A DNA stretch of 64,000 nucleotides from a bacterium (GCA_963674595.2 CAXXFV010000018.1:63470-127469); one strand, 5' to 3'; shown: positions 1 through 64,000, counted from the stretch's first letter. Notes: a model not told the origin generated them from the letters alone. Made by a program: numbers and translations.

Positions 1-98
1 CACCATTGACAAAACAAGTGGATGTCAGTTTTTTAGGAAAGGCCGGAGAAATTTTACCAGTATTATGGGAAGCCGTAAAAAATTCACCCCAATCTTGA
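1..98 (+). CDS. cobB: 3' end of NAD-dependent deacylase (sirtuin/CobB), partial
   Basis: Frame 3 reads PLTKQVDVSFLGKAGEILPVLWEAVKNSPQS*, resembling the sirtuin C-terminal (T)PL..D....G.AGE.LP motif. Confidence 0.6.
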   Translation, partial: PLTKQVDVSFLGKAGEILPVLWEAVKNSPQS

Positions 99-120
99 AT
101 AATTTTTAGAAATTGTTATT

Positions 121-2487
121 ATGAAGCCCTGCAATAAAGTTTATATTCTCTTCATTGTCCTGTTATTTTCAGGATGCGCCTATTACAATACATTTTTTAA
201 TGCAAAACAAGCTTTTAATAACGCAGAAAAAGAGCGTAAAAAACGGGAAAAAACACAAATCGTTGAATTATCTGCTGAAGAAAAAGCGCAATTAAAAAAG
301 AAAGGCCAATATTACTCAAACAGCAGCAACAGGGCCAGTACCCAGGAGATGCAGGAATATCAGGTTGCCATCGAAAAATCTTCCAAAGTTTTAGAATTTT
401 ATCCCAAAAGTAAATATATTGATGATGCGCTGGACCTTATCGGAAAAAGCTTTTATTACCGTCGTGAATATAAAAGAGCTCTTAGAAAATTTGAAGAAAT
501 TATAAAGTTGTATCCTGAAAGTGATTATGTACCCGAAGCACGATTATACATGGCAAAAACCCTTATCGGGCTTGAAGAATTTGAAGATGCTGAACAGCAC
601 TTTCGCCAAATCATTAATGATACAAAAATAGAAAAACGATTAAAAGAAGAAGCAAAATACGAGCTTGCCGGACTGTATTATGAAAGAGAAAATTATGAAC
701 AAGCAAGCCAATATTACAAAAGTTCGGCCAAAGAAGCAGATGACAAACTTATCCGGGCCCTTTCTTTATACAGGCTTGGTGAATGTCTCATTTATTTAAA
801 ACAATTTGATGAAGCGCCTGAAATATTTAAAAAAACAGTTGATATTAGTCCGAATGAAGACTTTAAATCTCAATCTACGTTTAAATTAGGAGAAGCTCAA
901 AGTTTAAACAATGATTATGAAAACGCCATCAAAACATTTAGAGATTTACTTTCAAAAGAGTATGAAGTAAAGCGGATTCCAAATATCAAATTCCAGCTTG
1001 CGGAAAATCTTCGGCTAAACGGACAACTGGATGACGCTATAAAATGGTATGATGATATTATTGAACTTCATAAACGAACAGATGCCTCGGCCCGCAGTTA
1101 CTTTTCTCTCGGTGAAATTGAAGAATTTACCAATCTCGATTATAAAAAAGCTAAAGAAAATTATGACATGGTCAGAGGGGAGTTTGTAAACTCTATCGTA
1201 GCACCCAAAGCTACCGAAAGGGCCAAAAATATCGGAGAACTCTTGGACCTTTCAAAAGATATTGCTGTTTTGGAAGGAAGGGAAGTCGAATCGGATTCTC
1301 TTAATGCTGAAGGTGATTCTGATTCCAAAAGAGACAAAAGGGAACGTGATAACGCACCTATCGACCTCGATCCCGATGGAATATGGATCAACTATGCGGA
1401 TAGAGACAGACCAGCTCCGTTGACTTTGCAAGACAGAAACAGAATGGCTTTAAACGGTGCTGAACACGATAGCACTGGAAATTCCGTATCGGCTGACAGT
1501 TTAACGGCTACCTCGGCTGAAGATGATAGTTTAAGGCTTGTAGAACAAAAAGAACAGGAAGAAAAATCAAAAAAGGCACAGCTTGCAACAAAATATATGT
1601 CACTGGCTGAATTACTGAATTTTCATTTTGAAAAACCAGACACTGCGCTTACAGACTATCAAATGGTCGTTGATTTGGATGTCGATTCATCCATGTCTGC
1701 ACGCGCCATTTATTCCATGGCTTATATTTATGAAAACGAAAAAAAGGATACAAATACATCCGATTCTTTATATCAGTATATAATAGAGCATTATCCATCA
1801 AGCCCTCATGCAAAGGGCGCAAAAAGACAGCTCAATTTAATTACTGAAGAAAAAGTGGATTCCGCCAAAGTATTATTCACGAAAGCAGAAAAAATTATTG
1901 AGGAAAATGATAATATTAATGAAGCGTTTGATCTCTACTCAAATATTATAGACACGTATCCGGACTCACCCTATGCAGCAAAAGCGGCATTTGCACGGGG
2001 TTGGTATTTTGAAAACAGCATGTTTAATAACGACTCTGCCAAAGCACAATATGAATTCATTGTGGAAAAATATCCTGAAACACCTTATGCAAAAAATGTC
2101 CAGATAAAACTGGATGCCATCGAAGAAGCAATAAAAGCTGAGGAAGCCAGAAAACAGGCAATTGCAGATTCGCTTGCAAGCCTGGAAAAAGCAAAAAGTG
2201 ATTCACTCGCGGCACTAGCTTCAGACAGCCTGGCGTCTGACAGTTTGTCCGTAGCAGCATCTCTTTCCGATACCACCCTAACAGCGCCTGCTGACTCTTT
2301 GCAAGCACAAACCAGCACAGACACAAAAACTGCCGGTCAGGATACCACACCTAAAAATGATGAAAAAAGCCTGAATTCTCAAGATCTAAAAAGTATCATG
2401 GAACAGAGAAAGAGAATCCATCAAGAAGAGCAAGAAAAACAAGAAAAATCAAAAAAAGAAGAACCCAAAAAACCTGAAAATGAATAA
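121..2487 (+). CDS. Tetratricopeptide-repeat lipoprotein (SprE/PorW- or BamD-like)
   Basis: Lipobox LFSG-C followed by AYYNTFFNAK; many TPR repeats (YP.S.Y...A); low-complexity DSL-rich C-terminus. Confidence 0.8.
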   Translation: MKPCNKVYILFIVLLFSGCAYYNTFFNAKQAFNNAEKERKKREKTQIVELSAEEKAQLKKKGQYYSNSSNRASTQEMQEYQVAIEKSSKVLEFYPKSKYIDDALDLIGKSFYYRREYKRALRKFEEIIKLYPESDYVPEARLYMAKTLIGLEEFEDAEQHFRQIINDTKIEKRLKEEAKYELAGLYYERENYEQASQYYKSSAKEADDKLIRALSLYRLGECLIYLKQFDEAPEIFKKTVDISPNEDFKSQSTFKLGEAQSLNNDYENAIKTFRDLLSKEYEVKRIPNIKFQLAENLRLNGQLDDAIKWYDDIIELHKRTDASARSYFSLGEIEEFTNLDYKKAKENYDMVRGEFVNSIVAPKATERAKNIGELLDLSKDIAVLEGREVESDSLNAEGDSDSKRDKRERDNAPIDLDPDGIWINYADRDRPAPLTLQDRNRMALNGAEHDSTGNSVSADSLTATSAEDDSLRLVEQKEQEEKSKKAQLATKYMSLAELLNFHFEKPDTALTDYQMVVDLDVDSSMSARAIYSMAYIYENEKKDTNTSDSLYQYIIEHYPSSPHAKGAKRQLNLITEEKVDSAKVLFTKAEKIIEENDNINEAFDLYSNIIDTYPDSPYAAKAAFARGWYFENSMFNNDSAKAQYEFIVEKYPETPYAKNVQIKLDAIEEAIKAEEARKQAIADSLASLEKAKSDSLAALASDSLASDSLSVAASLSDTTLTAPADSLQAQTSTDTKTAGQDTTPKNDEKSLNSQDLKSIMEQRKRIHQEEQEKQEKSKKEEPKKPENE

Positions 2488-2490
2488 TTA

Positions 2491-3315
2491 ATGGTTAATA
2501 ATTTGAATAAAAAACAGCTATCCGAATCCCGCATTATATCAATCGAAAAAAAAGCTTTAGATATTTACAGATATCGTTTAACGGCACCAAACATTTCACA
2601 ATCTGCCCGATCGGGAAATTTTATTAATGTAGAGGTTCCCCATTGTGAAGAAATTATGTGGCGTCGTCCGTTCAGCATACATAATTCACAGCCGGATGCC
2701 GGAACATTTGACATTCTATTTGCCGCTATTGGGCGCGGCACGCATGCACTGTTGAAAAACAAACCGGGTGATTCTTTAAATATTATAGGGCCACTCGGCA
2801 ATTCGTTCGATTATCCGGATGACTTGCAGGAGGCAATTATTGTTGCCGGTGGAATTGGTATCGCTCCGTTTTTGTTAATGATGCAAGAATTGCCAACCAA
2901 AGATATAAAAAAATCTATTTTTTACGGCGCCGGGACCAGAGAACAACTGTGCTGCCTTGATGATTTTGAAAAAACCAATGCGGAAATTCATATATCGACA
3001 GACGATGGCTCTGCCGGATATAAAGGTTTTATTACGGATATTTTAAACGATTATCTGGCATCTTTAACATCAACAACAGGCAAACAGCTTTATGTCTGCG
3101 GACCAACGCCAATGATGGTTAAAGTGCAGCAACTGGCAAAACAATATAACATATCCGCACAAGTCACAGTCGAAAATGTTATGGCTTGTGGTTTTGGGGC
3201 CTGTATGGGCTGCCCGGTACCAATGGCAAACCCGCCTCACGACGGTAAAAAATACCTGTTAGCATGTAAAGATGGTCCGGTTTTTAATATGAATGAGATT
3301 AATTTAAATGACTAG
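2491..3315 (+). CDS. pyrK: Dihydroorotate dehydrogenase B electron-transfer subunit
   Basis: RRPFS, GPLG, AGGIG, CGP and 2Fe-2S motif MACGFGACMGC...C.DGPVF; overlaps pyrD. Confidence 0.95.
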   Translation: MVNNLNKKQLSESRIISIEKKALDIYRYRLTAPNISQSARSGNFINVEVPHCEEIMWRRPFSIHNSQPDAGTFDILFAAIGRGTHALLKNKPGDSLNIIGPLGNSFDYPDDLQEAIIVAGGIGIAPFLLMMQELPTKDIKKSIFYGAGTREQLCCLDDFEKTNAEIHISTDDGSAGYKGFITDILNDYLASLTSTTGKQLYVCGPTPMMVKVQQLAKQYNISAQVTVENVMACGFGACMGCPVPMANPPHDGKKYLLACKDGPVFNMNEINLND

Positions 3316-4222
3316 CCTAAAAATAAATATTGGTTCTCTTGAATTATCAAATCCTGTTTCTGTAGCAAGCGGTACATTTGGTTACGCGGAAGAGTTTAAA
3401 GACTTTATCAATCTTGATCAGCTTGGTGCAATCGTAACAAAAACAGTAACACTGGAACCCCGTCCCGGTAACAAACCGCCCAGAATTGTGGAAACACCCT
3501 CCGGAATGTTGAACGCCATCGGCCTTCCCAATGTTGGTGTTGAACAATTTATCGTCGAAAAAATGCCCTTCCTGAGGACCCTAAACACGAAACTCATCGT
3601 TAATGTGGCCGGAAAGGCAGACAGCGATTTTGTTGAAGCCGTTGCAAGACTTGACCAGGTTGAAGGCATTGATGCTTTTGAGCTGAATTACTCTTGTCCC
3701 AATGTAAAAGAAGGCGGCATATCTTTCAGCGCTGATCCTGTAACGGCTGAAAATTTGACAAAGGCCATCCGTAAGGTCACGCAAAAACCCCTTATTGCCA
3801 AACTAACCCCCAATGTGACATCCATCAGTCAGATTGGACTCGCCGTGCAGAACGGAGGGGCTGATGCGGTCTCTGCGGTTAACACTTTTGTCGGTATGGC
3901 TATTAACGCCGTAACACGCAGACCCAAAATTGCAAACATAACCGGCGGACTCTCCGGTCCGGCAATAAAACCCCTGGCCCTGGCAAAGGTGTTTGAGCTG
4001 CATAAGGCGCTTTCCATTCCCATTATCGGAATCGGCGGTATAATGAACGGACCGGATGCCATCGAGTTTTTTCTTGCCGGTGCTTCTGCCATTCAAGTCG
4101 GTACAGCCAATTTTATGAATCCTGATTCTACGATTAAAATTTTAGATGAAATTAAAGAATATTGTTCTCAACACAATGTTACAAATATCCAGGAACTCAT
4201 TGGCGGGCTTGTCATAGAGTAG
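3308..4222 (+). CDS. pyrD: Dihydroorotate dehydrogenase family 1B catalytic subunit
   Basis: ASGTFG, GMLNAIGL.N.G, NYSCPN, KLTPN, GGLSGPAIKP motifs. Confidence 0.97.
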   Translation: MTSLKINIGSLELSNPVSVASGTFGYAEEFKDFINLDQLGAIVTKTVTLEPRPGNKPPRIVETPSGMLNAIGLPNVGVEQFIVEKMPFLRTLNTKLIVNVAGKADSDFVEAVARLDQVEGIDAFELNYSCPNVKEGGISFSADPVTAENLTKAIRKVTQKPLIAKLTPNVTSISQIGLAVQNGGADAVSAVNTFVGMAINAVTRRPKIANITGGLSGPAIKPLALAKVFELHKALSIPIIGIGGIMNGPDAIEFFLAGASAIQVGTANFMNPDSTIKILDEIKEYCSQHNVTNIQELIGGLVIE

Positions 4223-4274
4223 CAGTCAAATCAAACCAACAATAGTTTTCAGTTACAAACTGAGAGGAGTCTTT

Positions 4275-5102
4275 TTGAATTTAAAATCCTTTGGTATACG
4301 AACGATTATTGCCCTTATCTTTGGTCCGTTGATTATTTTATCTGTTTTATTTGGAGGATATTATTTATTAGGATTTGTTCTCCTCGTTGTTATACTTTCA
4401 GTTTATGAATTTTACAAACTCGCTGAAAAAAAACAAACTTTTAGCAACCTTTTTATCGGTGAAATTTTTAGTATCGCCGTTGTTTTATCGCTATTCTTTT
4501 ACGGAGTAGAATCGCTTATTCCGCTCATTATGCTTTCAATGATTAGTGTATTCTTTTGGGCACTTTATCGTCCGAAAGGCTCTCCAACCTTAAATGTGCC
4601 GGTTACCTTTTTTCCCATTCTTTATTTTCCAATAATGTTCGGCAGTTTACTGTTGGTAAGAGAGCTGCCGCATACTTATGACATTCCATACGGCGCGGCC
4701 GGGAAATGGCTGATGATGATGGTATTTGCAACCTGGATTTGTGACACAGCCGCATACATTTTTGGTTCCTATTTCGGAAAACATAAATTAATTGAACGTA
4801 TCAGTCCGAATAAAACCATTGAAGGTTCAGCCGCCGGATTTATCTTTTCTGTTTTAACAGCGTGGGGGTGCCATATGTGGTTTATCGACGGATTAAGGCT
4901 GGTGGATTCGCTGGTTATCGGGGCTATTGCCGGCATTTTCGGACAATATGGCGATCTGTTCGAATCCATGATCAAACGTGACGTCGGCGTTAAGGACTCT
5001 TCCTCTCTTATTCCCGAGCATGGAGGCGTTTTAGACCGGTTTGACAGTTTGACCTTTTCTACCCCGATTGTTTATCTGTATTTGAAATTCTTTGTATTTT
5101 AA
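4275..5102 (+). CDS. cdsA: Phosphatidate cytidylyltransferase
   Basis: SPNKTIEG, GDLFESMIKRDVGVKDS, HGGVLDRFDS signature; hydrophobic; TTG start after AGGAG. Confidence 0.95.
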   Translation: MNLKSFGIRTIIALIFGPLIILSVLFGGYYLLGFVLLVVILSVYEFYKLAEKKQTFSNLFIGEIFSIAVVLSLFFYGVESLIPLIMLSMISVFFWALYRPKGSPTLNVPVTFFPILYFPIMFGSLLLVRELPHTYDIPYGAAGKWLMMMVFATWICDTAAYIFGSYFGKHKLIERISPNKTIEGSAAGFIFSVLTAWGCHMWFIDGLRLVDSLVIGAIAGIFGQYGDLFESMIKRDVGVKDSSSLIPEHGGVLDRFDSLTFSTPIVYLYLKFFVF

Positions 5103-5131
5103 AAAAAGAGCCGTTTTACAAAACGGCTCTT
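5101..5131. terminator. Intrinsic terminator between convergent cdsA and ROK genes
   Basis: AAGAGCCGTTTT-AC-AAAACGGCTCTT inverted repeat with adjacent A-run. Confidence 0.8.
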
Positions 5132-5140
5132 GAAACATAT

Positions 5141-6079
5141 CTATTTATTTTCCATCTCTACACCATAAAGTGCAATTGAAATAGCGGCATAATCCCCTAT
5201 TTTTTCTCCCAAAGCTGTCGGCACAATTTTGCATCCGCTTAAAGGTCTTGCCAGCGTTTCCTGTTCCAAAACCTCGCGAATCGGTTTTTCCAGCAAGTCC
5301 TGACACCGGGCATACAAACTTCCCAAAATAATAACCTCAGGATTTAATATATCAATTATAGTTGATAAAGCCTGACCGGCATACCGCCCGGATTGATAAA
5401 ATATATCAGCGGCAAATGCATCACCGGCACGTGCAGCTTCTGCAACATCTTTGGCGGTTATATCATACAGTTCTTTATTTTTAAACAATACGGATTCGTT
5501 TTCTCCTTCGGCCGCTAATATTTGCACCCATTTTGCAATACCACCTCCACTGCAAAATCCTTCAAAGGAACCGTGTTTACCATATCCAATCGGGCCATCT
5601 GGTGCCAGTCGAATATGTCCTACTTCACCGGCCGCATATTGTTTCCCTTCGTAGAGCCTGCCGTTCAAAACAAGGCCCGCGCCCATACCGGTGCCATAGG
5701 TCAAAAATGCAACATTGTCATATCCTTTTCCGGCGCCAAACTTCCATTCCGCCAGGGCGCCGGCATTGGCATCATTCATAAGAAAAGCCTTACCGCCGAA
5801 CCTTGAAACAATATCATCCACAATTGTAACATGGTCCCAGTCCGGTAAATTGGGTGGTGATAAAATAATACCTTTTTCCTTATCCATCGGGTCACCACAG
5901 GCAATTCCAAAAATCGGATCTGTTAAAGGTTTTGCCTTTTCAATAACAGAAAAAAGCCGTTCCAGCGTTTCCGTAACTGTTGTTGTTTGAAATGTTTCTT
6001 TGAACGAAAAATGTCCGTTTTCATCGGATTTAACGACCGAACATTTTGTGCCGCCAATATCCAATCCGATTACATCCAT
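5141..6079 (-). CDS. ROK family sugar kinase (glucokinase-like)
   Basis: GLDIGGTK, NDANAGALAE, GTGMGAG, GEVGH, G.FEG.CSG. Confidence 0.92.
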   Translation of the reverse strand: MDVIGLDIGGTKCSVVKSDENGHFSFKETFQTTTVTETLERLFSVIEKAKPLTDPIFGIACGDPMDKEKGIILSPPNLPDWDHVTIVDDIVSRFGGKAFLMNDANAGALAEWKFGAGKGYDNVAFLTYGTGMGAGLVLNGRLYEGKQYAAGEVGHIRLAPDGPIGYGKHGSFEGFCSGGGIAKWVQILAAEGENESVLFKNKELYDITAKDVAEAARAGDAFAADIFYQSGRYAGQALSTIIDILNPEVIILGSLYARCQDLLEKPIREVLEQETLARPLSGCKIVPTALGEKIGDYAAISIALYGVEMENK

Positions 6080-6123
6080 GTTATAAAGCTCCTATCCCTT
6101 TTTTATATATTAACAGTTAATTT

Positions 6124-6282
6124 TTACAACGGTTCAAACATATCCTTACCAACATAACAGATAGGACAGAGCCAATCGTCCGGTGTGTCGTCAAATTCCG
6201 TTCCAGGGGGAACATCATTTTCAGGATCACCGACTTCAGGATCATATACGTAGCCGCAATTTGTACAAACATACTTTTCCAT
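6124..6282 (-). CDS. Rubredoxin (52 aa)
   Basis: [15 protein letters not shown]...WLCPIC with two CxxC motifs; GGAGG RBS upstream of ATG at 6282. Confidence 0.95.
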
Positions 6283-6301
6283 GCTGCCTCCATCTTTTTT
6301 A

Positions 6302-9300
6302 TTAATCTGCTCTAAAATATTTAGCCTGTGGATGATGAACAATAAAAGCTGACGTCGTTTGTTCAGGAACCATCTGGTCTTCGTCCGAAATGGAAACACC
6401 AATTCGACCAGGATCAAGCAGTTGAAATAATTTTCGGTTTTCAGCCAAATCCGGACAGGCCGGATAACCAAAAGAATATCGTGAACCACGGTATTTTTGT
6501 AAGACAAATTCGTCAATGGAATTTCCATCCTGATCCGCTATACCCAATTCAAGACGAATTTGTTTATGCCAGTATTCGGCAAGCGATTCAGCAGCCTCAA
6601 CACTGAGTCCATGAAACTGCAAATAGTCTTTATAGGAATCACTCTCATACAGCCGTTTGGATTCCTGATCCGCATTATGACCGACAGTTGCCACCTGTAA
6701 AGCAATCACATCTTTACGCCCGGATTTAACCGGCAGGAAAAAATCGGCAATACATCGAAAGGGCGACTGTTTTTGTCTCGGAAAATGAAACCGGGTCCAT
6801 TCTTTATCGGTATTGGGATGATAAATGACAACATCATCACCGTCGCTGTTACACGGATAATAACCATAAACAACTTGAGGAGCAAGTAAATTTTGCTCAA
6901 TACAGATCGTTTTTAATCTTTTATATTCGGGACGAACATGATCATTTAACAATTTTTCATATTCGTTTGTTGAAAGCTTTCCCTTTTTATATCCCCAGCG
7001 TCCCCGGAACAAAACCGTCTCTGTAATATATTCAAAAACTGTTTCCAGTTTTATATCGGAAACAATTTTACTATTCCAAAAAGGCGGTTCAGGAACTTCA
7101 ATATCCTGAGAAATAATTTCCTCTTTAACTTTAACAGCCGGTTTTTTAATTACGTTCTTGACGGATTTTTGAGTCGATTTTTGAAAATTGAGATTATTTT
7201 CTTTAATCGCTTCCATAACCCGCAAACCTTCAAAGGCATCTGAACAGTAAAGCACAGGTGAATCAATAACGGCATTACAAACATCATCGACATAACTTTT
7301 TGTTAAAGCAGCGCCGCCAAGTAACACCGGGATATGAATATTTCTTTTCTGCATCTCTTCGAGGTTTTCTTTCATAATAACAGTAGACTTGACCAGTAAT
7401 CCACTCATACCGATAGCGTCTGCATGGACCTCTTTTGCTTTTTGCAAAATTGTATCAATCTCGCATTTAATACCGAGATTATAAACTTTGTAACCGTTAT
7501 TACTGAGAATTATATCAACCAGATTTTTACCAATATCGTGTACATCACCTCTTACGGTTGCCAACACAATACTTTTTTGAATGTGGTCGTCGGTCTTTTC
7601 CATATATGGTTTTAGTTTGTCGACGGAAAACTTCATCACTTCAGCCGCCTGAAGAACAAAAGGAAGCTGCATTTTTCCGGCCCCAAACAATTCACCCACG
7701 ACTTTCATGGCAGGTATTAGTAATTCATTCACAATATCCAATGCAGATATTTGCTCAAGTTTTTCTAAAAGCAGTGTTTCCAAACCGGATCGGTTACCCT
7801 GAATGACTTTATGCTTAATCTTTTCATCAATGTCCAGTTCATCTTCGACAATATTTTTGGTTTCAACGCCGGCTTTTTGTTCAAAATGTTTTATAAATGA
7901 AATAAGAGGATTTTCACCCCTGTTGTAAACCAGGTCCAGACTAAAATCAATATCCTGCTGGTCGATCTGATACAGCGGCATTATTTTTTTTACATTAACA
8001 ATAGCCAAATCCAAACCGGCTTTAACAGCTTCATCTAAAAAGACGGAATTTAACACTTCTCTGGAATGGGGACTTAGTCCGAAGGAGATATTGCTGACAC
8101 CCAATATTGTAAACACACCCGGCAGTTCGGCTTTTATATTGCGGATACCCTCGATGGTATTAATCCCGGCGGTCATTAATGATTCATCACCGCTGCCCAG
8201 GGTAAATGTCAGTGCATCAAAAATCAAATCCTGAGGATGTAATCCATGTTGGTCCACAGCAATTTGATGCAGCCGTTTGGCTATTTCTACTTTTCTATCC
8301 ACTTCAAGGGCCATGCCCTGCTCATCAATGGTCAGGGCTATAAGCGCGGCGCCGTATCTTTTTGCCAATCGGCAAATCTCATGGACCTTATCCTCACCGG
8401 CTTCCAGGTTAATGGAATTGATAACGGCCCTCCCCCCAATTAACTTCAAAGCGTCTTCGATAACAACCGCATCCGTAGAATCGATCACTATCGGCAAATC
8501 GATCTGTGTTACAATCCTTTTAACAGCGTTTTCCATATCAGCCGTTTCATTTCGGCCGGTATAAGCAACACATAAATCCAAGGCATGGGCGCCGGTATTT
8601 TGCTGTTCTCTGGCGACATCGACAATACCGTCCCAGTCCTCTTTTAACAGATAATCTCTGAATTTTTTACTGCCGTTGGTATTGGCGCGTTCACCCACAA
8701 AAAAAGGACCCGGCTGCTGATGTAAATTCTTTTCACTGAATAATGAAGACACCGTATAGTTTTTATCAACAGAACGAACAGCCGGTTGAATATGCTCAAA
8801 TTGTTTGCTTACTTGCGCCATAAAATCAGGCGTTGTGCCGCAGCAGCCTCCGACAATTTGCACACCATCTTCTTCAATAAATTCAGTGAGCACCTTGACA
8901 AAATCTTCAACCTTTAGTGTATAAACCAATTCCCCGTCAACATTTTCCGGCAAGCCGGCATTGGGTTGACACAAAACAGCGCCGGGAAACTGGCGGCAGA
9001 TTTCTTTAATATAGGGCCGCATGTGTTCCGGACCGGTGGCACAATTCATTCCCAAAATATCAACATCAAAGGGCGCCAAAGCGCGCTTAAAACAGCCGTA
9101 ATTTCCGAACCGACTAAAAGAGTTCCGGTGGATTCGACTGTCACCGAAACAGCAATCGGCAGCCGAACGTTCATTGATTTAAACGTATCGGTAATGGCCG
9201 CTAAACATACTTTTATTTGCAGCAGATCCTGACACGTTTCAACCACCAGTAAATCAACGCCGCCTTCAACAAGGCCCTGTACCTGCTGCTGGTAGGAATG

Positions 9301-9705
9301 ATACATGGTGTCAAAATCGGTTTGTCCCAGACTGACGAGTTTTGTCCCGGGACCAATGGAACCGGCGATATAACGCGGTTTAATGGAATTGTATTTTTCG
9401 ACAGCTTTACGGGCAATTTCCCCGGCTGTTTTGTTAATCTCCAGAACACGGTCCTGTAAATCATATTCCGACAAAACAATAATATTTGCGCCAAATGTAT
9501 TGGTTTCAACAACATCACATCCGGCTTTTAAATAGCCTTCATGAATCGCCTGAATTTTATCGGGCACAGTCAGATTCAGCACCTCGCTGCAGCCGATTTT
9601 ATTGTCCCACTCTTCAAGAGTGGGCTGAAAGGCCTGAATTTGTGTTCCCATGGCCCCGTCAAATAAAACCGGACCTTTTTTTAATCTATCTAAAAATATC
9701 ATCAA
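6302..9705 (-). pseudogene. metH: B12-dependent methionine synthase, split by a frameshift near 9081-9086
   Basis: ORF 9046-9705 (DGAMGT, ETNTFG) plus ORF 6302-9079 ([37 protein letters not shown]) make one MetH; removing one GC from GCGCGC restores the frame. Confidence 0.9.
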
Positions 9706-9940
9706 CCCCGACTGCTTTCTTTATTCAATATATTATAATCATCAACACAATCTTTTAAAGATTGAAATATAACAATTTAGATGAGAATTTCAAATATAAT
9801 AATAATCTTATTGCATTTTATTCAAAATTCTCTTAGGTTCAGCAAATTCTGTCATAATTGGTTTTCAACCCATATTCAATAAAAAAGCAGACCGATTTTT
9901 AAATCCATTTACCCAAAACGACCCATTTTAAGAGAACAAA

Positions 9941-11155
9941 ATGAACATAACAACAGAATTTGAAAAAAGATGGCAATCACTGGATGATAATATAAAAACC
10001 TGGTGGGACGGTGATTTCAGCAGGGCCAATGAAAAAGAGATACGTAACGATCCAAAAGGGACCCTGCTTTATCTACCGCATCCCTACAGTACCGCCGGCG
10101 GCAGTGAATCGGCTTTCCCTGAAATGTATGGCTGGGACACCTATTTTATCAACCTTGCCCTGCTCGAACACGGACGTTTTGACCTGGTTCGCAACCATAT
10201 TGTCAACCATCTTTTTATGATTGAAAAGCATGGTATGGTGCTGAACGGTAATCGCGATTATTATCTGACCCGTTCCCAAACGCCTTTACTGGCCGAGGGT
10301 ATTTGGCGGTATCACCAAAAACATCCGGACAAAGATTTGTTGTGTATGGCTTTTCCCTTGTTAAAAAAAGAGTATAATAACTATTGGCTGGCGGAACACC
10401 ACCAAACACCCACAGGTCTGGCAACAAACCGCGACCTGGGTGATCCCAATTGGCGGCCTGAGCTGGCTGCCGAAGCAGAGATAACGGACTTTACCCCTTG
10501 TTTTGACGGAGATGTTAGACAATGCAATCCTGTGGCAACAAACTGTGCCCTGATCCAATACGCCAACAATATTGCCAAAATTGCCGGTGAACTGGGCTGG
10601 CCCGAGCAAGCACAGGAGTGGCAAAAAGAAGCACAAAAAAGAACAGAACTCGTTCAAAAATATTGCTGGGATGAAGAACAGGGATTTTTCTTTGATTATC
10701 ATTTTATCAGACAGGAAAGATTACCCTATTGGTCTGTTTTGGGATTTTGGCCCATGTGGGTTAACATCGCCACGCCGGCACAGGCTGAAAAGATGATGCA
10801 AAACCTTGAAAAATTCAACCAGCCGCACGGTTTAACATCTACAGCGGAACAATATGCCAGTCCGCACCCCGAATATGAATGGGTGCAATTCAACTATCCG
10901 GCAGGATGGCCGCCCATGCATGTTATGCCGGTGGAGGGATTGATAACATACGGTTATGAAAAACAAGCCAAAGAGGTGTGTCATAAACTTTTAAACCTTA
11001 TGCTGGACCTTTATGACAAAACGGGTAAACTGTGGGAAAAATACAATGTGGTTAAAGGAGATTTGGACCTTCCCAAAGAAAGATATGCCAGCGAACCCAT
11101 GCACGGATTCATATCCGCATCGGTCGTTATACTGGGTCGGCTGCTGCTGAAATAA
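9941..11155 (+). CDS. Alpha,alpha-trehalase (GH37), no signal peptide
   Basis: F.EMYGWDTYF, NGNR.YYLTRSQ.P, W.Q..YP.GW.P, WEKYNV motifs. Confidence 0.9.
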   Translation: MNITTEFEKRWQSLDDNIKTWWDGDFSRANEKEIRNDPKGTLLYLPHPYSTAGGSESAFPEMYGWDTYFINLALLEHGRFDLVRNHIVNHLFMIEKHGMVLNGNRDYYLTRSQTPLLAEGIWRYHQKHPDKDLLCMAFPLLKKEYNNYWLAEHHQTPTGLATNRDLGDPNWRPELAAEAEITDFTPCFDGDVRQCNPVATNCALIQYANNIAKIAGELGWPEQAQEWQKEAQKRTELVQKYCWDEEQGFFFDYHFIRQERLPYWSVLGFWPMWVNIATPAQAEKMMQNLEKFNQPHGLTSTAEQYASPHPEYEWVQFNYPAGWPPMHVMPVEGLITYGYEKQAKEVCHKLLNLMLDLYDKTGKLWEKYNVVKGDLDLPKERYASEPMHGFISASVVILGRLLLK

Positions 11156-11166
11156 AGGAACCATCA

Positions 11167-11448
11167 ATGTTTTTAAAATACATAGACAAAGTACCTGAAA
11201 AATACTGGGAAACAATCGGACTGCTTTTCGGCGTTGTCGCCAACCTTGCCATTGCTTTTCAAATCGTTCATGAATTTAAGACTCCCGGCAGCAGTTCCAT
11301 TTCCATTTTTCATCTGCTGTCATTTACTGGCATTTATATTTTTTGGACATTGTACGGAATACGGTTCAGACGAATTGCAGTCTGGCTGACAAACGGTCTG
11401 GCAATGATTTTGCAATTTTCATTAATGATGATTTGCCTGTTCTTTTAG
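11167..11448 (+). CDS. SemiSWEET/PQ-loop-like small transporter (3 TM)
   Basis: 93 aa, three hydrophobic helices, IG...G...A.QI..., S.SIS, FWTLYG, ..TN pattern. Confidence 0.7.
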   Translation: MFLKYIDKVPEKYWETIGLLFGVVANLAIAFQIVHEFKTPGSSSISIFHLLSFTGIYIFWTLYGIRFRRIAVWLTNGLAMILQFSLMMICLFF

Positions 11449-11571
11449 CATTACACGGTTATAATGGTACTGGCTTATCCTTCAAGTCAAATGTAGAGGG
11501 CCGGTAGTGCTTATGGTTGTTGGACAGGTGAAACAAAAAGATTTCCTTTACACAAAACAAAGCGATAAAAA

Positions 11572-12042
11572 ATGACACCAGCTATTAACACAGCCCAAAA
11601 AGCAAAAATCAAATTTACGGTCCATGAATACAGTCATGATCCAAACACAAGTTCCTATGGTGAAGAGGCTGCTGAAAAACTGGGAATTGAGCAGAACAGG
11701 GTTTTTAAAACGCTTGTTGTGGCAAATGAACAAAACGATCTTTATGTTGCCATTGTGCCGGTTTCATCCCAGTTGAATTTCAAACTGTGCGCCAAAGCCA
11801 TCGGATGTAAAAAAATCGCCATGGCGGATAAAAAACTGGTTGAAAGAACAACCGGGTATTTGCTGGGCGGCGTTAGCCCGATCGGACAGAAAAAAATACT
11901 GCCGACAATAATCCATGAAACGGCTAAAGAGTTTGATACCATATTCGTTAGTGCCGGGAAAAGAGGTCTGCAAATAGAACTCGTGCCTGATGATTTGCTT
12001 TTTCTGACCAGGGCAAAATACGATTGTATTTGCGAAGAATAA
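11572..12042 (+). CDS. ybaK: Cys-tRNA(Pro) deacylase
   Basis: MTPAI, VFKTLV, TGYLLGGVSPIGQK, SAGKRG. Confidence 0.95.
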   Translation: MTPAINTAQKAKIKFTVHEYSHDPNTSSYGEEAAEKLGIEQNRVFKTLVVANEQNDLYVAIVPVSSQLNFKLCAKAIGCKKIAMADKKLVERTTGYLLGGVSPIGQKKILPTIIHETAKEFDTIFVSAGKRGLQIELVPDDLLFLTRAKYDCICEE

Positions 12043-12428
12043 ACATTGTTTGTTGATCATACAGTGGTTCCAACATCCGGACACAGTAATTTAAGGCTTG
12101 GCCTTTGCAGATATTAACCATCATCATCAAAAAAAGGTTACATAATTATTCGTTGGCCCCGGCCTGCAACTAATAAGAAAAAAGTATTTGCTGCCTTATA
12201 AGAGCCGGCAGGCAAAAGGTTTATCAAATGGAGTATATTTTTATCGATTAAAAGCTGAGGATCCTTTGACAGGTTCAAGACAAAGTTTTTCAGAAACAAA
12301 AAAATTAATTTTGCTAAAGTAATGTGTATGAATTATATTGTATAATGCTTAACCGTTGTGTTCCGGATTTATCGCGCTGTTTTCATTAAATATTTTCCGG
12401 CAACCTATAATTAACGAGGGGAATTGAT

Positions 12429-13259
12429 ATGAATCGCTCAGGAAAAATAATTTTATTTTGTATTATACTCTCAGGTTTTCTGATTTATTGCAGCAAAGAC
12501 GACTCTCTTTTATCTGATAATTATGAAACAACCAATTATAAAACAGACCCGAATTATCCCACCACCTTAATGCCCTTAACCCAGGACAAATTACAGCCGT
12601 TACAAAAGGAATTTGATGCTTTAAACGGTTCTGCAATTCGTACACGACTGAATCAATATGGATTCACAGGTAAAGATGATGATACATCACTCCATCCGTA
12701 TCCCGGAATAAAATTTACCAAAAATAAAGCCCTGCAAATGGCGGTAACCTGTTTGTTAAAAAACAAAAAGTTTACAAATACCGCCGATAGCCAGGATTTA
12801 TTGTCAAATATCCACCATATTCAGCTACTTGAAACCGACAGCACAGCCTGGAAAATCGTATTTGGTCCGCAAAGTTATAACGGCCTGAAAATTCCTCATT
12901 CCTTCATACCCGTCTATTTATACGGAGACGGCGTTTACGAATTGTCCGGTTTTTGGTATTCAAACATTTATATACCGCCAATTGATAATTTTACCATAAA
13001 CCATGCAAAAGCCAATATCATTGGAAAATCCATCACCTATTACGGTGATGACGGCAAACCAATCGAGTTTATTATCGCTCAAAATTCAATACTGGAACCG
13101 ATAGAAAAAGCCATATATGCACTGGACAAACAAAATTCTATCGAATTACGTGTGGTATGGAAAATACCTATTGGAGAGGATGATTTTGCAGCATGGCACC
13201 TGTATTTTGATACGACAACCGGTGAAATTGTGAAAATAATTCAAGAGTTTAGAACGTAA
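12429..13259 (+). CDS. Hypothetical lipoprotein (PepSY/FTP-like C-terminus)
   Basis: Signal peptide ending LIY-C; C-terminal ELRVVWKI...W.LYFD..TGEI. Confidence 0.6.
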   Translation: MNRSGKIILFCIILSGFLIYCSKDDSLLSDNYETTNYKTDPNYPTTLMPLTQDKLQPLQKEFDALNGSAIRTRLNQYGFTGKDDDTSLHPYPGIKFTKNKALQMAVTCLLKNKKFTNTADSQDLLSNIHHIQLLETDSTAWKIVFGPQSYNGLKIPHSFIPVYLYGDGVYELSGFWYSNIYIPPIDNFTINHAKANIIGKSITYYGDDGKPIEFIIAQNSILEPIEKAIYALDKQNSIELRVVWKIPIGEDDFAAWHLYFDTTTGEIVKIIQEFRT

Positions 13260-13431
13260 AAACTTGAAACATCCCGGACGTTTCCCAGGGACGGTAAATT
13301 ACAGGAATATCTATTATCAATATAAGGTTAATGTAATGAATTATTATAATCGGAATAAATCTATTAATTGTTTTTTTGTAGCATACTGCAGACGCCGGAC
13401 CGCAAACAGGTAGTTGAAAAGAGGAATGGAT

Positions 13432-13803
13432 ATGTCTTATACCATTGAGCATCTGGAAAATGAGGGGATATTTCTGATTACAAATATCGGTAAATTCACA
13501 CACAAAGATTTTATGAAGCAAGCCATCGAGGCAATAAAAATCGCCGAAACCCAAAATTGCCACAAGTTTCTGTCGGATTGCACCTCAATGTATCTCGAAA
13601 CAAACACCATGAATATTTACGATACTTCCGGCTATTATAATGAAATCAATGTTTCCAGGGAAAGCAAAATAGCGTTGCTGGTTCCGCCCGGACACAAAAG
13701 TGAAAAAGACCTAAAGTTCTTTGAAACCGTCAACGTCAATAAAGGCTGGCAAATTAAATTATTCGGCGATAAAGAGTCTGCCGTGAAATGGCTTCAGGAA
13801 TAG
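13432..13803 (+). CDS. STAS/SEC14 (SpoIIAA-like) small protein, paralog 1
   Basis: 123 aa; L.D, KIALLV, FFETV..N.G...K.F...ESA..WL. Confidence 0.75.
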   Translation: MSYTIEHLENEGIFLITNIGKFTHKDFMKQAIEAIKIAETQNCHKFLSDCTSMYLETNTMNIYDTSGYYNEINVSRESKIALLVPPGHKSEKDLKFFETVNVNKGWQIKLFGDKESAVKWLQE

Positions 13804-13847
13804 TCACATCCACCAAATGACGCATTCAGTCAAAAAAAGGAACGGAT

Positions 13848-14219
13848 ATGTCTTATACTATTGAGTATCTGGAAAAAGATGGGATAATTCTGATAACAAA
13901 CATCGGTGAGTTCACGCACAAAGATTTCATGAAGCAGGCCAGTGAGGCACTGGAAGTGTCGCATCGTAAGAATTGTAAAAAGTTACTGGTAGACTGCACC
14001 TCGATGATTCTCAGCTCAAATCTCATGAATATATATAATACTTCTGACTATTATGAAGAGATTAATGCACCCAGGGAAAACAAAATAGCTTTGGTGGTTA
14101 CGCCTGGATCGGCAATCGAAAAGGACATGCGGTTTTATGAAACAGTCTGCATAAATACCGGTTGGCAGGCCAAAATGTTCGGCGATGAAGAGTCGGCAAT
14201 GCAGTGGCTTCAGGATTAA
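13848..14219 (+). CDS. STAS/SEC14 (SpoIIAA-like) small protein, paralog 2
   Basis: 123 aa, about 80/123 identical to paralog 1 by manual count; same RBS context. Confidence 0.75.
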   Translation: MSYTIEYLEKDGIILITNIGEFTHKDFMKQASEALEVSHRKNCKKLLVDCTSMILSSNLMNIYNTSDYYEEINAPRENKIALVVTPGSAIEKDMRFYETVCINTGWQAKMFGDEESAMQWLQD

Positions 14220-14513
14220 TACTGTCGCCCAGCATAATTTTAAACTGTCCCGGATATATTGTCATCTCACGCTTAAATAAATGAGGTGTTTTCCCCGCAT
14301 AGAAAAATTAACAGGGAAAGTTTAACAACAAGGGAGAAGAGTGATTTATATCCTGATTAAAAAGGCATAACAAGGAATCCGGAGAACAAGTCAAGTGGAT
14401 TTTCTGTAAGGTGTAATAAGGAATAACGAATTGATTATTTTTTAAAAAAAATTTGCCTTCACCGGAAATTTTTACGGCTAACCAAATCGCTTATAAAAAT
14501 CAAGTGAGGTATT

Positions 14514-15014
14514 ATGATACGAAAAATTGCTCTTGTAATTTTTTTACTGGTGTGTGCGTTTTATATAGCACAGGGGATATATTATTATCCGCAATTGCCG
14601 GAAAAAATCGCCTCTCATTTTACCATGTCCGGCCGGCCAAACGGGTGGATGGCTAAAAGCAATTTTATGACAATTAATTACAGCATTACGGGATTCATAA
14701 TCATCACTTTTATGGGACTCAGTTTCGGCCTGTCTAAAATTCCTGTTTCCATGCTCAACATGCCCAACAAAAATTATTGGCTTTCTGATGAACAGAAACA
14801 GAAAACTTGTGATTTCATGTCACACTATATATTATGGTTTGGCTCAATGACCGTGATGTTGTTGACATGTATCAACTATCACTTATTTCAATTCAACATA
14901 AAAAAAATGCAATTCTTGCCCTATAATAAGGAAATTTTTAGCATATATTTCGTATTTACAGCTATATGGATTTGGGGCCTGTATAAAAGATTTGGTAAAA
15001 AAGATAAATCATAA
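14514..15014 (+). CDS. DUF1648 domain membrane protein
   Basis: YPQLPEKIASHF...G.PNGW..K, N.PNK.YW; 4 TM. Confidence 0.85.
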   Translation: MIRKIALVIFLLVCAFYIAQGIYYYPQLPEKIASHFTMSGRPNGWMAKSNFMTINYSITGFIIITFMGLSFGLSKIPVSMLNMPNKNYWLSDEQKQKTCDFMSHYILWFGSMTVMLLTCINYHLFQFNIKKMQFLPYNKEIFSIYFVFTAIWIWGLYKRFGKKDKS

Positions 15015-15282
15015 AATATCCTGAACTATTTAAAAAACCGCAATGCGACAGTCCTGCCGCATTGTTTTATGTTCACCCTATTTAATACCGTTGCCAAGAT
15101 AAACCATCATCATTAAACGGAAACGTTATTAAATTATTGTCGTTCCTGGTCCTGGGGTTAGGGCGTTCATCTTGTTATTAAAAATCACTCCACAGGTCCC
15201 CCCTTTCATACCATTCAGCGTATTAAAATTTTCCGTCCATAAAAGATTTTGCGACGAAAAACCGAATTTTCTTCAAAACCGC

Positions 15283-15390
15283 TTACGCCACTGACTCAAA
15301 ATTCGTACAATTTATTCACCAATCATAAAGGATTGTTTTCAGGATAATTTATCCAAGTACGGGATGGCATGACATTCCTGGTATTTTACA
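15283..15390 (+). promoter_or_regulatory. Promoter-plus-hairpin leader family, degenerate copy
   Basis: TTACGC-N17-TACAAT, then ACCAATCATAAAGGATTGTTTTCAGG...GACATTCCTGGT, homologous to the 40557 and 45996 copies. Confidence 0.6.
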
Positions 15391-15530
15391 GTCAATATAT
15401 TTTGAGTTACACGCTACAGCAGAACGGCGCTCTATAACGATCCAGTTTCTAATCGAAAATTAAAACGGTCAACTGATAAAAGACACCAGGTGTCTTTATA
15501 TATATCATATTTTTATTTGGAGGTATATTA

Positions 15531-16295
15531 ATGGTCGATTTTTTGTATGAAGGAAAAAAAATATTAATAGTTGAAGATCAAGTTATTATTGCAATGAATG
15601 AGATGGAAGAATTAAAATCTGTTGGATTTAATCCTCTTTATGCCACCTCGGGCGAAGGTGCAATAAAAATCGTTGAAGAAAAAAATGGAAATTTTGATTT
15701 AATATTAATGGATATTGATCTGGGGCATAATAAAATTAATGGCGCAGATACGGCAAAAAAAATTTTAAAAAAATATGATATTCCTATTGTTTTTGTATCG
15801 TCACATACCGAAAAAGAGATCATAGACGAAACTGAAAAAATTACGGCTTATGGGTACATTTATAAAAATATTGAAAATTCGTTAAAATTGGCAAGTATCA
15901 AGATGGCATTAAGGTTATCTGAAAGTACTTTAAAAATAAAACGTTCTGAAGAAAAATTCATGACGGCATTTATGCTTAATCCTGCAACCGTGTCAATAAA
16001 TGACATGGAAACAAACCAAATAGTCGACTGTAATTTAGCTTTCGAAAAAATAACCGGATACACCAAAGAAGAAGCTGTTGGAAAAACGGCCGCAGAATTG
16101 AATTTTTTTGAAGATATTGAAGAATTGGGAAGAATGTTAAAAGTTATAGAAGAACAAGGTGAACTGACAAACTTTAAACATATCTTTAAAAATCGCAGAG
16201 GAGAATCATTTTTAACATATCTGTCAACAAAAAAAATATGGTTAAATAACAGGCAATATCACATGGTATGCCAAACAGAATTCGAATCATTATAA
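15531..16295 (+). CDS. Response regulator with receiver and PAS domains, no DNA-binding output domain
   Basis: KILIVED, DLILMDI, PIVFVSS, GYIYK; PAS N.AFE.ITGYTKEE.VGK. Confidence 0.88.
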   Translation: MVDFLYEGKKILIVEDQVIIAMNEMEELKSVGFNPLYATSGEGAIKIVEEKNGNFDLILMDIDLGHNKINGADTAKKILKKYDIPIVFVSSHTEKEIIDETEKITAYGYIYKNIENSLKLASIKMALRLSESTLKIKRSEEKFMTAFMLNPATVSINDMETNQIVDCNLAFEKITGYTKEEAVGKTAAELNFFEDIEELGRMLKVIEEQGELTNFKHIFKNRRGESFLTYLSTKKIWLNNRQYHMVCQTEFESL

Positions 16296-16386
16296 AAAAC
16301 CAGGTAAAAAGTTGAGAACAATACCAACAAGCTGTCTTTTACTCAAGTTTATGGTTTTATAATTTTCTACATTTTTTAAAAACCCC

Positions 16387-16604
16387 TTGCACCAATGACT
16401 GAAAATTTGTAATATTATTTTATCAGTCATAAAGGTCTGTTATTCGGGGTAATTTAATAAGTATCCCCGCTGCTCACCGGCCTTTGGCTGGTTTTCCACA
16501 CACATAAATGGGCTTTATACACACACGAGGAAGAGATTGCATCTGTTATTTAATCACATTCCTGCTGGTCCGTGTTCAATATATTTTGGATTGGGTGTGG
16601 TACG
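16387..16604 (+). ncRNA. Promoter-plus-structured leader family, long copy (putative cis-regulatory RNA or sRNA)
   Basis: TTGCAC-N17-TAATAT; stem ATCAGTCA(TA)AAGGTC / GGCCTTTGGCTGGT followed by TTTCCAC; downstream ACGAGGAAGAGATTGC..ATTCCTG..TTGGGTG.GGTACG shared with 46103-46184. Confidence 0.6.
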
Positions 16605-16639
16605 TCATGTTGCAAACATGTTGATTTTTTTGATGATGT

Positions 16640-16781
16640 TGTCATCCAAAGGTTCCGGCCTTTGGATGCAGAAAAATAAAGGCTGTGCCTTTGTAAATGA
16701 TAACGTTAAACAAAAATCCATGAAATGGAGGGCCGAGCCCTCATGTTATTCCGTCCAGGGGTAGAGAATCCCTGGACTATC
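16640..16781. repeat. REPIN-like element copy A (142 bp, spacer type 1)
   Basis: Left hairpin CATCCAAAGG-TTCCGG-CCTTTGGATG, central GAGGGCCGAGCCCTC, right hairpin GTCCAGGG..CCCTGGAC; near-identical to 23870-24011 and 25985-26126. Confidence 0.9.
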
Positions 16782-16871
16782 AGAGAAAAACACACGTCAA
16801 TTATGGCCTACAGTTCAAACGGGCGTTAGCATTTATAATCAATTATCACTACTCACATAAGGAGGAGAAAC

Positions 16872-18221
16872 ATGTTTAAACGAACTTTGTTTTTTAGCCT
16901 ATGTATGATATTGGTTCAAGCAGTTTTTGCTCAAATTGTAATTCATGGGACAGTGACAGATAACGGAGCCGAATATTTGGGTAACGGAGCCGAACCGGTA
17001 TCAAACGCGTTTGTTAAACTGGTAGATCAGGCTGACACCAACCACATCTTTAGCTCTTATACAAATGAACAGGGGCAATATTCTTTTCAAATAACGGCAA
17101 CAGGCGTTGAAAATAATTCCCTGCAAAAACCCGATGGTTTCCGGTTGCTGCAGAATTACCCCAATCCCTTTAATCCGTCTACAGTTATAAGCTATGAATT
17201 GGCCCACCCTTCTCATGTCAACATTGAAGTTTTTAACGTTTTGGGCCAGCATGTAAAAACCCTTCTTGATGCTTTTCAATATGGTTCGGGCAGCGTCGTC
17301 TGGAACGCGACAGATGACAATAACCGGGGTGTGGCTAGCGGATTATATATTTACAGCATGAAAGCGGGAGACGTTAGAATTAATAAAAAGATGTTGTTGA
17401 TCGACGGTCAAATGGGCAGTACAGCTACGGCGGCAATTCATTCATCATCTGTAATGAACAATCAGCACTTTTTGAATAAACAAATGTCAGGTAAATACAC
17501 TCTTTCGGTTAGCGGAGTTGATATTGAGGTTTATAAATTAGAAAATATTAATATAAGTGCGGACAGTTACATTGATGTTTCTGTTAACCGTGTAGTTAGA
17601 GACTATGACGGCAATGTTTATCGAACAGTAAAAATAGGTGCTCAATGGTGGATGGCAGAGAATTTAAAAGTAACACATTATCGTGATGGAACACCTATCC
17701 CTCATGTTCCCGATAATACTTGGACTATATTAAGAACAGGCGCTTATTGTGCTTATAATAATGATGAAAATAATGTTGCTACCTATGGTCTATTATATAA
17801 CTGGAAAGCTGTAATTGACACGTGCATTATTTCCCCTGAAGGCTGGCATGTACCGACAGATGAAGAGTGGAAGCGATTAGAAAAATTTCTTGGTATGAGC
17901 GAATCTGAAACAAATAATCTCAATTATCGCGGTACAAATGAAGGAAGTAAACTTGCGGGTAATGCGGATTTATGGTCTTATGGAGACCTTGAGATAAATC
18001 CTGCATTTAACGAAAGCGGCTTTTTTGCCTTACCCGGTGGTTGGCGCGTTTACTACGATGGAGACTTTAACGATATGGGTATAGCCGCCGTCTTTTGGTC
18101 GTCAACATTAATCAATGGTTACAGCGTGTGGCGCCGGGCAATCACCTGCGATTATTCAAGCATCCTTCGGAGCGCATACGTTAGTAACAATGGAATTTCT
18201 ATTCGCTGTGTCAGAGATTAG
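16872..18221 (+). CDS. Secreted protein with internal T9SS/FlgD-Ig-like domain and C-terminal FISUMP (Fib_succ_major) domain
   Basis: Signal peptide; QNYPNPFNPST mid-protein; DYDGNVY.TVKIG.Q.WMAENL, YGLLYNW, PEGWHVPT..EW, ALPGG.R, G.SIRCVRD. Confidence 0.9.
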   Translation: MFKRTLFFSLCMILVQAVFAQIVIHGTVTDNGAEYLGNGAEPVSNAFVKLVDQADTNHIFSSYTNEQGQYSFQITATGVENNSLQKPDGFRLLQNYPNPFNPSTVISYELAHPSHVNIEVFNVLGQHVKTLLDAFQYGSGSVVWNATDDNNRGVASGLYIYSMKAGDVRINKKMLLIDGQMGSTATAAIHSSSVMNNQHFLNKQMSGKYTLSVSGVDIEVYKLENINISADSYIDVSVNRVVRDYDGNVYRTVKIGAQWWMAENLKVTHYRDGTPIPHVPDNTWTILRTGAYCAYNNDENNVATYGLLYNWKAVIDTCIISPEGWHVPTDEEWKRLEKFLGMSESETNNLNYRGTNEGSKLAGNADLWSYGDLEINPAFNESGFFALPGGWRVYYDGDFNDMGIAAVFWSSTLINGYSVWRRAITCDYSSILRSAYVSNNGISIRCVRD

Positions 18222-18245
18222 GCTATTTATTTGTTTGACGACTTT

Positions 18246-18325
18246 GATCGTCCAAAAGTTCTGCCTCCCGGACGTGTAAAAATAAAGGCTTTACCTTTGT
18301 AAATGATGACGTTAAATAAAAATTT
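18246..18325. repeat. REPIN-like element copy B (left half)
   Basis: GATCGTCC...GGACG plus spacer AAATAAAGGCTTTACCTTTGTAAATGATGACGTTAAAT. Confidence 0.8.
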
Positions 18326-18375
18326 TAACACCCGTAATAAAATGTCTGAGACCAACAAAAACAAAGGGGAAAACA

Positions 18376-19062
18376 ATGAAAATTTCCAACATCTTTTTAT
18401 ATGCAGCACTCGTCATGATCTTTACGAGTACCATTTGTACGGCAACCGGCAATCACAATCCATTAAAATTTAATATCTTTGCAGCTTATGGATATTTTGA
18501 TTATCGTGAAATAAGCAATAAAATAGAGGAATTCCATAAATTAGATGCCATCGATTGGCTTCCCAATGCCGGCATTGATGTTGAATATTCTTTTTCGCGC
18601 TTTTTTATAAAAAATCAAATCTCATATTCCAGCGAAAAGCTTAAAAAAAAACATAGAAATCGAACGAATAGTTTTTCATTCCGGGAAATTCAAGACCAGT
18701 TAAAAATAGGTTGCCCTGTTATAAATAATAAACACAATCGATTTTTCCCTTTTGCCGGAATTTTATTCCAATATCAATCTATTAAAGCCGATTTTAATTA
18801 TTATTTAAAATGTCCTAGTTGTTTTTTTCAATATAATCATGACTATGACAGTTTTACAATCGGCATAATATACGGCGCCTCTTATGAACAGAGTTTATTC
18901 TCGAAATACTTAAAGCTCGGTGTGGATGTGGGCGGCGTTATACCTGTGCAAAATAAACTATGGTGGTTCAACGGAAAAAAAATTGAAACTAAAGAATATG
19001 TTCCTGGAAGCAATTTCCAGGTTTTTGCTAACCTGAAACTTGTTTTATGTTTTAATAATTAG
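18376..19062 (+). CDS. Hypothetical outer-membrane beta-barrel-like protein
   Basis: Signal peptide, alternating aromatic/Gly beta-strand pattern. Confidence 0.55.
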   Translation: MKISNIFLYAALVMIFTSTICTATGNHNPLKFNIFAAYGYFDYREISNKIEEFHKLDAIDWLPNAGIDVEYSFSRFFIKNQISYSSEKLKKKHRNRTNSFSFREIQDQLKIGCPVINNKHNRFFPFAGILFQYQSIKADFNYYLKCPSCFFQYNHDYDSFTIGIIYGASYEQSLFSKYLKLGVDVGGVIPVQNKLWWFNGKKIETKEYVPGSNFQVFANLKLVLCFNN

Positions 19063-19127
19063 CATGATTGTTTACCCCGGAAAAGGAATTCCGGGACGAC
19101 CCAAAAATGGAAAAAAACGGAACAAAC

Positions 19128-19859
19128 ATGAATTCAACTAAATTTATCAAATATTTTTTCGTTATAATACTTGTGAGCGGTCCTGTCTATTCGGGTATTC
19201 CATTTGGTATTAACGGGATCAAAGCCGGAATAACATCGTCCGATTTTTATGATACAAATAGTCAATTTAATAAAGGATATCAGTTTGGTGTTTTCTGGGA
19301 AAAAAATCTGACAGACAATGCCGGCTTGTGTTGGGAAGCCGTTTATACAACCAGGGGTGGTAGAATGCCTGACGCAGCAATAATTACTGACAGGAAAACT
19401 GAGAATCCCGAATTTTACTTGTACGATATTTATTGTTCTTCAAAATTTTTTGAAATTCCAATTTTATTAAAAATTACCATACCTGTAAATAATGACTTTT
19501 CACTATTGTTCATGTCCGGACCTTCTATTTCTACTGCCCGTACCGATAATTCTTCTCTTGATAATAAAAAAACATTTACAGGAACAGAAGATGAATATTA
19601 CAAAGAACAAACGAAAACGAAAAACAATGTAAACTATGATAATGGAACATATTTCTCAAAAGAATTAGATAAAAGTATCAGATTAGCATTTAATTGGGGG
19701 ATTGGATTTAAATACAAAAAATTTACCTTTGAAACAAGGTACAGCACTCTTTACCAGGATTTGGGACATCTGGAAAACATCTATTACGTTGGCCTTCGGA
19801 CCTATTCAATTCAATTTATCTTAGGCGTCCAGTTTATTAATTCGAAAAGAGAACAATGA
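19128..19859 (+). CDS. Outer-membrane beta-barrel protein (porin family/PorT-like)
   Basis: GIKAGI..S, E..YT.RG, .EIPILLK, GPS, G.G.....FE.RY, C-terminal LG.QF. Confidence 0.75.
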   Translation: MNSTKFIKYFFVIILVSGPVYSGIPFGINGIKAGITSSDFYDTNSQFNKGYQFGVFWEKNLTDNAGLCWEAVYTTRGGRMPDAAIITDRKTENPEFYLYDIYCSSKFFEIPILLKITIPVNNDFSLLFMSGPSISTARTDNSSLDNKKTFTGTEDEYYKEQTKTKNNVNYDNGTYFSKELDKSIRLAFNWGIGFKYKKFTFETRYSTLYQDLGHLENIYYVGLRTYSIQFILGVQFINSKREQ

Positions 19860-20518
19860 AAAAAAGTATAATAACAATTTTTATCATCATTATGGCCCAC
19901 TCTTGCGTTGCAGGTTATCGTATATATGGTGGGAGTACTTTTTCTAAACTCAACACAAATAACAGCCGAATTCGCATCAACAATTCATTTGGTATTGATA
20001 AAACCTGGGATACAAAGTTTTTTAGTACAGCACTGGGATTAAGGCTCATCATTCGAAGCACATACAAGGCCGATAATATCATGGTTTTCGGCATGACGAA
20101 TCACGGATACTATTTTGACGCATTATTTTCAGCAGGTTACCTTGAAGTTCCATTAATGGTAATCTTGCCAATATATACCCATAATTCTATAAAAATAAGT
20201 TTCACCGTGGGACCTTCAGTCGGCATACACCTTTTGGATAATTCTAAAAAGTTTAATACGGAATATTTTGAGTTTGAACAGAATCCCGAATTGAGACAAA
20301 CACTTGAAAATTACTATATGGAAGCCGACGAGCTTTATCCCAATAAACCGGTATTTTTAAACACCGGGATTATGGCTGAATATAAAAATATGTATATTGA
20401 AGCCCGCTATAATCACGGACTATCAGAATTAGGGGAGCTTTCCGGTTTAGTGATGAAAAATGAAAAATTTAGAACGCTGGAAATTGTATTTGGTATCTAT
20501 ATAAGAAATAGAAACTGA
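19856..20518 (+). CDS. Outer-membrane beta-barrel protein (porin family/PorT-like)
   Basis: YLEVPL, VGPSVG, IEARYNHGLS, EIVFG; ATGA overlap with the previous gene. Confidence 0.75.
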   Translation: MKKSIITIFIIIMAHSCVAGYRIYGGSTFSKLNTNNSRIRINNSFGIDKTWDTKFFSTALGLRLIIRSTYKADNIMVFGMTNHGYYFDALFSAGYLEVPLMVILPIYTHNSIKISFTVGPSVGIHLLDNSKKFNTEYFEFEQNPELRQTLENYYMEADELYPNKPVFLNTGIMAEYKNMYIEARYNHGLSELGELSGLVMKNEKFRTLEIVFGIYIRNRN

Positions 20519-20557
20519 GTTATACAAACACACAGAGGGCCAGGCTCTTTTGCTAAT

Positions 20558-20665
20558 CCGTGCAAGGAAAGGCATGGACCCTTGGACGATCAAAAATTTT
20601 GAAAAATGTTCTATTCAATATTTTGGATTTGGGATGAATTCCTTGTTTCATTGATTCCGCAGGGG
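20558..20665. repeat. REPIN-like element copy C (rearranged, spacer type 2)
   Basis: CGTGCAAGG..CCTTGGACGATC followed by AAAAATTTTGAAAAATGTTCTATTCAATA...CAGGGG, matching the 24732-24806 spacer. Confidence 0.75.
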
Positions 20666-20717
20666 ATAAAATATGATTCAACCAAAATTTTAAATTTCAA
20701 ATCCCTGCACAATCGGT

Positions 20718-20750
20718 AATTTTAATTTCGGCCCGGTTTGGTAATATTCC
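20718..20750 (+). repeat. 33-bp direct repeat, copy 1 (copy 2 at 21552-21584)
   Basis: AATTTTAATTTCGGCCCGGTTTGGTAATATTCC, 31/33 identical to copy 2. Confidence 0.85.
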
Positions 20751-20773
20751 GTAGCGAGTGAAAAGAGGTATAT

Positions 20774-21559
20774 GTGATCAATAAAAATCTGTTAATAATT
20801 ATAATGAATTGTATATTTTTTAGTTATGGTTATTTAAACGCCTGTCCACAAGACAGTTCTTGTATAGATAACATACAATGTGATGGAAAAAGTTATTATC
20901 TGAAAATCTTTCCATCCGGTTCAAACAACGTAAATGGAATCGGGGTAAAATATTTTGCACCCTTGTCATATCAAATATGTGATACCATCCGAATAAATGG
21001 AGCACATATCGATATAAATCCATTACATAGTGTAATGGGAGCTTTAGCTGCAGGTATTTCGATTTTTATAATACCTGGGCACTCTATTACCAAAATTATG
21101 GAAACAAGAGATAATTTAGAAAATAATGAAATATTCAGGGATTCAACATTTGAAATATATTCAGGTACGGAAATAAACGGGATTTCATTATCCATATCCA
21201 ATCTATTCCCATATCATAATAATGGAATTAATGTTTGTTTACTATATGGCGAATTTGCTGATGTTAATGGATTATCCATTTCCGGATTTATAAGTACTTT
21301 TGATGATTTTAACGGAATCTCATTCTCCTTAATATATAATAAATGTCATAATATACAGGGAACCTTTATATCGGGAATAGGCAATAGCGTTTCAAATGGA
21401 AAATGGTTTTCATTTGCCGGATTATATAATGAAAGTGTTAATTTTACTGGCGTGCAAATCGGCCTGTTTAATTTTACTAAAAAGTTAAAAGGAATCCAAC
21501 TGGGATTATGGAATTCAAATGGTAAAAGATCATTACCTTTAATAAACTGGCAATTTTAA
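20774..21559 (+). CDS. LA_2272-like Gly/Asn surface-repeat protein
   Basis: Repeats NG.S.S...N, GVQIGLFN, GIQLGLWN and C-terminal RSLPLINWQF. Confidence 0.7.
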   Translation: MINKNLLIIIMNCIFFSYGYLNACPQDSSCIDNIQCDGKSYYLKIFPSGSNNVNGIGVKYFAPLSYQICDTIRINGAHIDINPLHSVMGALAAGISIFIIPGHSITKIMETRDNLENNEIFRDSTFEIYSGTEINGISLSISNLFPYHNNGINVCLLYGEFADVNGLSISGFISTFDDFNGISFSLIYNKCHNIQGTFISGIGNSVSNGKWFSFAGLYNESVNFTGVQIGLFNFTKKLKGIQLGLWNSNGKRSLPLINWQF

Positions 21560-21594
21560 TTTCTGTCCGGTTTGGTAATATTCCCGGAACGGAC
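21552..21594 (+). repeat. 33-bp direct repeat copy 2, extending into hairpin GTCCG..CGGAC
   Basis: AATTTTAATTTCTGTCCGGTTTGGTAATATTCCCGGAACGGAC; overlaps the stop codon of the upstream gene. Confidence 0.85.
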
Positions 21595-21614
21595 CGGCGT
21601 TAAGGTGACATATT

Positions 21615-23048
21615 ATGAAAATAAAAATCCAAATTTTATCAATTCTTTTCATTATAACGGCCTCTTGTTCGGATAACAAAGAAAAACCGTATATTGGTTC
21701 ATACTCAATGCTGTGTGGTGGCGGAGGATTCTATGTTTTAAAAATAGAAAAAAATAAAAATTTTGAATATTATTGCTGGAATGATGTTGGCGGCTATTAT
21801 ACAGGTCTTAATGGGAAATATACTATTTCGGATGAAAAATTGTTTATAAACATTTATTATCCCGTAAACAGTGACACACATGCCGTCCGGCGTGATACTT
21901 TATTCTTTAAGAGATATAAAGATTACCAATTTTTAGTATCATCTTTATCCATAAACAGGTTTAACGAATCATTAAAAAATAATGATATGCAACGTTGGTA
22001 TTGGATTGATGAAAATACAAAGCATCATTCTGGTTTATTATGCTACATGAAAGTTGATGAGAAAGACCTGCCTGTTAAGGATGAAAAAATAGAATGGGAT
22101 ATTGTAAAAAATCCGAAAAGTGTTGCTATCGAAGCGCCCACGCCTCCACATCTTCCGGTTTACATGCCATCACATATACCAATAGAAGCCTTGCCCGTTC
22201 AGAATGAATGCCCTGAATTTCAGATTTATGAAGAAGAAATTAAATGGCGCCTATTTGAAAAAAATATCAGCGATACGTTAAGAATTCTGCGTAATAACAT
22301 ATTTGCAAAATACGGCTATCCGTTTAAATCAAAAGACCTTAAAAGCTACTATGAGCATAAAAAATGGTATAAAGCTAATCCGGATTATGACCACTCGCAA
22401 ATTACAAGTAAAGACAGTACCACAATTCAAACAATACTCAAATATGAAAACCTGCTGGGTACCCTGAGTGCCGATAGTGTTAAACTTTTAAAAAACATTT
22501 TTGATTTTCGAAAACAACTGCTTGCCACAGGATATGATACGACCATAACCGTACATAAAAACATCACCGGAAACAAGCACAATGACGAGTTTACAACACG
22601 CATAAAAATTCAAAATGAAAAAATATTTGTTGAAAATATTTTAAAAAACCAGGACCAGTTACTGTGGTCGGAATTATTTAGTGATGAACCATGTGTCGAT
22701 TCTTACACGATGGAAAATGATAATATTTTAAAAACATATCCGAAATATGGTTATTTTTACATTCTTGTAAAAGATTATCTTGATACAGTCATACCAAGGG
22801 CAGAGCCTTTGTCAAAAAATTATGTCGAGTTACAAATTACCGGCAATGATACAAGTTACAGCTTTAGTTGGACAGGTTCCAACTGTCAAGACCATTCCAA
22901 CCGGTTTAAAAAGTATTTATATAATTTTAACGGCAATCAGGTACTGTTCTCTCAGGGCTTCTGTCTATACGATGAGGATGTTGGCTATGATGTTAAGGTA
23001 TGGAACAAATTTTCAAATGATTTTGTTATGCTCTGGTCCGGACCATAA
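21615..23048 (+). CDS. YARHG-domain lipoprotein
   Basis: Lipobox TAS-C; LRILRNNIFAKYGYPFKSKDL..YY....WY (YARHG variant). Confidence 0.8.
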   Translation: MKIKIQILSILFIITASCSDNKEKPYIGSYSMLCGGGGFYVLKIEKNKNFEYYCWNDVGGYYTGLNGKYTISDEKLFINIYYPVNSDTHAVRRDTLFFKRYKDYQFLVSSLSINRFNESLKNNDMQRWYWIDENTKHHSGLLCYMKVDEKDLPVKDEKIEWDIVKNPKSVAIEAPTPPHLPVYMPSHIPIEALPVQNECPEFQIYEEEIKWRLFEKNISDTLRILRNNIFAKYGYPFKSKDLKSYYEHKKWYKANPDYDHSQITSKDSTTIQTILKYENLLGTLSADSVKLLKNIFDFRKQLLATGYDTTITVHKNITGNKHNDEFTTRIKIQNEKIFVENILKNQDQLLWSELFSDEPCVDSYTMENDNILKTYPKYGYFYILVKDYLDTVIPRAEPLSKNYVELQITGNDTSYSFSWTGSNCQDHSNRFKKYLYNFNGNQVLFSQGFCLYDEDVGYDVKVWNKFSNDFVMLWSGP

Positions 23049-23089
23049 CAATCTTTAGGGTGTGGTTCTACCGCCCCATTAAAGATTCA

Positions 23090-23168
23090 GATCGTCCGGA
23101 GGTTCCGGCCTCCGGACGCAAAAAATAAAGACTTTGCATTTGTAAATGATATCGTTAAATAAAAAATT
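23090..23168. repeat. REPIN-like element copy D (left half)
   Basis: GAT-CGTCCGGAGG-TTCCGG-CCTCCGGACG perfect 10-bp hairpin plus type 1 spacer. Confidence 0.88.
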
Positions 23169-23225
23169 TATAATTTAGAGGGTCTGCTCGCCTTGGGAAT
23201 ATTTTCCAAGCGACAATTAAAAGCA

Positions 23226-23340
23226 TCCTTTGTGAGCTTTGAGAACTTTGAGAGGATAAAAAAAGCACTCACAAAGCGCACAGAGCACACAAAGGAATAA
23301 TAATTAAATCTATTGTGACATTGAAAAAATTTGAGATGAA
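23226..23340. repeat. 9-mer-periodic palindromic array left of GxxExxY
   Basis: TC-CTTTGTGAG-CTTTGAGAA-CTTTGAGAG ... CTCACAAAG-CGCACAGAG-CACACAAAG-GA; 23/29 inverted match. Confidence 0.85.
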
Positions 23341-23360
23341 AAAAATGGGGCGTCTATTTA

Positions 23361-23741
23361 ATGAATGAAAATGAAATTTCTAAAACTGTTATTGATTGTG
23401 CGATAAAAATCCACAAGATACTCGGTCCCGGGCTACTGGAATCAGTTTACCGTGATGTGCTGGCTTTTGAATTAAACAAAACCGGATTATCGGTTGAAAT
23501 AGAAAAGGATATTCCTGTAATTTATAAAAATTTAAAATTTGATAAAGGCTTTAGAGCAGATATCATCGTTGAGAATAAAGTTCTTTTGGAACTTAAATCG
23601 GTTAAAAAACTGCAAGACATTCATTATAAGCAAACATTAACATATTTAAGACTAATCGGTTTTAAACTGGGATTAATTATTAATTTTAATCATATACTAT
23701 TAAAGGACGGAATTAAAAGAATCATTAACGGAACGATATAG
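23361..23741 (+). CDS. GxxExxY protein (PD-(D/E)XK nuclease-like)
   Basis: HKILGPGLLESVY, FRADIIVE, LELKS, Q...YL, G...NF. Confidence 0.95.
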   Translation: MNENEISKTVIDCAIKIHKILGPGLLESVYRDVLAFELNKTGLSVEIEKDIPVIYKNLKFDKGFRADIIVENKVLLELKSVKKLQDIHYKQTLTYLRLIGFKLGLIINFNHILLKDGIKRIINGTI

Positions 23742-23744
23742 CTT

Positions 23745-23863
23745 TTCATAAAGCTCGCAGACTAGAAAAAAAATAATTAAATCCTTTGTGAGCTTTGAGA
23801 GCTTTGTGAGAGGATAAAAAAAAGCACACAAAGGAATAATAATTTAAATCATCCCTTGTGGCC
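23745..23863. repeat. 9-mer-periodic palindromic array right of GxxExxY
   Basis: TCCTTTGTGAGCTTTGAGAGCTTTGTGAGAGGATAAAAAAAAGCACACAAAGGAATAATAATT, a direct copy of the left array. Confidence 0.85.
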
Positions 23864-23869
23864 TTTTTT

Positions 23870-24011
23870 GATCGTCCGGAGGTTCCGACCTCCAGACGTG
23901 TAAAAATAAAAGCTTTGCCTTTGTAAATGATAACGTTAAACAAAAATCTATGAAATGGAGGGCCGAGCCCTCATGTTATTCCGTCCAGGGGTAAAGAATC
24001 CCTGGACGACC
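23870..24011. repeat. REPIN-like element copy E (142 bp, spacer type 1)
   Basis: GATCGTCCGGAGG...CCCTGGACGACC, full length. Confidence 0.9.
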
Positions 24012-24098
24012 ACATTTTACCTTCCCTACAAATTTGTGCCGATTATGGAGGCGCACAGCCGTACGTTTCTGCTATTTTTAAAATTCGTTAAAAATCCC

Positions 24099-24195
24099 TT
24101 GCATTGATTTTATGCAAGTTGTAAAATTATTTATCATGCATCTTTTGAATATTTCCTGATCGCCCGATATTATAGCCACAAATAAGGAATGTTTG
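24099..24195 (+). promoter_or_regulatory. sigma70-like promoter with following hairpin (divergent member of the leader family)
   Basis: TTGCAT-N17-TAAAAT; GAATATTTCCT..AAGGAATGTTT can pair. Confidence 0.45.
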
Positions 24196-24314
24196 ACCTA
24201 AAAAGACCAGGCCCTTTTATTAATCCGAGGAAAAAGATTATAAAATCAAACAAACAAGTTTTTCTTCTGTTGTAAAAGCAGATGTATTATAGTCGTCAGC
24301 GAGAGGAGGATTCT

Positions 24315-24689
24315 ATGAGTTATAAAATAACAATATCTGAAAATGGTGAGTATATTATTGGTAAAATCTATGGACCATTAAATAGAGAGACCGCCCAACA
24401 ATTGACTAGAGAATATGTTAAAATTATTAATTCAACAGGCATTAAAAAGATTCTGAACGATGTTCGTGATGCTCCTGATGCTATGGGCATTTTTAATGAC
24501 TATGAATTCGCCTATAAAGACACTAAAGCTCTTAATCTTCCTATGGATATTCAAGCTGCCTTTGTAACGGATCCCAATGACAATACTCATAATTTCCATG
24601 AGACAGTTGCTGTTAATGCGGGCTATTTTGTTAAAGTATTTAAGGAAATAGAGTCAGCCGTTACCTGGCTTTTAGAAGAAAAACGCTAA
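24315..24689 (+). CDS. STAS/SEC14 (SpoIIAA-like) small protein, paralog 3 (distant)
   Basis: MSYKI, KILND.R, F.ETVA.NAG..VK.F...ESA..WL; GGAGG RBS. Confidence 0.7.
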   Translation: MSYKITISENGEYIIGKIYGPLNRETAQQLTREYVKIINSTGIKKILNDVRDAPDAMGIFNDYEFAYKDTKALNLPMDIQAAFVTDPNDNTHNFHETVAVNAGYFVKVFKEIESAVTWLLEEKR

Positions 24690-24699
24690 TCCGGCGCTT

Positions 24700-24858
24700 G
24701 ATCGTCCGGTAGTTCCGGCCTCCGGACGCAGAAAAAATTTTGAAAAATGTTCTATTCAATACTTTGGAGTTGAGATGAAATCCCTGTTTCATTGGTTCCA
24801 CAGGGGCTTGCAAGCCCCCATATTGCTCCGTCCAGGAGTAGAGAACCCTTGGACGATC
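24700..24858. repeat. REPIN-like element copy F (159 bp, spacer type 2)
   Basis: GATCGTCC...GGACGATC ends; central hairpin GGGGCTTGCAAGCCCC. Confidence 0.88.
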
Positions 24859-25042
24859 ACATGACCAGACAAGTGGAATTTATTTTTTCAGATTACAATC
24901 GGATAATTTTTCAGAGACAAAAAAATTAGTTTTTCAAAAATAATATCAATTGAACAGCGCAAATTCAATGTATTATCTAACGCCCTGGAACAAAATTTCA
25001 GGGATAGCAAGACTCTATTTGTAAAATAGTTTAGGATAATTT

Positions 25043-25828
25043 ATGAAGATTGATGATTTATCAACACTAACACAGTTTGCATTGAAATTGTATAAAATAG
25101 ACCAACTTTCAGTAAAAGCTGTTATAAATAAAGATATAAAAGAATTGAGCTTACTTATAAGTCAATATTCCTCAATCAAAAAGGAAATTAAAACAAAATT
25201 AATAAAGCATCATTATGTCGAAATCCAAGATCATAAAGCGAAAGAAATTCTACAAAAAATCAGTCACCAAGAACCTTTATTAACGGATAAAATAATCGAG
25301 CATTTATCAAAAAAATCTATTGAAACACTTGAACTAGATGAATTGGATGAGGAAGAAATCAATTCATTAGGTTCTGAATTTCTTTATTCTTGGTTTAGTC
25401 ATTATGAATATATTCGTAACCTGTATAGTATTAGCTCATTAATTTTGGGTATTTCTATACCAAATCAATTAAAGCAATTAGTTACAGAAGCAAGGTTGTG
25501 TTATGCTTTTGAAAGAACCTATGCGGTTTGTTCATTATGTCGTACTATTTTAGAGGTGGTTATTAAAGATATTTGTGTTCGGGGTCAACTATTACAATCA
25601 AATAAAAAAGGCAATCTAAATTTTGATGACTATTCAACAAAAGATCTACGTGATACAGTATCAGATGGCGACTTAAACGATGATATAAAAAATTTGTACC
25701 GGAAAACAAGTTCAGTTATTCATGGTAATAAAGATATATCAATTGAAGTGATCAGTACTTTCAAACAAACTATCAAAATAGTACAAAAATTATATACTAA
25801 ACATGAGTTAATCCTTGAAAAAAGATAA
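25043..25828 (+). CDS. DUF4145/HEPN-like domain protein
   Basis: EARLCY....AVCSLCRTILE and RKTSSVIH (Rx6H); very AT-rich. Confidence 0.55.
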   Translation: MKIDDLSTLTQFALKLYKIDQLSVKAVINKDIKELSLLISQYSSIKKEIKTKLIKHHYVEIQDHKAKEILQKISHQEPLLTDKIIEHLSKKSIETLELDELDEEEINSLGSEFLYSWFSHYEYIRNLYSISSLILGISIPNQLKQLVTEARLCYAFERTYAVCSLCRTILEVVIKDICVRGQLLQSNKKGNLNFDDYSTKDLRDTVSDGDLNDDIKNLYRKTSSVIHGNKDISIEVISTFKQTIKIVQKLYTKHELILEKR

Positions 25829-25984
25829 ATTCATTTGTTTATATAACAACACTAATGCATTTTATAAAAAGATTATTTATTTTTGTGATTAAATTAAGGG
25901 TAGTAACAGGTGTTTTTATAACCAATCATCTAACTGCTCTTCCAAGGATTCCTTTTATTGTACATGAATAATTAGAGTATCTTT

Positions 25985-26126
25985 GATCTTCCGGAGGTTC
26001 CGACCTCCGGACGCAGAAAAACAAAGGCTGTGCCTTTGTAAATGAAAACGTTAAACAAAAATCCATGAAACGGAGGGCCGAGCCCTCATGTTATTCCGTC
26101 CAGGGGCAGAGAATCCCTGCACGATC
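25985..26126. repeat. REPIN-like element copy G (142 bp, spacer type 1)
   Basis: GATCTTCCGGAGG...CCCTGCACGATC, full length. Confidence 0.9.
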
Positions 26127-26328
26127 ACAATATTTAAAAAATTATTAAAAATATTTCCTGTGGAATTTTTGCGTAAAAAATAATATTTTCTAAAAATCGT
26201 ATCGAAATTTAGAAAATATACTATTCGGAAAAAATAGAATGAAAAGATTTTTAGCGCTATCCCCTGCCCTGCTCATTATAATTTTATTACCTTGAAATTG
26301 CAATAAAAAAATGGACACCTAGTTAAGT

Positions 26329-27231
26329 TTAAGCTGCTTTATTAAATTTTAAGAATTGTACTGGTGACATATTGCCCAAAAAGGAATGAATTCTTTTTCG
26401 GTTGTAAAATATTTCAATATATTCAAATATTGATTGCTTCGCAATTAATCGTGTTTCATAAGTATGATGATAAATCAGTTCTTTTTTCAAAGTACCAAAA
26501 AAGCTTTCAGCCACAGCGTTGTCGTAGCAGTTTCCTTTTCCGGACATACTTTGGACCATTTGAAAAAGAGCTAACATTTTTCTGAATTCTTTACATGCAT
26601 ATTGAACACCACGGTCCGAATGAAAAATCAAATCTGTTGAAGGACGAAAACGATGATATGCATGTTTTAGGGCCGGGATTGTTGTTGAAGAAGCATGCAG
26701 GTTGTTACTCATGGCCCAGCCGACAACCTGGCGATTGTATAAATCAATGATCACTGTCAGGTACAACCATCCTTTGCGAGTCGGGATGTATGTAATATCA
26801 GAAACCCAGACTTTATTGGGTTGATTGACTGTAAAATTCTGTTGTAAAAGATTTGGTGATATTGGCAGTCTGTGATCACTATTTGTGGTTACTTTGAATT
26901 TACGTTTTGTTTTTGCACAAATTTTGTTCTTTCTCATTAAACGAGCAACACGCGGACGGCTGACAATCAAGTTTTCCTTATGTAACTCTTGTGTTATTCT
27001 GGGACTGCCATAGCTTCCTCTGGATTCCTTGTGGATATGTTTGATCCGTTCAAGTATCTTTTTGTTTTCCAGTTCTCGTTGACTCATTGGTCGCTTGCTC
27101 CAGGTATAAAACCCGCCCCGGCTGACATTGAGAACCTGGCACATTTTCACTATTGGGAATTCCTGTTGATGCTTTTGGATAAACCCAAACTTTAATGGGA
27201 CGGTTTTGAGAAAATGGCCACAGCTTTTTTT
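26329..27231 (-). CDS. IS3 transposase OrfB (DDE integrase core), reached by -1 frameshift
   Basis: YGSPRI, WVSDITY, FHSDRGVQY, DNAVAESFF; frame is open up to the A7G slippery site at 27224-27231. Confidence 0.93.
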   Translation of the reverse strand, partial: KKSCGHFLKTVPLKFGFIQKHQQEFPIVKMCQVLNVSRGGFYTWSKRPMSQRELENKKILERIKHIHKESRGSYGSPRITQELHKENLIVSRPRVARLMRKNKICAKTKRKFKVTTNSDHRLPISPNLLQQNFTVNQPNKVWVSDITYIPTRKGWLYLTVIIDLYNRQVVGWAMSNNLHASSTTIPALKHAYHRFRPSTDLIFHSDRGVQYACKEFRKMLALFQMVQSMSGKGNCYDNAVAESFFGTLKKELIYHHTYETRLIAKQSIFEYIEIFYNRKRIHSFLGNMSPVQFLKFNKAA

Positions 27232-27488
27232 AATATATCCCGCTCCAGTTTTACGTCTGCAAGTTCTTTACGCAGTTTCTGTATTTCATCACTTTCTTTG
27301 CTGTTCCCTAGTCCTGGAAAGGAATGTTCTTTATCAATTTTGTATTCTCGAACCCACTTGGAGAGAAGGTTAGGCTCAATACCAAGATTTCTGGCAACTT
27401 CTGAAGCATTACCATTGCTTTTAGAAAGTACAAGCTGAACAGCTTCTATTTTGAATTCTTTTGTGTAACGTCGTCTTCTGTTTGTCAT
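27192..27488 (-). CDS. IS3 transposase OrfA (HTH)
   Basis: RRRYTKEFKIEAV, VARNLGI, ERDILKKA. Confidence 0.93.
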   Translation of the reverse strand: MTNRRRRYTKEFKIEAVQLVLSKSNGNASEVARNLGIEPNLLSKWVREYKIDKEHSFPGLGNSKESDEIQKLRKELADVKLERDILKKAVAIFSKPSH

Positions 27489-28784
27489 GTGGACACCTCC
27501 TTTGGTTTATAATATAAAAAGTGCTTAACTTTGTGTCCACTAAAATATAGCAAGTTTACCTGCCTGTAACAATAGCAAACAAAATGGAGAGAAAAAAGGC
27601 GAAATCCCAAAACCACTCCATCTGACATTGGAACAAGCGGACCGTCTTGCCGAACTGCCCCTGGCGTGTATGCAAACAGAGTATCCCAACAAATTGGGAC
27701 AAACACTGGGCGGCAAAAAAGATATCGGCGAACCGCATGTATTACATCCGGCATTTTACGGCTGTTATGACTGGCATTCTGCGGTCCACGGGCACTGGTC
27801 ACTGGTAAAACTATTAAAGGAATTTCCTCAATTAGCCAGAGCCGATGAGGTCCGTTTAAAACTGCAGCAAAACATCACAAAACAAAATATTCTGGCAGAG
27901 GTGGCTTATTTTGAGGGTAAACACAACAAGTCATACGAACGGACCTATGGATGGGCGTGGCTGTTAAAGCTGGCTGAGGAATTGTATACCTGGGATGATC
28001 CGTTGGCAAAACAGTTGTCACAAAACCTTCAGCCATTAACAGATTTGGTTGTTCAGAGATATATCGAATTTCTGCCCCGGTTAAAATATCCCATCAGAGT
28101 GGGCGAACACACCAATACGGCTTTTGGATTGTGCTTTGCCTGGGATTATGCCAATACAACACAGCACGAACAACTGAAATCGGCAATAGAATCCAGGGCC
28201 CGGGATTTTTACATGGACGATATAAACTGTCCCCTGGGCTGGGAACCGAGCGGTTATGACTTTTTATCACCCTGTCTTGAAGAGATCGACCTGATGCGCA
28301 GAATATTGAATAAAGCCGAGTTTAAAAACTGGCTTGACGGATTTTACCCCCGGCTTGAGGATAAAAACTTCAAACTGGAACCGGGCCAGGTTTCGGACCG
28401 AACAGACGGCAAACTTGTTCATCTGGACGGCTTAAATTTCAGCCGGGCCTGGGTTTTATATGGTTTGGCTGGCCAATACCAGGAATATAAACACCTGATA
28501 AATAGTGCCAACGAACATATAGAATACTCTTTACCCAACCTGGTAGGTGACAGTTACGAAGGCGGCCACTGGCTGGGCTCATTTGCTATCTATGCTCTCA
28601 ATAGTTTTTCCGAAAGATAAAATATTATCTGGTCTACCTGCATGGCAATGAAAAAACAGGATCCTTGTCTACTTGTTTTTCAGCTAATGCGATGTTTTAA
28701 ATATAAAAGGGGGAAATTATCAAAATTATGCATTTTAATACCGGCCCACCGAGGGATGGCAAATAGAATTTGTCAAATTATAGC

Positions 28785-28880
28785 TTGCGCCAATAGATCA
28801 TAATTTGTATTATTCCTTTATCAGTTGTCAAGGTTTGCTTTTCAATGCTTTATTCGTGATACCTTTGGCTGATTTACCAC
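28785..28880 (+). promoter_or_regulatory. Promoter-plus-hairpin leader family copy
   Basis: TTGCGC-N17-TATTAT; ATCAGTTG(TC)AAGGT..ACCTTTGGCTGAT followed by TTACCAC. Confidence 0.65.
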
Positions 28881-28956
28881 TTTACCAATTACAAGAGAAT
28901 TATTGTGGGCGGCTTTTATCCAGTCTGATTGTTGGCAAAATAAAGGAGAGCCAGAA

Positions 28957-31215
28957 ATGAAATCAATAAAGACTCTTTTATTTTTTTTAATGCTTAATTT
29001 TATAAATCCCCTTTTAGCAGCAAACCAGATTGTAACGAACAATAATGATTCAGGAGCAGGATCGCTCAGGCAGGCCATTTCAGATGCCTCCATAGGTGAT
29101 GAAATCACATTCAATCTCGCTGCAGGCAATGAAACGATTGTCCTTACTTCTTCTGTATTGTTTATATCAAAATCCTTAACAATTGACGGGTCTAACTCAT
29201 TGGGCAGTGGTACTCAAATAGCTATTGATGGTGATGACACTCACCGTGTGCTGGAGATTATCGGAGGTTTAGTATCATTAAAAAACATGACAATCCAGAA
29301 TGGGTATTCTCCGGATGGAGGCGGTGGAATTCATAATTCAATCTATGATATGTGGTTGACTATTAACAACTGCCAAATTATAAATAATACCGGGGGACAT
29401 GATTATACTGGGGGAGGCGGCATATGCAATGAGGGGATTATCGACATTATTTCGAATACAACTTTTAGCGGCAATTATTCAGGAAAGTATGGGGCCGGTA
29501 TTTATAATCGCGGAACAATTTTCGGCATATCACAATGTACAATAAATGATAATATTTTATCTTCTAAAAACGGTGGCGGTTTGTATAACGACACAGATGG
29601 AACGATCTATACTATTGACAACTCGACAATAAGCGGAAATATGTTTGCCGATTATGGAGGGGGATTATATAATTCCGGTACAATTTCTCAAATCGATTTT
29701 TGTACGATTGCCAATAACCAGGCAGATAATGGAGGTGGAATATATCTGGATGGAGGCAGTGTAACAATTAAAAATTCAATCAGTGCCAATAATGCGGCGA
29801 CATTCGATGGTGATGATTATTATCGAAACAGCGGAACACTGACAGATAACGGGTACAACATTGTCGAAAACTCAAATGTGCCCGCTTTCGGAAACGGATT
29901 TAATAACATAAATACGATTTTATACAACACAATATATAATAACATAACCACCTCCAACACCACCTGGACAAAAGGTGGAACAGCTTTAAGCAATCAAAAC
30001 CTGTCGCTTTCCGCTACGTTAGCCGATAACGGCGGTTCGACTCAAACTCTCGCGGTGAACGCCGGCAGTTTTGCCATCGGCAGCGGGTATTATGCCAGCA
30101 CTATTACCACAGATCAGCGAACTGTGAGCCGGGTTAGTCCACCCACAATCGGGGCCTATGAAATGAACCAGGCCGTCACCTTCACAGACGGAAGTGCTTA
30201 TTCGCCCGCTCCGGTTCCCGGTCAAACCAATCAGCCTATCGGACGGTTCGCATTGCAGGCCGCCGGTAATGGAAGTGTGTTAACCGGCGCCGACATGACG
30301 CTGAATAATACACGAAGCGGTGTAACGAATTTTAAACTGTGGGCAAGCGCAGACGCTGATTTTAACGCGGGATCAGATACACAACTGGGCTCTACAGTTG
30401 CCGCAGATCCCGGCGATGGCAATTCAGTGAGTTTTTCAGATTTTTCAAGCAGTATCGGAACATCGGCCGGATATTTCTTTCATACATGTGATATTGCTTC
30501 GGATGCTGAGGGCAGTATTAAAGGAGTTGTTGCCGGCAATGCTTCACTAAGTGTTATTGGCGGTGAAATTTCCGGCACACTCAGCAACGAACCACTTTCC
30601 AGCGGCGACACCTCATTGCCTGTCAATCTGGGGCTGTTCACTGCTAGTCAGGAGGGCATATCTGTTATACTCGATTGGACCACAGAAAGTGAAATGAATA
30701 ACCTGGGTTTTATTTTACATCGGTCTGAAGATAAAACTCAATGGCAGAAAATTGCTTCCTATAAAACATGTGCTGAGCTTAAAGGCCAGGGTTATTAATC
30801 AACTCGGACAACATATTGTTATATCGACAAAAAGGTAACTCCTGAAACAGGGTATTACTATCGTATTTCTGATGTGACTGTATCAGGAGAGACCAGGACC
30901 TATAACCCGATTTTCATTCAGCTTGATAAATTACCGAACGAAACTTTTCTGGGAAAACCATATCCCAACCCCTTCAATCCGCAAACATATATTTCCTATA
31001 AATTAAAGAACGAAAGTCTTGTGAATATATCCGTGTATGATATGCTTGGCAGATTAGTCAAAGTCCTTTATAATGATAATCAGTCGGCAGGATATTATAA
31101 TGTGTTTTGGAACGGGACAGACGAAAACGGCCAACAGGCTTGCTCGGGTACCTATATAATCTGTATGCAGACAGATGACAAAAGGCAAATTCAAAAAGTG
31201 CTATATCTAAAATAG
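28957..31215 (+). pseudogene. Secreted beta-helix (polymorphic membrane repeat)/choice-of-anchor-Q protein with T9SS-type C-terminus, broken by in-frame TAA at 30796-30798
   Basis: DSGAGSLRQAI, GGGI.N repeats, LADNGG.TQT...TDQR...IGAYE; KGQGY*STRTTYCYID reads in frame into PYPNPFNP. Confidence 0.85.
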
Positions 31216-31222
31216 AAAAAAT

Positions 31223-31263
31223 ACCTGTGTACGTCAGGAACGGTTTTCCTGACGTACACAGGT
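31223..31263. terminator. 18-bp perfect hairpin between convergent genes
   Basis: ACCTGTGTACGTCAGGAA-CGGTT-TTCCTGACGTACACAGGT. Confidence 0.75.
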
Positions 31264-31281
31264 GTAAACGTTGCGCTTTAA

Positions 31282-31608
31282 TTAAATATCTTTTTCTTCA
31301 TCATCTTTATGGCTGCGCGGGTTGCAGAAGCGGTCACGGAATTTCTTTTTCCATTGATCATCATGCGGGTGACCGTTTTTGTGGGGAAACGATTTGAATA
31401 AAATATGCGATAACACTAAAAGTCCCCATGCCTGCCAGAATGTGATGGTTGTAAGACCGAAAATGGCCGGCATAAGCCAGTTCCAGAGCCACATAACGAC
31501 AACAGCAAACAACAAAGCCATAAGCATGGCCAATATAACGCCGCCAATCGCCATACCAACTATGGTCCTGACGCGTTTTGCTTTATGTAAATGATCTGTT
31601 CTTTCCAT
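31282..31608 (-). CDS. Membrane protein co-encoded with an ECF sigma factor (putative anti-sigma/partner)
   Basis: VVMWLWNWLMPAIFGLTTITFWQAWGLLVLS conserved pattern. Confidence 0.75.
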   Translation of the reverse strand: MERTDHLHKAKRVRTIVGMAIGGVILAMLMALLFAVVVMWLWNWLMPAIFGLTTITFWQAWGLLVLSHILFKSFPHKNGHPHDDQWKKKFRDRFCNPRSHKDDEEKDI

Positions 31609-31617
31609 GATATACCT

Positions 31618-32166
31618 CTATGTTTCATTAAATAGTTTTTTAATTTCCGCCAATTCATTACGAAGAAACTGCACCGCATAACGTTTTCGCGCCAGCAGTG
31701 TATTCACCGAATCACCGGTTTCCCGGGCAAGTTCCTGAAAGGTCCTTCCTTCAATGACCTGCTGAACAAAGACATATTTTTGTTTTTCCGGCAGGGACTC
31801 AATACCTTCAATAATGGCGTTATAAACAAGCTCTCTGTCCGATTCATTCAGGTTATCCGGAATGTCCTCCGTCAGCACGTCCTCAAACCGGATGCCGTTT
31901 TCGACCGGTTCGTTGAGAGACACAACAGGCAGTTTACGCCGCCGATAACGATCGATAATTTTGTTTTTGGCAACTGTGTACAGCCATCCCGTTAAATTAT
32001 CAATGGAATCAAGTACATTAACATGGCCTATCAGTTGAAGATACACGTCCTGCAAGAGGTCTTCAGATTCTTCGAGAGACGAGATTTTTGACCGGATATA
32101 GTTCAAAAGTCCTGAATGTTCGGCGCTAAAAATCTCTTTGAATTTTTTGGATTGTTGTATTGTCAT
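31618..32166 (-). CDS. ECF RNA polymerase sigma factor
   Basis: EDLLQDV, WLYTVAKNKIID..R, LPEKQK.VF, G.SVNTLLARKRYA. Confidence 0.92.
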   Translation of the reverse strand: MTIQQSKKFKEIFSAEHSGLLNYIRSKISSLEESEDLLQDVYLQLIGHVNVLDSIDNLTGWLYTVAKNKIIDRYRRRKLPVVSLNEPVENGIRFEDVLTEDIPDNLNESDRELVYNAIIEGIESLPEKQKYVFVQQVIEGRTFQELARETGDSVNTLLARKRYAVQFLRNELAEIKKLFNET

Positions 32167-32320
32167 TTCACTATTAATGACGTAAAACGTATAAAATTAT
32201 TGTATATTTTTTTTAAAATAACAAAGAAATATTAAAAAAACAAAAACCACAGGTTAATTCCCGCACCACATCACATTAGTATGAAATAGTATATTTCCCC
32301 CAAATTAACCTAATTACCTC

Positions 32321-32420
32321 TTGCGACAGTTTATAAGAATTTGTATTATTCACCTTGCAATTACTCTAGTTTGCTTTTCAGGATTATTAAAAATTAAGGG
32401 CATACTATTTATAACAGTTG
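32321..32420 (+). promoter_or_regulatory. Promoter-plus-hairpin leader family, divergent copy
   Basis: TTGCGA-N17-TATTAT; TAGTTTGCTTTTCAGG..AAGGGCATACTA can pair; resembles the 28820 copy. Confidence 0.5.
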
Positions 32421-32444
32421 ACATCTTAAATCCAGGAGCTGACC

Positions 32445-32921
32445 ATGAAATATAAAATACCAGGCATTATTATTTTATTGGTAATTATAATCCAATTTAT
32501 ACCCTATGGCAAAAACCATACAAATCCATCTGTTGTGGCCGAACCCGCGTGGGATTCCCCACAGACAAGAGCACTTTTTTTTCGTGCTTGTTCAGATTGT
32601 CACAGTAATGAAACAACATGGCCCTGGTACAGCAATGTTGCACCAGGTTCCTGGCTCATTCAACATGATGTAAATGAAGGTCGTGAGCATTTCAACATCT
32701 CCAAATGGGGTGTCCAGAATAGAAATGAAGGTGATGAAGCAGCCGAAGAAGTAAAAGAAGGTGAAATGCCGCCCTGGTTTTATGTCATTGCCCATTCACA
32801 TGCCAGGTTGTCAAAAAACGAAAAAGACCAATTTATTACAGGTCTTTTAAAAACATTCAATGACGAAAAAAAAGAAAACGAATCTGAAACTGAAAATGAA
32901 TCTGAAAAAGGCGAAAATTAA
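32445..32921 (+). CDS. Haem-binding domain (Haem_bd) c-type cytochrome
   Basis: ACSDCHSNET.WPWYS, GR.HFN.S, EMPP..Y. Confidence 0.9.
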   Translation: MKYKIPGIIILLVIIIQFIPYGKNHTNPSVVAEPAWDSPQTRALFFRACSDCHSNETTWPWYSNVAPGSWLIQHDVNEGREHFNISKWGVQNRNEGDEAAEEVKEGEMPPWFYVIAHSHARLSKNEKDQFITGLLKTFNDEKKENESETENESEKGEN

Positions 32922-32958
32922 GTAAGGCCAGGTTATTAAAATATAAAACAGGAAGAAT

Positions 32959-34458
32959 ATGATATCATCATTAAATAAAGACTGGGCAAAGCATGTTGTT
33001 GGCTATCAATGTTTTGTCGACAGCTTTGCCATAGGCAGTAAAGAAATAAAAGAAAAATTATCTTTATATACATCGCCGGTCTATGATAAACAACCCAAAC
33101 TTATAAACTGGTCGGATGAATTTGCCGAATATTCCTTTGGCTATGCATTTTACGGTGGAGACCTTTCGGGAATTATTAACTCAATAAACCAGTACCTGGC
33201 CGACTTTGGAATTGACATGCTTTATTTAACCCCCATATTCAAAGCGGAAAGCAACCATAAATATGATACACTCGATTATATGACTATAGACCCCCAGTTT
33301 GGAGATTCATCGGTTTTTCAAAATCTGGTTAAAACCTGCAAGGACAAAAACATCAAACTTGTACTGGATGGTGTTTTTAACCACACAAGTTATCATCATG
33401 AATGGTTTTTAAAAGCAGCAAAAGGAGAACATCCCTATGACGATTATTTTAAAAAAGACGAAAATGGTCACTTTTTAAACTGGAACGGCGTTGAAACCCT
33501 GGTCCTGTTAAATCACAATAATCCGGATGTTCAAAAATATTTTTACGATTCGCAGCAAAGTATTGTAAAATACTGGCTGGATAAAGGCGCTGACGGCTGG
33601 CGGCTGGATGTGGCCGAACGATTGGGTAAAGACGTAATTAAAAAAATTAAAAAGTGTCTAAAAAATAATTTTGATGATAAAATTCTTTACGGTGAAGTGA
33701 TTGAAACCTATGGTAAAGAGTGGCTGGGCAGCGAATTGCTGGACGGCGCCATGAACTATGTTTTCCTTGGCAACACGGTTAATTTTCTCACAAATAAAAT
33801 TAATGGTGAAACCTTTTTATCGGAACTCGTTAAAATGTATGATGAATATCCAAAAGAGCAGCTTTACAACTGCTGGAATATTATCAGCACACACGACACA
33901 AACCGAATGATTTATGAAGTGGATGGAAACGAAAATCTCTTTAAAATGGCTGTTACACTTCAATTCACCTATCCGGGTATTCCGATGATTTATAACGGGG
34001 ATGAGTTGGGTATATTACCCGGACAAAAAGACAAAAATAATCGTCAGGGGCTTGATTGGCAGCGGGTTGATATTTTAAAATTAAAAGAAAAAGGCCCCTG
34101 GAAAGCCGTTCAACCAATGGATTGGAAGCGGGCAAACCAATATTCCAGTTTTTATAATTTTTATAAACATCTCATTTGGCTGCGAAAAAACTATCCGGTT
34201 TTTGTATACGGTGATTTTATACCTGCTTTTTGCAATGATCAAATTATTGCATACTATCGGTTTTGGGGTGAACAGTATGCTCTGGTTATTATTAACAAAG
34301 CAGAAACTCAAGAGATAGCAGTTAAAGTTCCTGAGGAAATATTAAAAAACAAACCTGTCCTGAAAGGAGTTCACGGTCCGATCAATAAAATAGAGCTTGG
34401 TGAAAAATCATTAAACATAAAAATAAATAAACAAAATTCGCTTATATTTGTCAATTAG
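32959..34458 (+). CDS. GH13 cyclomaltodextrinase/neopullulanase-like glycosidase
   Basis: GGDL.G, SNHKYDT.DY, LDGVFNH, GWRLDVA, GE, THD. Confidence 0.92.
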   Translation: MISSLNKDWAKHVVGYQCFVDSFAIGSKEIKEKLSLYTSPVYDKQPKLINWSDEFAEYSFGYAFYGGDLSGIINSINQYLADFGIDMLYLTPIFKAESNHKYDTLDYMTIDPQFGDSSVFQNLVKTCKDKNIKLVLDGVFNHTSYHHEWFLKAAKGEHPYDDYFKKDENGHFLNWNGVETLVLLNHNNPDVQKYFYDSQQSIVKYWLDKGADGWRLDVAERLGKDVIKKIKKCLKNNFDDKILYGEVIETYGKEWLGSELLDGAMNYVFLGNTVNFLTNKINGETFLSELVKMYDEYPKEQLYNCWNIISTHDTNRMIYEVDGNENLFKMAVTLQFTYPGIPMIYNGDELGILPGQKDKNNRQGLDWQRVDILKLKEKGPWKAVQPMDWKRANQYSSFYNFYKHLIWLRKNYPVFVYGDFIPAFCNDQIIAYYRFWGEQYALVIINKAETQEIAVKVPEEILKNKPVLKGVHGPINKIELGEKSLNIKINKQNSLIFVN

Positions 34459-34922
34459 CGCTTTGCCCCATGTTTATAAGGGAAACGGAACCCGGCAAAA
34501 GATAAAATTGTTTTTAATGACATAATTCAATGGATTAATAGTTTATAATTTCATAAATTGTGAGGTGCAGCTCTAACGCACCTTTTATGTTATGACAAGT
34601 TCCTGGCGGTATTCGTCCTCCATAAAAAAATATGCAGTACGTCCTTAAAAACAACCTGGAACATCTCTGCAAAACAGAGAAAGAGATTGTATATAAAAAG
34701 TTACGGTAGCAGTTAATTCATCAAGAATTATATATACTCTTGATTAAAAACGCCGACTGATACCTGCCGTTATCATCCTGAAAAATAATAACATGCCTCC
34801 CCGGATACCGGGACTTTTCAGACCGGCACTATTTTTGCTAGTCCTCTTTATCTCACCAGAGAGAATGAGACAGAGGTATCCACAGATGCCATATATTAAA
34901 TTATTCAAATGGTTAAATAGAA

Positions 34923-35207
34923 ATGAAAATAATTAACACGATACTTTTACAAAAATGTGGTGACGATTCTCAGATAATCGAAATAAAATTAGCAGCGGTG
35001 ATTACTAAAACGTTCATTTTTTCACTTGGAAAAGGTGGAAACGTACAATATTTGGCCCATTTTAAAAGGCCGATTTTTAAAATTAATGTACCCGGTATTT
35101 ATAATATACAAGGGGTTGCCGGCGAAAAAACAATGCGTGTACATTTATTTAATCCAAAGGTATATTCACTTGACATGCTTTTGAAAAGTATAGAGAAAAT
35201 TGGATAA
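34923..35207 (+). CDS. Hypothetical protein
   Basis: 94-aa ORF with no recognised motif. Confidence 0.4.
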   Translation: MKIINTILLQKCGDDSQIIEIKLAAVITKTFIFSLGKGGNVQYLAHFKRPIFKINVPGIYNIQGVAGEKTMRVHLFNPKVYSLDMLLKSIEKIG

Positions 35208-35467
35208 AATCACCAATTACACAAGCGGGATTGTTTGCCGGATTTTCTTTTAAATACCGGCAAAGAAACTGCTTAATACTTTTCCTCGCTTTTTACTCTC
35301 ACCATAAAACAAGACAAAATTAAAATTATCAGGTAAATTTCTAAACGGGTCGGAAAAATTTAATTTTTAAAATTGTTGCCAAAACCAATATTTTTTTTAC
35401 AATTCAATATTCCTTTTAAACGAATTCATCCGCCATTTTTGCGTTGACGAATCCCGGAAAAACTGTA

Positions 35468-35782
35468 ATGAAAAAATACCCGGTTCTGTTGTTTTTAACA
35501 TTATACAGATCGCTTGTCTATTCCGGTGATAACACACTGCTGTTTGACACTGAGGATGACGACAGCATTGTTACATCCGTTCCCGTTCTTTCAGCCTGGA
35601 AGCAGGTCGTGCTGGACACCAATTACGGCGGAAACTGGATTGTGACCGGTGATGTTGACGGAGACGGCATATCCGACGTAACACTGCTTACCACAGATCC
35701 GGGCATTGTTCATATATTTAAAAATGAACATGGAAAAACGACTTCACAAACAGGCTGTGGTGTGAATTTTACCTTTTATTAA
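35468..35782 (+). pseudogene. Probable internally deleted secreted FG-GAP-type protein
   Basis: Signal-like N-terminus, a single GDVDGDG repeat, then immediately a C-terminal-like tail. Confidence 0.45.
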
Positions 35783-35886
35783 ATTCGTTCATATAAAATT
35801 TATCAATACAAATCCTAAAAATCCGATGTTGACCGAATGCAAGGCAGCAAATAAAGTACAAAATTGATCAGGAGTAGAAAAATTTC

Positions 35887-37344
35887 ATGAACAGACGAGA
35901 ATTTATCAAAAAATCAGGTATTTTATCAACCCTTACCCTCTTACCGCAAACAAAATGCAGCCACGCACCCCAAAAACAACCGAATTTTATTTTCTTTGTC
36001 GTTGACGATCTCGGCTGGTCGGATGTGGGTTGTTACGGAAGCACCTATTATGAAACTCCAAATATCGACAAACTTGCCGCTGATGGTATGAAATTTACCG
36101 ACGCTTATGCTGCGTGCTGTGTATGTTCTCCTTCCCGTGCAAGCCTTATGACAGGCAAATATCCCGGCCGCTTGCACATTACACACGCCATACCCATCGA
36201 TGGAGCAGCACGGCTGAACGCAGACAATAAAGGAACAACGTCCTTGCTGGAACCGGATTACTGTAAAAACATGCCGCTGGAAGAGGTTACAATTGCCGAA
36301 GTTTTAAAATCGGCCGGTTATCAAACCGGATTTTTAGGAAAATGGCATTGCTGCTGGGACAAAGAATATTTTCCACAGTACCAGGGATTTGACATTAATA
36401 TCGGCGGTAATGGCATGGGAAATCCGGGGAATTATTTTTACCCGTATGATGGTAAATGGCGCATGACAAAAAACAATCCGTGGATTAACTGGAACACCTT
36501 GCCGGACGGCAAACCCGGAGAATATCTTACAGACCGGCTGACCGATGAAGCGGAAAAATTCCTTGAATCGCACAAGGACAAACCGTTCTATCTGAATTTA
36601 TCCCATTATGCCGTACACACCCCCATTCAGGCCAAAGAAGAAATAACAATAAAGTTTGATGCCAAAGAAAAGGACGAAATTAAAGGGCATACCAATGCAA
36701 AATATGCAGCCATGATAAAAAGCGTTGACGAAAGCCTTGGCCGCGTTCTTAAAAAGGTAGATGAACTTGGACTGACCGACAACACGATCATTATTTTCAC
36801 ATCCGACAATGGCGGATTTGGTCATGTCACATCAAATTATCCGTTGCGGGGAAACAAGGGGAATTTTTACGAAGGCGGCATTCGTGTACCTGCCATTGTA
36901 GAATGGCCCGGCGTTACAAAACCGGGAACAGTCTCCTCAACAGTATTAATCGGTCCTGATTTTTACCCCACCATGCTGGAAATGGCACAACTGCCTCTTG
37001 AGCCAAAACAGCATGTCGATGGCGTCAGTTTTGCGCCTGTGCTTAAAGGTAAACCGGAAAACATACGGGATGCGGTTTACTGGCACTTTCCACATTATAT
37101 CGGTGCAGGCCATCCAACGCCGGCCAGACCCTGCAGTGTGGTCCGCAGCGGTGATTGGAAACTGATCGAATCCCTGGAAGATGGCAGCGCGCAGTTATTC
37201 AACCTGAAAGATGATCAGGCAGAAACCACCGATCTGGCGTTAAAAATACCGGAAAAAGTTAAAATATTAAAGGATATGCTGGCACAGCACCGTAAAGAAG
37301 CAAACGTGCAAATGCCCGGGAAAAATCCATATTATAATAATTAA
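35887..37344 (+). CDS. Tat-exported Cys-type sulfatase
   Basis: MNRREFIKK; DDLGW.D, CSPSRASLMTG, GKWH, SDNG, KGNFYEGGIRVP. Confidence 0.95.
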   Translation: MNRREFIKKSGILSTLTLLPQTKCSHAPQKQPNFIFFVVDDLGWSDVGCYGSTYYETPNIDKLAADGMKFTDAYAACCVCSPSRASLMTGKYPGRLHITHAIPIDGAARLNADNKGTTSLLEPDYCKNMPLEEVTIAEVLKSAGYQTGFLGKWHCCWDKEYFPQYQGFDINIGGNGMGNPGNYFYPYDGKWRMTKNNPWINWNTLPDGKPGEYLTDRLTDEAEKFLESHKDKPFYLNLSHYAVHTPIQAKEEITIKFDAKEKDEIKGHTNAKYAAMIKSVDESLGRVLKKVDELGLTDNTIIIFTSDNGGFGHVTSNYPLRGNKGNFYEGGIRVPAIVEWPGVTKPGTVSSTVLIGPDFYPTMLEMAQLPLEPKQHVDGVSFAPVLKGKPENIRDAVYWHFPHYIGAGHPTPARPCSVVRSGDWKLIESLEDGSAQLFNLKDDQAETTDLALKIPEKVKILKDMLAQHRKEANVQMPGKNPYYNN

Positions 37345-37497
37345 GAATAGGAAATAGCCATATCCGGACACTTTTTATTCCTAAGCCGGGATATGGGCAA
37401 GATGTCACTATTTATTGTCTCAGTGCCGCGAGTTATAAAAATGAAATCAAATTTCTACCACATAATAAATTTATCTTAATTGTAACTGGAGGAAAGG

Positions 37498-38874
37498 ATG
37501 AAAACACGGTTCTGGATTTTGTACTTGATCGCTGTCTTGTCAATTTTTCTGACAAAAAGCAATGCTAATGCACAATGGGGAAAAAGTTACATTGATTCAC
37601 TGGCAGTGGGTATACTATCACCGGCGACTGTCGCAGATATTCAGAATGATGGTGACCTTGATATTTTAGCGACAAGGATTACTGATTTTGAAAATTTTAC
37701 AGGTGAAATTGTATGGTATGAAGCACCTGACTGGACAGCGCACCTTATCGATGACGACTGGGGTATTTCCAAATCTTTTGACGTTAATGGAGATAATCAA
37801 CCGGATATCATTGCCGCAAATTATGCGGCTGAAGAAGTCGTCTGGTATGAAGCGCCAAACTGGAATCGTCATGTCATCGCTTCCGGAATCCAGGGCGTTG
37901 CAAATATCGACATCGTGGACATGAATAACGATAATGCGATGGATATTATAGCCGGCAGCATTTCTACCGGCATTGTTTGGTACGAAGCGCCAACCAGGAA
38001 TATGCATCAAATAGTACAAGATATATCCGCTTTCTGGTTTATAACCAGTGACATTGACAATGATAATGACCTTGATGTTATTCTTTCAAATGATAATGGC
38101 ATTTATTTTTACGAGGCGCCAACCTGGGCTGTTCATTCCATATCTAATATACCAGATGGCAGAGGCCAACTTGCTGTTGGGGATATTGATGGTGATAGTG
38201 ATTTGGATGTCGTTATAACAGAGGCGGAAGTGAACGAAATTGCTTTTTATGAAAACCCATCATGGACAAGGCATATTGTTGATTCACTGCGAAATCCAAT
38301 TGGTATCAAACTGGTTGATATGGATAAAGACAATGACCTGGATATTGTAGCGAGTGGGCGAGGAAATGAATCAATAAACGGAACAGTTGTATGGTTTGAA
38401 CTTCCTGAATGGACGAAACACACTATTGATGGATCCTTTACCGGAGCATCGGGAATCACGGCCGCCGATGTAAACGGAGATGAAATGCCGGATTTGATTG
38501 TTTGCAGTGTCACCGATAATTCCAGCGGCTCTATAGTGCTTTACACCTCTCCGCTTATAAGCAGAGTCTCCAAAGATATTTCAGCGGCAATTCCGGATTT
38601 TATAACACTTAATCAGAATTTTCCAAATCCATTCAATCCTGAAACAAACATCTCTTATGAACTCCAAAAGAATACACACGTCAGACTAAAAATTTATAAT
38701 TTGTCAGGGCAATGTGTGACAACACTTGTGGACGAAGAAAATTCCAGAGGGTTCCATTGCGTAAATTGGAACGGTAAAGATGATTCGGGAAAAAAAGTCG
38801 CCAGCGGGATTTTTATGTACACCCTTGAAGCAGAAAACGTATTACAAGTAAAAAAAATGATCCTGATACAGTGA
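37498..38874 (+). CDS. FG-GAP/VCBS repeat protein with T9SS/FlgD-Ig C-terminal domain
   Basis: About 7 D.DGD.D.D...WYE.P.W..H repeats; QNFPNPFNPET. Confidence 0.9.
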   Translation: MKTRFWILYLIAVLSIFLTKSNANAQWGKSYIDSLAVGILSPATVADIQNDGDLDILATRITDFENFTGEIVWYEAPDWTAHLIDDDWGISKSFDVNGDNQPDIIAANYAAEEVVWYEAPNWNRHVIASGIQGVANIDIVDMNNDNAMDIIAGSISTGIVWYEAPTRNMHQIVQDISAFWFITSDIDNDNDLDVILSNDNGIYFYEAPTWAVHSISNIPDGRGQLAVGDIDGDSDLDVVITEAEVNEIAFYENPSWTRHIVDSLRNPIGIKLVDMDKDNDLDIVASGRGNESINGTVVWFELPEWTKHTIDGSFTGASGITAADVNGDEMPDLIVCSVTDNSSGSIVLYTSPLISRVSKDISAAIPDFITLNQNFPNPFNPETNISYELQKNTHVRLKIYNLSGQCVTTLVDEENSRGFHCVNWNGKDDSGKKVASGIFMYTLEAENVLQVKKMILIQ

Positions 38875-38896
38875 TCCCATAGTAATTTTTCTCTTT

Positions 38897-38981
38897 TTCC
38901 TGCTCCCGGTTTTAAAAACCTGGGAGCAGGAAGAATTTGTTTTAAAAACATCTTGCCTTGATTTCATTTAATCTGTATAAT
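38897..38981 (+). promoter_or_regulatory. Hairpin followed by a family promoter
   Basis: TTCCTGCTCCC..GGGAGCAGGAA; TTGCCT-N17-TATAAT with spacer GATTTCATTTAAT shared with 40524 and 45961. Confidence 0.65.
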
Positions 38982-39152
38982 TCTTTTTTAAACCAAAGAA
39001 TTCTTTCCAAAAATGAAATACCGGTCCATGAGGCAACTATCGGACTGGAAAAAATTCAAAATTAAAAAATATTGAATATGGATAATTACTTTGTTACTTT
39101 TCTTAAAATATATCCATGGCGTTTAATATAAAAAATTATCGTTCCATTTCAG

Positions 39153-39974
39153 ATGAAGTTTGAAATAAAAAAATACCCTGTTAAACATCCTTTACTAAAA
39201 AAGTATATCAAATTCTTTTGGGAAATTCATGAAGAAAATATACAACTTTACCACAAGCTAATTCCTGTTAGAAATATCGATCTGAAATTCAATTTAAGTG
39301 AAACGCCTCATTTTATATGCTTGAATGGAAAGCAAGATATACTTGAAGATGTCTATTTTTCAGGATTGCAAGATCATTTCAGGAACGCCCATTTAAAATT
39401 AAATGGTAAGGCTGATATATTTGGGATTTGTTTTTTACCTGAAGGTTTTTTCCCTTTTGTTAAAATTCCTGTTTCTGAATTTAAAAATCAATTGCTGGGA
39501 ACCAGTGAAATTGGATTTAATGCAGCAAAAAGAATTAGCGAACGTTTAAAAGAAGCTCACGATGTTGCCGCAAGATTGGATATTATAGAAAACGAGTTAG
39601 CATCTCTGCTTGATGATGCTTATTATATCCCTAAAAAATTTCAACAACTTTTTAATACCCTCAAACAAAACGATAACTCGCAGCAGATAGCTGAATTTTG
39701 CCAACGTCAAAATATCGGTATGCGTAAATTAGAGCGCCTGTATAATAAATATATCGGCATACCAGCTAAAACCTACGGTACGCTTGATCGCTTTCAGAGC
39801 AGTTTAAACAAACTTCTTTATAACGATTATTCCAAATTATCTGACATAGCCTATGATGATGGTTATTTCGATCAGATGCATTTCATCAAAGAGTTCAAAC
39901 GTTTTACAGGAAATACCCCCAAGTGCTTTGTTGTTAATAATAATTCAATGTTACAAATAGGGAAATTAACCTAA
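39153..39974 (+). CDS. AraC-family transcriptional regulator (DUF6597-type N-terminus)
   Basis: R.LER.....IG..., A...GYFDQMHFIKEFKRFTG.TP. Confidence 0.92.
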   Translation: MKFEIKKYPVKHPLLKKYIKFFWEIHEENIQLYHKLIPVRNIDLKFNLSETPHFICLNGKQDILEDVYFSGLQDHFRNAHLKLNGKADIFGICFLPEGFFPFVKIPVSEFKNQLLGTSEIGFNAAKRISERLKEAHDVAARLDIIENELASLLDDAYYIPKKFQQLFNTLKQNDNSQQIAEFCQRQNIGMRKLERLYNKYIGIPAKTYGTLDRFQSSLNKLLYNDYSKLSDIAYDDGYFDQMHFIKEFKRFTGNTPKCFVVNNNSMLQIGKLT

Positions 39975-40048
39975 CTGTCGTTTTTATACTATTTTGTCAA
40001 ATTCTTTTCACTTATATTTCCTCCATAATTTTTAACACTAGATAATTT

Positions 40049-40360
40049 ATGGAGAACACAATGATTACAGAATTTGTAAAATTTACAGCATTAGAAACAA
40101 CAACAGAAAAACAGCTCATATCAAAATCTGACAGCTTGATTAATGGATTCTGGAAAAAGCAAGACGGTTTTTTAGATGCTGAATTAGTTAAAGATGTTGA
40201 AGAAAATTCATGGTGTTTTATATACCACAATGAAAGTATGGAAAAGCTAAAAGCCGGCGGTGAAAAAATGCGTAACAGTAAAGAATTTGGCGAGTTTATC
40301 TCCCTTATTGTTCCCAAAAGCATTTGTGTAACGTTCTATCGCCAATTAATAAAATGGTAG
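40049..40360 (+). CDS. Small dimeric alpha/beta-barrel (ABM-like) protein, probable AraC target
   Basis: F.KKQDGF...ELVK pattern; GGAG RBS; directly after AraC. Confidence 0.55.
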   Translation: MENTMITEFVKFTALETTTEKQLISKSDSLINGFWKKQDGFLDAELVKDVEENSWCFIYHNESMEKLKAGGEKMRNSKEFGEFISLIVPKSICVTFYRQLIKW

Positions 40361-40468
40361 GCATCTATTTTTCCATGTTGGAAAAAATAATCAGGTGAAA
40401 AGCTGATAAAAAAAGAGTCTCTGAAACGGGCTTGTTTTTCACCAACGGGGATAAAAAATATTTCTTTC

Positions 40469-40500
40469 TCTTGCCCCAAATACCACAATTTGGGGCAAGA
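40469..40500. terminator. Hairpin preceding the family promoter
   Basis: TCTTGCCCCAAAT-ACCACA-ATTTGGGGCAAGA. Confidence 0.65.
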
Positions 40501-40523
40501 ATAATTTATTTTTAAAAAACGCC

Positions 40524-40705
40524 TTGCCATGATTTCATTTAATTTGTATAATATTTATCAACTATAACGGATTGTTTTCAGGGAAATTGGCCGATCATGG
40601 GAGGTTTTGATAATCCGTTAGTTGATTTTCCACCTTATAATTTTACAACCTGCACGAGCACAAGCTGCACCGGATTGAGCGAGATTCATTTTGTTCCTCC
40701 GGCAG
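40524..40705 (+). ncRNA. Promoter-plus-structured leader family copy
   Basis: TTGCCA-N17-TATAAT; stem ATCAACTA(TA)ACGGATTGT / ATAATCCGTTAGTTGAT followed by TTTCCAC; 40 nt identical to the 45996 copy. Confidence 0.65.
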
Positions 40706-41022
40706 TTTTTAAAAAGGATTCAATGCGACTCGCCCTCACGATGATTCAAAAATCCATTATATAAATCATATAATAATAATTTCCAAGTTGATATAAATAA
40801 TATCTTGAAAAATTGGATAACGATTAAAAGCAGGAACAAGTATCAATTAAAAACAAAAAATAGTGTTTAAACATACCTCATTCCACGATTACGCAAACCA
40901 TATCATTCATACAGATCCGACCAAAAGCGACTATTCATCCGGACATTAACAAGTAATCATCAGGTAACAGTCAGTAGTGCATTTATTCACATTTAAACTA
41001 TTTGAAATAAAAGGAGTTTAAA

Positions 41023-44000
41023 ATGAATTTCGGCAGACAGTGTTTTTTATTGACAGTTGGATTTTTACTTATTATTGCTGATTCCTATGTACAAGGTGGG
41101 CAATTGAACGATCCGAATGGAAATCAAAACTTGAATCCTTATCCGGAAATTGACACAATCAAAAACCAAAGGGACCGTTCATTCGTCAAACAAGATTATA
41201 AACTCTCTGAAGTTATTAAACAGACAATAACTAAAATGGAGCAAGGCGGTTTGGCCCGTCATTCCTATTCCTATAATTCTAATAATAAAATAACAATGGA
41301 ATTAATTGAGGGATCGCTTGGATCAGATAATTGGGTAAATCATCAACGCTGGACATATACCTATGATGCTGACGGAAATACAATTACTAAATTATTCGAA
41401 GAATGGGACTATATCAATTATCAATTCAAATGGGCAGGTAAAAAACGCTGGACATATACCTATGATTTTGATGGAAACATGACATCAGAGTTATTGGAAA
41501 ATTATCAGGATGATCAATGGGTAGCTGATTATAAAAAGACGTTTGAATGTGATTTAAAAGGAAACGTGACATTATATGTGCATGAGCTATGGTATGACAA
41601 TCAATGGAATATTAATTTAAAGGAAAAACATACTTTTACTTATGATGCCAACGATTATATAACTACGGAAGTCATTGAAGGCTGGTATAATGACCAATGG
41701 AGAAACAGTCAACGTATAACATATACTTATGCCAATGGAAAGGTAACATCAAAGACCTACGAAGGGTGGGCTGTCTTTAGTAATCAATGGGGAAACGCAC
41801 TGAAAATCACCTACACTTATGACGGTAATGGAAATATGACTCAAATGTTATATGAGGATTGGGGACTGGAAGACTGGTATGAAGTTAAACGCTGGACATA
41901 TACTTATGACTTTGATGAAAATTTAACATCTGAACTCTATGAATATAGTGATGCTGAATGGATTAATGGTTGGCGCACCAACTATACCTATGATTCCATG
42001 GGAAATAAAATTTCTGACTATTATGAAGAATGGGAAGGCGGCCAATGGGTCGAAAAACATAACTACAGAAGAAATTATAGCTACAACTTGAATGATAACA
42101 TGATATATGGAAAATCTGAAAGAAACATAAACGGCGCCTGGGAAGATTTTGATGATGAGTTTAAACTTATAGATATTTACGGAAATGAATATGTATATGA
42201 AGCCACTGAAATACAAATAGATTATGGATCACCTTTTCCTGAAGATGAAATTTATGAGATAGAATTTTATACCGGAGAGTTTAATATATCCAAACTTTTT
42301 AATAAAGTAAGGTTTACAAAGGCGCTTGGTCGTAAAAACTTGGACATTGAGGCGGAAATAACAAATGTAAAAGAAGACACCATTTGGTTCAGACTTCCTT
42401 TTGGGCTGGTTTTTTCTAAAGATATTTTTTTAGAAGAAATAATAAATGGAAGAACTGCCGATACGGTCCACTTTGAAATCACCACAGATATAGGACTTGA
42501 AACTGAAAGAACTATTGTCGATTCCCTGCGATGGATTTTCCCAAGACTGCTTTTATATGATGATGTTGTAAACCCTCCGGCAGCAAACCAGCAGCAAATT
42601 TTACGACAATTTGATTTGGAAGCCAAATACCCTGATGATGTCCGGACCTTTTTCTTTCTGGGGGAAAAAGAGGATGGCCTGGCAAGTGTACGCGTGGTAA
42701 ACACTCAACAAAGCATATCGGGAGATAATCCTCTTGTTTTGGATTTAAAAGTCGGTTTGGCGAATGGACAAGTTCCACCATTTCAAATATATAATATGGG
42801 AATTGGAGATAAAGGGGTTCAATTCCAGGTAAACCGTGACAGCATTTACGTCATTTGCGTTTTTCATCCACATGATTCGAGGGCCTTCAACTTTCCGGCA
42901 GCTTTTCAGATTCATTTGGCCGGAAATGTGGGGCATCCCCGAAAAATAATTAATGGTATTCCGGAATTTCCCAGAGCGACCCGTCTGGATATATTGTTTA
43001 ACCACGTCGCTCCCTATCCGCAACAACTGTTACAGATGCAGACAGAACACAATGCAACCGGTGCAGAGACATCAATTTTTAAATTTGGCAATTATACGGA
43101 TGTCTTTCCCTATGCTGTGGCGGTATTGGTACCGCCAAAACAATCTCCTGACGGAATGCCCTTGGGCCAGTCCTATCTGCGCGCACCAGACCCCATGCCG
43201 CTGGTGCCGCCCGTAGATTTGACAACGCCGACCGCAACAACTCCGGCCCTGGTTCCGGGAATGCTTGAAAGTCCGGAATATATTGCAATCGATTTTACAC
43301 AATTACCCTATCCGCTAGTACCGATTGGGCCGTTAAATACCGAACAAGGGAATTTGGGTCACAACACGGTAGCCGCTGTCATTGGCGAAAATAATGGAAC
43401 ATTGGTTACCCTGCCGACATCTGCTGAAATAAAAAGTATTATTGTAGATATGGGTTCGGGACAGGAAATTGTGAACAGCGACGGAGCGGATTTTCAGGTT
43501 TTTTCACCTTCCGGCAGCTATAACATTGCCGTAAGCAATACGCCCTATGCCTCAACGTTTGAAGCATATGAAGGCACCTTTACCGGAGACCAGCAATTTG
43601 ATTTAAGCAGCACAACATTATCCAGTGCCCGATATGTCAGGATTATTGCCAACCCTTCTGCTCAAATTAATGCTGTTAAATCACTCAATGTTTTTATGGA
43701 CCTTTTTTATAACGAGGAGGTCGGCCCGGTCAATGAATTACCAAAAGTGACAACGATAATGCGCCGGGCTAAAGCGCCGCAAACAAATATAAATCCTTTT
43801 CTTCAGCTTCTTTCCGCAGATGGAGAACTCATATTAGATTCTCCGGGTGGATTCGGTGATGTTACGAATAATTCATTAACAGACGCCGTTATTACGCAAC
43901 CCATCTCTCAAATGGGATTCTATCGCTTTTTAGCTAAAGGGTATGATGATTATCCTGATGAGCGGGCATTTGGACAATTTTTTGCCCGTCTTGAATCGTC

Positions 44001-45810
44001 AGGCGAATGGAATACGGCTGATATTAATATCAGTCAGGCAGATGAAACAGAAAGTCACATCTATAACGGAAAAATCACAACGACAAGGGAAAGAGATTCC
44101 TATATATTTCAGGCTGAACCGGGACAGAAACTAAATATATCCGTCAAAGCTCCGGATTCTGAACTCGACCTGGTGCTGGAATTATATGATCCCGAAGAAT
44201 TTCTTATAGCAGCAAATGATAACTATAATGACAGAGGGCGAGATGCCGTTATATCACTGCAATTACCTGTAAACAGCATTTACGGCATTCAAACATTGCC
44301 TAATCCCAGCACCTATCGCGTGGTGGTCAGTGCAATCGATAAAATTGGAAATAAAACAATTTACGATGGTATAAATTATTTTAAACGAGAGGTTGCTGGC
44401 GGTGATTATGAACTGCGGCTATTCAACGGTGCACTTGAAGGTGAAGCCTCTGACAGGCCTGTTATAACAAAGGTTACTCCTCAAAAAGTGATACAGGGTG
44501 TTCAAAACCTTGAATTGAATATTACGGGAAGCAATTTTGTAAACGGCGCTCTGGTATCATTTAGTCCCGATGGCATAACGGTTGATCAGACGGAGGTCAT
44601 TAATGACACCCTTATTAAAGCCACAATAGACGTTTCTCCTTCTGCTCAAATCGGCTGGCGGGATGTTATTGTGAGCATTCCCGATGGTGCATCAGGCACC
44701 GGTTCCTGGTTGTTCAGGATTTCTGAATCCCTGGGTATGGTTGATCTTGCATGGGACCCCCCGGAAACGGGAGAAACATTAAATCCGCCGCTTAATTTAA
44801 CAGCAAATCTGAATATTGACGGACTGGCAAAACACCACAATATAACGATAGACTGGAATTCGAAAAATCCTTTAACAGATCAAATAAATTTAGATGAAAC
44901 AGAACCCAATAACAGCATGGATGAGGCCCAGGTACTGTCCGGCGACCAAACAATTGTGGTGCAGGGGAACGCCGAAATAGATGACGCGGGAACGGTTAAT
45001 TTAACTGAGGACGATATTGAAGACCTTTACAAAGTGACATTAATTCAACCCGGATTAATTGTAGAACTGGGCAATTATACATCAGATTGTGATTTATATA
45101 TTTTTAATGATACTTTTGAATTTATCGCCATATTAAATGAACCCGGAGCTGTGGGCGGCCTCGAACAGTTTTTTGATGAGGAACTGCCTGTTGGAGAATA
45201 TTTTATCGGTGTATCCATTAACGATTCTGATCCGATTGGCGGCCCGTCAACCTCTTATGTACTCGTCGTTACCGGTGAATTTGATGGTCAGGGATCAAAT
45301 CCCGCATTATTGTCTTATAACATTTATCGTTCACTGTCCCCTAATGCTAAAGAAAGCGGTGTATTAATCGGGTCTGTCAGTGCGGGCACTAATTCATACA
45401 GCGATCCTGCGCAGAGTGTTAACGATTATCTTTATCAGGTCACGGCTGTTTATGATGCAGGTGAAAGCGGCCCTTCAAACGAAGCAACCGTAACTGTGAC
45501 GCGAATAAACGAAAAAGACAATCTTGTCCCGGTAGCATTCATGCTCTCTCAAAATTACCCCAACCCATTTAATCCGACGACAAAAATTGTCTACAGTATT
45601 CCGGAAAATGGACAGGTTTTTCTAGAGATATACAACAATATCGGACAAAAAATAAGGTCATTGGTAAATGAAAATCAAAATTCCGGCAGATATACAATTG
45701 AATGGGACGGAATGAACGATAAAGGCCTGAAAGTAACAAGCGGGATATATTTTTATCAGCTAAGGTCAAATGGTTTCATTGAAACTAAAAAAATGGCTAT
45801 TCTAAGATAG
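41023..45810 (+). CDS. Large secreted multidomain protein: YTYD/W repeats, Pro-rich unknown core, PPC-like, IPT, FN3 and T9SS-type CTD
   Basis: Signal peptide; about 9 (W)TYTYD..GN...E.W...W repeats; RDSY.F.A..GQ, DETEPNN, ITGSNF, YQVTAVY..GES..SN, QNYPNPFNPTT. Confidence 0.85.
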   Translation: MNFGRQCFLLTVGFLLIIADSYVQGGQLNDPNGNQNLNPYPEIDTIKNQRDRSFVKQDYKLSEVIKQTITKMEQGGLARHSYSYNSNNKITMELIEGSLGSDNWVNHQRWTYTYDADGNTITKLFEEWDYINYQFKWAGKKRWTYTYDFDGNMTSELLENYQDDQWVADYKKTFECDLKGNVTLYVHELWYDNQWNINLKEKHTFTYDANDYITTEVIEGWYNDQWRNSQRITYTYANGKVTSKTYEGWAVFSNQWGNALKITYTYDGNGNMTQMLYEDWGLEDWYEVKRWTYTYDFDENLTSELYEYSDAEWINGWRTNYTYDSMGNKISDYYEEWEGGQWVEKHNYRRNYSYNLNDNMIYGKSERNINGAWEDFDDEFKLIDIYGNEYVYEATEIQIDYGSPFPEDEIYEIEFYTGEFNISKLFNKVRFTKALGRKNLDIEAEITNVKEDTIWFRLPFGLVFSKDIFLEEIINGRTADTVHFEITTDIGLETERTIVDSLRWIFPRLLLYDDVVNPPAANQQQILRQFDLEAKYPDDVRTFFFLGEKEDGLASVRVVNTQQSISGDNPLVLDLKVGLANGQVPPFQIYNMGIGDKGVQFQVNRDSIYVICVFHPHDSRAFNFPAAFQIHLAGNVGHPRKIINGIPEFPRATRLDILFNHVAPYPQQLLQMQTEHNATGAETSIFKFGNYTDVFPYAVAVLVPPKQSPDGMPLGQSYLRAPDPMPLVPPVDLTTPTATTPALVPGMLESPEYIAIDFTQLPYPLVPIGPLNTEQGNLGHNTVAAVIGENNGTLVTLPTSAEIKSIIVDMGSGQEIVNSDGADFQVFSPSGSYNIAVSNTPYASTFEAYEGTFTGDQQFDLSSTTLSSARYVRIIANPSAQINAVKSLNVFMDLFYNEEVGPVNELPKVTTIMRRAKAPQTNINPFLQLLSADGELILDSPGGFGDVTNNSLTDAVITQPISQMGFYRFLAKGYDDYPDERAFGQFFARLESSGEWNTADINISQADETESHIYNGKITTTRERDSYIFQAEPGQKLNISVKAPDSELDLVLELYDPEEFLIAANDNYNDRGRDAVISLQLPVNSIYGIQTLPNPSTYRVVVSAIDKIGNKTIYDGINYFKREVAGGDYELRLFNGALEGEASDRPVITKVTPQKVIQGVQNLELNITGSNFVNGALVSFSPDGITVDQTEVINDTLIKATIDVSPSAQIGWRDVIVSIPDGASGTGSWLFRISESLGMVDLAWDPPETGETLNPPLNLTANLNIDGLAKHHNITIDWNSKNPLTDQINLDETEPNNSMDEAQVLSGDQTIVVQGNAEIDDAGTVNLTEDDIEDLYKVTLIQPGLIVELGNYTSDCDLYIFNDTFEFIAILNEPGAVGGLEQFFDEELPVGEYFIGVSINDSDPIGGPSTSYVLVVTGEFDGQGSNPALLSYNIYRSLSPNAKESGVLIGSVSAGTNSYSDPAQSVNDYLYQVTAVYDAGESGPSNEATVTVTRINEKDNLVPVAFMLSQNYPNPFNPTTKIVYSIPENGQVFLEIYNNIGQKIRSLVNENQNSGRYTIEWDGMNDKGLKVTSGIYFYQLRSNGFIETKKMAILR

Positions 45811-45818
45811 AACATTTT

Positions 45819-45848
45819 GCTCGCCCGGGGAAAGGGCTCCCCGGGCGA
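45819..45848. repeat. GCTCGCC-type hairpin (REP-like/terminator)
   Basis: TCGCCCGGGGA-AAGGGC-TCCCCGGGCGA; related to 23186, 47203 and 48520. Confidence 0.7.
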
Positions 45849-45960
45849 AAATAGTTTGAATATCTCCCATCTTTAATCGTCTCAAGGTTCCAACCTCATA
45901 GCATAGAAAACTAAAGTCCTTCCCTTCACAGTTGTTTTTTTGAATAAACATAAAAACCGC

Positions 45961-46184
45961 TTGCACAGATTTCATTTAATTTGTATAATCTATTAATCAG
46001 CTATAACGGATTGTTTTCAGGGAAATTGGCCGATCATGGGTGTTACGGACAATCCTGTAGCTGGGTTTCCATTATCTTTTACATTCGGGACTTTTAGCAT
46101 AAACGAGGAAGAGATTGCGTCGAATTCAAGATCATATTCCTGTTGTTTTACCGTCAATAATAATATTGGGTTGGGTGAGGTACG
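45961..46184 (+). ncRNA. Promoter-plus-structured leader family, long copy
   Basis: TTGCAC-N17-TATAAT; stem CAGCTATA(AC)GGATTGTT / GACAATCCTGTAGCTG followed by GGTTTCCA; 3' part homologous to 16525-16604. Confidence 0.65.
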
Positions 46185-46336
46185 GCTTATTTATAATAGC
46201 AGGATGTCTGTTCAACCGCTCCATTCTGCTATCAAAATTTAAAATATAATTAAATGTGGTAATAAGCTGTATTCTAAAACCTAAAACTGAAAAGCGAACT
46301 TTTAAAAGCATGGCCGGCAATAAAGAAGGAAAATCA

Positions 46337-47197
46337 ATGAAAAAAGAAGTCATCCAAAATTTAACACAAGACTTTGAGTCATGTGCAAACCAAACCAGGA
46401 ACGGCATTGAATTTTGGTTTGCCCGGGATTTACAACATTTACTAGAATATTCCAAATGGGATAATTTTTTAAAGGTTATAATAAAAGCAAAAATATCCTG
46501 TGAAACTGCCGGCCATCAGGTTCTGGACCATTTTGCCGACGTCGGGAAAATGGTCCAAATTGGTTCAGGGACTGAAAGAGAAATTAAAGACTTTATGTTA
46601 ACCCGTTTTGCCTGCTACCTCATCGCCCAGAACGGCAATCCGCAAAAAGAAGCCATCGCATTTGCACAGAATTATTTTGCTGTCCAAACAAGAAAAATTG
46701 AAATTATCGAACAACGCATCAAAGACTGGGAACGGCTTAATGCCCGGCAAAAACTATCAATTTCTGAAAAAGAACTTTCCGAACTCATTTTTGAAAGGAC
46801 AGGAAATGAAAAAGATTTTGGTTTCATACGCAGCAGAGGAGATCAGGCGCTGTTCGGTTTTACAACCAACCAGATGAAAAAGAAACTGGGGATTAAAACA
46901 AACAGGCCGTTGGCAGATTTTTTACCGACCATAACCATTAAAGCCAAAGATTTTGCCACGGAAATTACAATATTTAATGTTAAAGATAAAAACATACATA
47001 AAGGTGACCAGATTTCCTGGGAACATATCACCAATAATAAAAGCGTAAGAAAATTACTCCTGGAGCGAGGTATTAAACCGGAAGAATTGCCTCCCGAAGA
47101 AGATGTTAAAAAGCTGGAACGCCGGGTAAGTATAGAAGACAAAAAATTCACCCAAAAACCTGATAAACTGTCAAAAGACGAAAACGTAAACGACTAA
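46337..47197 (+). CDS. dinD: DNA-damage-inducible protein D (Bro-N domain)
   Basis: EFWFARDLQ.LL.Y..W.NF, LTRFACYLIAQNG.P.K..IAFAQ.YFA.QTR, RPLADFLPT.TIKAKDFA, PEELP..ED. Confidence 0.9.
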   Translation: MKKEVIQNLTQDFESCANQTRNGIEFWFARDLQHLLEYSKWDNFLKVIIKAKISCETAGHQVLDHFADVGKMVQIGSGTEREIKDFMLTRFACYLIAQNGNPQKEAIAFAQNYFAVQTRKIEIIEQRIKDWERLNARQKLSISEKELSELIFERTGNEKDFGFIRSRGDQALFGFTTNQMKKKLGIKTNRPLADFLPTITIKAKDFATEITIFNVKDKNIHKGDQISWEHITNNKSVRKLLLERGIKPEELPPEEDVKKLERRVSIEDKKFTQKPDKLSKDENVND

Positions 47198-47299
47198 AAG
47201 CTGCTCATATCGGGAATCTTTCCCGGTGCGAAACAAGTCGGGGTATCTACTCCGTAAGAATTTAATTAACCATTCAGAACAAGCAAAAAGGAACACGTC

Positions 47300-47833
47300 A
47301 TGAAACCATTAACCTGTTTTGTAACATTATCTTTGTTTGTGATGCTTTTTTTTAACTGTTCACGGGAACAACACCCTTTGGAGGCATCATCTGAAAGTGT
47401 TTTTGCCATACATTTTCTCCAAAATGCGGATCTACATTACACTGACATTGCCGATAAACCTATAAAAAGTTTGACAATTACAAAAACACCAGTTGTCACT
47501 GAAAAAGACATAGAATATTATAAAATTTTCAATGTCACTAACAAAACTCCTAAAACCCATGCTATTAAATTTAACAAAGATGTAGAATCTGCTTTCGGCA
47601 ATACAGATAGATTTTTTGTTTTGGTCGTTAACGGCGAAAGGCAATATGTGGGCGAGTATTGGTCAAGCTTCAAAAACTCGGTGCCATCTGAAATTCTGAT
47701 GTACTCCTATTCAATTGCCGAAAATGAGTTTCATATTTTAACATCAGAAGATGGTGACAAAAAAATCAACAATGAGAAAATTTTAAACGCTTTGACAAAT
47801 GCCGGTATTGAAATAAAATATCAGAATGAATAA
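47300..47833 (+). CDS. Hypothetical lipoprotein
   Basis: Signal ending FFN-C; FVLVVNGERQYVGEYW. Confidence 0.65.
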   Translation: MKPLTCFVTLSLFVMLFFNCSREQHPLEASSESVFAIHFLQNADLHYTDIADKPIKSLTITKTPVVTEKDIEYYKIFNVTNKTPKTHAIKFNKDVESAFGNTDRFFVLVVNGERQYVGEYWSSFKNSVPSEILMYSYSIAENEFHILTSEDGDKKINNEKILNALTNAGIEIKYQNE

Positions 47834-47901
47834 AAAGATGTAAAAATAATTAACTCAAGCAATATTTCAAACTTTGATATCAATTTCCAAAGAGAAAAGT
47901 C

Positions 47902-48501
47902 ATGAATGTTAAAAAAGTCATCATCATGGTTTTATTAGCCTTCTTTCTTTCATCTATTAATACCTTGGGGCAAGAGCTGATGAAAATCGAATCTCAGCTT
48001 GATAGTCTTTTAACTATCAAATCAAAATTAGAATTATATTTAGATTCTGTAAATAAGAAAATAAATGAGCTTGAAATAGTTAAATTAAAAATTCAAACTG
48101 ACAATGATATAGCTAAAGGTACTTTTGTTGAATTAATAAATGATGGAATAATGAGGACAAAGCCATCAGCTGTAGGTGATGTTATGAAACATTTACCAAA
48201 AAAGACAAAGGTTTTAGTAATTGGCTATACTTCCGGATATTATAAAATAAAAGTTGCTAGTGATATTGGTTATATTAATGAAATGTTTTTACCTGAAAAT
48301 AAAGTACATAGTAAAAAAGCCGAATCTGAAAAATCAAGCTCATCTTTAACTACAAATCATTCAAAAAGTACCACAACAACATATACTAAATCAAAATCCA
48401 CAAGATCACAAAGCAGAACTATTCATACAGGTCCACGTGGTGGAAAGTATTATATTAATTCCAAAGGGAATAAAGTATATATAAAAAAGAAGAAAAAATA
48501 A
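47902..48501 (+). CDS. SH3b-domain secreted protein with basic C-terminal GPRGG motif
   Basis: Coiled coil, MRTKPS...YYKI....IGYI, Ser/Thr linker, IHTGPRGGKYYINSKGNKVY. Confidence 0.75.
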   Translation: MNVKKVIIMVLLAFFLSSINTLGQELMKIESQLDSLLTIKSKLELYLDSVNKKINELEIVKLKIQTDNDIAKGTFVELINDGIMRTKPSAVGDVMKHLPKKTKVLVIGYTSGYYKIKVASDIGYINEMFLPENKVHSKKAESEKSSSSLTTNHSKSTTTTYTKSKSTRSQSRTIHTGPRGGKYYINSKGNKVYIKKKKK

Positions 48502-48519
48502 TAATAAAATATACAGTTT

Positions 48520-48852
48520 GTTCGCCTTGAGAATGCTTCCTAAAACACGGTCAGGCGGGGTATTTATCCCGATAAAAATGCTTTAATGATGTAAATATTA
48601 ATATGGGCCTGTTATTTGAGAACAATAACAGGGTAAATGCCCTGTTTTATTTATCACCGTTGTTTAATTGTCATTTGTTGTAATTGCAGGGGCAATTCAT
48701 GAGTTGCCCCAACGGATTGATTCGTCCTCAAGGTTCTGCCCGCCTTGGCAAAAACATCAGCCAGATCAAATCCCGAAGGGATGATATTATTATAACCAAA
48801 CTATTGCCTTCCCTATTAATCCCGAAGGGATGACATAATAATCACATCCCTC
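48520..48852. repeat. Cluster of several REP-like palindromes
   Basis: GCAGGGGCAATTCATGAGTTGCCCC; two AATCCCGAAGGGATGA copies (48769, 48818); degenerate CGTCC..AGGTTC; GTTCGCCTTGAGAAT. Confidence 0.7.
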
Positions 48853-49047
48853 AATTCCGCTCGTGATGACCGGAAGTACGCCTGCCGATATCAAGTTCAC
48901 ATTCTCTTAACTCTTTCTTTATACCCTCTTTATATGAACTCTTTATATTCAATTCTGTAAAAATATCTTGGCAAAACAATGCTGAAATGCCGGGAACATG
49001 TAAAATAATCCCCGGCATTTTATCTCGTATTTTAGAAAGACACAATT

Positions 49048-49521
49048 ATGAATAAAAGAAAAAACATTGCCATTGTAGCACACGACAATCGTAAAAAAGA
49101 CATTGTAGAATGGGTCAAGTGGAATTGCGATATTCTAATGCAGCACAGTTTGATCTGCACCGGAACGACCGGCAGACTGGTGGAAGAGACCATTAAATCA
49201 AAATCAGATTGCACCAGGTCCAATGAAAATTTTTCCGTTACAAAACTCAAATCCGGACCACTGGGCGGCGACCAGCAACTGGGAGCGCTCATTACCGAAG
49301 GCAAGATCGATTTTGTTATTTTTTTCTGGGACCCTATGGAACCGCACCCACACGATGTTGACGTTAAAGCGCTGCTGAGAATTGCGGTTGTTTACAATAT
49401 ACCAATTGCCTGCAACCGATCCACAGCGGACTTTATTATTTCCTCACCACTTTTGAACGATCAGTACAAACCGATTTTAAAAGACTATACCTCTTATCTT
49501 GACCGTGAAATAGCCGGTTAA
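49048..49521 (+). CDS. mgsA: Methylglyoxal synthase
   Basis: IAIVAHD..K, TGTTG, SGPLGGDQQ, DP....PHDVD. Confidence 0.97.
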   Translation: MNKRKNIAIVAHDNRKKDIVEWVKWNCDILMQHSLICTGTTGRLVEETIKSKSDCTRSNENFSVTKLKSGPLGGDQQLGALITEGKIDFVIFFWDPMEPHPHDVDVKALLRIAVVYNIPIACNRSTADFIISSPLLNDQYKPILKDYTSYLDREIAG

Positions 49522-49720
49522 AAATGTATGCAATCCATTCGTCCGGCTGCAACATTCCCGGACGGTTGCTGAATAGACTAAAATGTGTTCCTGCCCTCTC
49601 CCCTTTTCCGCTAAATGTTTAGAAAACAAATTTTAAGCTTGATTCTAAAAAAATGAGCAAGTATATTCAAGTTGTAAATTTTTAAAACAGACATTTTTTA
49701 TATAGTTTGTCGGGAAAGGA

Positions 49721-52700
49721 GTGATGATGAAGATGAAGCCAACCAGATTATATATACTATTTTTCCTGCTGCCTTCTATCCTGTTTTCACAAAAATCAAC
49801 AAATCAAAATATTACTTATTCTCACGGCCAGAACTCAACAGAGGAAATTGTAACCAATTTAACACCGGGTAATTACCAGCTTGCCCAGTTAAGCGTTGGT
49901 GACGAGTATTATTCAGACCGCACCTATACAATCACCAGTATTCCGACTGATTTTACCGGGCTGACATGGATTAAAACAGCAAATGACGATAAAAATTCAA
50001 CAGCCGATGCACTGGTGTCTTTTACACTGACCAAACCAGCTTATGTGTATATCGGGTTCGATGACCGAATTGATCCGCAGCCTAACTGGCTGACAAATAA
50101 TTTCACCAAAACCGCCACCACCATCGGCCTTTCAGATTCTAAGGTCCCGACCGTCCCGCTTTGGGTCGGTGAATACGATGCCGGAAATGTATCGCTTGGC
50201 GGCAATCTGGCAACCGGCGCTATGGAACCGGGTCCCAGTGTAACACAGTATATCATACTGATTCGGGAAAACACTGATATACCAACTATCATAACCGAAA
50301 ATTTACCGGATGGCCAGGTAAGTTCACCCTATGAAACACATTTAAGCGGACAAGGCGGAGAACGGCCCTATACATGGTCTGTTATAAGCGGCAGTCTGCC
50401 CAACGGTCTTTCTTTAAACGACAGCACCATTTCAGGCACACCCACCGCAGACGGAGATTTTAATTTTACCATAAAGCTGACGGACAACAAGTCAGACACG
50501 GTTTCAAAACCTTTTACCATTACAATCGATCCGGTACCGGTCCCCGAAGTGGTAACAACCAGTTTACCCACGGGAATTATCGGCGAAGCCTATAGCGCGG
50601 CATTGTCAGCGCAAAACGGTACGCCCCCCTATTCCTGGTCTGTTATTTCCGGGTCCCTGCCGGACGGTTTGTCATTGAGCGACAGCACCATTTCAGGAAT
50701 CCCCACAACAACCGAGGTGGCAAATTTCACCGTACAGGTTTCCGACGACAATAGCCAAACAGCAACCAAAGCATTATCCATAACCGTCAACCCGGTTTCT
50801 GTACCGGTTATTACAACAGCGACACTGCCGAATGGCACGGTCGGTGTAGCTTATAACGCCGCTCTGCACCGGACCGGAGGTGTTGCGCCTTTTGACTGGA
50901 CCATTTCAGCCGGTGCCTTGCCCAATGGCCTGGCCATTAACGACAGCACAATTTCCGGTACGCCTACGGTTGAAGGTGATTTTAACTTTACTGTTAAAGT
51001 TACGGATAAGAATGCTAATTACGATACAACCGCCTTTTCCGTCACTATTGAGGCCGTCCCTGTTTTAACAGTTATAACAACGGAACTGCCGGACGGCACG
51101 GTCAATAGTCCATATATCGGCATTCTGGAGGCGAAAAACGGCGAAACACCCTATCAGTGGCAGATTACAGATGGTACACTGCCGGATGGACTGGCCCTTA
51201 CAGACGATAAAATTATGGGAATTCCCACAGACGACGGAACCTGGAATTTTACCGTTCAGGTTAAGGACAATCAAAATGATACGGACACCCAGGCATTGTC
51301 TCTGGAGATTAAAAATTATCGACGACGTCCTCCCATTCCTCCCAAATGGGTCTATCAACCCTGGGTATGGGAAGATAACACAAATACCCAATCAGCTACA
51401 ACCGCGCTGGTCCAGGGCTATATAGACCGTGATATTCCGGTAGGATGCGTAATCGTTGACAGTCCCTGGGAAAACGCCTATAACACCTTTGTTTTCAATT
51501 CCACTGCCTATCCGACGCCGCAGCAGATGATTAATAGTATGCATTCTAAAGGTGTCAAAGTCCTTTTGTGGATTACATCATTAATCAACAAAACATCCAA
51601 AGATACACCGATAACCGGCGAAGCTCCGAATTATGATTATCCCAAACAGCAGGGCTATTTTATCAATAACGGAGCCGTATACACCTGGTGGAAAGGAACA
51701 GGCAGCTTTATCGACTTTACCAATCCGGATGCGGTTACATGGTGGCAGAGTGAGATGGACAAAGTGTTGAATATGGGAATTGACGGCTGGAAAACAGATT
51801 CCGGTAATCGGCTGTTTCCGAGTTCCGCACCTTGTTATACCGGCACCATTACAAAAAAAGAATACGGTACGTTGTATTATAAAAACTTTTACGAGTATAC
51901 GCTGCAAAAGCGGGGTCCGCAGGCCATTCTGTTTTCAAAACCCTATGATGAAAATCCGGGCGACTCGACCTATGTGCCGATAGAATATACACCCACAGGT
52001 TTTGTCGGCGACCAACTGCATGACTGGAGCAATAAAGGAATTGTCAACGGCATTAGTAACATGTTCTTATCATCACAAAAAGGTATTGTTGCCATTGGTT
52101 CAGACATCGGCGGATTTATGGGAAGCATGGCCATCACCAAAAACCTGCTCATTCGCTGGGCCCAGTTGGGCGCTATGTGCCCGATTATGGAAAACGGCGG
52201 TGTGGGTGAACACCGTCCCTGGACATTTGACAGTGAAACCGTTACTATTTACAGGTATTTTGCAAAGCTGCATGCACAGTTGGCCCCTTATCTTTATACC
52301 TATGGTGTGGTTTCTCATAACACCGGCACGCCGATATTAAGACCGGAATCCGGCACCTGGCAATATACATTGGGTGACCAGATTTTTGTGTCCACAATTT
52401 ATCAGGACGTTACCAGCCGCCGGGTTACCTTTCCGACCGGCAACGACTGGATTGATTTTTGGGATGACAATATTACTTTTGCAGGCGGCTCAACAAAATC
52501 AACCTATTATGCCAATTTGGCAAAATATCCGATTTTTATTAAAAAAGGCGCTATCATTCCCATGGAGGTTAAGGACAATACAACCGGACACGGAACAGCC
52601 GCTTCAGCCGGTTATTACACCATGCTGGTTTATCCATCCGGGACATCCCAGTTTACCATGCACCCGGAAGGAAAAGCAGCCATTCAATTCCAATGCCGTC

Positions 52701-53551
52701 AGGAACCGCAACACACCTATATAGACATTTCAAACAGTAATGAAAAATATATCTTTCGTGTCAAAAAAGACAGTCTGCCCAAATATGTAAAATTGCAAAC
52801 CGAAAAACTGACACAGGTCAACAGTTATGGAGAGTTTGAAGCCACGGATTTGTCCTGGTATTATGACGAAACAGACGACTATTTGTGGATAAAAATTGAA
52901 ACAAGTGAAGCCGTTACCCTGGATATTTCCACAGTGGAAGATGTAGTCGGTGTGGAACTGCAATCCTTTACGGCTGTTGAAAAAGACGGCCGGGTCCTTC
53001 TCAAATGGCAAACCAGTTCCGAAACCAATAACTATGGTTTTGAAGTTATGAAAAGGATCAGGTTCTCTTCCGGTCATACAGACTGGCAAACAATTGCCTT
53101 TATCAAGGGGCACGGAACCAGTTCAGGCTCAAATCAATACGAATTCACTGATAATCAAACACAATCCAACGATAAAATCGAATATCAACTGAAACAAATT
53201 GATTTTAACGGTACGAAAACCTATTCGGACATTGTGGAAATTTCGCTTGATCTGCCGACTCTATTCAAACTTTATCAAAATTATCCAAATCCCTTTAATA
53301 ATGAAACCGTCATTAATTACACTGTTCCATACGCATCTCATGTTCGAATTAAAATTTATAATATCATCGGCAATGAACTAAACACCTTGCTGGACCAGAA
53401 CAAATCTGCAGGACAATATTCTGTCCGCTGGAACAGCACGGATTCTCAGAACAATATTGTTCCAAACGGACTTTATTTTTGTTTACTGGAATCCAGGGAC
53501 AATCAGGGAAAACCGATTAAAAAAATGATCAAAATGTTATTGATCCAATAA
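49721..53551 (+). CDS. Secreted GH31 glycosidase with four putative-Ig domains and T9SS-type CTD
   Basis: 4x LP.G..G..Y...L.A.GG..PY.W...SG.LP.GL; IDFTNPDA..WW, DGWKTD, VGD, GSDIGG, RWAQLGA; QNYPNPFN. Confidence 0.9.
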   Translation: MMMKMKPTRLYILFFLLPSILFSQKSTNQNITYSHGQNSTEEIVTNLTPGNYQLAQLSVGDEYYSDRTYTITSIPTDFTGLTWIKTANDDKNSTADALVSFTLTKPAYVYIGFDDRIDPQPNWLTNNFTKTATTIGLSDSKVPTVPLWVGEYDAGNVSLGGNLATGAMEPGPSVTQYIILIRENTDIPTIITENLPDGQVSSPYETHLSGQGGERPYTWSVISGSLPNGLSLNDSTISGTPTADGDFNFTIKLTDNKSDTVSKPFTITIDPVPVPEVVTTSLPTGIIGEAYSAALSAQNGTPPYSWSVISGSLPDGLSLSDSTISGIPTTTEVANFTVQVSDDNSQTATKALSITVNPVSVPVITTATLPNGTVGVAYNAALHRTGGVAPFDWTISAGALPNGLAINDSTISGTPTVEGDFNFTVKVTDKNANYDTTAFSVTIEAVPVLTVITTELPDGTVNSPYIGILEAKNGETPYQWQITDGTLPDGLALTDDKIMGIPTDDGTWNFTVQVKDNQNDTDTQALSLEIKNYRRRPPIPPKWVYQPWVWEDNTNTQSATTALVQGYIDRDIPVGCVIVDSPWENAYNTFVFNSTAYPTPQQMINSMHSKGVKVLLWITSLINKTSKDTPITGEAPNYDYPKQQGYFINNGAVYTWWKGTGSFIDFTNPDAVTWWQSEMDKVLNMGIDGWKTDSGNRLFPSSAPCYTGTITKKEYGTLYYKNFYEYTLQKRGPQAILFSKPYDENPGDSTYVPIEYTPTGFVGDQLHDWSNKGIVNGISNMFLSSQKGIVAIGSDIGGFMGSMAITKNLLIRWAQLGAMCPIMENGGVGEHRPWTFDSETVTIYRYFAKLHAQLAPYLYTYGVVSHNTGTPILRPESGTWQYTLGDQIFVSTIYQDVTSRRVTFPTGNDWIDFWDDNITFAGGSTKSTYYANLAKYPIFIKKGAIIPMEVKDNTTGHGTAASAGYYTMLVYPSGTSQFTMHPEGKAAIQFQCRQEPQHTYIDISNSNEKYIFRVKKDSLPKYVKLQTEKLTQVNSYGEFEATDLSWYYDETDDYLWIKIETSEAVTLDISTVEDVVGVELQSFTAVEKDGRVLLKWQTSSETNNYGFEVMKRIRFSSGHTDWQTIAFIKGHGTSSGSNQYEFTDNQTQSNDKIEYQLKQIDFNGTKTYSDIVEISLDLPTLFKLYQNYPNPFNNETVINYTVPYASHVRIKIYNIIGNELNTLLDQNKSAGQYSVRWNSTDSQNNIVPNGLYFCLLESRDNQGKPIKKMIKMLLIQ

Positions 53552-53766
53552 CCATTTTTCAAATTTAAAAATCAGGTGACGGATAATATGCACACAAGCA
53601 TATTATCCGTTTATTATTAAATAAACCTTTATTATAAAATGTTGATATGTTATAAAACATTTTAAAAAGGTATGGCCGAAATATAAATTCAATGAAACCT
53701 TTTAGATAAATAGTGGTATACAATTTAATAATCCCAATGGTATTAAAAAAAAGAAAGGAGTCGGCC

Positions 53767-56517
53767 ATGCCAAAACGAGGCATTATGTTTTTGTCTTTAA
53801 CACTATTGCTCCTCGTTGCGTTAAATGCATTTTCAGCGGAGGAAAATTTGAATTTTAACATTGACATCCCGTACGAAAAATTTGTACTTGATAACGGCTT
53901 GACACTGCTTGTTCACACAGACCGTAAAGCTCCGATTGTTGCCGTAAATATATGGTATCACGTCGGATCAAAAAACGAAAAACGCGGGAAAACAGGATTT
54001 GCACATTTGTTCGAACACCTCATGTTCAACGGCAGTGAACATTTTAACGACGACTATTTTAAAGCCATGGAACGTGTCGGTGCAACAAACCTGAACGGCA
54101 CCACCAGTGAAGACCGAACAAACTATTTTGAAAATGTTCCGACATCAGCGCTGGACATTGCCCTGTGGATGGAATCCGACCGAATGGGGCACATGATTGG
54201 TGCGATAGATCAGGGAAAACTGGATGAACAACGCGGTGTTGTTCAAAACGAAAAACGCGAATATGAAAATCAGCCCTATGGCGTTGTTGAAGAGCTGATT
54301 ACCAAAGCAACATGGCCTGCCAATCACCCCTATTCATGGACGGTTATCGGTTCCATGGAAGACCTGGATGCAGCCTCTCTGGAAGATGTGCATGAATGGT
54401 TTAAAACCTATTACGGTCCTTCCAATGCTGTTCTGGTTGTAGCCGGCGATATTGATGCACAAACTGCCAAAGAAAAAATTGAAAAATATTTCGGCGATAT
54501 ACCGGCAGGTCCGCCGGTTACTCACTTTGAACAGTGGATTGCCAAACGAACCGGTACACAACGTCAACAAGTTTTTGACAGGGTCCCGCAAGCAAGAATA
54601 TATAAAATCTGGAATGTTCCCGAATGGGGTTCTGCTGACGCCGTTTATCTGGACCTTGTTTCTGATATTTTATCAAGTGGAAAAACATCCCGTTTTTACA
54701 AACGTCTGGTTTATGAGGACCAAATTGCAACAGAAGCAAATGCGTATCTGGATACGCGGGAAATTGCAAGTCAATTTGTCATTAAGGGAACAGCCAAACC
54801 AGGTGTGGATATAAATGACGTTGAAAAAGCAATTGACGAAGAACTGGCCCGGTTTATTACAGAAGGTCCTACGGAAAAAGAACTGCAACGGGTAAAAACA
54901 CAATACATTTCCAACTTTGTTCGGGGTATCGAAAAAATTGGCGGATTTGGCGGCAAGTCCGATATTTTAGCTAAAAACATGGTCTACCAGGGAAATCCCG
55001 AATATTATAAAACAACCCTGGCACGTATTCAAAACGCAACCATACAAGACTTGTGGGCAACCGCAAAAAAATGGCTTCGCGACGGTGATTATAATTTACA
55101 GGTCCTTCCCTTCCCGGAATATACGACAAATGAAAGCGATGTGGACCGTTCAAAATTGCCGACGCCGGGTACTCCCCCGGATTCCAAATTTCCGACTTTG
55201 CAGCGCGCCACGTTAAATAACGGTATGAAAATCGTTTTAGCCGAACGACATTCCATTCCGGTTGTATCGATGACCATGCTGTTTGACGCCGGTTATGCTT
55301 CGGACCAATTGGCAACACCGGGCACGGCACGGCTGGCAATGGGTATGCTGGATGAAGGTACAAAAAAACGTTCTGCCCTGGAAATAAGCGACGAACTTGC
55401 CATGCTTGGCGCAAAACTTGGCACCGGTTCCAACCTGGACATGTCTTATGTTTATTTGAACACATTAACATCCACAATGGATGACGCCCTGGATATTTTT
55501 GCCGATGTAATTCAGAATCCGTCATTCCCGGAATCTGATTTTACAAGATTGCAAAAAATGCAAATGGCAAAAATCCAGCAGGAAAAAGTCACGCCGATCC
55601 AGATGGCCCTGCGCACCTTCCCGACATTGCTTTACGGAAAAGACCATGCCTATGGCAACCCGTTAACCGGCTCTGGTACGGAAGCGTCGGTTTCCGCTCT
55701 TCAAATAAAAGACCTGAAAGAATTCCATTCCAAATGGATAATACCCAATAATGCCACACTGGTGATTGTAGGAGATATTACGCTGGACCAGATACAATCA
55801 AAACTTGAAAAACTGTTCAAGTCCTGGAAATCCGGTGATATTCCTCAAAAAAATATTTCCACAGTAGAGCAAAAAGCCGAACCGGTTATTTACCTGATGG
55901 ACCGACCGGGCGCTTTACAATCCATCATTTTCGCCGGTCATGTAACACCGCCAAAAGCAAACGATGAAGAAATCGCCATTGAAACCATGATGAACATTCT
56001 CGGCGGTACGTTTACATCACGGATTAACATGAATCTTCGTGAAGACAAACACTGGACCTATGGTGCGTTTGCATTTATCTGGGATGCCAAAGGTCAAAGA
56101 CCACTGATTGCCTATTCGCCTGTCCAACTAGACAAAACCAAAGAGGCCATGCAGGAAATATATAACGAAATGACCGGTATTATTGGCACGAATCCACCGA
56201 CTGAAGATGAACTGGACAAAAGCCAAAAGAACATGACACTTAATTTGCCGGGCCGCTGGGAAACAATAAATGCCGTTTCCAACTCGGTTGAAGAAATTGT
56301 ACAATTCGGTCTGGATGATGATTACTATAACAAATACCCTGAGGAAATTAAAGAGCTGGACCTGAATGATTTAGCTAAAGCGGCAAAAACAGTTATTCAT
56401 CCGAATAATCTGGTATGGGTCATTGTCGGAGATAAAAGCAAAATAGAAGACAGTTTAAAAGAACTCAACTTTGGTAAAATTCAATATATTGACGGCGACG
56501 GAAATTTTATTGAATAA
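53767..56517 (+). CDS. M16 (pitrilysin/PqqL-like) zinc metallopeptidase
   Basis: WYHVGSKNE, HLFEH (HxxEH), second inactive M16 half, LRED..WTYG. Confidence 0.93.
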   Translation: MPKRGIMFLSLTLLLLVALNAFSAEENLNFNIDIPYEKFVLDNGLTLLVHTDRKAPIVAVNIWYHVGSKNEKRGKTGFAHLFEHLMFNGSEHFNDDYFKAMERVGATNLNGTTSEDRTNYFENVPTSALDIALWMESDRMGHMIGAIDQGKLDEQRGVVQNEKREYENQPYGVVEELITKATWPANHPYSWTVIGSMEDLDAASLEDVHEWFKTYYGPSNAVLVVAGDIDAQTAKEKIEKYFGDIPAGPPVTHFEQWIAKRTGTQRQQVFDRVPQARIYKIWNVPEWGSADAVYLDLVSDILSSGKTSRFYKRLVYEDQIATEANAYLDTREIASQFVIKGTAKPGVDINDVEKAIDEELARFITEGPTEKELQRVKTQYISNFVRGIEKIGGFGGKSDILAKNMVYQGNPEYYKTTLARIQNATIQDLWATAKKWLRDGDYNLQVLPFPEYTTNESDVDRSKLPTPGTPPDSKFPTLQRATLNNGMKIVLAERHSIPVVSMTMLFDAGYASDQLATPGTARLAMGMLDEGTKKRSALEISDELAMLGAKLGTGSNLDMSYVYLNTLTSTMDDALDIFADVIQNPSFPESDFTRLQKMQMAKIQQEKVTPIQMALRTFPTLLYGKDHAYGNPLTGSGTEASVSALQIKDLKEFHSKWIIPNNATLVIVGDITLDQIQSKLEKLFKSWKSGDIPQKNISTVEQKAEPVIYLMDRPGALQSIIFAGHVTPPKANDEEIAIETMMNILGGTFTSRINMNLREDKHWTYGAFAFIWDAKGQRPLIAYSPVQLDKTKEAMQEIYNEMTGIIGTNPPTEDELDKSQKNMTLNLPGRWETINAVSNSVEEIVQFGLDDDYYNKYPEEIKELDLNDLAKAAKTVIHPNNLVWVIVGDKSKIEDSLKELNFGKIQYIDGDGNFIE

Positions 56518-56540
56518 TATATATTAAAATAACCTAAAAC

Positions 56541-56572
56541 AAAAAAGGTAACCATTTGGTTACCTTTTTTTT
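56541..56572. terminator. Bidirectional intrinsic terminator
   Basis: AAAAAAGGTAACCA-TT-TGGTTACCTTTTTT between convergent genes. Confidence 0.85.
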
Positions 56573-56578
56573 ATTTTA

Positions 56579-58201
56579 TTAAAACTTTTCGTCATACTTT
56601 GTCCAAAGCTGGTCGCCAAGCTTCCAACAGGCCTGAACGGATTTGTCCGCCCATTGCATACTGTATTGAGTTAAAAACTTGACAGCTTGTTTAGGATTTT
56701 TCTGATAAAGGGCCAGGGCCTGCTGTTCAACTTTGGCCTGATCGGCAAACATTTCCGCCTGCATGGGATCAAAAACATTGCGAACATCATGCCGCATATC
56801 ACCCCAGCGCTGTGCCGCCAAAGTGCTCATACGATTAAAGCCCCACCAGGCACAATCACGCGAATAACCTGTTTCTCTTCCCCGTGCTTTGTAGGAAGCA
56901 GGTACGTCCAATATGGAACAGTACAACGGCACATAAACGGACGTAGCCACATTATCAAAAGCAAACCACACCAAACCGCCGATCTCATCAGGAACGTTTT
57001 CCCGTGACTGGGTTATGGTTGCATACATGGTGTACCATCTGGCAATCGTGCGTTCACCAAGCGCCCCCCAACCCCCGTTGATTTTAAAAATACGGTTCAT
57101 ATCATAGGGCATAAACGGATTGGCAAAAGGAGAAATGATTGTTTTACCTTCTTTATCCGTATCAGTAATATTTTTCACAAAATTATAATTCGTGCCTTCA
57201 TAATAGTCCTGAAAAATTTGCACCAGTTTTTCCAAAGTTACCAGAGAATCCGGTTTTACGGAAAAGGGATAATCCTTGTCATCGGGATGAATATGTAATG
57301 AAGGCGCCATTAACTTTAGCGCCCGCCACTCTCGTCGTCTTGAGGCGAGCGAATGTCGGCCGCCCGGATCATAGGCATAACAAAATTCAAAGGCACTGTC
57401 CTCAGGATTCCACCAACCACTGTCCTGTGCGACTTTAAAAATATTTTCAGAGGCCATAAAAAAATCGGTATTATCCAGATCAATCTGACGAATACGGCTG
57501 GCATTGGCGTTAACGGACACATGATCATCAGGAACACGCTGGGCAACCCAAATAGAACCTACATTTCCTTTTCCCGGCCCGACAATTTCCAGGTGCCAAA
57601 CCTCTTTTTTATCGGCAATGGTAAGACATTCACCGCCGTCAATATAACCGTATTTTTTGGTCAAATCTCCTGCCAGTTCTATTGCTTCCCGAGCGGTTTC
57701 ACAACGTTCCAGCATCAATTGAACAAGCTGTTGACAGTCTATCAAACCACTGTCCGAGCGCAGAGTACTTCTCCCGCCGAATGTGGATTCACCAATAGCC
57801 AATTGTTTATCGTTCATACAGGGGTAGGCCGTGTTAATAAAACCGTGTGTATGTTCCACCTGAGGAATATCTCCGGTAGCAACATGTTTATAAGCCGGCA
57901 TGGCCTGTTTGTTGTCACCGGCACGTTTGACCATGGTGACGGTACTGTTTTTATCGTGCTTTTGCGAAGAAACAATATCCAGCCAGGCACGGGTACGATG
58001 GCTGTCACAAGTATGAGACGTCGTTACACACCCGGATACGGTGGCTTTACGACCAACAGTTACTGATGTGCAGCCGTCAGGGCGGTCACCTTCCCAGTCA
58101 TAATAATATTCCGGATTTCGTTCTCCGGCAAACGTTATAGTCGTCAATAACATGAATAACAAAGTTGTTTTTTTTAACAGATAAAAGGGGTTTAGGGACA
58201 T
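56579..58201 (-). CDS. Peptidase C69 family dipeptidase (Ntn hydrolase)
   Basis: DG-CTSVTVG.KAT..G, MND.QLAIGESTF, GE.L.IAD..E.W..E, WVAQRVPDD. Confidence 0.9.
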   Translation of the reverse strand: MSLNPFYLLKKTTLLFMLLTTITFAGERNPEYYYDWEGDRPDGCTSVTVGRKATVSGCVTTSHTCDSHRTRAWLDIVSSQKHDKNSTVTMVKRAGDNKQAMPAYKHVATGDIPQVEHTHGFINTAYPCMNDKQLAIGESTFGGRSTLRSDSGLIDCQQLVQLMLERCETAREAIELAGDLTKKYGYIDGGECLTIADKKEVWHLEIVGPGKGNVGSIWVAQRVPDDHVSVNANASRIRQIDLDNTDFFMASENIFKVAQDSGWWNPEDSAFEFCYAYDPGGRHSLASRRREWRALKLMAPSLHIHPDDKDYPFSVKPDSLVTLEKLVQIFQDYYEGTNYNFVKNITDTDKEGKTIISPFANPFMPYDMNRIFKINGGWGALGERTIARWYTMYATITQSRENVPDEIGGLVWFAFDNVATSVYVPLYCSILDVPASYKARGRETGYSRDCAWWGFNRMSTLAAQRWGDMRHDVRNVFDPMQAEMFADQAKVEQQALALYQKNPKQAVKFLTQYSMQWADKSVQACWKLGDQLWTKYDEKF

Positions 58202-58408
58202 GTTAATCTCCTTAGGTCATTAGATTCGGTTAATAAAACAAGGACCGAATTTAAAAAAAATCGGGGTCAATTCAAAGTTTAGAAATATGGAAATACGAAA
58301 TTATGCCATAAAATATGTATATAAAACATTATTTTACTTGATATTAAAAATTTTTTTACTAGATTTAAGATAATTAAAAGACCATGTAATCCACACAGGG
58401 GAGTTGAC

Positions 58409-59740
58409 ATGCGACGTGATAATATTTATTTAAAATTTTTGATTACCCTCATTTTCTATACATCCGCAAATGCTCAGGTTTTATTTTTTCCTCAAAATCA
58501 AACCATTGATACAAAGGCAATGTCAAACGACAGTACCATTCGTATTGATGATATGATTTTCAAGGTAAAAAAAATCAATAAAACCAGTGCGGCTTTTTAT
58601 CAAACCCGGGTGTGGCCGGATGCAAAGGTTTATTACAGTTTTCATCCGGATCTAGACCAGGAGTTTATACCATATTTTCAACAGGCATTTTCAGCCTGGC
58701 AGCAGGGTACACCGCTGCAGTTTATCGAACGGACAACCGAACACAATTATATTCTGATTGTGCCAGGTGAGGATATAAATTCCTCTTCTGTCGGCATGAC
58801 AATGGGTATACAGGAACTGAAAATCATTAGCAAACATGTTGGAACATGCATTCATGAACTGGGTCATGCCGTGGGACTTGTTCATGAACACCAACGCAGT
58901 GACCGCGACCAATATGTGATAATTAATACGGATAACATAGATCCTGAATATGTATATGCTTTTGATTATTACCCATCTATAAACTATACACCCTATGATT
59001 TTTTTTCAATCATGCATTATCCCCAAAAGGCCTTTTCCATTAATGGCCAACCAACAATTGAGACCAAACCTAACTTTAGTCACTATTCCGATATAATGGG
59101 GCGACAAGACAGCCTAACAACATATGACAAACTTGCCATCGTCAATATGTATAACAATATACCGGTTCTTATGCAGCCGGAACATGAAGCAATAAATATT
59201 CAACGAAATAACCCCGAATTGGCCTGGTCCACTGTGCCGGATGCTGTGGAATATCAGGTGCAACTGGCCTTTGATGAAAAATTCCAAAACATTAATTTTG
59301 ATAAAACAACACCCGAATTTAATCCAGGCGCAGGATTATTGATAAAACGAACGTATACGGTTAATTCGTCCTTGTTATTTATTACCTCCTATTACTGGCG
59401 GGTTCGTGCAATCACAGAAAACGGCCCCATGGATTGGTCTGATACGGGAAAATTTACAACGGATTATAGTGCGGAAGAAGACATTCGTTTGATTTCTTCC
59501 TTTCCGAATCCATTTCGTGATAAAGTTACAATAACTTTTCGTGCTATACGCGCCGGGCATGTTACAATCGCTATTTATAATCTGCTTGGCGAAAAAGTTG
59601 CAGACCTTGTTTCCAGAAAATGTGAGATGGGATTTTATACACAACAATGGGACGCCCGCGACTGTCCGAACGGCATTTATTTTGCGTATTACCAGAGGGC
59701 CAATACGCACCAAACGTGCAAACTTTTATTATGCAGATAA
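58409..59740 (+). CDS. Astacin (M12A) metalloprotease with FN3-like and T9SS-type CTD
   Basis: HELGHAVGLVHEHQRSDRD, YDFFSIMHY (Met-turn), YYWRVRA, FPNPF. Confidence 0.93.
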   Translation: MRRDNIYLKFLITLIFYTSANAQVLFFPQNQTIDTKAMSNDSTIRIDDMIFKVKKINKTSAAFYQTRVWPDAKVYYSFHPDLDQEFIPYFQQAFSAWQQGTPLQFIERTTEHNYILIVPGEDINSSSVGMTMGIQELKIISKHVGTCIHELGHAVGLVHEHQRSDRDQYVIINTDNIDPEYVYAFDYYPSINYTPYDFFSIMHYPQKAFSINGQPTIETKPNFSHYSDIMGRQDSLTTYDKLAIVNMYNNIPVLMQPEHEAINIQRNNPELAWSTVPDAVEYQVQLAFDEKFQNINFDKTTPEFNPGAGLLIKRTYTVNSSLLFITSYYWRVRAITENGPMDWSDTGKFTTDYSAEEDIRLISSFPNPFRDKVTITFRAIRAGHVTIAIYNLLGEKVADLVSRKCEMGFYTQQWDARDCPNGIYFAYYQRANTHQTCKLLLCR

Positions 59741-59832
59741 TGATATTTACTTTTTGTCATAAAAATAAAATCTTGCTTTTAAAAAAAAATCTTGGAAAAT
59801 TTCAAAAAATTTTGTACCATTAAAGCCGTTGA

Positions 59833-59904
<72 letters not shown>

Positions 59905-59907
59905 CAT

Positions 59908-59943
59908 AAAAAAGCCCCTGAAAATTAATTCAGAGGCTTTTTT
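59908..59943 (+). terminator. Terminator after the tRNA
   Basis: AAAAAGCCCCTGAA..TTCAGAGGCTTTTTT. Confidence 0.75.
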
Positions 59944-60162
59944 GTTTCATACCCTTACGGTAAACAATCTATCATACCTGTATTATTTCCACCTGCTTTC
60001 AATTTGACATCTTGTTCATAACACGATAATTTACAAAATTTAAACTGATCTCTAATAATAGAAAATAATAAATTTCTGTTTTATAATAAACTAACAATTC
60101 AATAGTTTAAATACAAAAATTACATTAGTCGACAAGACAAAAGGCTAACTTTAATAATTAAC

Positions 60163-60200
60163 AAAAGCGTCTGATAATAAAATCAGACGCTTTTTATTTT
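60163..60200. terminator. Terminator hairpin
   Basis: AAAAGCGTCTGAT-AATAAA-ATCAGACGCTTTT. Confidence 0.75.
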
Positions 60201-60224
60201 TTCTAGCAGAAATATTTTTTCGAA

Positions 60225-60674
60225 TTATAATTGTGGGCAAGTACCTGACCAAGAATGTTGCGGATACCACATATCAGATTCTTCATGTTCAAAATAGCTA
60301 TGACAAGTAGCCGTAAATGAATCGCCAGTACTTATTGTTTGATACCGAAATATACTTATAGTACCGCCGCTGTAATTACTACGATAATTATCGCCATATA
60401 CAGTATTTCCATTTACAGTAACCCATACTTCCGATTCAACAATATAGATATATTCTATATTTGTTAATCCTTCACTAGAGGAGGTAGCTGATATTTGTCC
60501 GTTACTAACTATATTATAACTATGTCTTGCCCAACAACTTGCTTCTTCAGCACCATAACCTATTGTAGATGTATCTTGCCAATATGCACCTTGAACTTGA
60601 CTCAAACAAATACCAGTTGACACAAATAAAAACATAATAACTACAAAAATTTGAACAAAATTATTATTTCTCAT
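60225..60674 (-). CDS. Small secreted hypothetical protein
   Basis: AGGAG RBS, signal peptide, Ser/Thr/Tyr-rich beta-type mature part. Confidence 0.7.
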   Translation of the reverse strand: MRNNNFVQIFVVIMFLFVSTGICLSQVQGAYWQDTSTIGYGAEEASCWARHSYNIVSNGQISATSSSEGLTNIEYIYIVESEVWVTVNGNTVYGDNYRSNYSGGTISIFRYQTISTGDSFTATCHSYFEHEESDMWYPQHSWSGTCPQL

Positions 60675-60952
60675 GTCTTTCTCCTATATTTTAAAAAATT
60701 TTTTAAAATGATTAGACAAATAGGCATATATAATCCCAACTTGCCGGAGGTCCCCGCAAATTTGTTTGGTATTTTAAATATATATTTACAAACACAAACA
60801 TCAATCCCGCCAATTACTAAAAACTCTGGTTTTTAATAAAAAAACCAATGAATTATTTTATATTTGAGTTGTAATACAAACCCGCTTTTTGTCAAGTTTC
60901 AATCAAAAAAAACGACTAAAAAATGCCGACACTTATAAAATTATAGAATTGA

Positions 60953-61969
60953 CTAGTTTTGCTCTTTTAACAGTTTTCGCGTTGTACTGCGAGGTCTCAT
61001 ACTTATTCGGGTGATTTTTTCCGGTACCGGCTCCATTTTTATAAAAGGACTTTCAAATTGTAATAGAAAAAATTCATGCTCATCTTTTAAATCAGCTTTA
61101 AAAGCAGCATTGATTTCTGTTTGGGAATGCGGTGAAAGTTCGACGTAGAATACCGATTGTGCCGACCCGGCATTCAAAGAAATTTGTTTAAAATCAACAA
61201 AGGGTACAATGGCAACCGAAACAGTTGAATCCCTGTTATTAAAAGCATAAATATTAAAATTGACTAAACTGTCTTTATCCACATTCCATTCATAATCTAG
61301 TTGAGACAATTTCGAATTTTGGCAGGCTTTAATTTGCAAATCCTTCACTTTAATGGCAGGCCCTTTTGCCTTTAGTTTTAAAAAATTGGGTAATGTAATT
61401 GAAGCATTTTGAACTGTTATATTACACCGTTGTGCCATAACCATTTTGCCGGATTGCATACGAAATTCAGTGTCCAACGTATGTTCTCCAGGATGTTCAA
61501 AAATCATTAAAGACATGTCATGGCATCCTGTAGATAAATTTTCCAAATGCACAGCAAAAATACTTTCCGTATTGGCAGGAATTTTGACGAGATGGGTCAA
61601 TCCAAACTCACCATTAATACAAAAAGGAACTTGTTGATAATCAACAAGGCAGATAATTTTAAACTCTGAATCTCCTGGAAAATAATTACCGATTAAATAA
61701 CAGGCCTTAAAAGCCTGGCCTTCATCTAAATAAAAAGCCCTCTGCATGCGGGTGCCGTTCATTTCCGGTAAGGCTTTAAAGCTGGTTAAAAGACCTTGCT
61801 CGCCGGAGTGAGCAGACTTGCGAAACATTTCAAGTCCCTGGCTATTAAAAAGGGATAAATCACATAAATGATTTTGTTCCGAGTTTATTTTTGTCTCTTT
61901 TTCATTTTTCGAACAGTTGACAAAAAACATTAAATTCGTCACTAAAAAAAGAAAAAATAACTTTTTCAT
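60953..61969 (-). CDS. Hypothetical lipoprotein
   Basis: MKKLFF...FVN-C; two internally similar halves (VDYQQVPF / VDFKQISL). Confidence 0.7.
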   Translation of the reverse strand: MKKLFFLFLVTNLMFFVNCSKNEKETKINSEQNHLCDLSLFNSQGLEMFRKSAHSGEQGLLTSFKALPEMNGTRMQRAFYLDEGQAFKACYLIGNYFPGDSEFKIICLVDYQQVPFCINGEFGLTHLVKIPANTESIFAVHLENLSTGCHDMSLMIFEHPGEHTLDTEFRMQSGKMVMAQRCNITVQNASITLPNFLKLKAKGPAIKVKDLQIKACQNSKLSQLDYEWNVDKDSLVNFNIYAFNNRDSTVSVAIVPFVDFKQISLNAGSAQSVFYVELSPHSQTEINAAFKADLKDEHEFFLLQFESPFIKMEPVPEKITRISMRPRSTTRKLLKEQN

Positions 61970-62700
61970 TAAAGTCCCTATTTTTGAATTACGGATTATC
62001 CACCAATTATTATTATCAAATACGAGAAAAAAATAGCCGACATAAATCATCCCGATCTGTTTGGATAGAAAAAAACTATTTCGTTTATAAATAACTAGTT
62101 ACAACAAATCCTGTCATTTAAAAAAGTGAAATATAATTCATATAAATATCAAAAATTACCCGGTTTATTTTATATTTATAAGAATGAAAAATAATTAGTT
62201 AACATTGCGACAGAATTCCTCTGCCAAGCTATATTATAGAAGCCCAAATAAAAGGTCATCATTGGACTCTAATAATATAAAGAGTAACCAAATTATTTAA
62301 ACAGACAAAGAATTGTCTACACAATCAAGTATAAACAACGAGGTTTAACTTAAATTTCTTAGTACCCTCTAATTTTTTAAAAATTGTTTAAGAATCATAA
62401 CCTAAATGATTTAATAATATAATTGCTGACCGCCATATCATTCACATTATATTAACCAATCATACCCATGGTTGCTTAAAATATAATATAAAATTTTCAA
62501 AAGTCAATCCTTTTATATTATTTTTTTTGCAATAGTTAAATTTACCAATCCCATATAAAGCATACTCACTTTGCCTGGTTCTTAAATTATAACAAAAAGT
62601 TGAAAAATTCTAAACAATCCCCCTTCCCTGTTGTATAAATCAGTTTAATCAATTATATTAAACAAACATCACTTTCACCCTTAAACCGCCGGAGGTGTTT

Positions 62701-63987
62701 ATGCATAAAGGATTATTTACCCTTATTTTATCCCTGTTTATCATTACCTCAGTCCAGGCTTTTGATGAATCCGAGGTGCATGACGGCTGCACCGGCTTAA
62801 TTGCCGTCGGTAATGTAACAGAAAGCGGAAATACACTTGTCGGCCAAAACTGGGACGCTATGCCCTATCCTCAGGTTTTTGGTTTACGAATGACGCAAAA
62901 CAAGGAAACCGGCATTAAAGTAATTTGGGATGCCCGTTTTCGCAAAGTACCCCGGTTAAACAGTTATGGCGTTTTTCATACGCAAAACTATCGCAGTTGC
63001 GCTGACTGTTGGAATGAAGACCCTAAAAATCAGAATACTCTTTACAGTGAGCAGGGGCACTTGATTATGGAATATGCCAGGTCCGCAAAGGAAGCTGTTA
63101 AATTGGCCGAGGAAATGGCTATTTCAAAAGGCGTTCGCAGTGGTGCCGGCGGCGCCAAAGTGTATGCAGATGCTAATGAAGTTTATATGATTGAAGGCCA
63201 GGCCCCGGGTGAGTATGATATTCTCGGCCCGTGGAAAAATGCAGCTATTGCCCATTCCAACACGTATCTTTCAGAAAAGATGAAACCAACCGAAGACTGG
63301 GCAGCCGGGGTAAACCGAATGATGCGTGCCCAGGAATTACTGGATGAACGTGCAAACATGAATTACCCGGTCGGACGAGCAGGCGGATTAATTTCCATAC
63401 AATATATGATGAAAATCTACCGTGAGCATATTGACGGCTTTAACTGGATGAATTGTTTCGGCGGTGACGGCAACAATCGCTCAATTGCAAACTGGGGAAG
63501 CCGAGGCAATACGGTTTTTTGTACTTTTGGAGAACTGGTTAAAGAGCACACAGATGTTTTAAGCATCATGTGGTGCACGCCCCATTATCCGCCGTTTAGT
63601 CCGTTTTTACCGTTTTTTATCGGAATTCCCAGAATTCCACCGTCTTTTGCGGTTGCCGAAACCAATAAAACCTTTGCCTTTGTTGAACTGGTTAATGTGC
63701 TTCGTTATAATATGGATTATGCTGACGATGTGCAAAAATTTTGGGAAGCGTTTGACGATGAAACCATCCGTCAACTGCATATTATTAAATCCGAAACACG
63801 AAAAATGTTAAAACAGGATAAGGAAAAAGAAGCACAGGAACACTTGTATGAATATGTAAATACGAGATGTGAAAAAGCGGTAGAATATGCGCAAAAACTA
63901 ACGCAATCCATTAATGCTAAAGGACTGATTCAGGTAGATGTTAAAAGGTTTCGGGACTATCTGGAACCCCCGCGTGACAACCGGTAA
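62701..63987 (+). CDS. Secreted Ntn-hydrolase (C45/C69-like peptidase/acyltransferase)
   Basis: DG-CTGLIA.G..T.SG..LVGQNWD, ARSAKEAV, AD.NE...IE, PF.PF..G. Confidence 0.75.
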   Translation: MHKGLFTLILSLFIITSVQAFDESEVHDGCTGLIAVGNVTESGNTLVGQNWDAMPYPQVFGLRMTQNKETGIKVIWDARFRKVPRLNSYGVFHTQNYRSCADCWNEDPKNQNTLYSEQGHLIMEYARSAKEAVKLAEEMAISKGVRSGAGGAKVYADANEVYMIEGQAPGEYDILGPWKNAAIAHSNTYLSEKMKPTEDWAAGVNRMMRAQELLDERANMNYPVGRAGGLISIQYMMKIYREHIDGFNWMNCFGGDGNNRSIANWGSRGNTVFCTFGELVKEHTDVLSIMWCTPHYPPFSPFLPFFIGIPRIPPSFAVAETNKTFAFVELVNVLRYNMDYADDVQKFWEAFDDETIRQLHIIKSETRKMLKQDKEKEAQEHLYEYVNTRCEKAVEYAQKLTQSINAKGLIQVDVKRFRDYLEPPRDNR

Positions 63988-64000
63988 TAAATGCTTGAAT

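Follow-up and report, generated by a model that had tools for sequence, protein, structure and literature searches.

Why do functionally unrelated genes in the genome of one uncultured bacterium stand behind what appears to be the same promoter and the same RNA leader? The question is raised by a 64,000-nt stretch of DNA (GCA_963674595.2 CAXXFV010000018.1:63470-127469, hereafter the window), in which such units are found between positions 15,283 and 46,184. A first-pass annotation had described eight sigma70-like promoters, six of them followed by a stem-forming leader, and had proposed a riboswitch, an attenuator, a small RNA or the end of a mobile element. In our cautious judgement, the unit is probably a promoter-leader module that one lineage reuses for gene expression, and not a riboswitch.

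All eight promoters were present on the plus strand, among 19 matches to TTRC-N19-TANNAT in the window; 9.07 ± 2.98 were expected, and none of 100 shuffles reached 19. The same pattern with a spacer 4 nt longer matched seven times in the window against 8.1 expected, and across the whole genome a stricter regular expression gave 127 matches at 17-bp spacing versus 13–21 at seven alternative spacings. Two of the eight stood without a leader, one at 24099–24127, where the covariance model of the leader hairpin used for all hairpin calls in the window (R1) found nothing, and the other at 38953–38981, upstream of an AraC-type regulator gene at 39153. Since leaderless copies also precede ordinary genes (dUTPase, DEAD-box helicase, solute symporter and GH92), the promoter part appears to be the general strong promoter form of this organism.

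The six leaders reported behind the other promoters resolved into four clear copies, one weak copy and one fragment, all on the plus strand. Behind the promoter at 16387–16415, which has an upstream A-tract, a hairpin with predicted helices P1, P2 and P3 and a TTTTCCAC tail (16420–16500; 60.5 bits) was followed by a further set of motifs, the D block (ACGAGGAAGAGATTG, 15 nt, CACATTCCTG and TTGGATTGGGTGTGGTACG; 16525–16605), and then by a FISUMP gene at 16872. The hairpin behind the promoter at 28785–28813 was short (28818–28881; 40.6 bits), retaining P1 and P2 with P3 and the apical loop substituted; it forms a row in our alignment of 63 distinct module copies (A3). The promoter at 40524–40552 adjoins the terminator hairpin of the upstream gene (40469–40500), and its leader hairpin (40555–40634; 77.6 bits), with no D block by motif, precedes the gene of a 1595-aa protein from 41023. 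The fourth clear copy combined a promoter at 45961–45989 with a hairpin (45994–46073; 63.1 bits) and a D block running through TTGGGTTGGGTGAGGT into a fading tail (46103–46199). These last two copies were near-identical from promoter to loop and divergent in the right arm, as mosaic copies. The weak copy was a degenerate hairpin (15320–15392; 27.3 bits, E 0.0007) between the promoter TTACGC-N17-TACAAT at 15283–15311 and a response regulator-PAS gene at 15531–16295. After the promoter at 32321–32349 only the short fragment GTTTGCTTTTCAGG was found, with no match to the R1 model, upstream of a haem-binding gene at 32445.

The family extends well beyond the window. In the whole genome, the covariance model detected 74 hairpins at E ≤ 0.01 and a sequence profile detected 89 promoter-plus-leader copies with matches reaching into the leader, spread over 20 contigs with 1–12 kb and several genes between copies. 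The additional blocks noted in the copies at 16422 and 45996 (ACGAGGAAGAGATTG .. ATTCCTG .. TTGGGTKGGTACG) proved to be real and recurred in 37 genome copies. The leader family was found in none of 124 other genomes of the class, none of 166 other genomes of the phylum and neither of two contig collections. That the leader matches no riboswitch consensus was borne out in the window by an Rfam scan, in which a single tRNA alone reached the gathering threshold; an E-value scan of 15000–47000 returned just two matches, both eukaryotic and at chance level.

The proposed covariation of the stem was supported by the alignment, in whose rows the quoted arm pairs, the 2-nt bulge of the 5' arm and the TTWCCA tail were all visible. 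In the aligned copies 81.8% of stem cells were paired, compared with 26–48% when the partner was slid, and two-sided changes were observed at 16 of 21 pairs. Compensatory cells numbered 76 versus 39.8 ± 7.8 in shuffles, none of 500 shuffles reaching the observed count, although the copies are paralogues within one genome, for which shuffle tests overrate covariation. Cognate left and right arms also paired better than shuffled partners, with none of 2000 permutations as good. Read on the sense strand, G.U pairs outnumbered A.C pairs (106 vs 54), a 2:1 bias that points to folding as RNA but is not overwhelming and would also agree with a hairpin formed by this strand as single-stranded DNA. Stability was moderate (mean z −1.78; z < −2 in 19 of 52 copies). 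The distance from the −10 element to the first paired base was 5–6 nt in 49 of 52 copies, and the hairpin thus begins at, or about one base from, the predicted 5' end of the transcript, the start site itself being a prediction. Stabilising 5'-terminal stem-loops of the ompA type lie 0–2 nt from the 5' end of the transcript.

A structured, covarying leader with conserved loops and no match among known families is what a ligand-sensing riboswitch or a terminator-type attenuator could look like. On the other hand, the family was present in one of 125 class genomes and one of 167 phylum genomes, and about 60 functionally unrelated genes lie downstream. Moreover, a weak TTTWCC tail, unlike that of a terminator, comes after the hairpin, no terminator-like site was found behind the modules in window positions 28000–47500, and pairings over longer distances, from which an alternative fold might arise, gave no cognate signal. 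We therefore regard this reading as highly improbable. A small RNA with an end of its own was no better supported, given the same lack of terminator-like sites between 28000 and 47500 and the fact that 82 of 88 copies run into an ORF of at least 100 aa on the same strand.

Conservation was not limited to pairing. P1, P3, the apical loop (UUGG..CAYGGGAG), UGGGAUU and ACGAGGAAGAG were conserved in sequence, and the leader contained more G than C (23% vs 16%). A mere stabiliser does not explain such strongly conserved loop and D-block sequences. One way to account for them is that the leader is the putative binding site of a single trans-acting factor, for example a GGA-binding protein of the CsrA type or a NusG-type antiterminator with a specialised role, co-regulating about 90 accessory operons, defence systems and the integron integrase included. 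The conserved motifs are rich in GGA and GGG, which we take to resemble CsrA motifs, and long leaders separate the predicted start site from the start codon (median 307 nt, interquartile range 259–387 nt). Candidates in the genome are one CsrA and two NusG-family proteins. However, a number of GGA motifs sit within stems, and we consider this explanation unlikely.

Another account of the D block is that it opens a short upstream ORF, a putative leader peptide whose translation controls the downstream gene. The element GAGGAAGAGA-TTG shows the geometry of a start site, 32 of 37 copies have a gap of exactly 30 nt between it and CAYATTCCTG, and the frame stays open for at least 22 codons in 35 of 47 copies, compared with 15 and 22 of 47 in the other frames. 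In the copy that precedes an integron integrase gene (intI), no canonical start other than this TTG precedes the conserved integrase body. Nevertheless, three-base periodicity was absent (1.12, 1.27 and 1.09 bits by codon position), some copies have early stops, and the ORFs range from 1 to at least 100 codons with unrelated tails, which makes a leader peptide very unlikely.

The downstream genes were as unrelated as had been claimed, both in the window and for the sampled genome copies. Within the window, the genes checked encode the response regulator-PAS, FISUMP and haem-binding domain proteins, the 1595-aa protein, which is of RHS/T9SS type, and a Bro-N protein. The gene labelled dinD is the Bro-N gene, and a 631-aa protein labelled beta-helix gave no Pfam match. 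Among 59 downstream proteins from across the genome, 32 matched Pfam families that were largely unrelated, with a few recurring (e.g. Por_Secre_tail, LVIVD and Gp49), and 12 matched PADLOC defence models, including ThsB, DrmD, LmuA, REase II and PDC-S13. One module stands directly before the gene of a genuine integron integrase (TIGR02249; 454 bits vs a cutoff of 265), another before an intI fragment (C6:1531-1963), and a third before an IS200-like Y1 (RAYT-like) gene. The host belongs to a little-studied candidate phylum, and the nearest named relatives of the integrase come from candidate division KSB1 MAGs.

The Y1 gene, together with some 90 dispersed, lineage-specific copies that maintain a hairpin, would suit a selfish repeat of the REPIN/MITE type, copied by a transposase as single-stranded DNA with an incidental promoter. 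This gene nevertheless has inverted REP hairpins of its own at its flanks (GGCACGCGCCTTTAGGCCGTGCC), different from the module, and reading through the copies revealed no terminal inverted repeats. Random insertion would also not predict the layout observed, in which 82 of 88 copies share the orientation of a gene that lies a regular distance away. We consider such a repeat improbable. Of the earlier suggestion that the unit is the end of a mobile element, the part that agrees best with our observations is a supply of expression to captured genes.

What lies behind a module can change while the module stays. In two contigs from related strains (X6 and X8; records of 11,679 and 14,716 nt), 50 other letters replace positions 46177–47287, so that the Bro-N / PDC-S13 gene on the plus strand (46256–47197) is missing, and the break point coincides with the 3' end of the module at 45961. 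Module copies also head the variable cargo slots of multi-copy prophage-like elements. Four paralogous elements, encoding an integrase, YqaJ, RecT, Lin1244_N and a GpA-ATPase, were 82–95% identical in their left part, which was followed by the module and then by 3.9–7.8 kb of differing cargo before homology resumed. Genome-wide, 33 copy pairs shared at least 85% identity over 42–2214 nt, and in no case was the adjacent downstream gene collinearly common to two modules. The homology breakpoints of these 33 pairs were few and scattered over profile positions 80 to 240. One pair of paralogous elements already differed at the 5' edge of the module, which indicates that the module is carried along with the cargo in some cases and left in place in others.

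Exchange of this kind recalls an integron, in which the hairpin or the 3' end of the module would be an attC/attI-type DNA site at which the genome's IntI captures cassettes behind a resident promoter. The true integrase and the intI fragment behind modules speak for it, as do unpaired extra bases confined to one arm and the homogeneity and species specificity of the copies, which recall chromosomal integron sites. In addition, the conserved 3' motif GGTTGGGT holds a GTTRRRY-like core directly before the strain-variable gene, although in ~240 nt chance alone would give a GTTRRRY match about one time in five. But no RYYYAAC..GTTRRRY core bounds the hairpin, whose P1 arms read ATCAGY/RCTGAT in most copies, and the 3' end of the variable gene showed no attC-like RYYYAAC..GTTRRRY hairpin. 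Instead of a fixed crossover point, breakpoints were scattered (profile positions 181, ~206, ~228 and 241), and the copies are separated by multi-gene spans of 1–12 kb on 20 contigs. The apical loop is conserved, while attC sites have a variable terminal structure; the excess of G.U pairs relative to A.C pairs speaks for the sense (top) strand and against bottom-strand folding as a recombination substrate; and none of the 19 intI loci in relatives had a module nearby. An integron site is accordingly an improbable explanation.

The reused expression module, which we prefer, would work as follows. A sigma-70 promoter of consensus type, made up of an A-tract, TTGC, a spacer of 17 nt and TTTG-TAnnAT, is joined to a predicted leader of ~215 nt, whose first ~70 nt would form a three-helix hairpin in the transcript and may act as a 5'-terminal stabiliser, possibly also as a protein handle. 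The conserved TTTWCCAC tail and the D block would follow, in which a Shine-Dalgarno-like GAGGAA can pair with a conserved UUCCU, and the ribosome site of the gene itself would come after the D block. Heading accessory, secreted and defence cargo operons of variable islands and prophage-like elements, the module would give newly acquired genes a ready promoter and leader, and we infer that its ~250-bp copies provide portable homology through which recombination between copies could swap the cargo behind them. If so, the genome fits foreign genes with a standard promoter and leader, yet keeps them exchangeable.

A bolder extension, which we think unlikely, is that a single host or element factor switches ~90 acquired operons jointly through this lineage-specific RNA leader, while the same ~250-bp unit is the linker for cargo swapping by element-encoded RecT/YqaJ. 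In that case a single sequence would tie the regulation of accessory genes to their exchange, for operons including Thoeris-, DISARM- and Lamassu-type defence genes, toxin-antitoxin pairs and the integron integrase. With about ninety operons, a fifth of those sampled matching defence models, and an integron integrase among them, the module itself represents promoter-leader reuse on an unusually large scale and in unusually clean form. Through it one can test whether defence and accessory genes share regulation that acts once transcription has started, and its promoter and 5' hairpin form a compact natural part whose effect on mRNA stability is directly measurable.

Several known systems share features with the module. 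Correia, ERIC and REPIN sequences occur in tens to hundreds of lineage-specific intergenic copies, may supply promoters and form 5'-UTR hairpins, and resemble transposons in carrying terminal inverted repeats and target duplications, or in having a cognate RAYT. The module resembles them in its many lineage-specific intergenic copies with promoter and hairpin, but it is near-fixed in orientation to genes, the REPs of the RAYT-like gene differ from it, and terminal repeats were not seen. These three families have been named in work on putative mobile promoters, which are closely similar upstream sequences before unrelated genes of one genome with no recognised mobile element, defined by an identity of 80% or more along 50 nt or more in front of non-paralogous genes (Nijveen, Matus-Garcia and van Passel 2012, PMC3575422). 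Most such families are pairs, and they may carry post-transcriptional elements (PMC3575422). Through its copy pairs our family falls under this definition, and the module likewise stands upstream of unrelated genes in one genome; it differs in its ~90 copies, its defined covarying 5' hairpin and ~215-nt leader, and its concentration in variable islands and prophage-like cargo slots. Slots in prophages and phage satellites ('morons', hotspots) hold swappable accessory or defence cargo between fixed flanks of a conserved backbone. The elements described here share the conserved backbone and the defence-rich cargo, but every slot opens with one module that is also found at many sites outside them. 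Finally, an integron platform (IntI, attI with a Pc promoter and attC-bounded cassettes) is similar in placing a resident promoter before exchangeable, promoterless-looking cargo, in the true IntI, in the one-sided extra bases and in homogeneous, species-specific copies. The modules, by contrast, constitute many dispersed platforms rather than one array, with no attC at the 3' end of the cargo and no fixed crossover, and their conserved loop and sense-strand wobble bias point to RNA.

The pattern TTRC-N19-TANNAT was matched 19 times in the window, compared with 9.07 ± 2.98 matches expected, and none of 100 shuffles reached 19. All eight promoter sites proposed in the first-pass annotation were among these matches, all on the + strand. 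A control pattern with a spacer 4 nt longer gave 7 matches in the window against 8.1 expected; therefore, the promoter enrichment hinges on the 17-nt spacing. Across the assembly (6.62 Mb in 37 contigs, 38.8% G+C), of which the window covers C18:63470–127469, a stricter promoter, TT[GA]C, 15 nt, T[TC][TG]GTA..AT, was matched 127 times, as against 13–21 times at seven other spacings, and an A-tract lay upstream of most of these genome-wide matches. Since leaderless copies also precede ordinary genes, encoding dUTPase, a DEAD-box helicase, a solute symporter, GH92, LacZ and Usp, the promoter part looks like a general strong promoter form of the organism. Subfamily likeness in their spacers nevertheless shows that the promoters of module copies, those fused to the leader, share descent.

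A profile of the promoter and leader matched the genome 120 times at E<1e-3, and 89 of these matches extended into the leader at E<=1e-10. R1, a covariance model of the 5' hairpin alone (82 positions, 21 pairs), detected 74 genomic copies at E<=0.01 among 150 scored candidates. In the window, R1 matched leader hairpins at 16420–16500, 28818–28881, 40555–40634 and 45994–46073, and weakly at 15320–15392. The six leader sites claimed at first are thus borne out at four positions and weakly at a fifth, while site 32321 holds a leader fragment alone; at 24099 and 38953, the promoter stands without a leader. Past the hairpin, full copies share the order TTTWCCAC, an A/U-rich spacer, UGGGAUU, ACGAGGAAGAGATTG, exactly 15 nt, CAYATTCCTGTT and TTGGGTTGGGTGAGGTGTGG, and the start-to-start distance between the two motifs of the D block, which follows the hairpin, is 30 nt in 32 of 37 copies. 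An extra block behind the D block, made up of a hairpin, TGGATGCAGRAAA and a second small hairpin, was found at 16620–16700 in the 16387 copy and at 51250–51340 of contig C29, and was absent from all other modules.

For 60 leaders aligned by MAFFT alone, RNAalifold predicted zero pairs; the right arm was misaligned. Individual folds had a three-helix hairpin in common, and a hand-set seed structure with Infernal realignment was used in place of the MAFFT alignment. In 20 seeds with this structure, 83.4% of cells paired, compared with 27–49% when the partner was slid. When 71 R1 hits, 63 of them distinct, were realigned by Infernal, standard pairs filled 81.8% of cells, compared with 26–48% with the partner slid. 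Two-sided changes were detected in 16 of 21 pairs (9.5 ± 1.6 after shuffling) and compensatory changes in 76 cells (39.8 ± 7.8 after shuffling), with none of 500 shuffles as high in either measure, a control that overstates covariation because the alignment is fitted to the R1 structure, and hence biased towards it, and all of its rows are paralogues from one genome. In an alignment-free test, cognate left and right arms paired better than arms taken from different copies, with no permutation out of 2000 as good. The two tests agree, and support the covariation of the stem noted in the first reading. On the sense strand of the Infernal alignment, G.U or U.G occupied 106 cells and A.C or C.A 54, a bias that folding of the transcript, or of the same DNA strand, predicts. 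The hairpin was moderately stable, at a mean of -18.1 kcal/mol and a mean z of -1.78, with 19 of 52 copies below -2. In 49 of 52 copies its first paired base lay 6–7 nt past the -10 element, where the transcript is expected to start. Column-pair mutual information computed from the nhmmer alignment gave no useful signal, and a search for long-range pairing in the tail, loop, middle of the D block, linker and 3' region found no cognate signal outside the hairpin. The D block can form a stem of its own (GAGGAA with UUCCU, GAUU with AAUC), which covariation neither backs nor refutes because it is nearly invariant.

In an Rfam scan, only tRNA reached threshold and the remaining matches were at chance level, in agreement with the initial impression that the leader matches no known riboswitch. 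BLAST in 30 relatives found no module copy. Among 167 genomes of the phylum, the D motif was matched 27 times in the genome under study and 0 times in the other 166, and R1 found no copy in 124 other genomes of the class with strict filters and only 36 candidates scored per genome. Two exact motifs, which reach close relatives only, had no match in metagenome and genome contig collections. Among the genomes compared, the genus is represented by this genome alone. Of 88 evaluable copies, 82 are followed by a same-strand ORF of at least 100 aa, 2 by an opposite-strand ORF and 4 by none, with a median of 307 nt (IQR 259–387) from the predicted transcript start to the start codon. Pfam families were matched in 32 of 59 downstream proteins and in none of the other 27. 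As first claimed, these families are largely unrelated, although a few recur; they comprise histidine kinases, PA14/lectin, LVIVD and other T9SS-tailed proteins, FISUMP, TIR, SNF2 helicase, Schlafen/AlbA_2, KAP NTPase, Gp49 toxins, caspase, radical SAM, GH2, Lnt, an IS200-like Y1 protein and integrase. PADLOC models matched 12 of the 59, including ThsB, DrmD, LmuA, REase II, PDC-S13, QatA-like, NsnC and caspase. A riboswitch, one of the readings offered at first, is unlikely for copies that were found in only one of the genomes searched and precede functionally unrelated genes. The suggestion of an sRNA is also unlikely, with no terminator-like site found behind the modules at window positions 28000–47500 and predicted read-through into the genes.

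The leader could also have been a decayed protein-coding fragment, an outcome that the first-pass annotation had foreseen. From the TTG of the D block, the frame is open for at least 22 codons in 35 of 47 copies, compared with 15 and 22 copies for the two other frames; conservation of the D block lacks three-base periodicity, at 1.12, 1.27 and 1.09 bits for the three codon positions, which speaks against such an origin. In one copy, the frame opened by this TTG is that of a genuine integron integrase (TIGR02249, 454 bits; cutoff 265), whose closest named relatives are from candidate division KSB1 MAGs. Its residues 1 to 12–15 overlap the D block and are unmatched in homologues, where alignments begin at about residue 12–15, and none of 19 intI loci in relatives had a module nearby. 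Because of these two results, the leader was rejected as a decayed integrase remnant. Integron integrases occur in 56 of 125 genomes of the class, a tally that counts one unpublished genome, G158. Just 3' of the intI stop (L001:15676–15737, in a stretch of contig C3), an imperfect 18-nt inverted repeat, AACTTATATTTGATTGC .. GCAATCTATAATAAGTT, with AAC/GTT as outermost pairs, could represent a terminator or a site of the att type. A CRISPR-like array, internally duplicated in part, follows downstream of the integrase at a distance of about 4 kb, with 48 copies of the 37-nt repeat GTCGAAATACTACCCAGGACTAATACTGGATTGAGAC at a spacing of 73–77 nt (L001:8315–11700, C3:108314–111699). A second, decayed arrangement of module plus intI stands at the start of contig C6 (1531–1963), where a module (nhmmer match 1531–1772) is followed by integron-integrase fragments at 1756–1848 and 1871–1963 with 55–61% amino-acid identity to IntI residues 20–89.

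Contigs from two sequencing runs carrying related populations (X6 and X8, with about 98% identity in this region) pass across the 45961 module and, after 46176, continue at 47288, with 50 other letters between. A 1111-bp stretch with the Bro-N/PDC-S13 gene is missing from them, and the module stands directly ahead of the next gene's ribosome site. Strain joints with sides of 20–27 letters, or lying between two modules, were left out. A prophage- or satellite-like multi-copy element was observed at C3:117000–133000 (L168), with paralogues on C10, C9 and C25. The left part of these four elements, with a tyrosine integrase, YqaJ exonuclease, RecT, Lin1244_N and a GpA-type terminase ATPase, is 82–95% identical; to its right, each has a module and then 3.9–7.8 kb of unrelated cargo, in C3 the gene for the integron integrase plus two more genes. 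The four become homologous again at a second promoter copy followed by an element of about 130 nt, which ends in a terminator-like stem and T-run (..ATGGGTCCGTTTTTTT) and delimits the variable cargo on its right side. The same promoter type accompanies this element in L139 (C9:148598), L140 (C10:45927, minus) and L154 (C25:13526), and it is promoterless in C3. It had no Rfam match at E<=1 and, because of its terminal stem and T-run, looks like a putative sRNA. The module copies of the four elements are about 70–75% alike, judged by eye from an alignment, which is below the identity of the flanks, so the module is at times exchanged along with cargo.

Elsewhere, C9:127572 and C3:77744 share 90% identity that extends into the module and ends at about position 206, and C5:26420, a third member of that group, diverges already at the module 5' edge. 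Copies 40524 and 45961 match almost completely from the promoter up to the loop; their differences lie in the right arm. No two modules share an adjacent downstream gene collinearly, and copy-to-copy homology breakpoints are few and scattered. Copies are most numerous on C29 (20), C26 (10) and C13 (8); ten contigs hold 58% of copies in 18% of the genome, a descriptive figure, the contigs having been chosen after counting. In the dense array of C29, modules recur every 1–2 kb, accompanied by toxin-antitoxin pairs of the Gp49/HTH type and a set of restriction-modification genes, and a 1-kb duplication there ends directly past the D-block GAGATTGCG. Between toxin-antitoxin pairs and the next module, a palindromic repeat, ..GTCACCCTGAGCGGCCTTTCGGCTCTGCTCAAGGACCGAGTCGAAGGGTG.., was observed at L014:6490–6590 and 7830–7930 (C29 at about 49.5 and 50.8 kb). 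A docking site of the integron type, at which cargo would be inserted, would agree with the IntI encoded in the genome, the one-sided bulges of the hairpin and a GTTRRRY-like core at the start of the strain-variable gene; however, the cargo junctions are scattered, an attC closing the cargo was not found and the wobble bias is towards the sense strand, leaving this a minority possibility, weakly supported at best. A REPIN-like repeat is unlikely because the sole RAYT-like gene carries its own, different REPs and the orientation of the module is tied to genes. This IS200-like Y1 gene lies between inverted REP-like hairpins (GTGGCACGCGCCTTTAGGCCGTGCC) in L038 (C23:97831–98376), and part of a second copy is at C23:106848–107000.

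The hairpin might shield or mark the 5' end of cargo transcripts, and the conserved loop and D-block sequences could bind some factor. Counts of CsrA and NusG genes bear on this only circumstantially. Module copies may also serve as short homologies for the swapping of cargo, possibly with help from RecT and YqaJ of the same elements. Our data fit a reused promoter–leader module of the putative mobile promoter kind. Such promoter reuse has been catalogued under the name of putative mobile promoters (PMC3575422); in comparison with these, the module described here is unusually numerous and carries a defined RNA hairpin at the predicted 5' end of the transcript.
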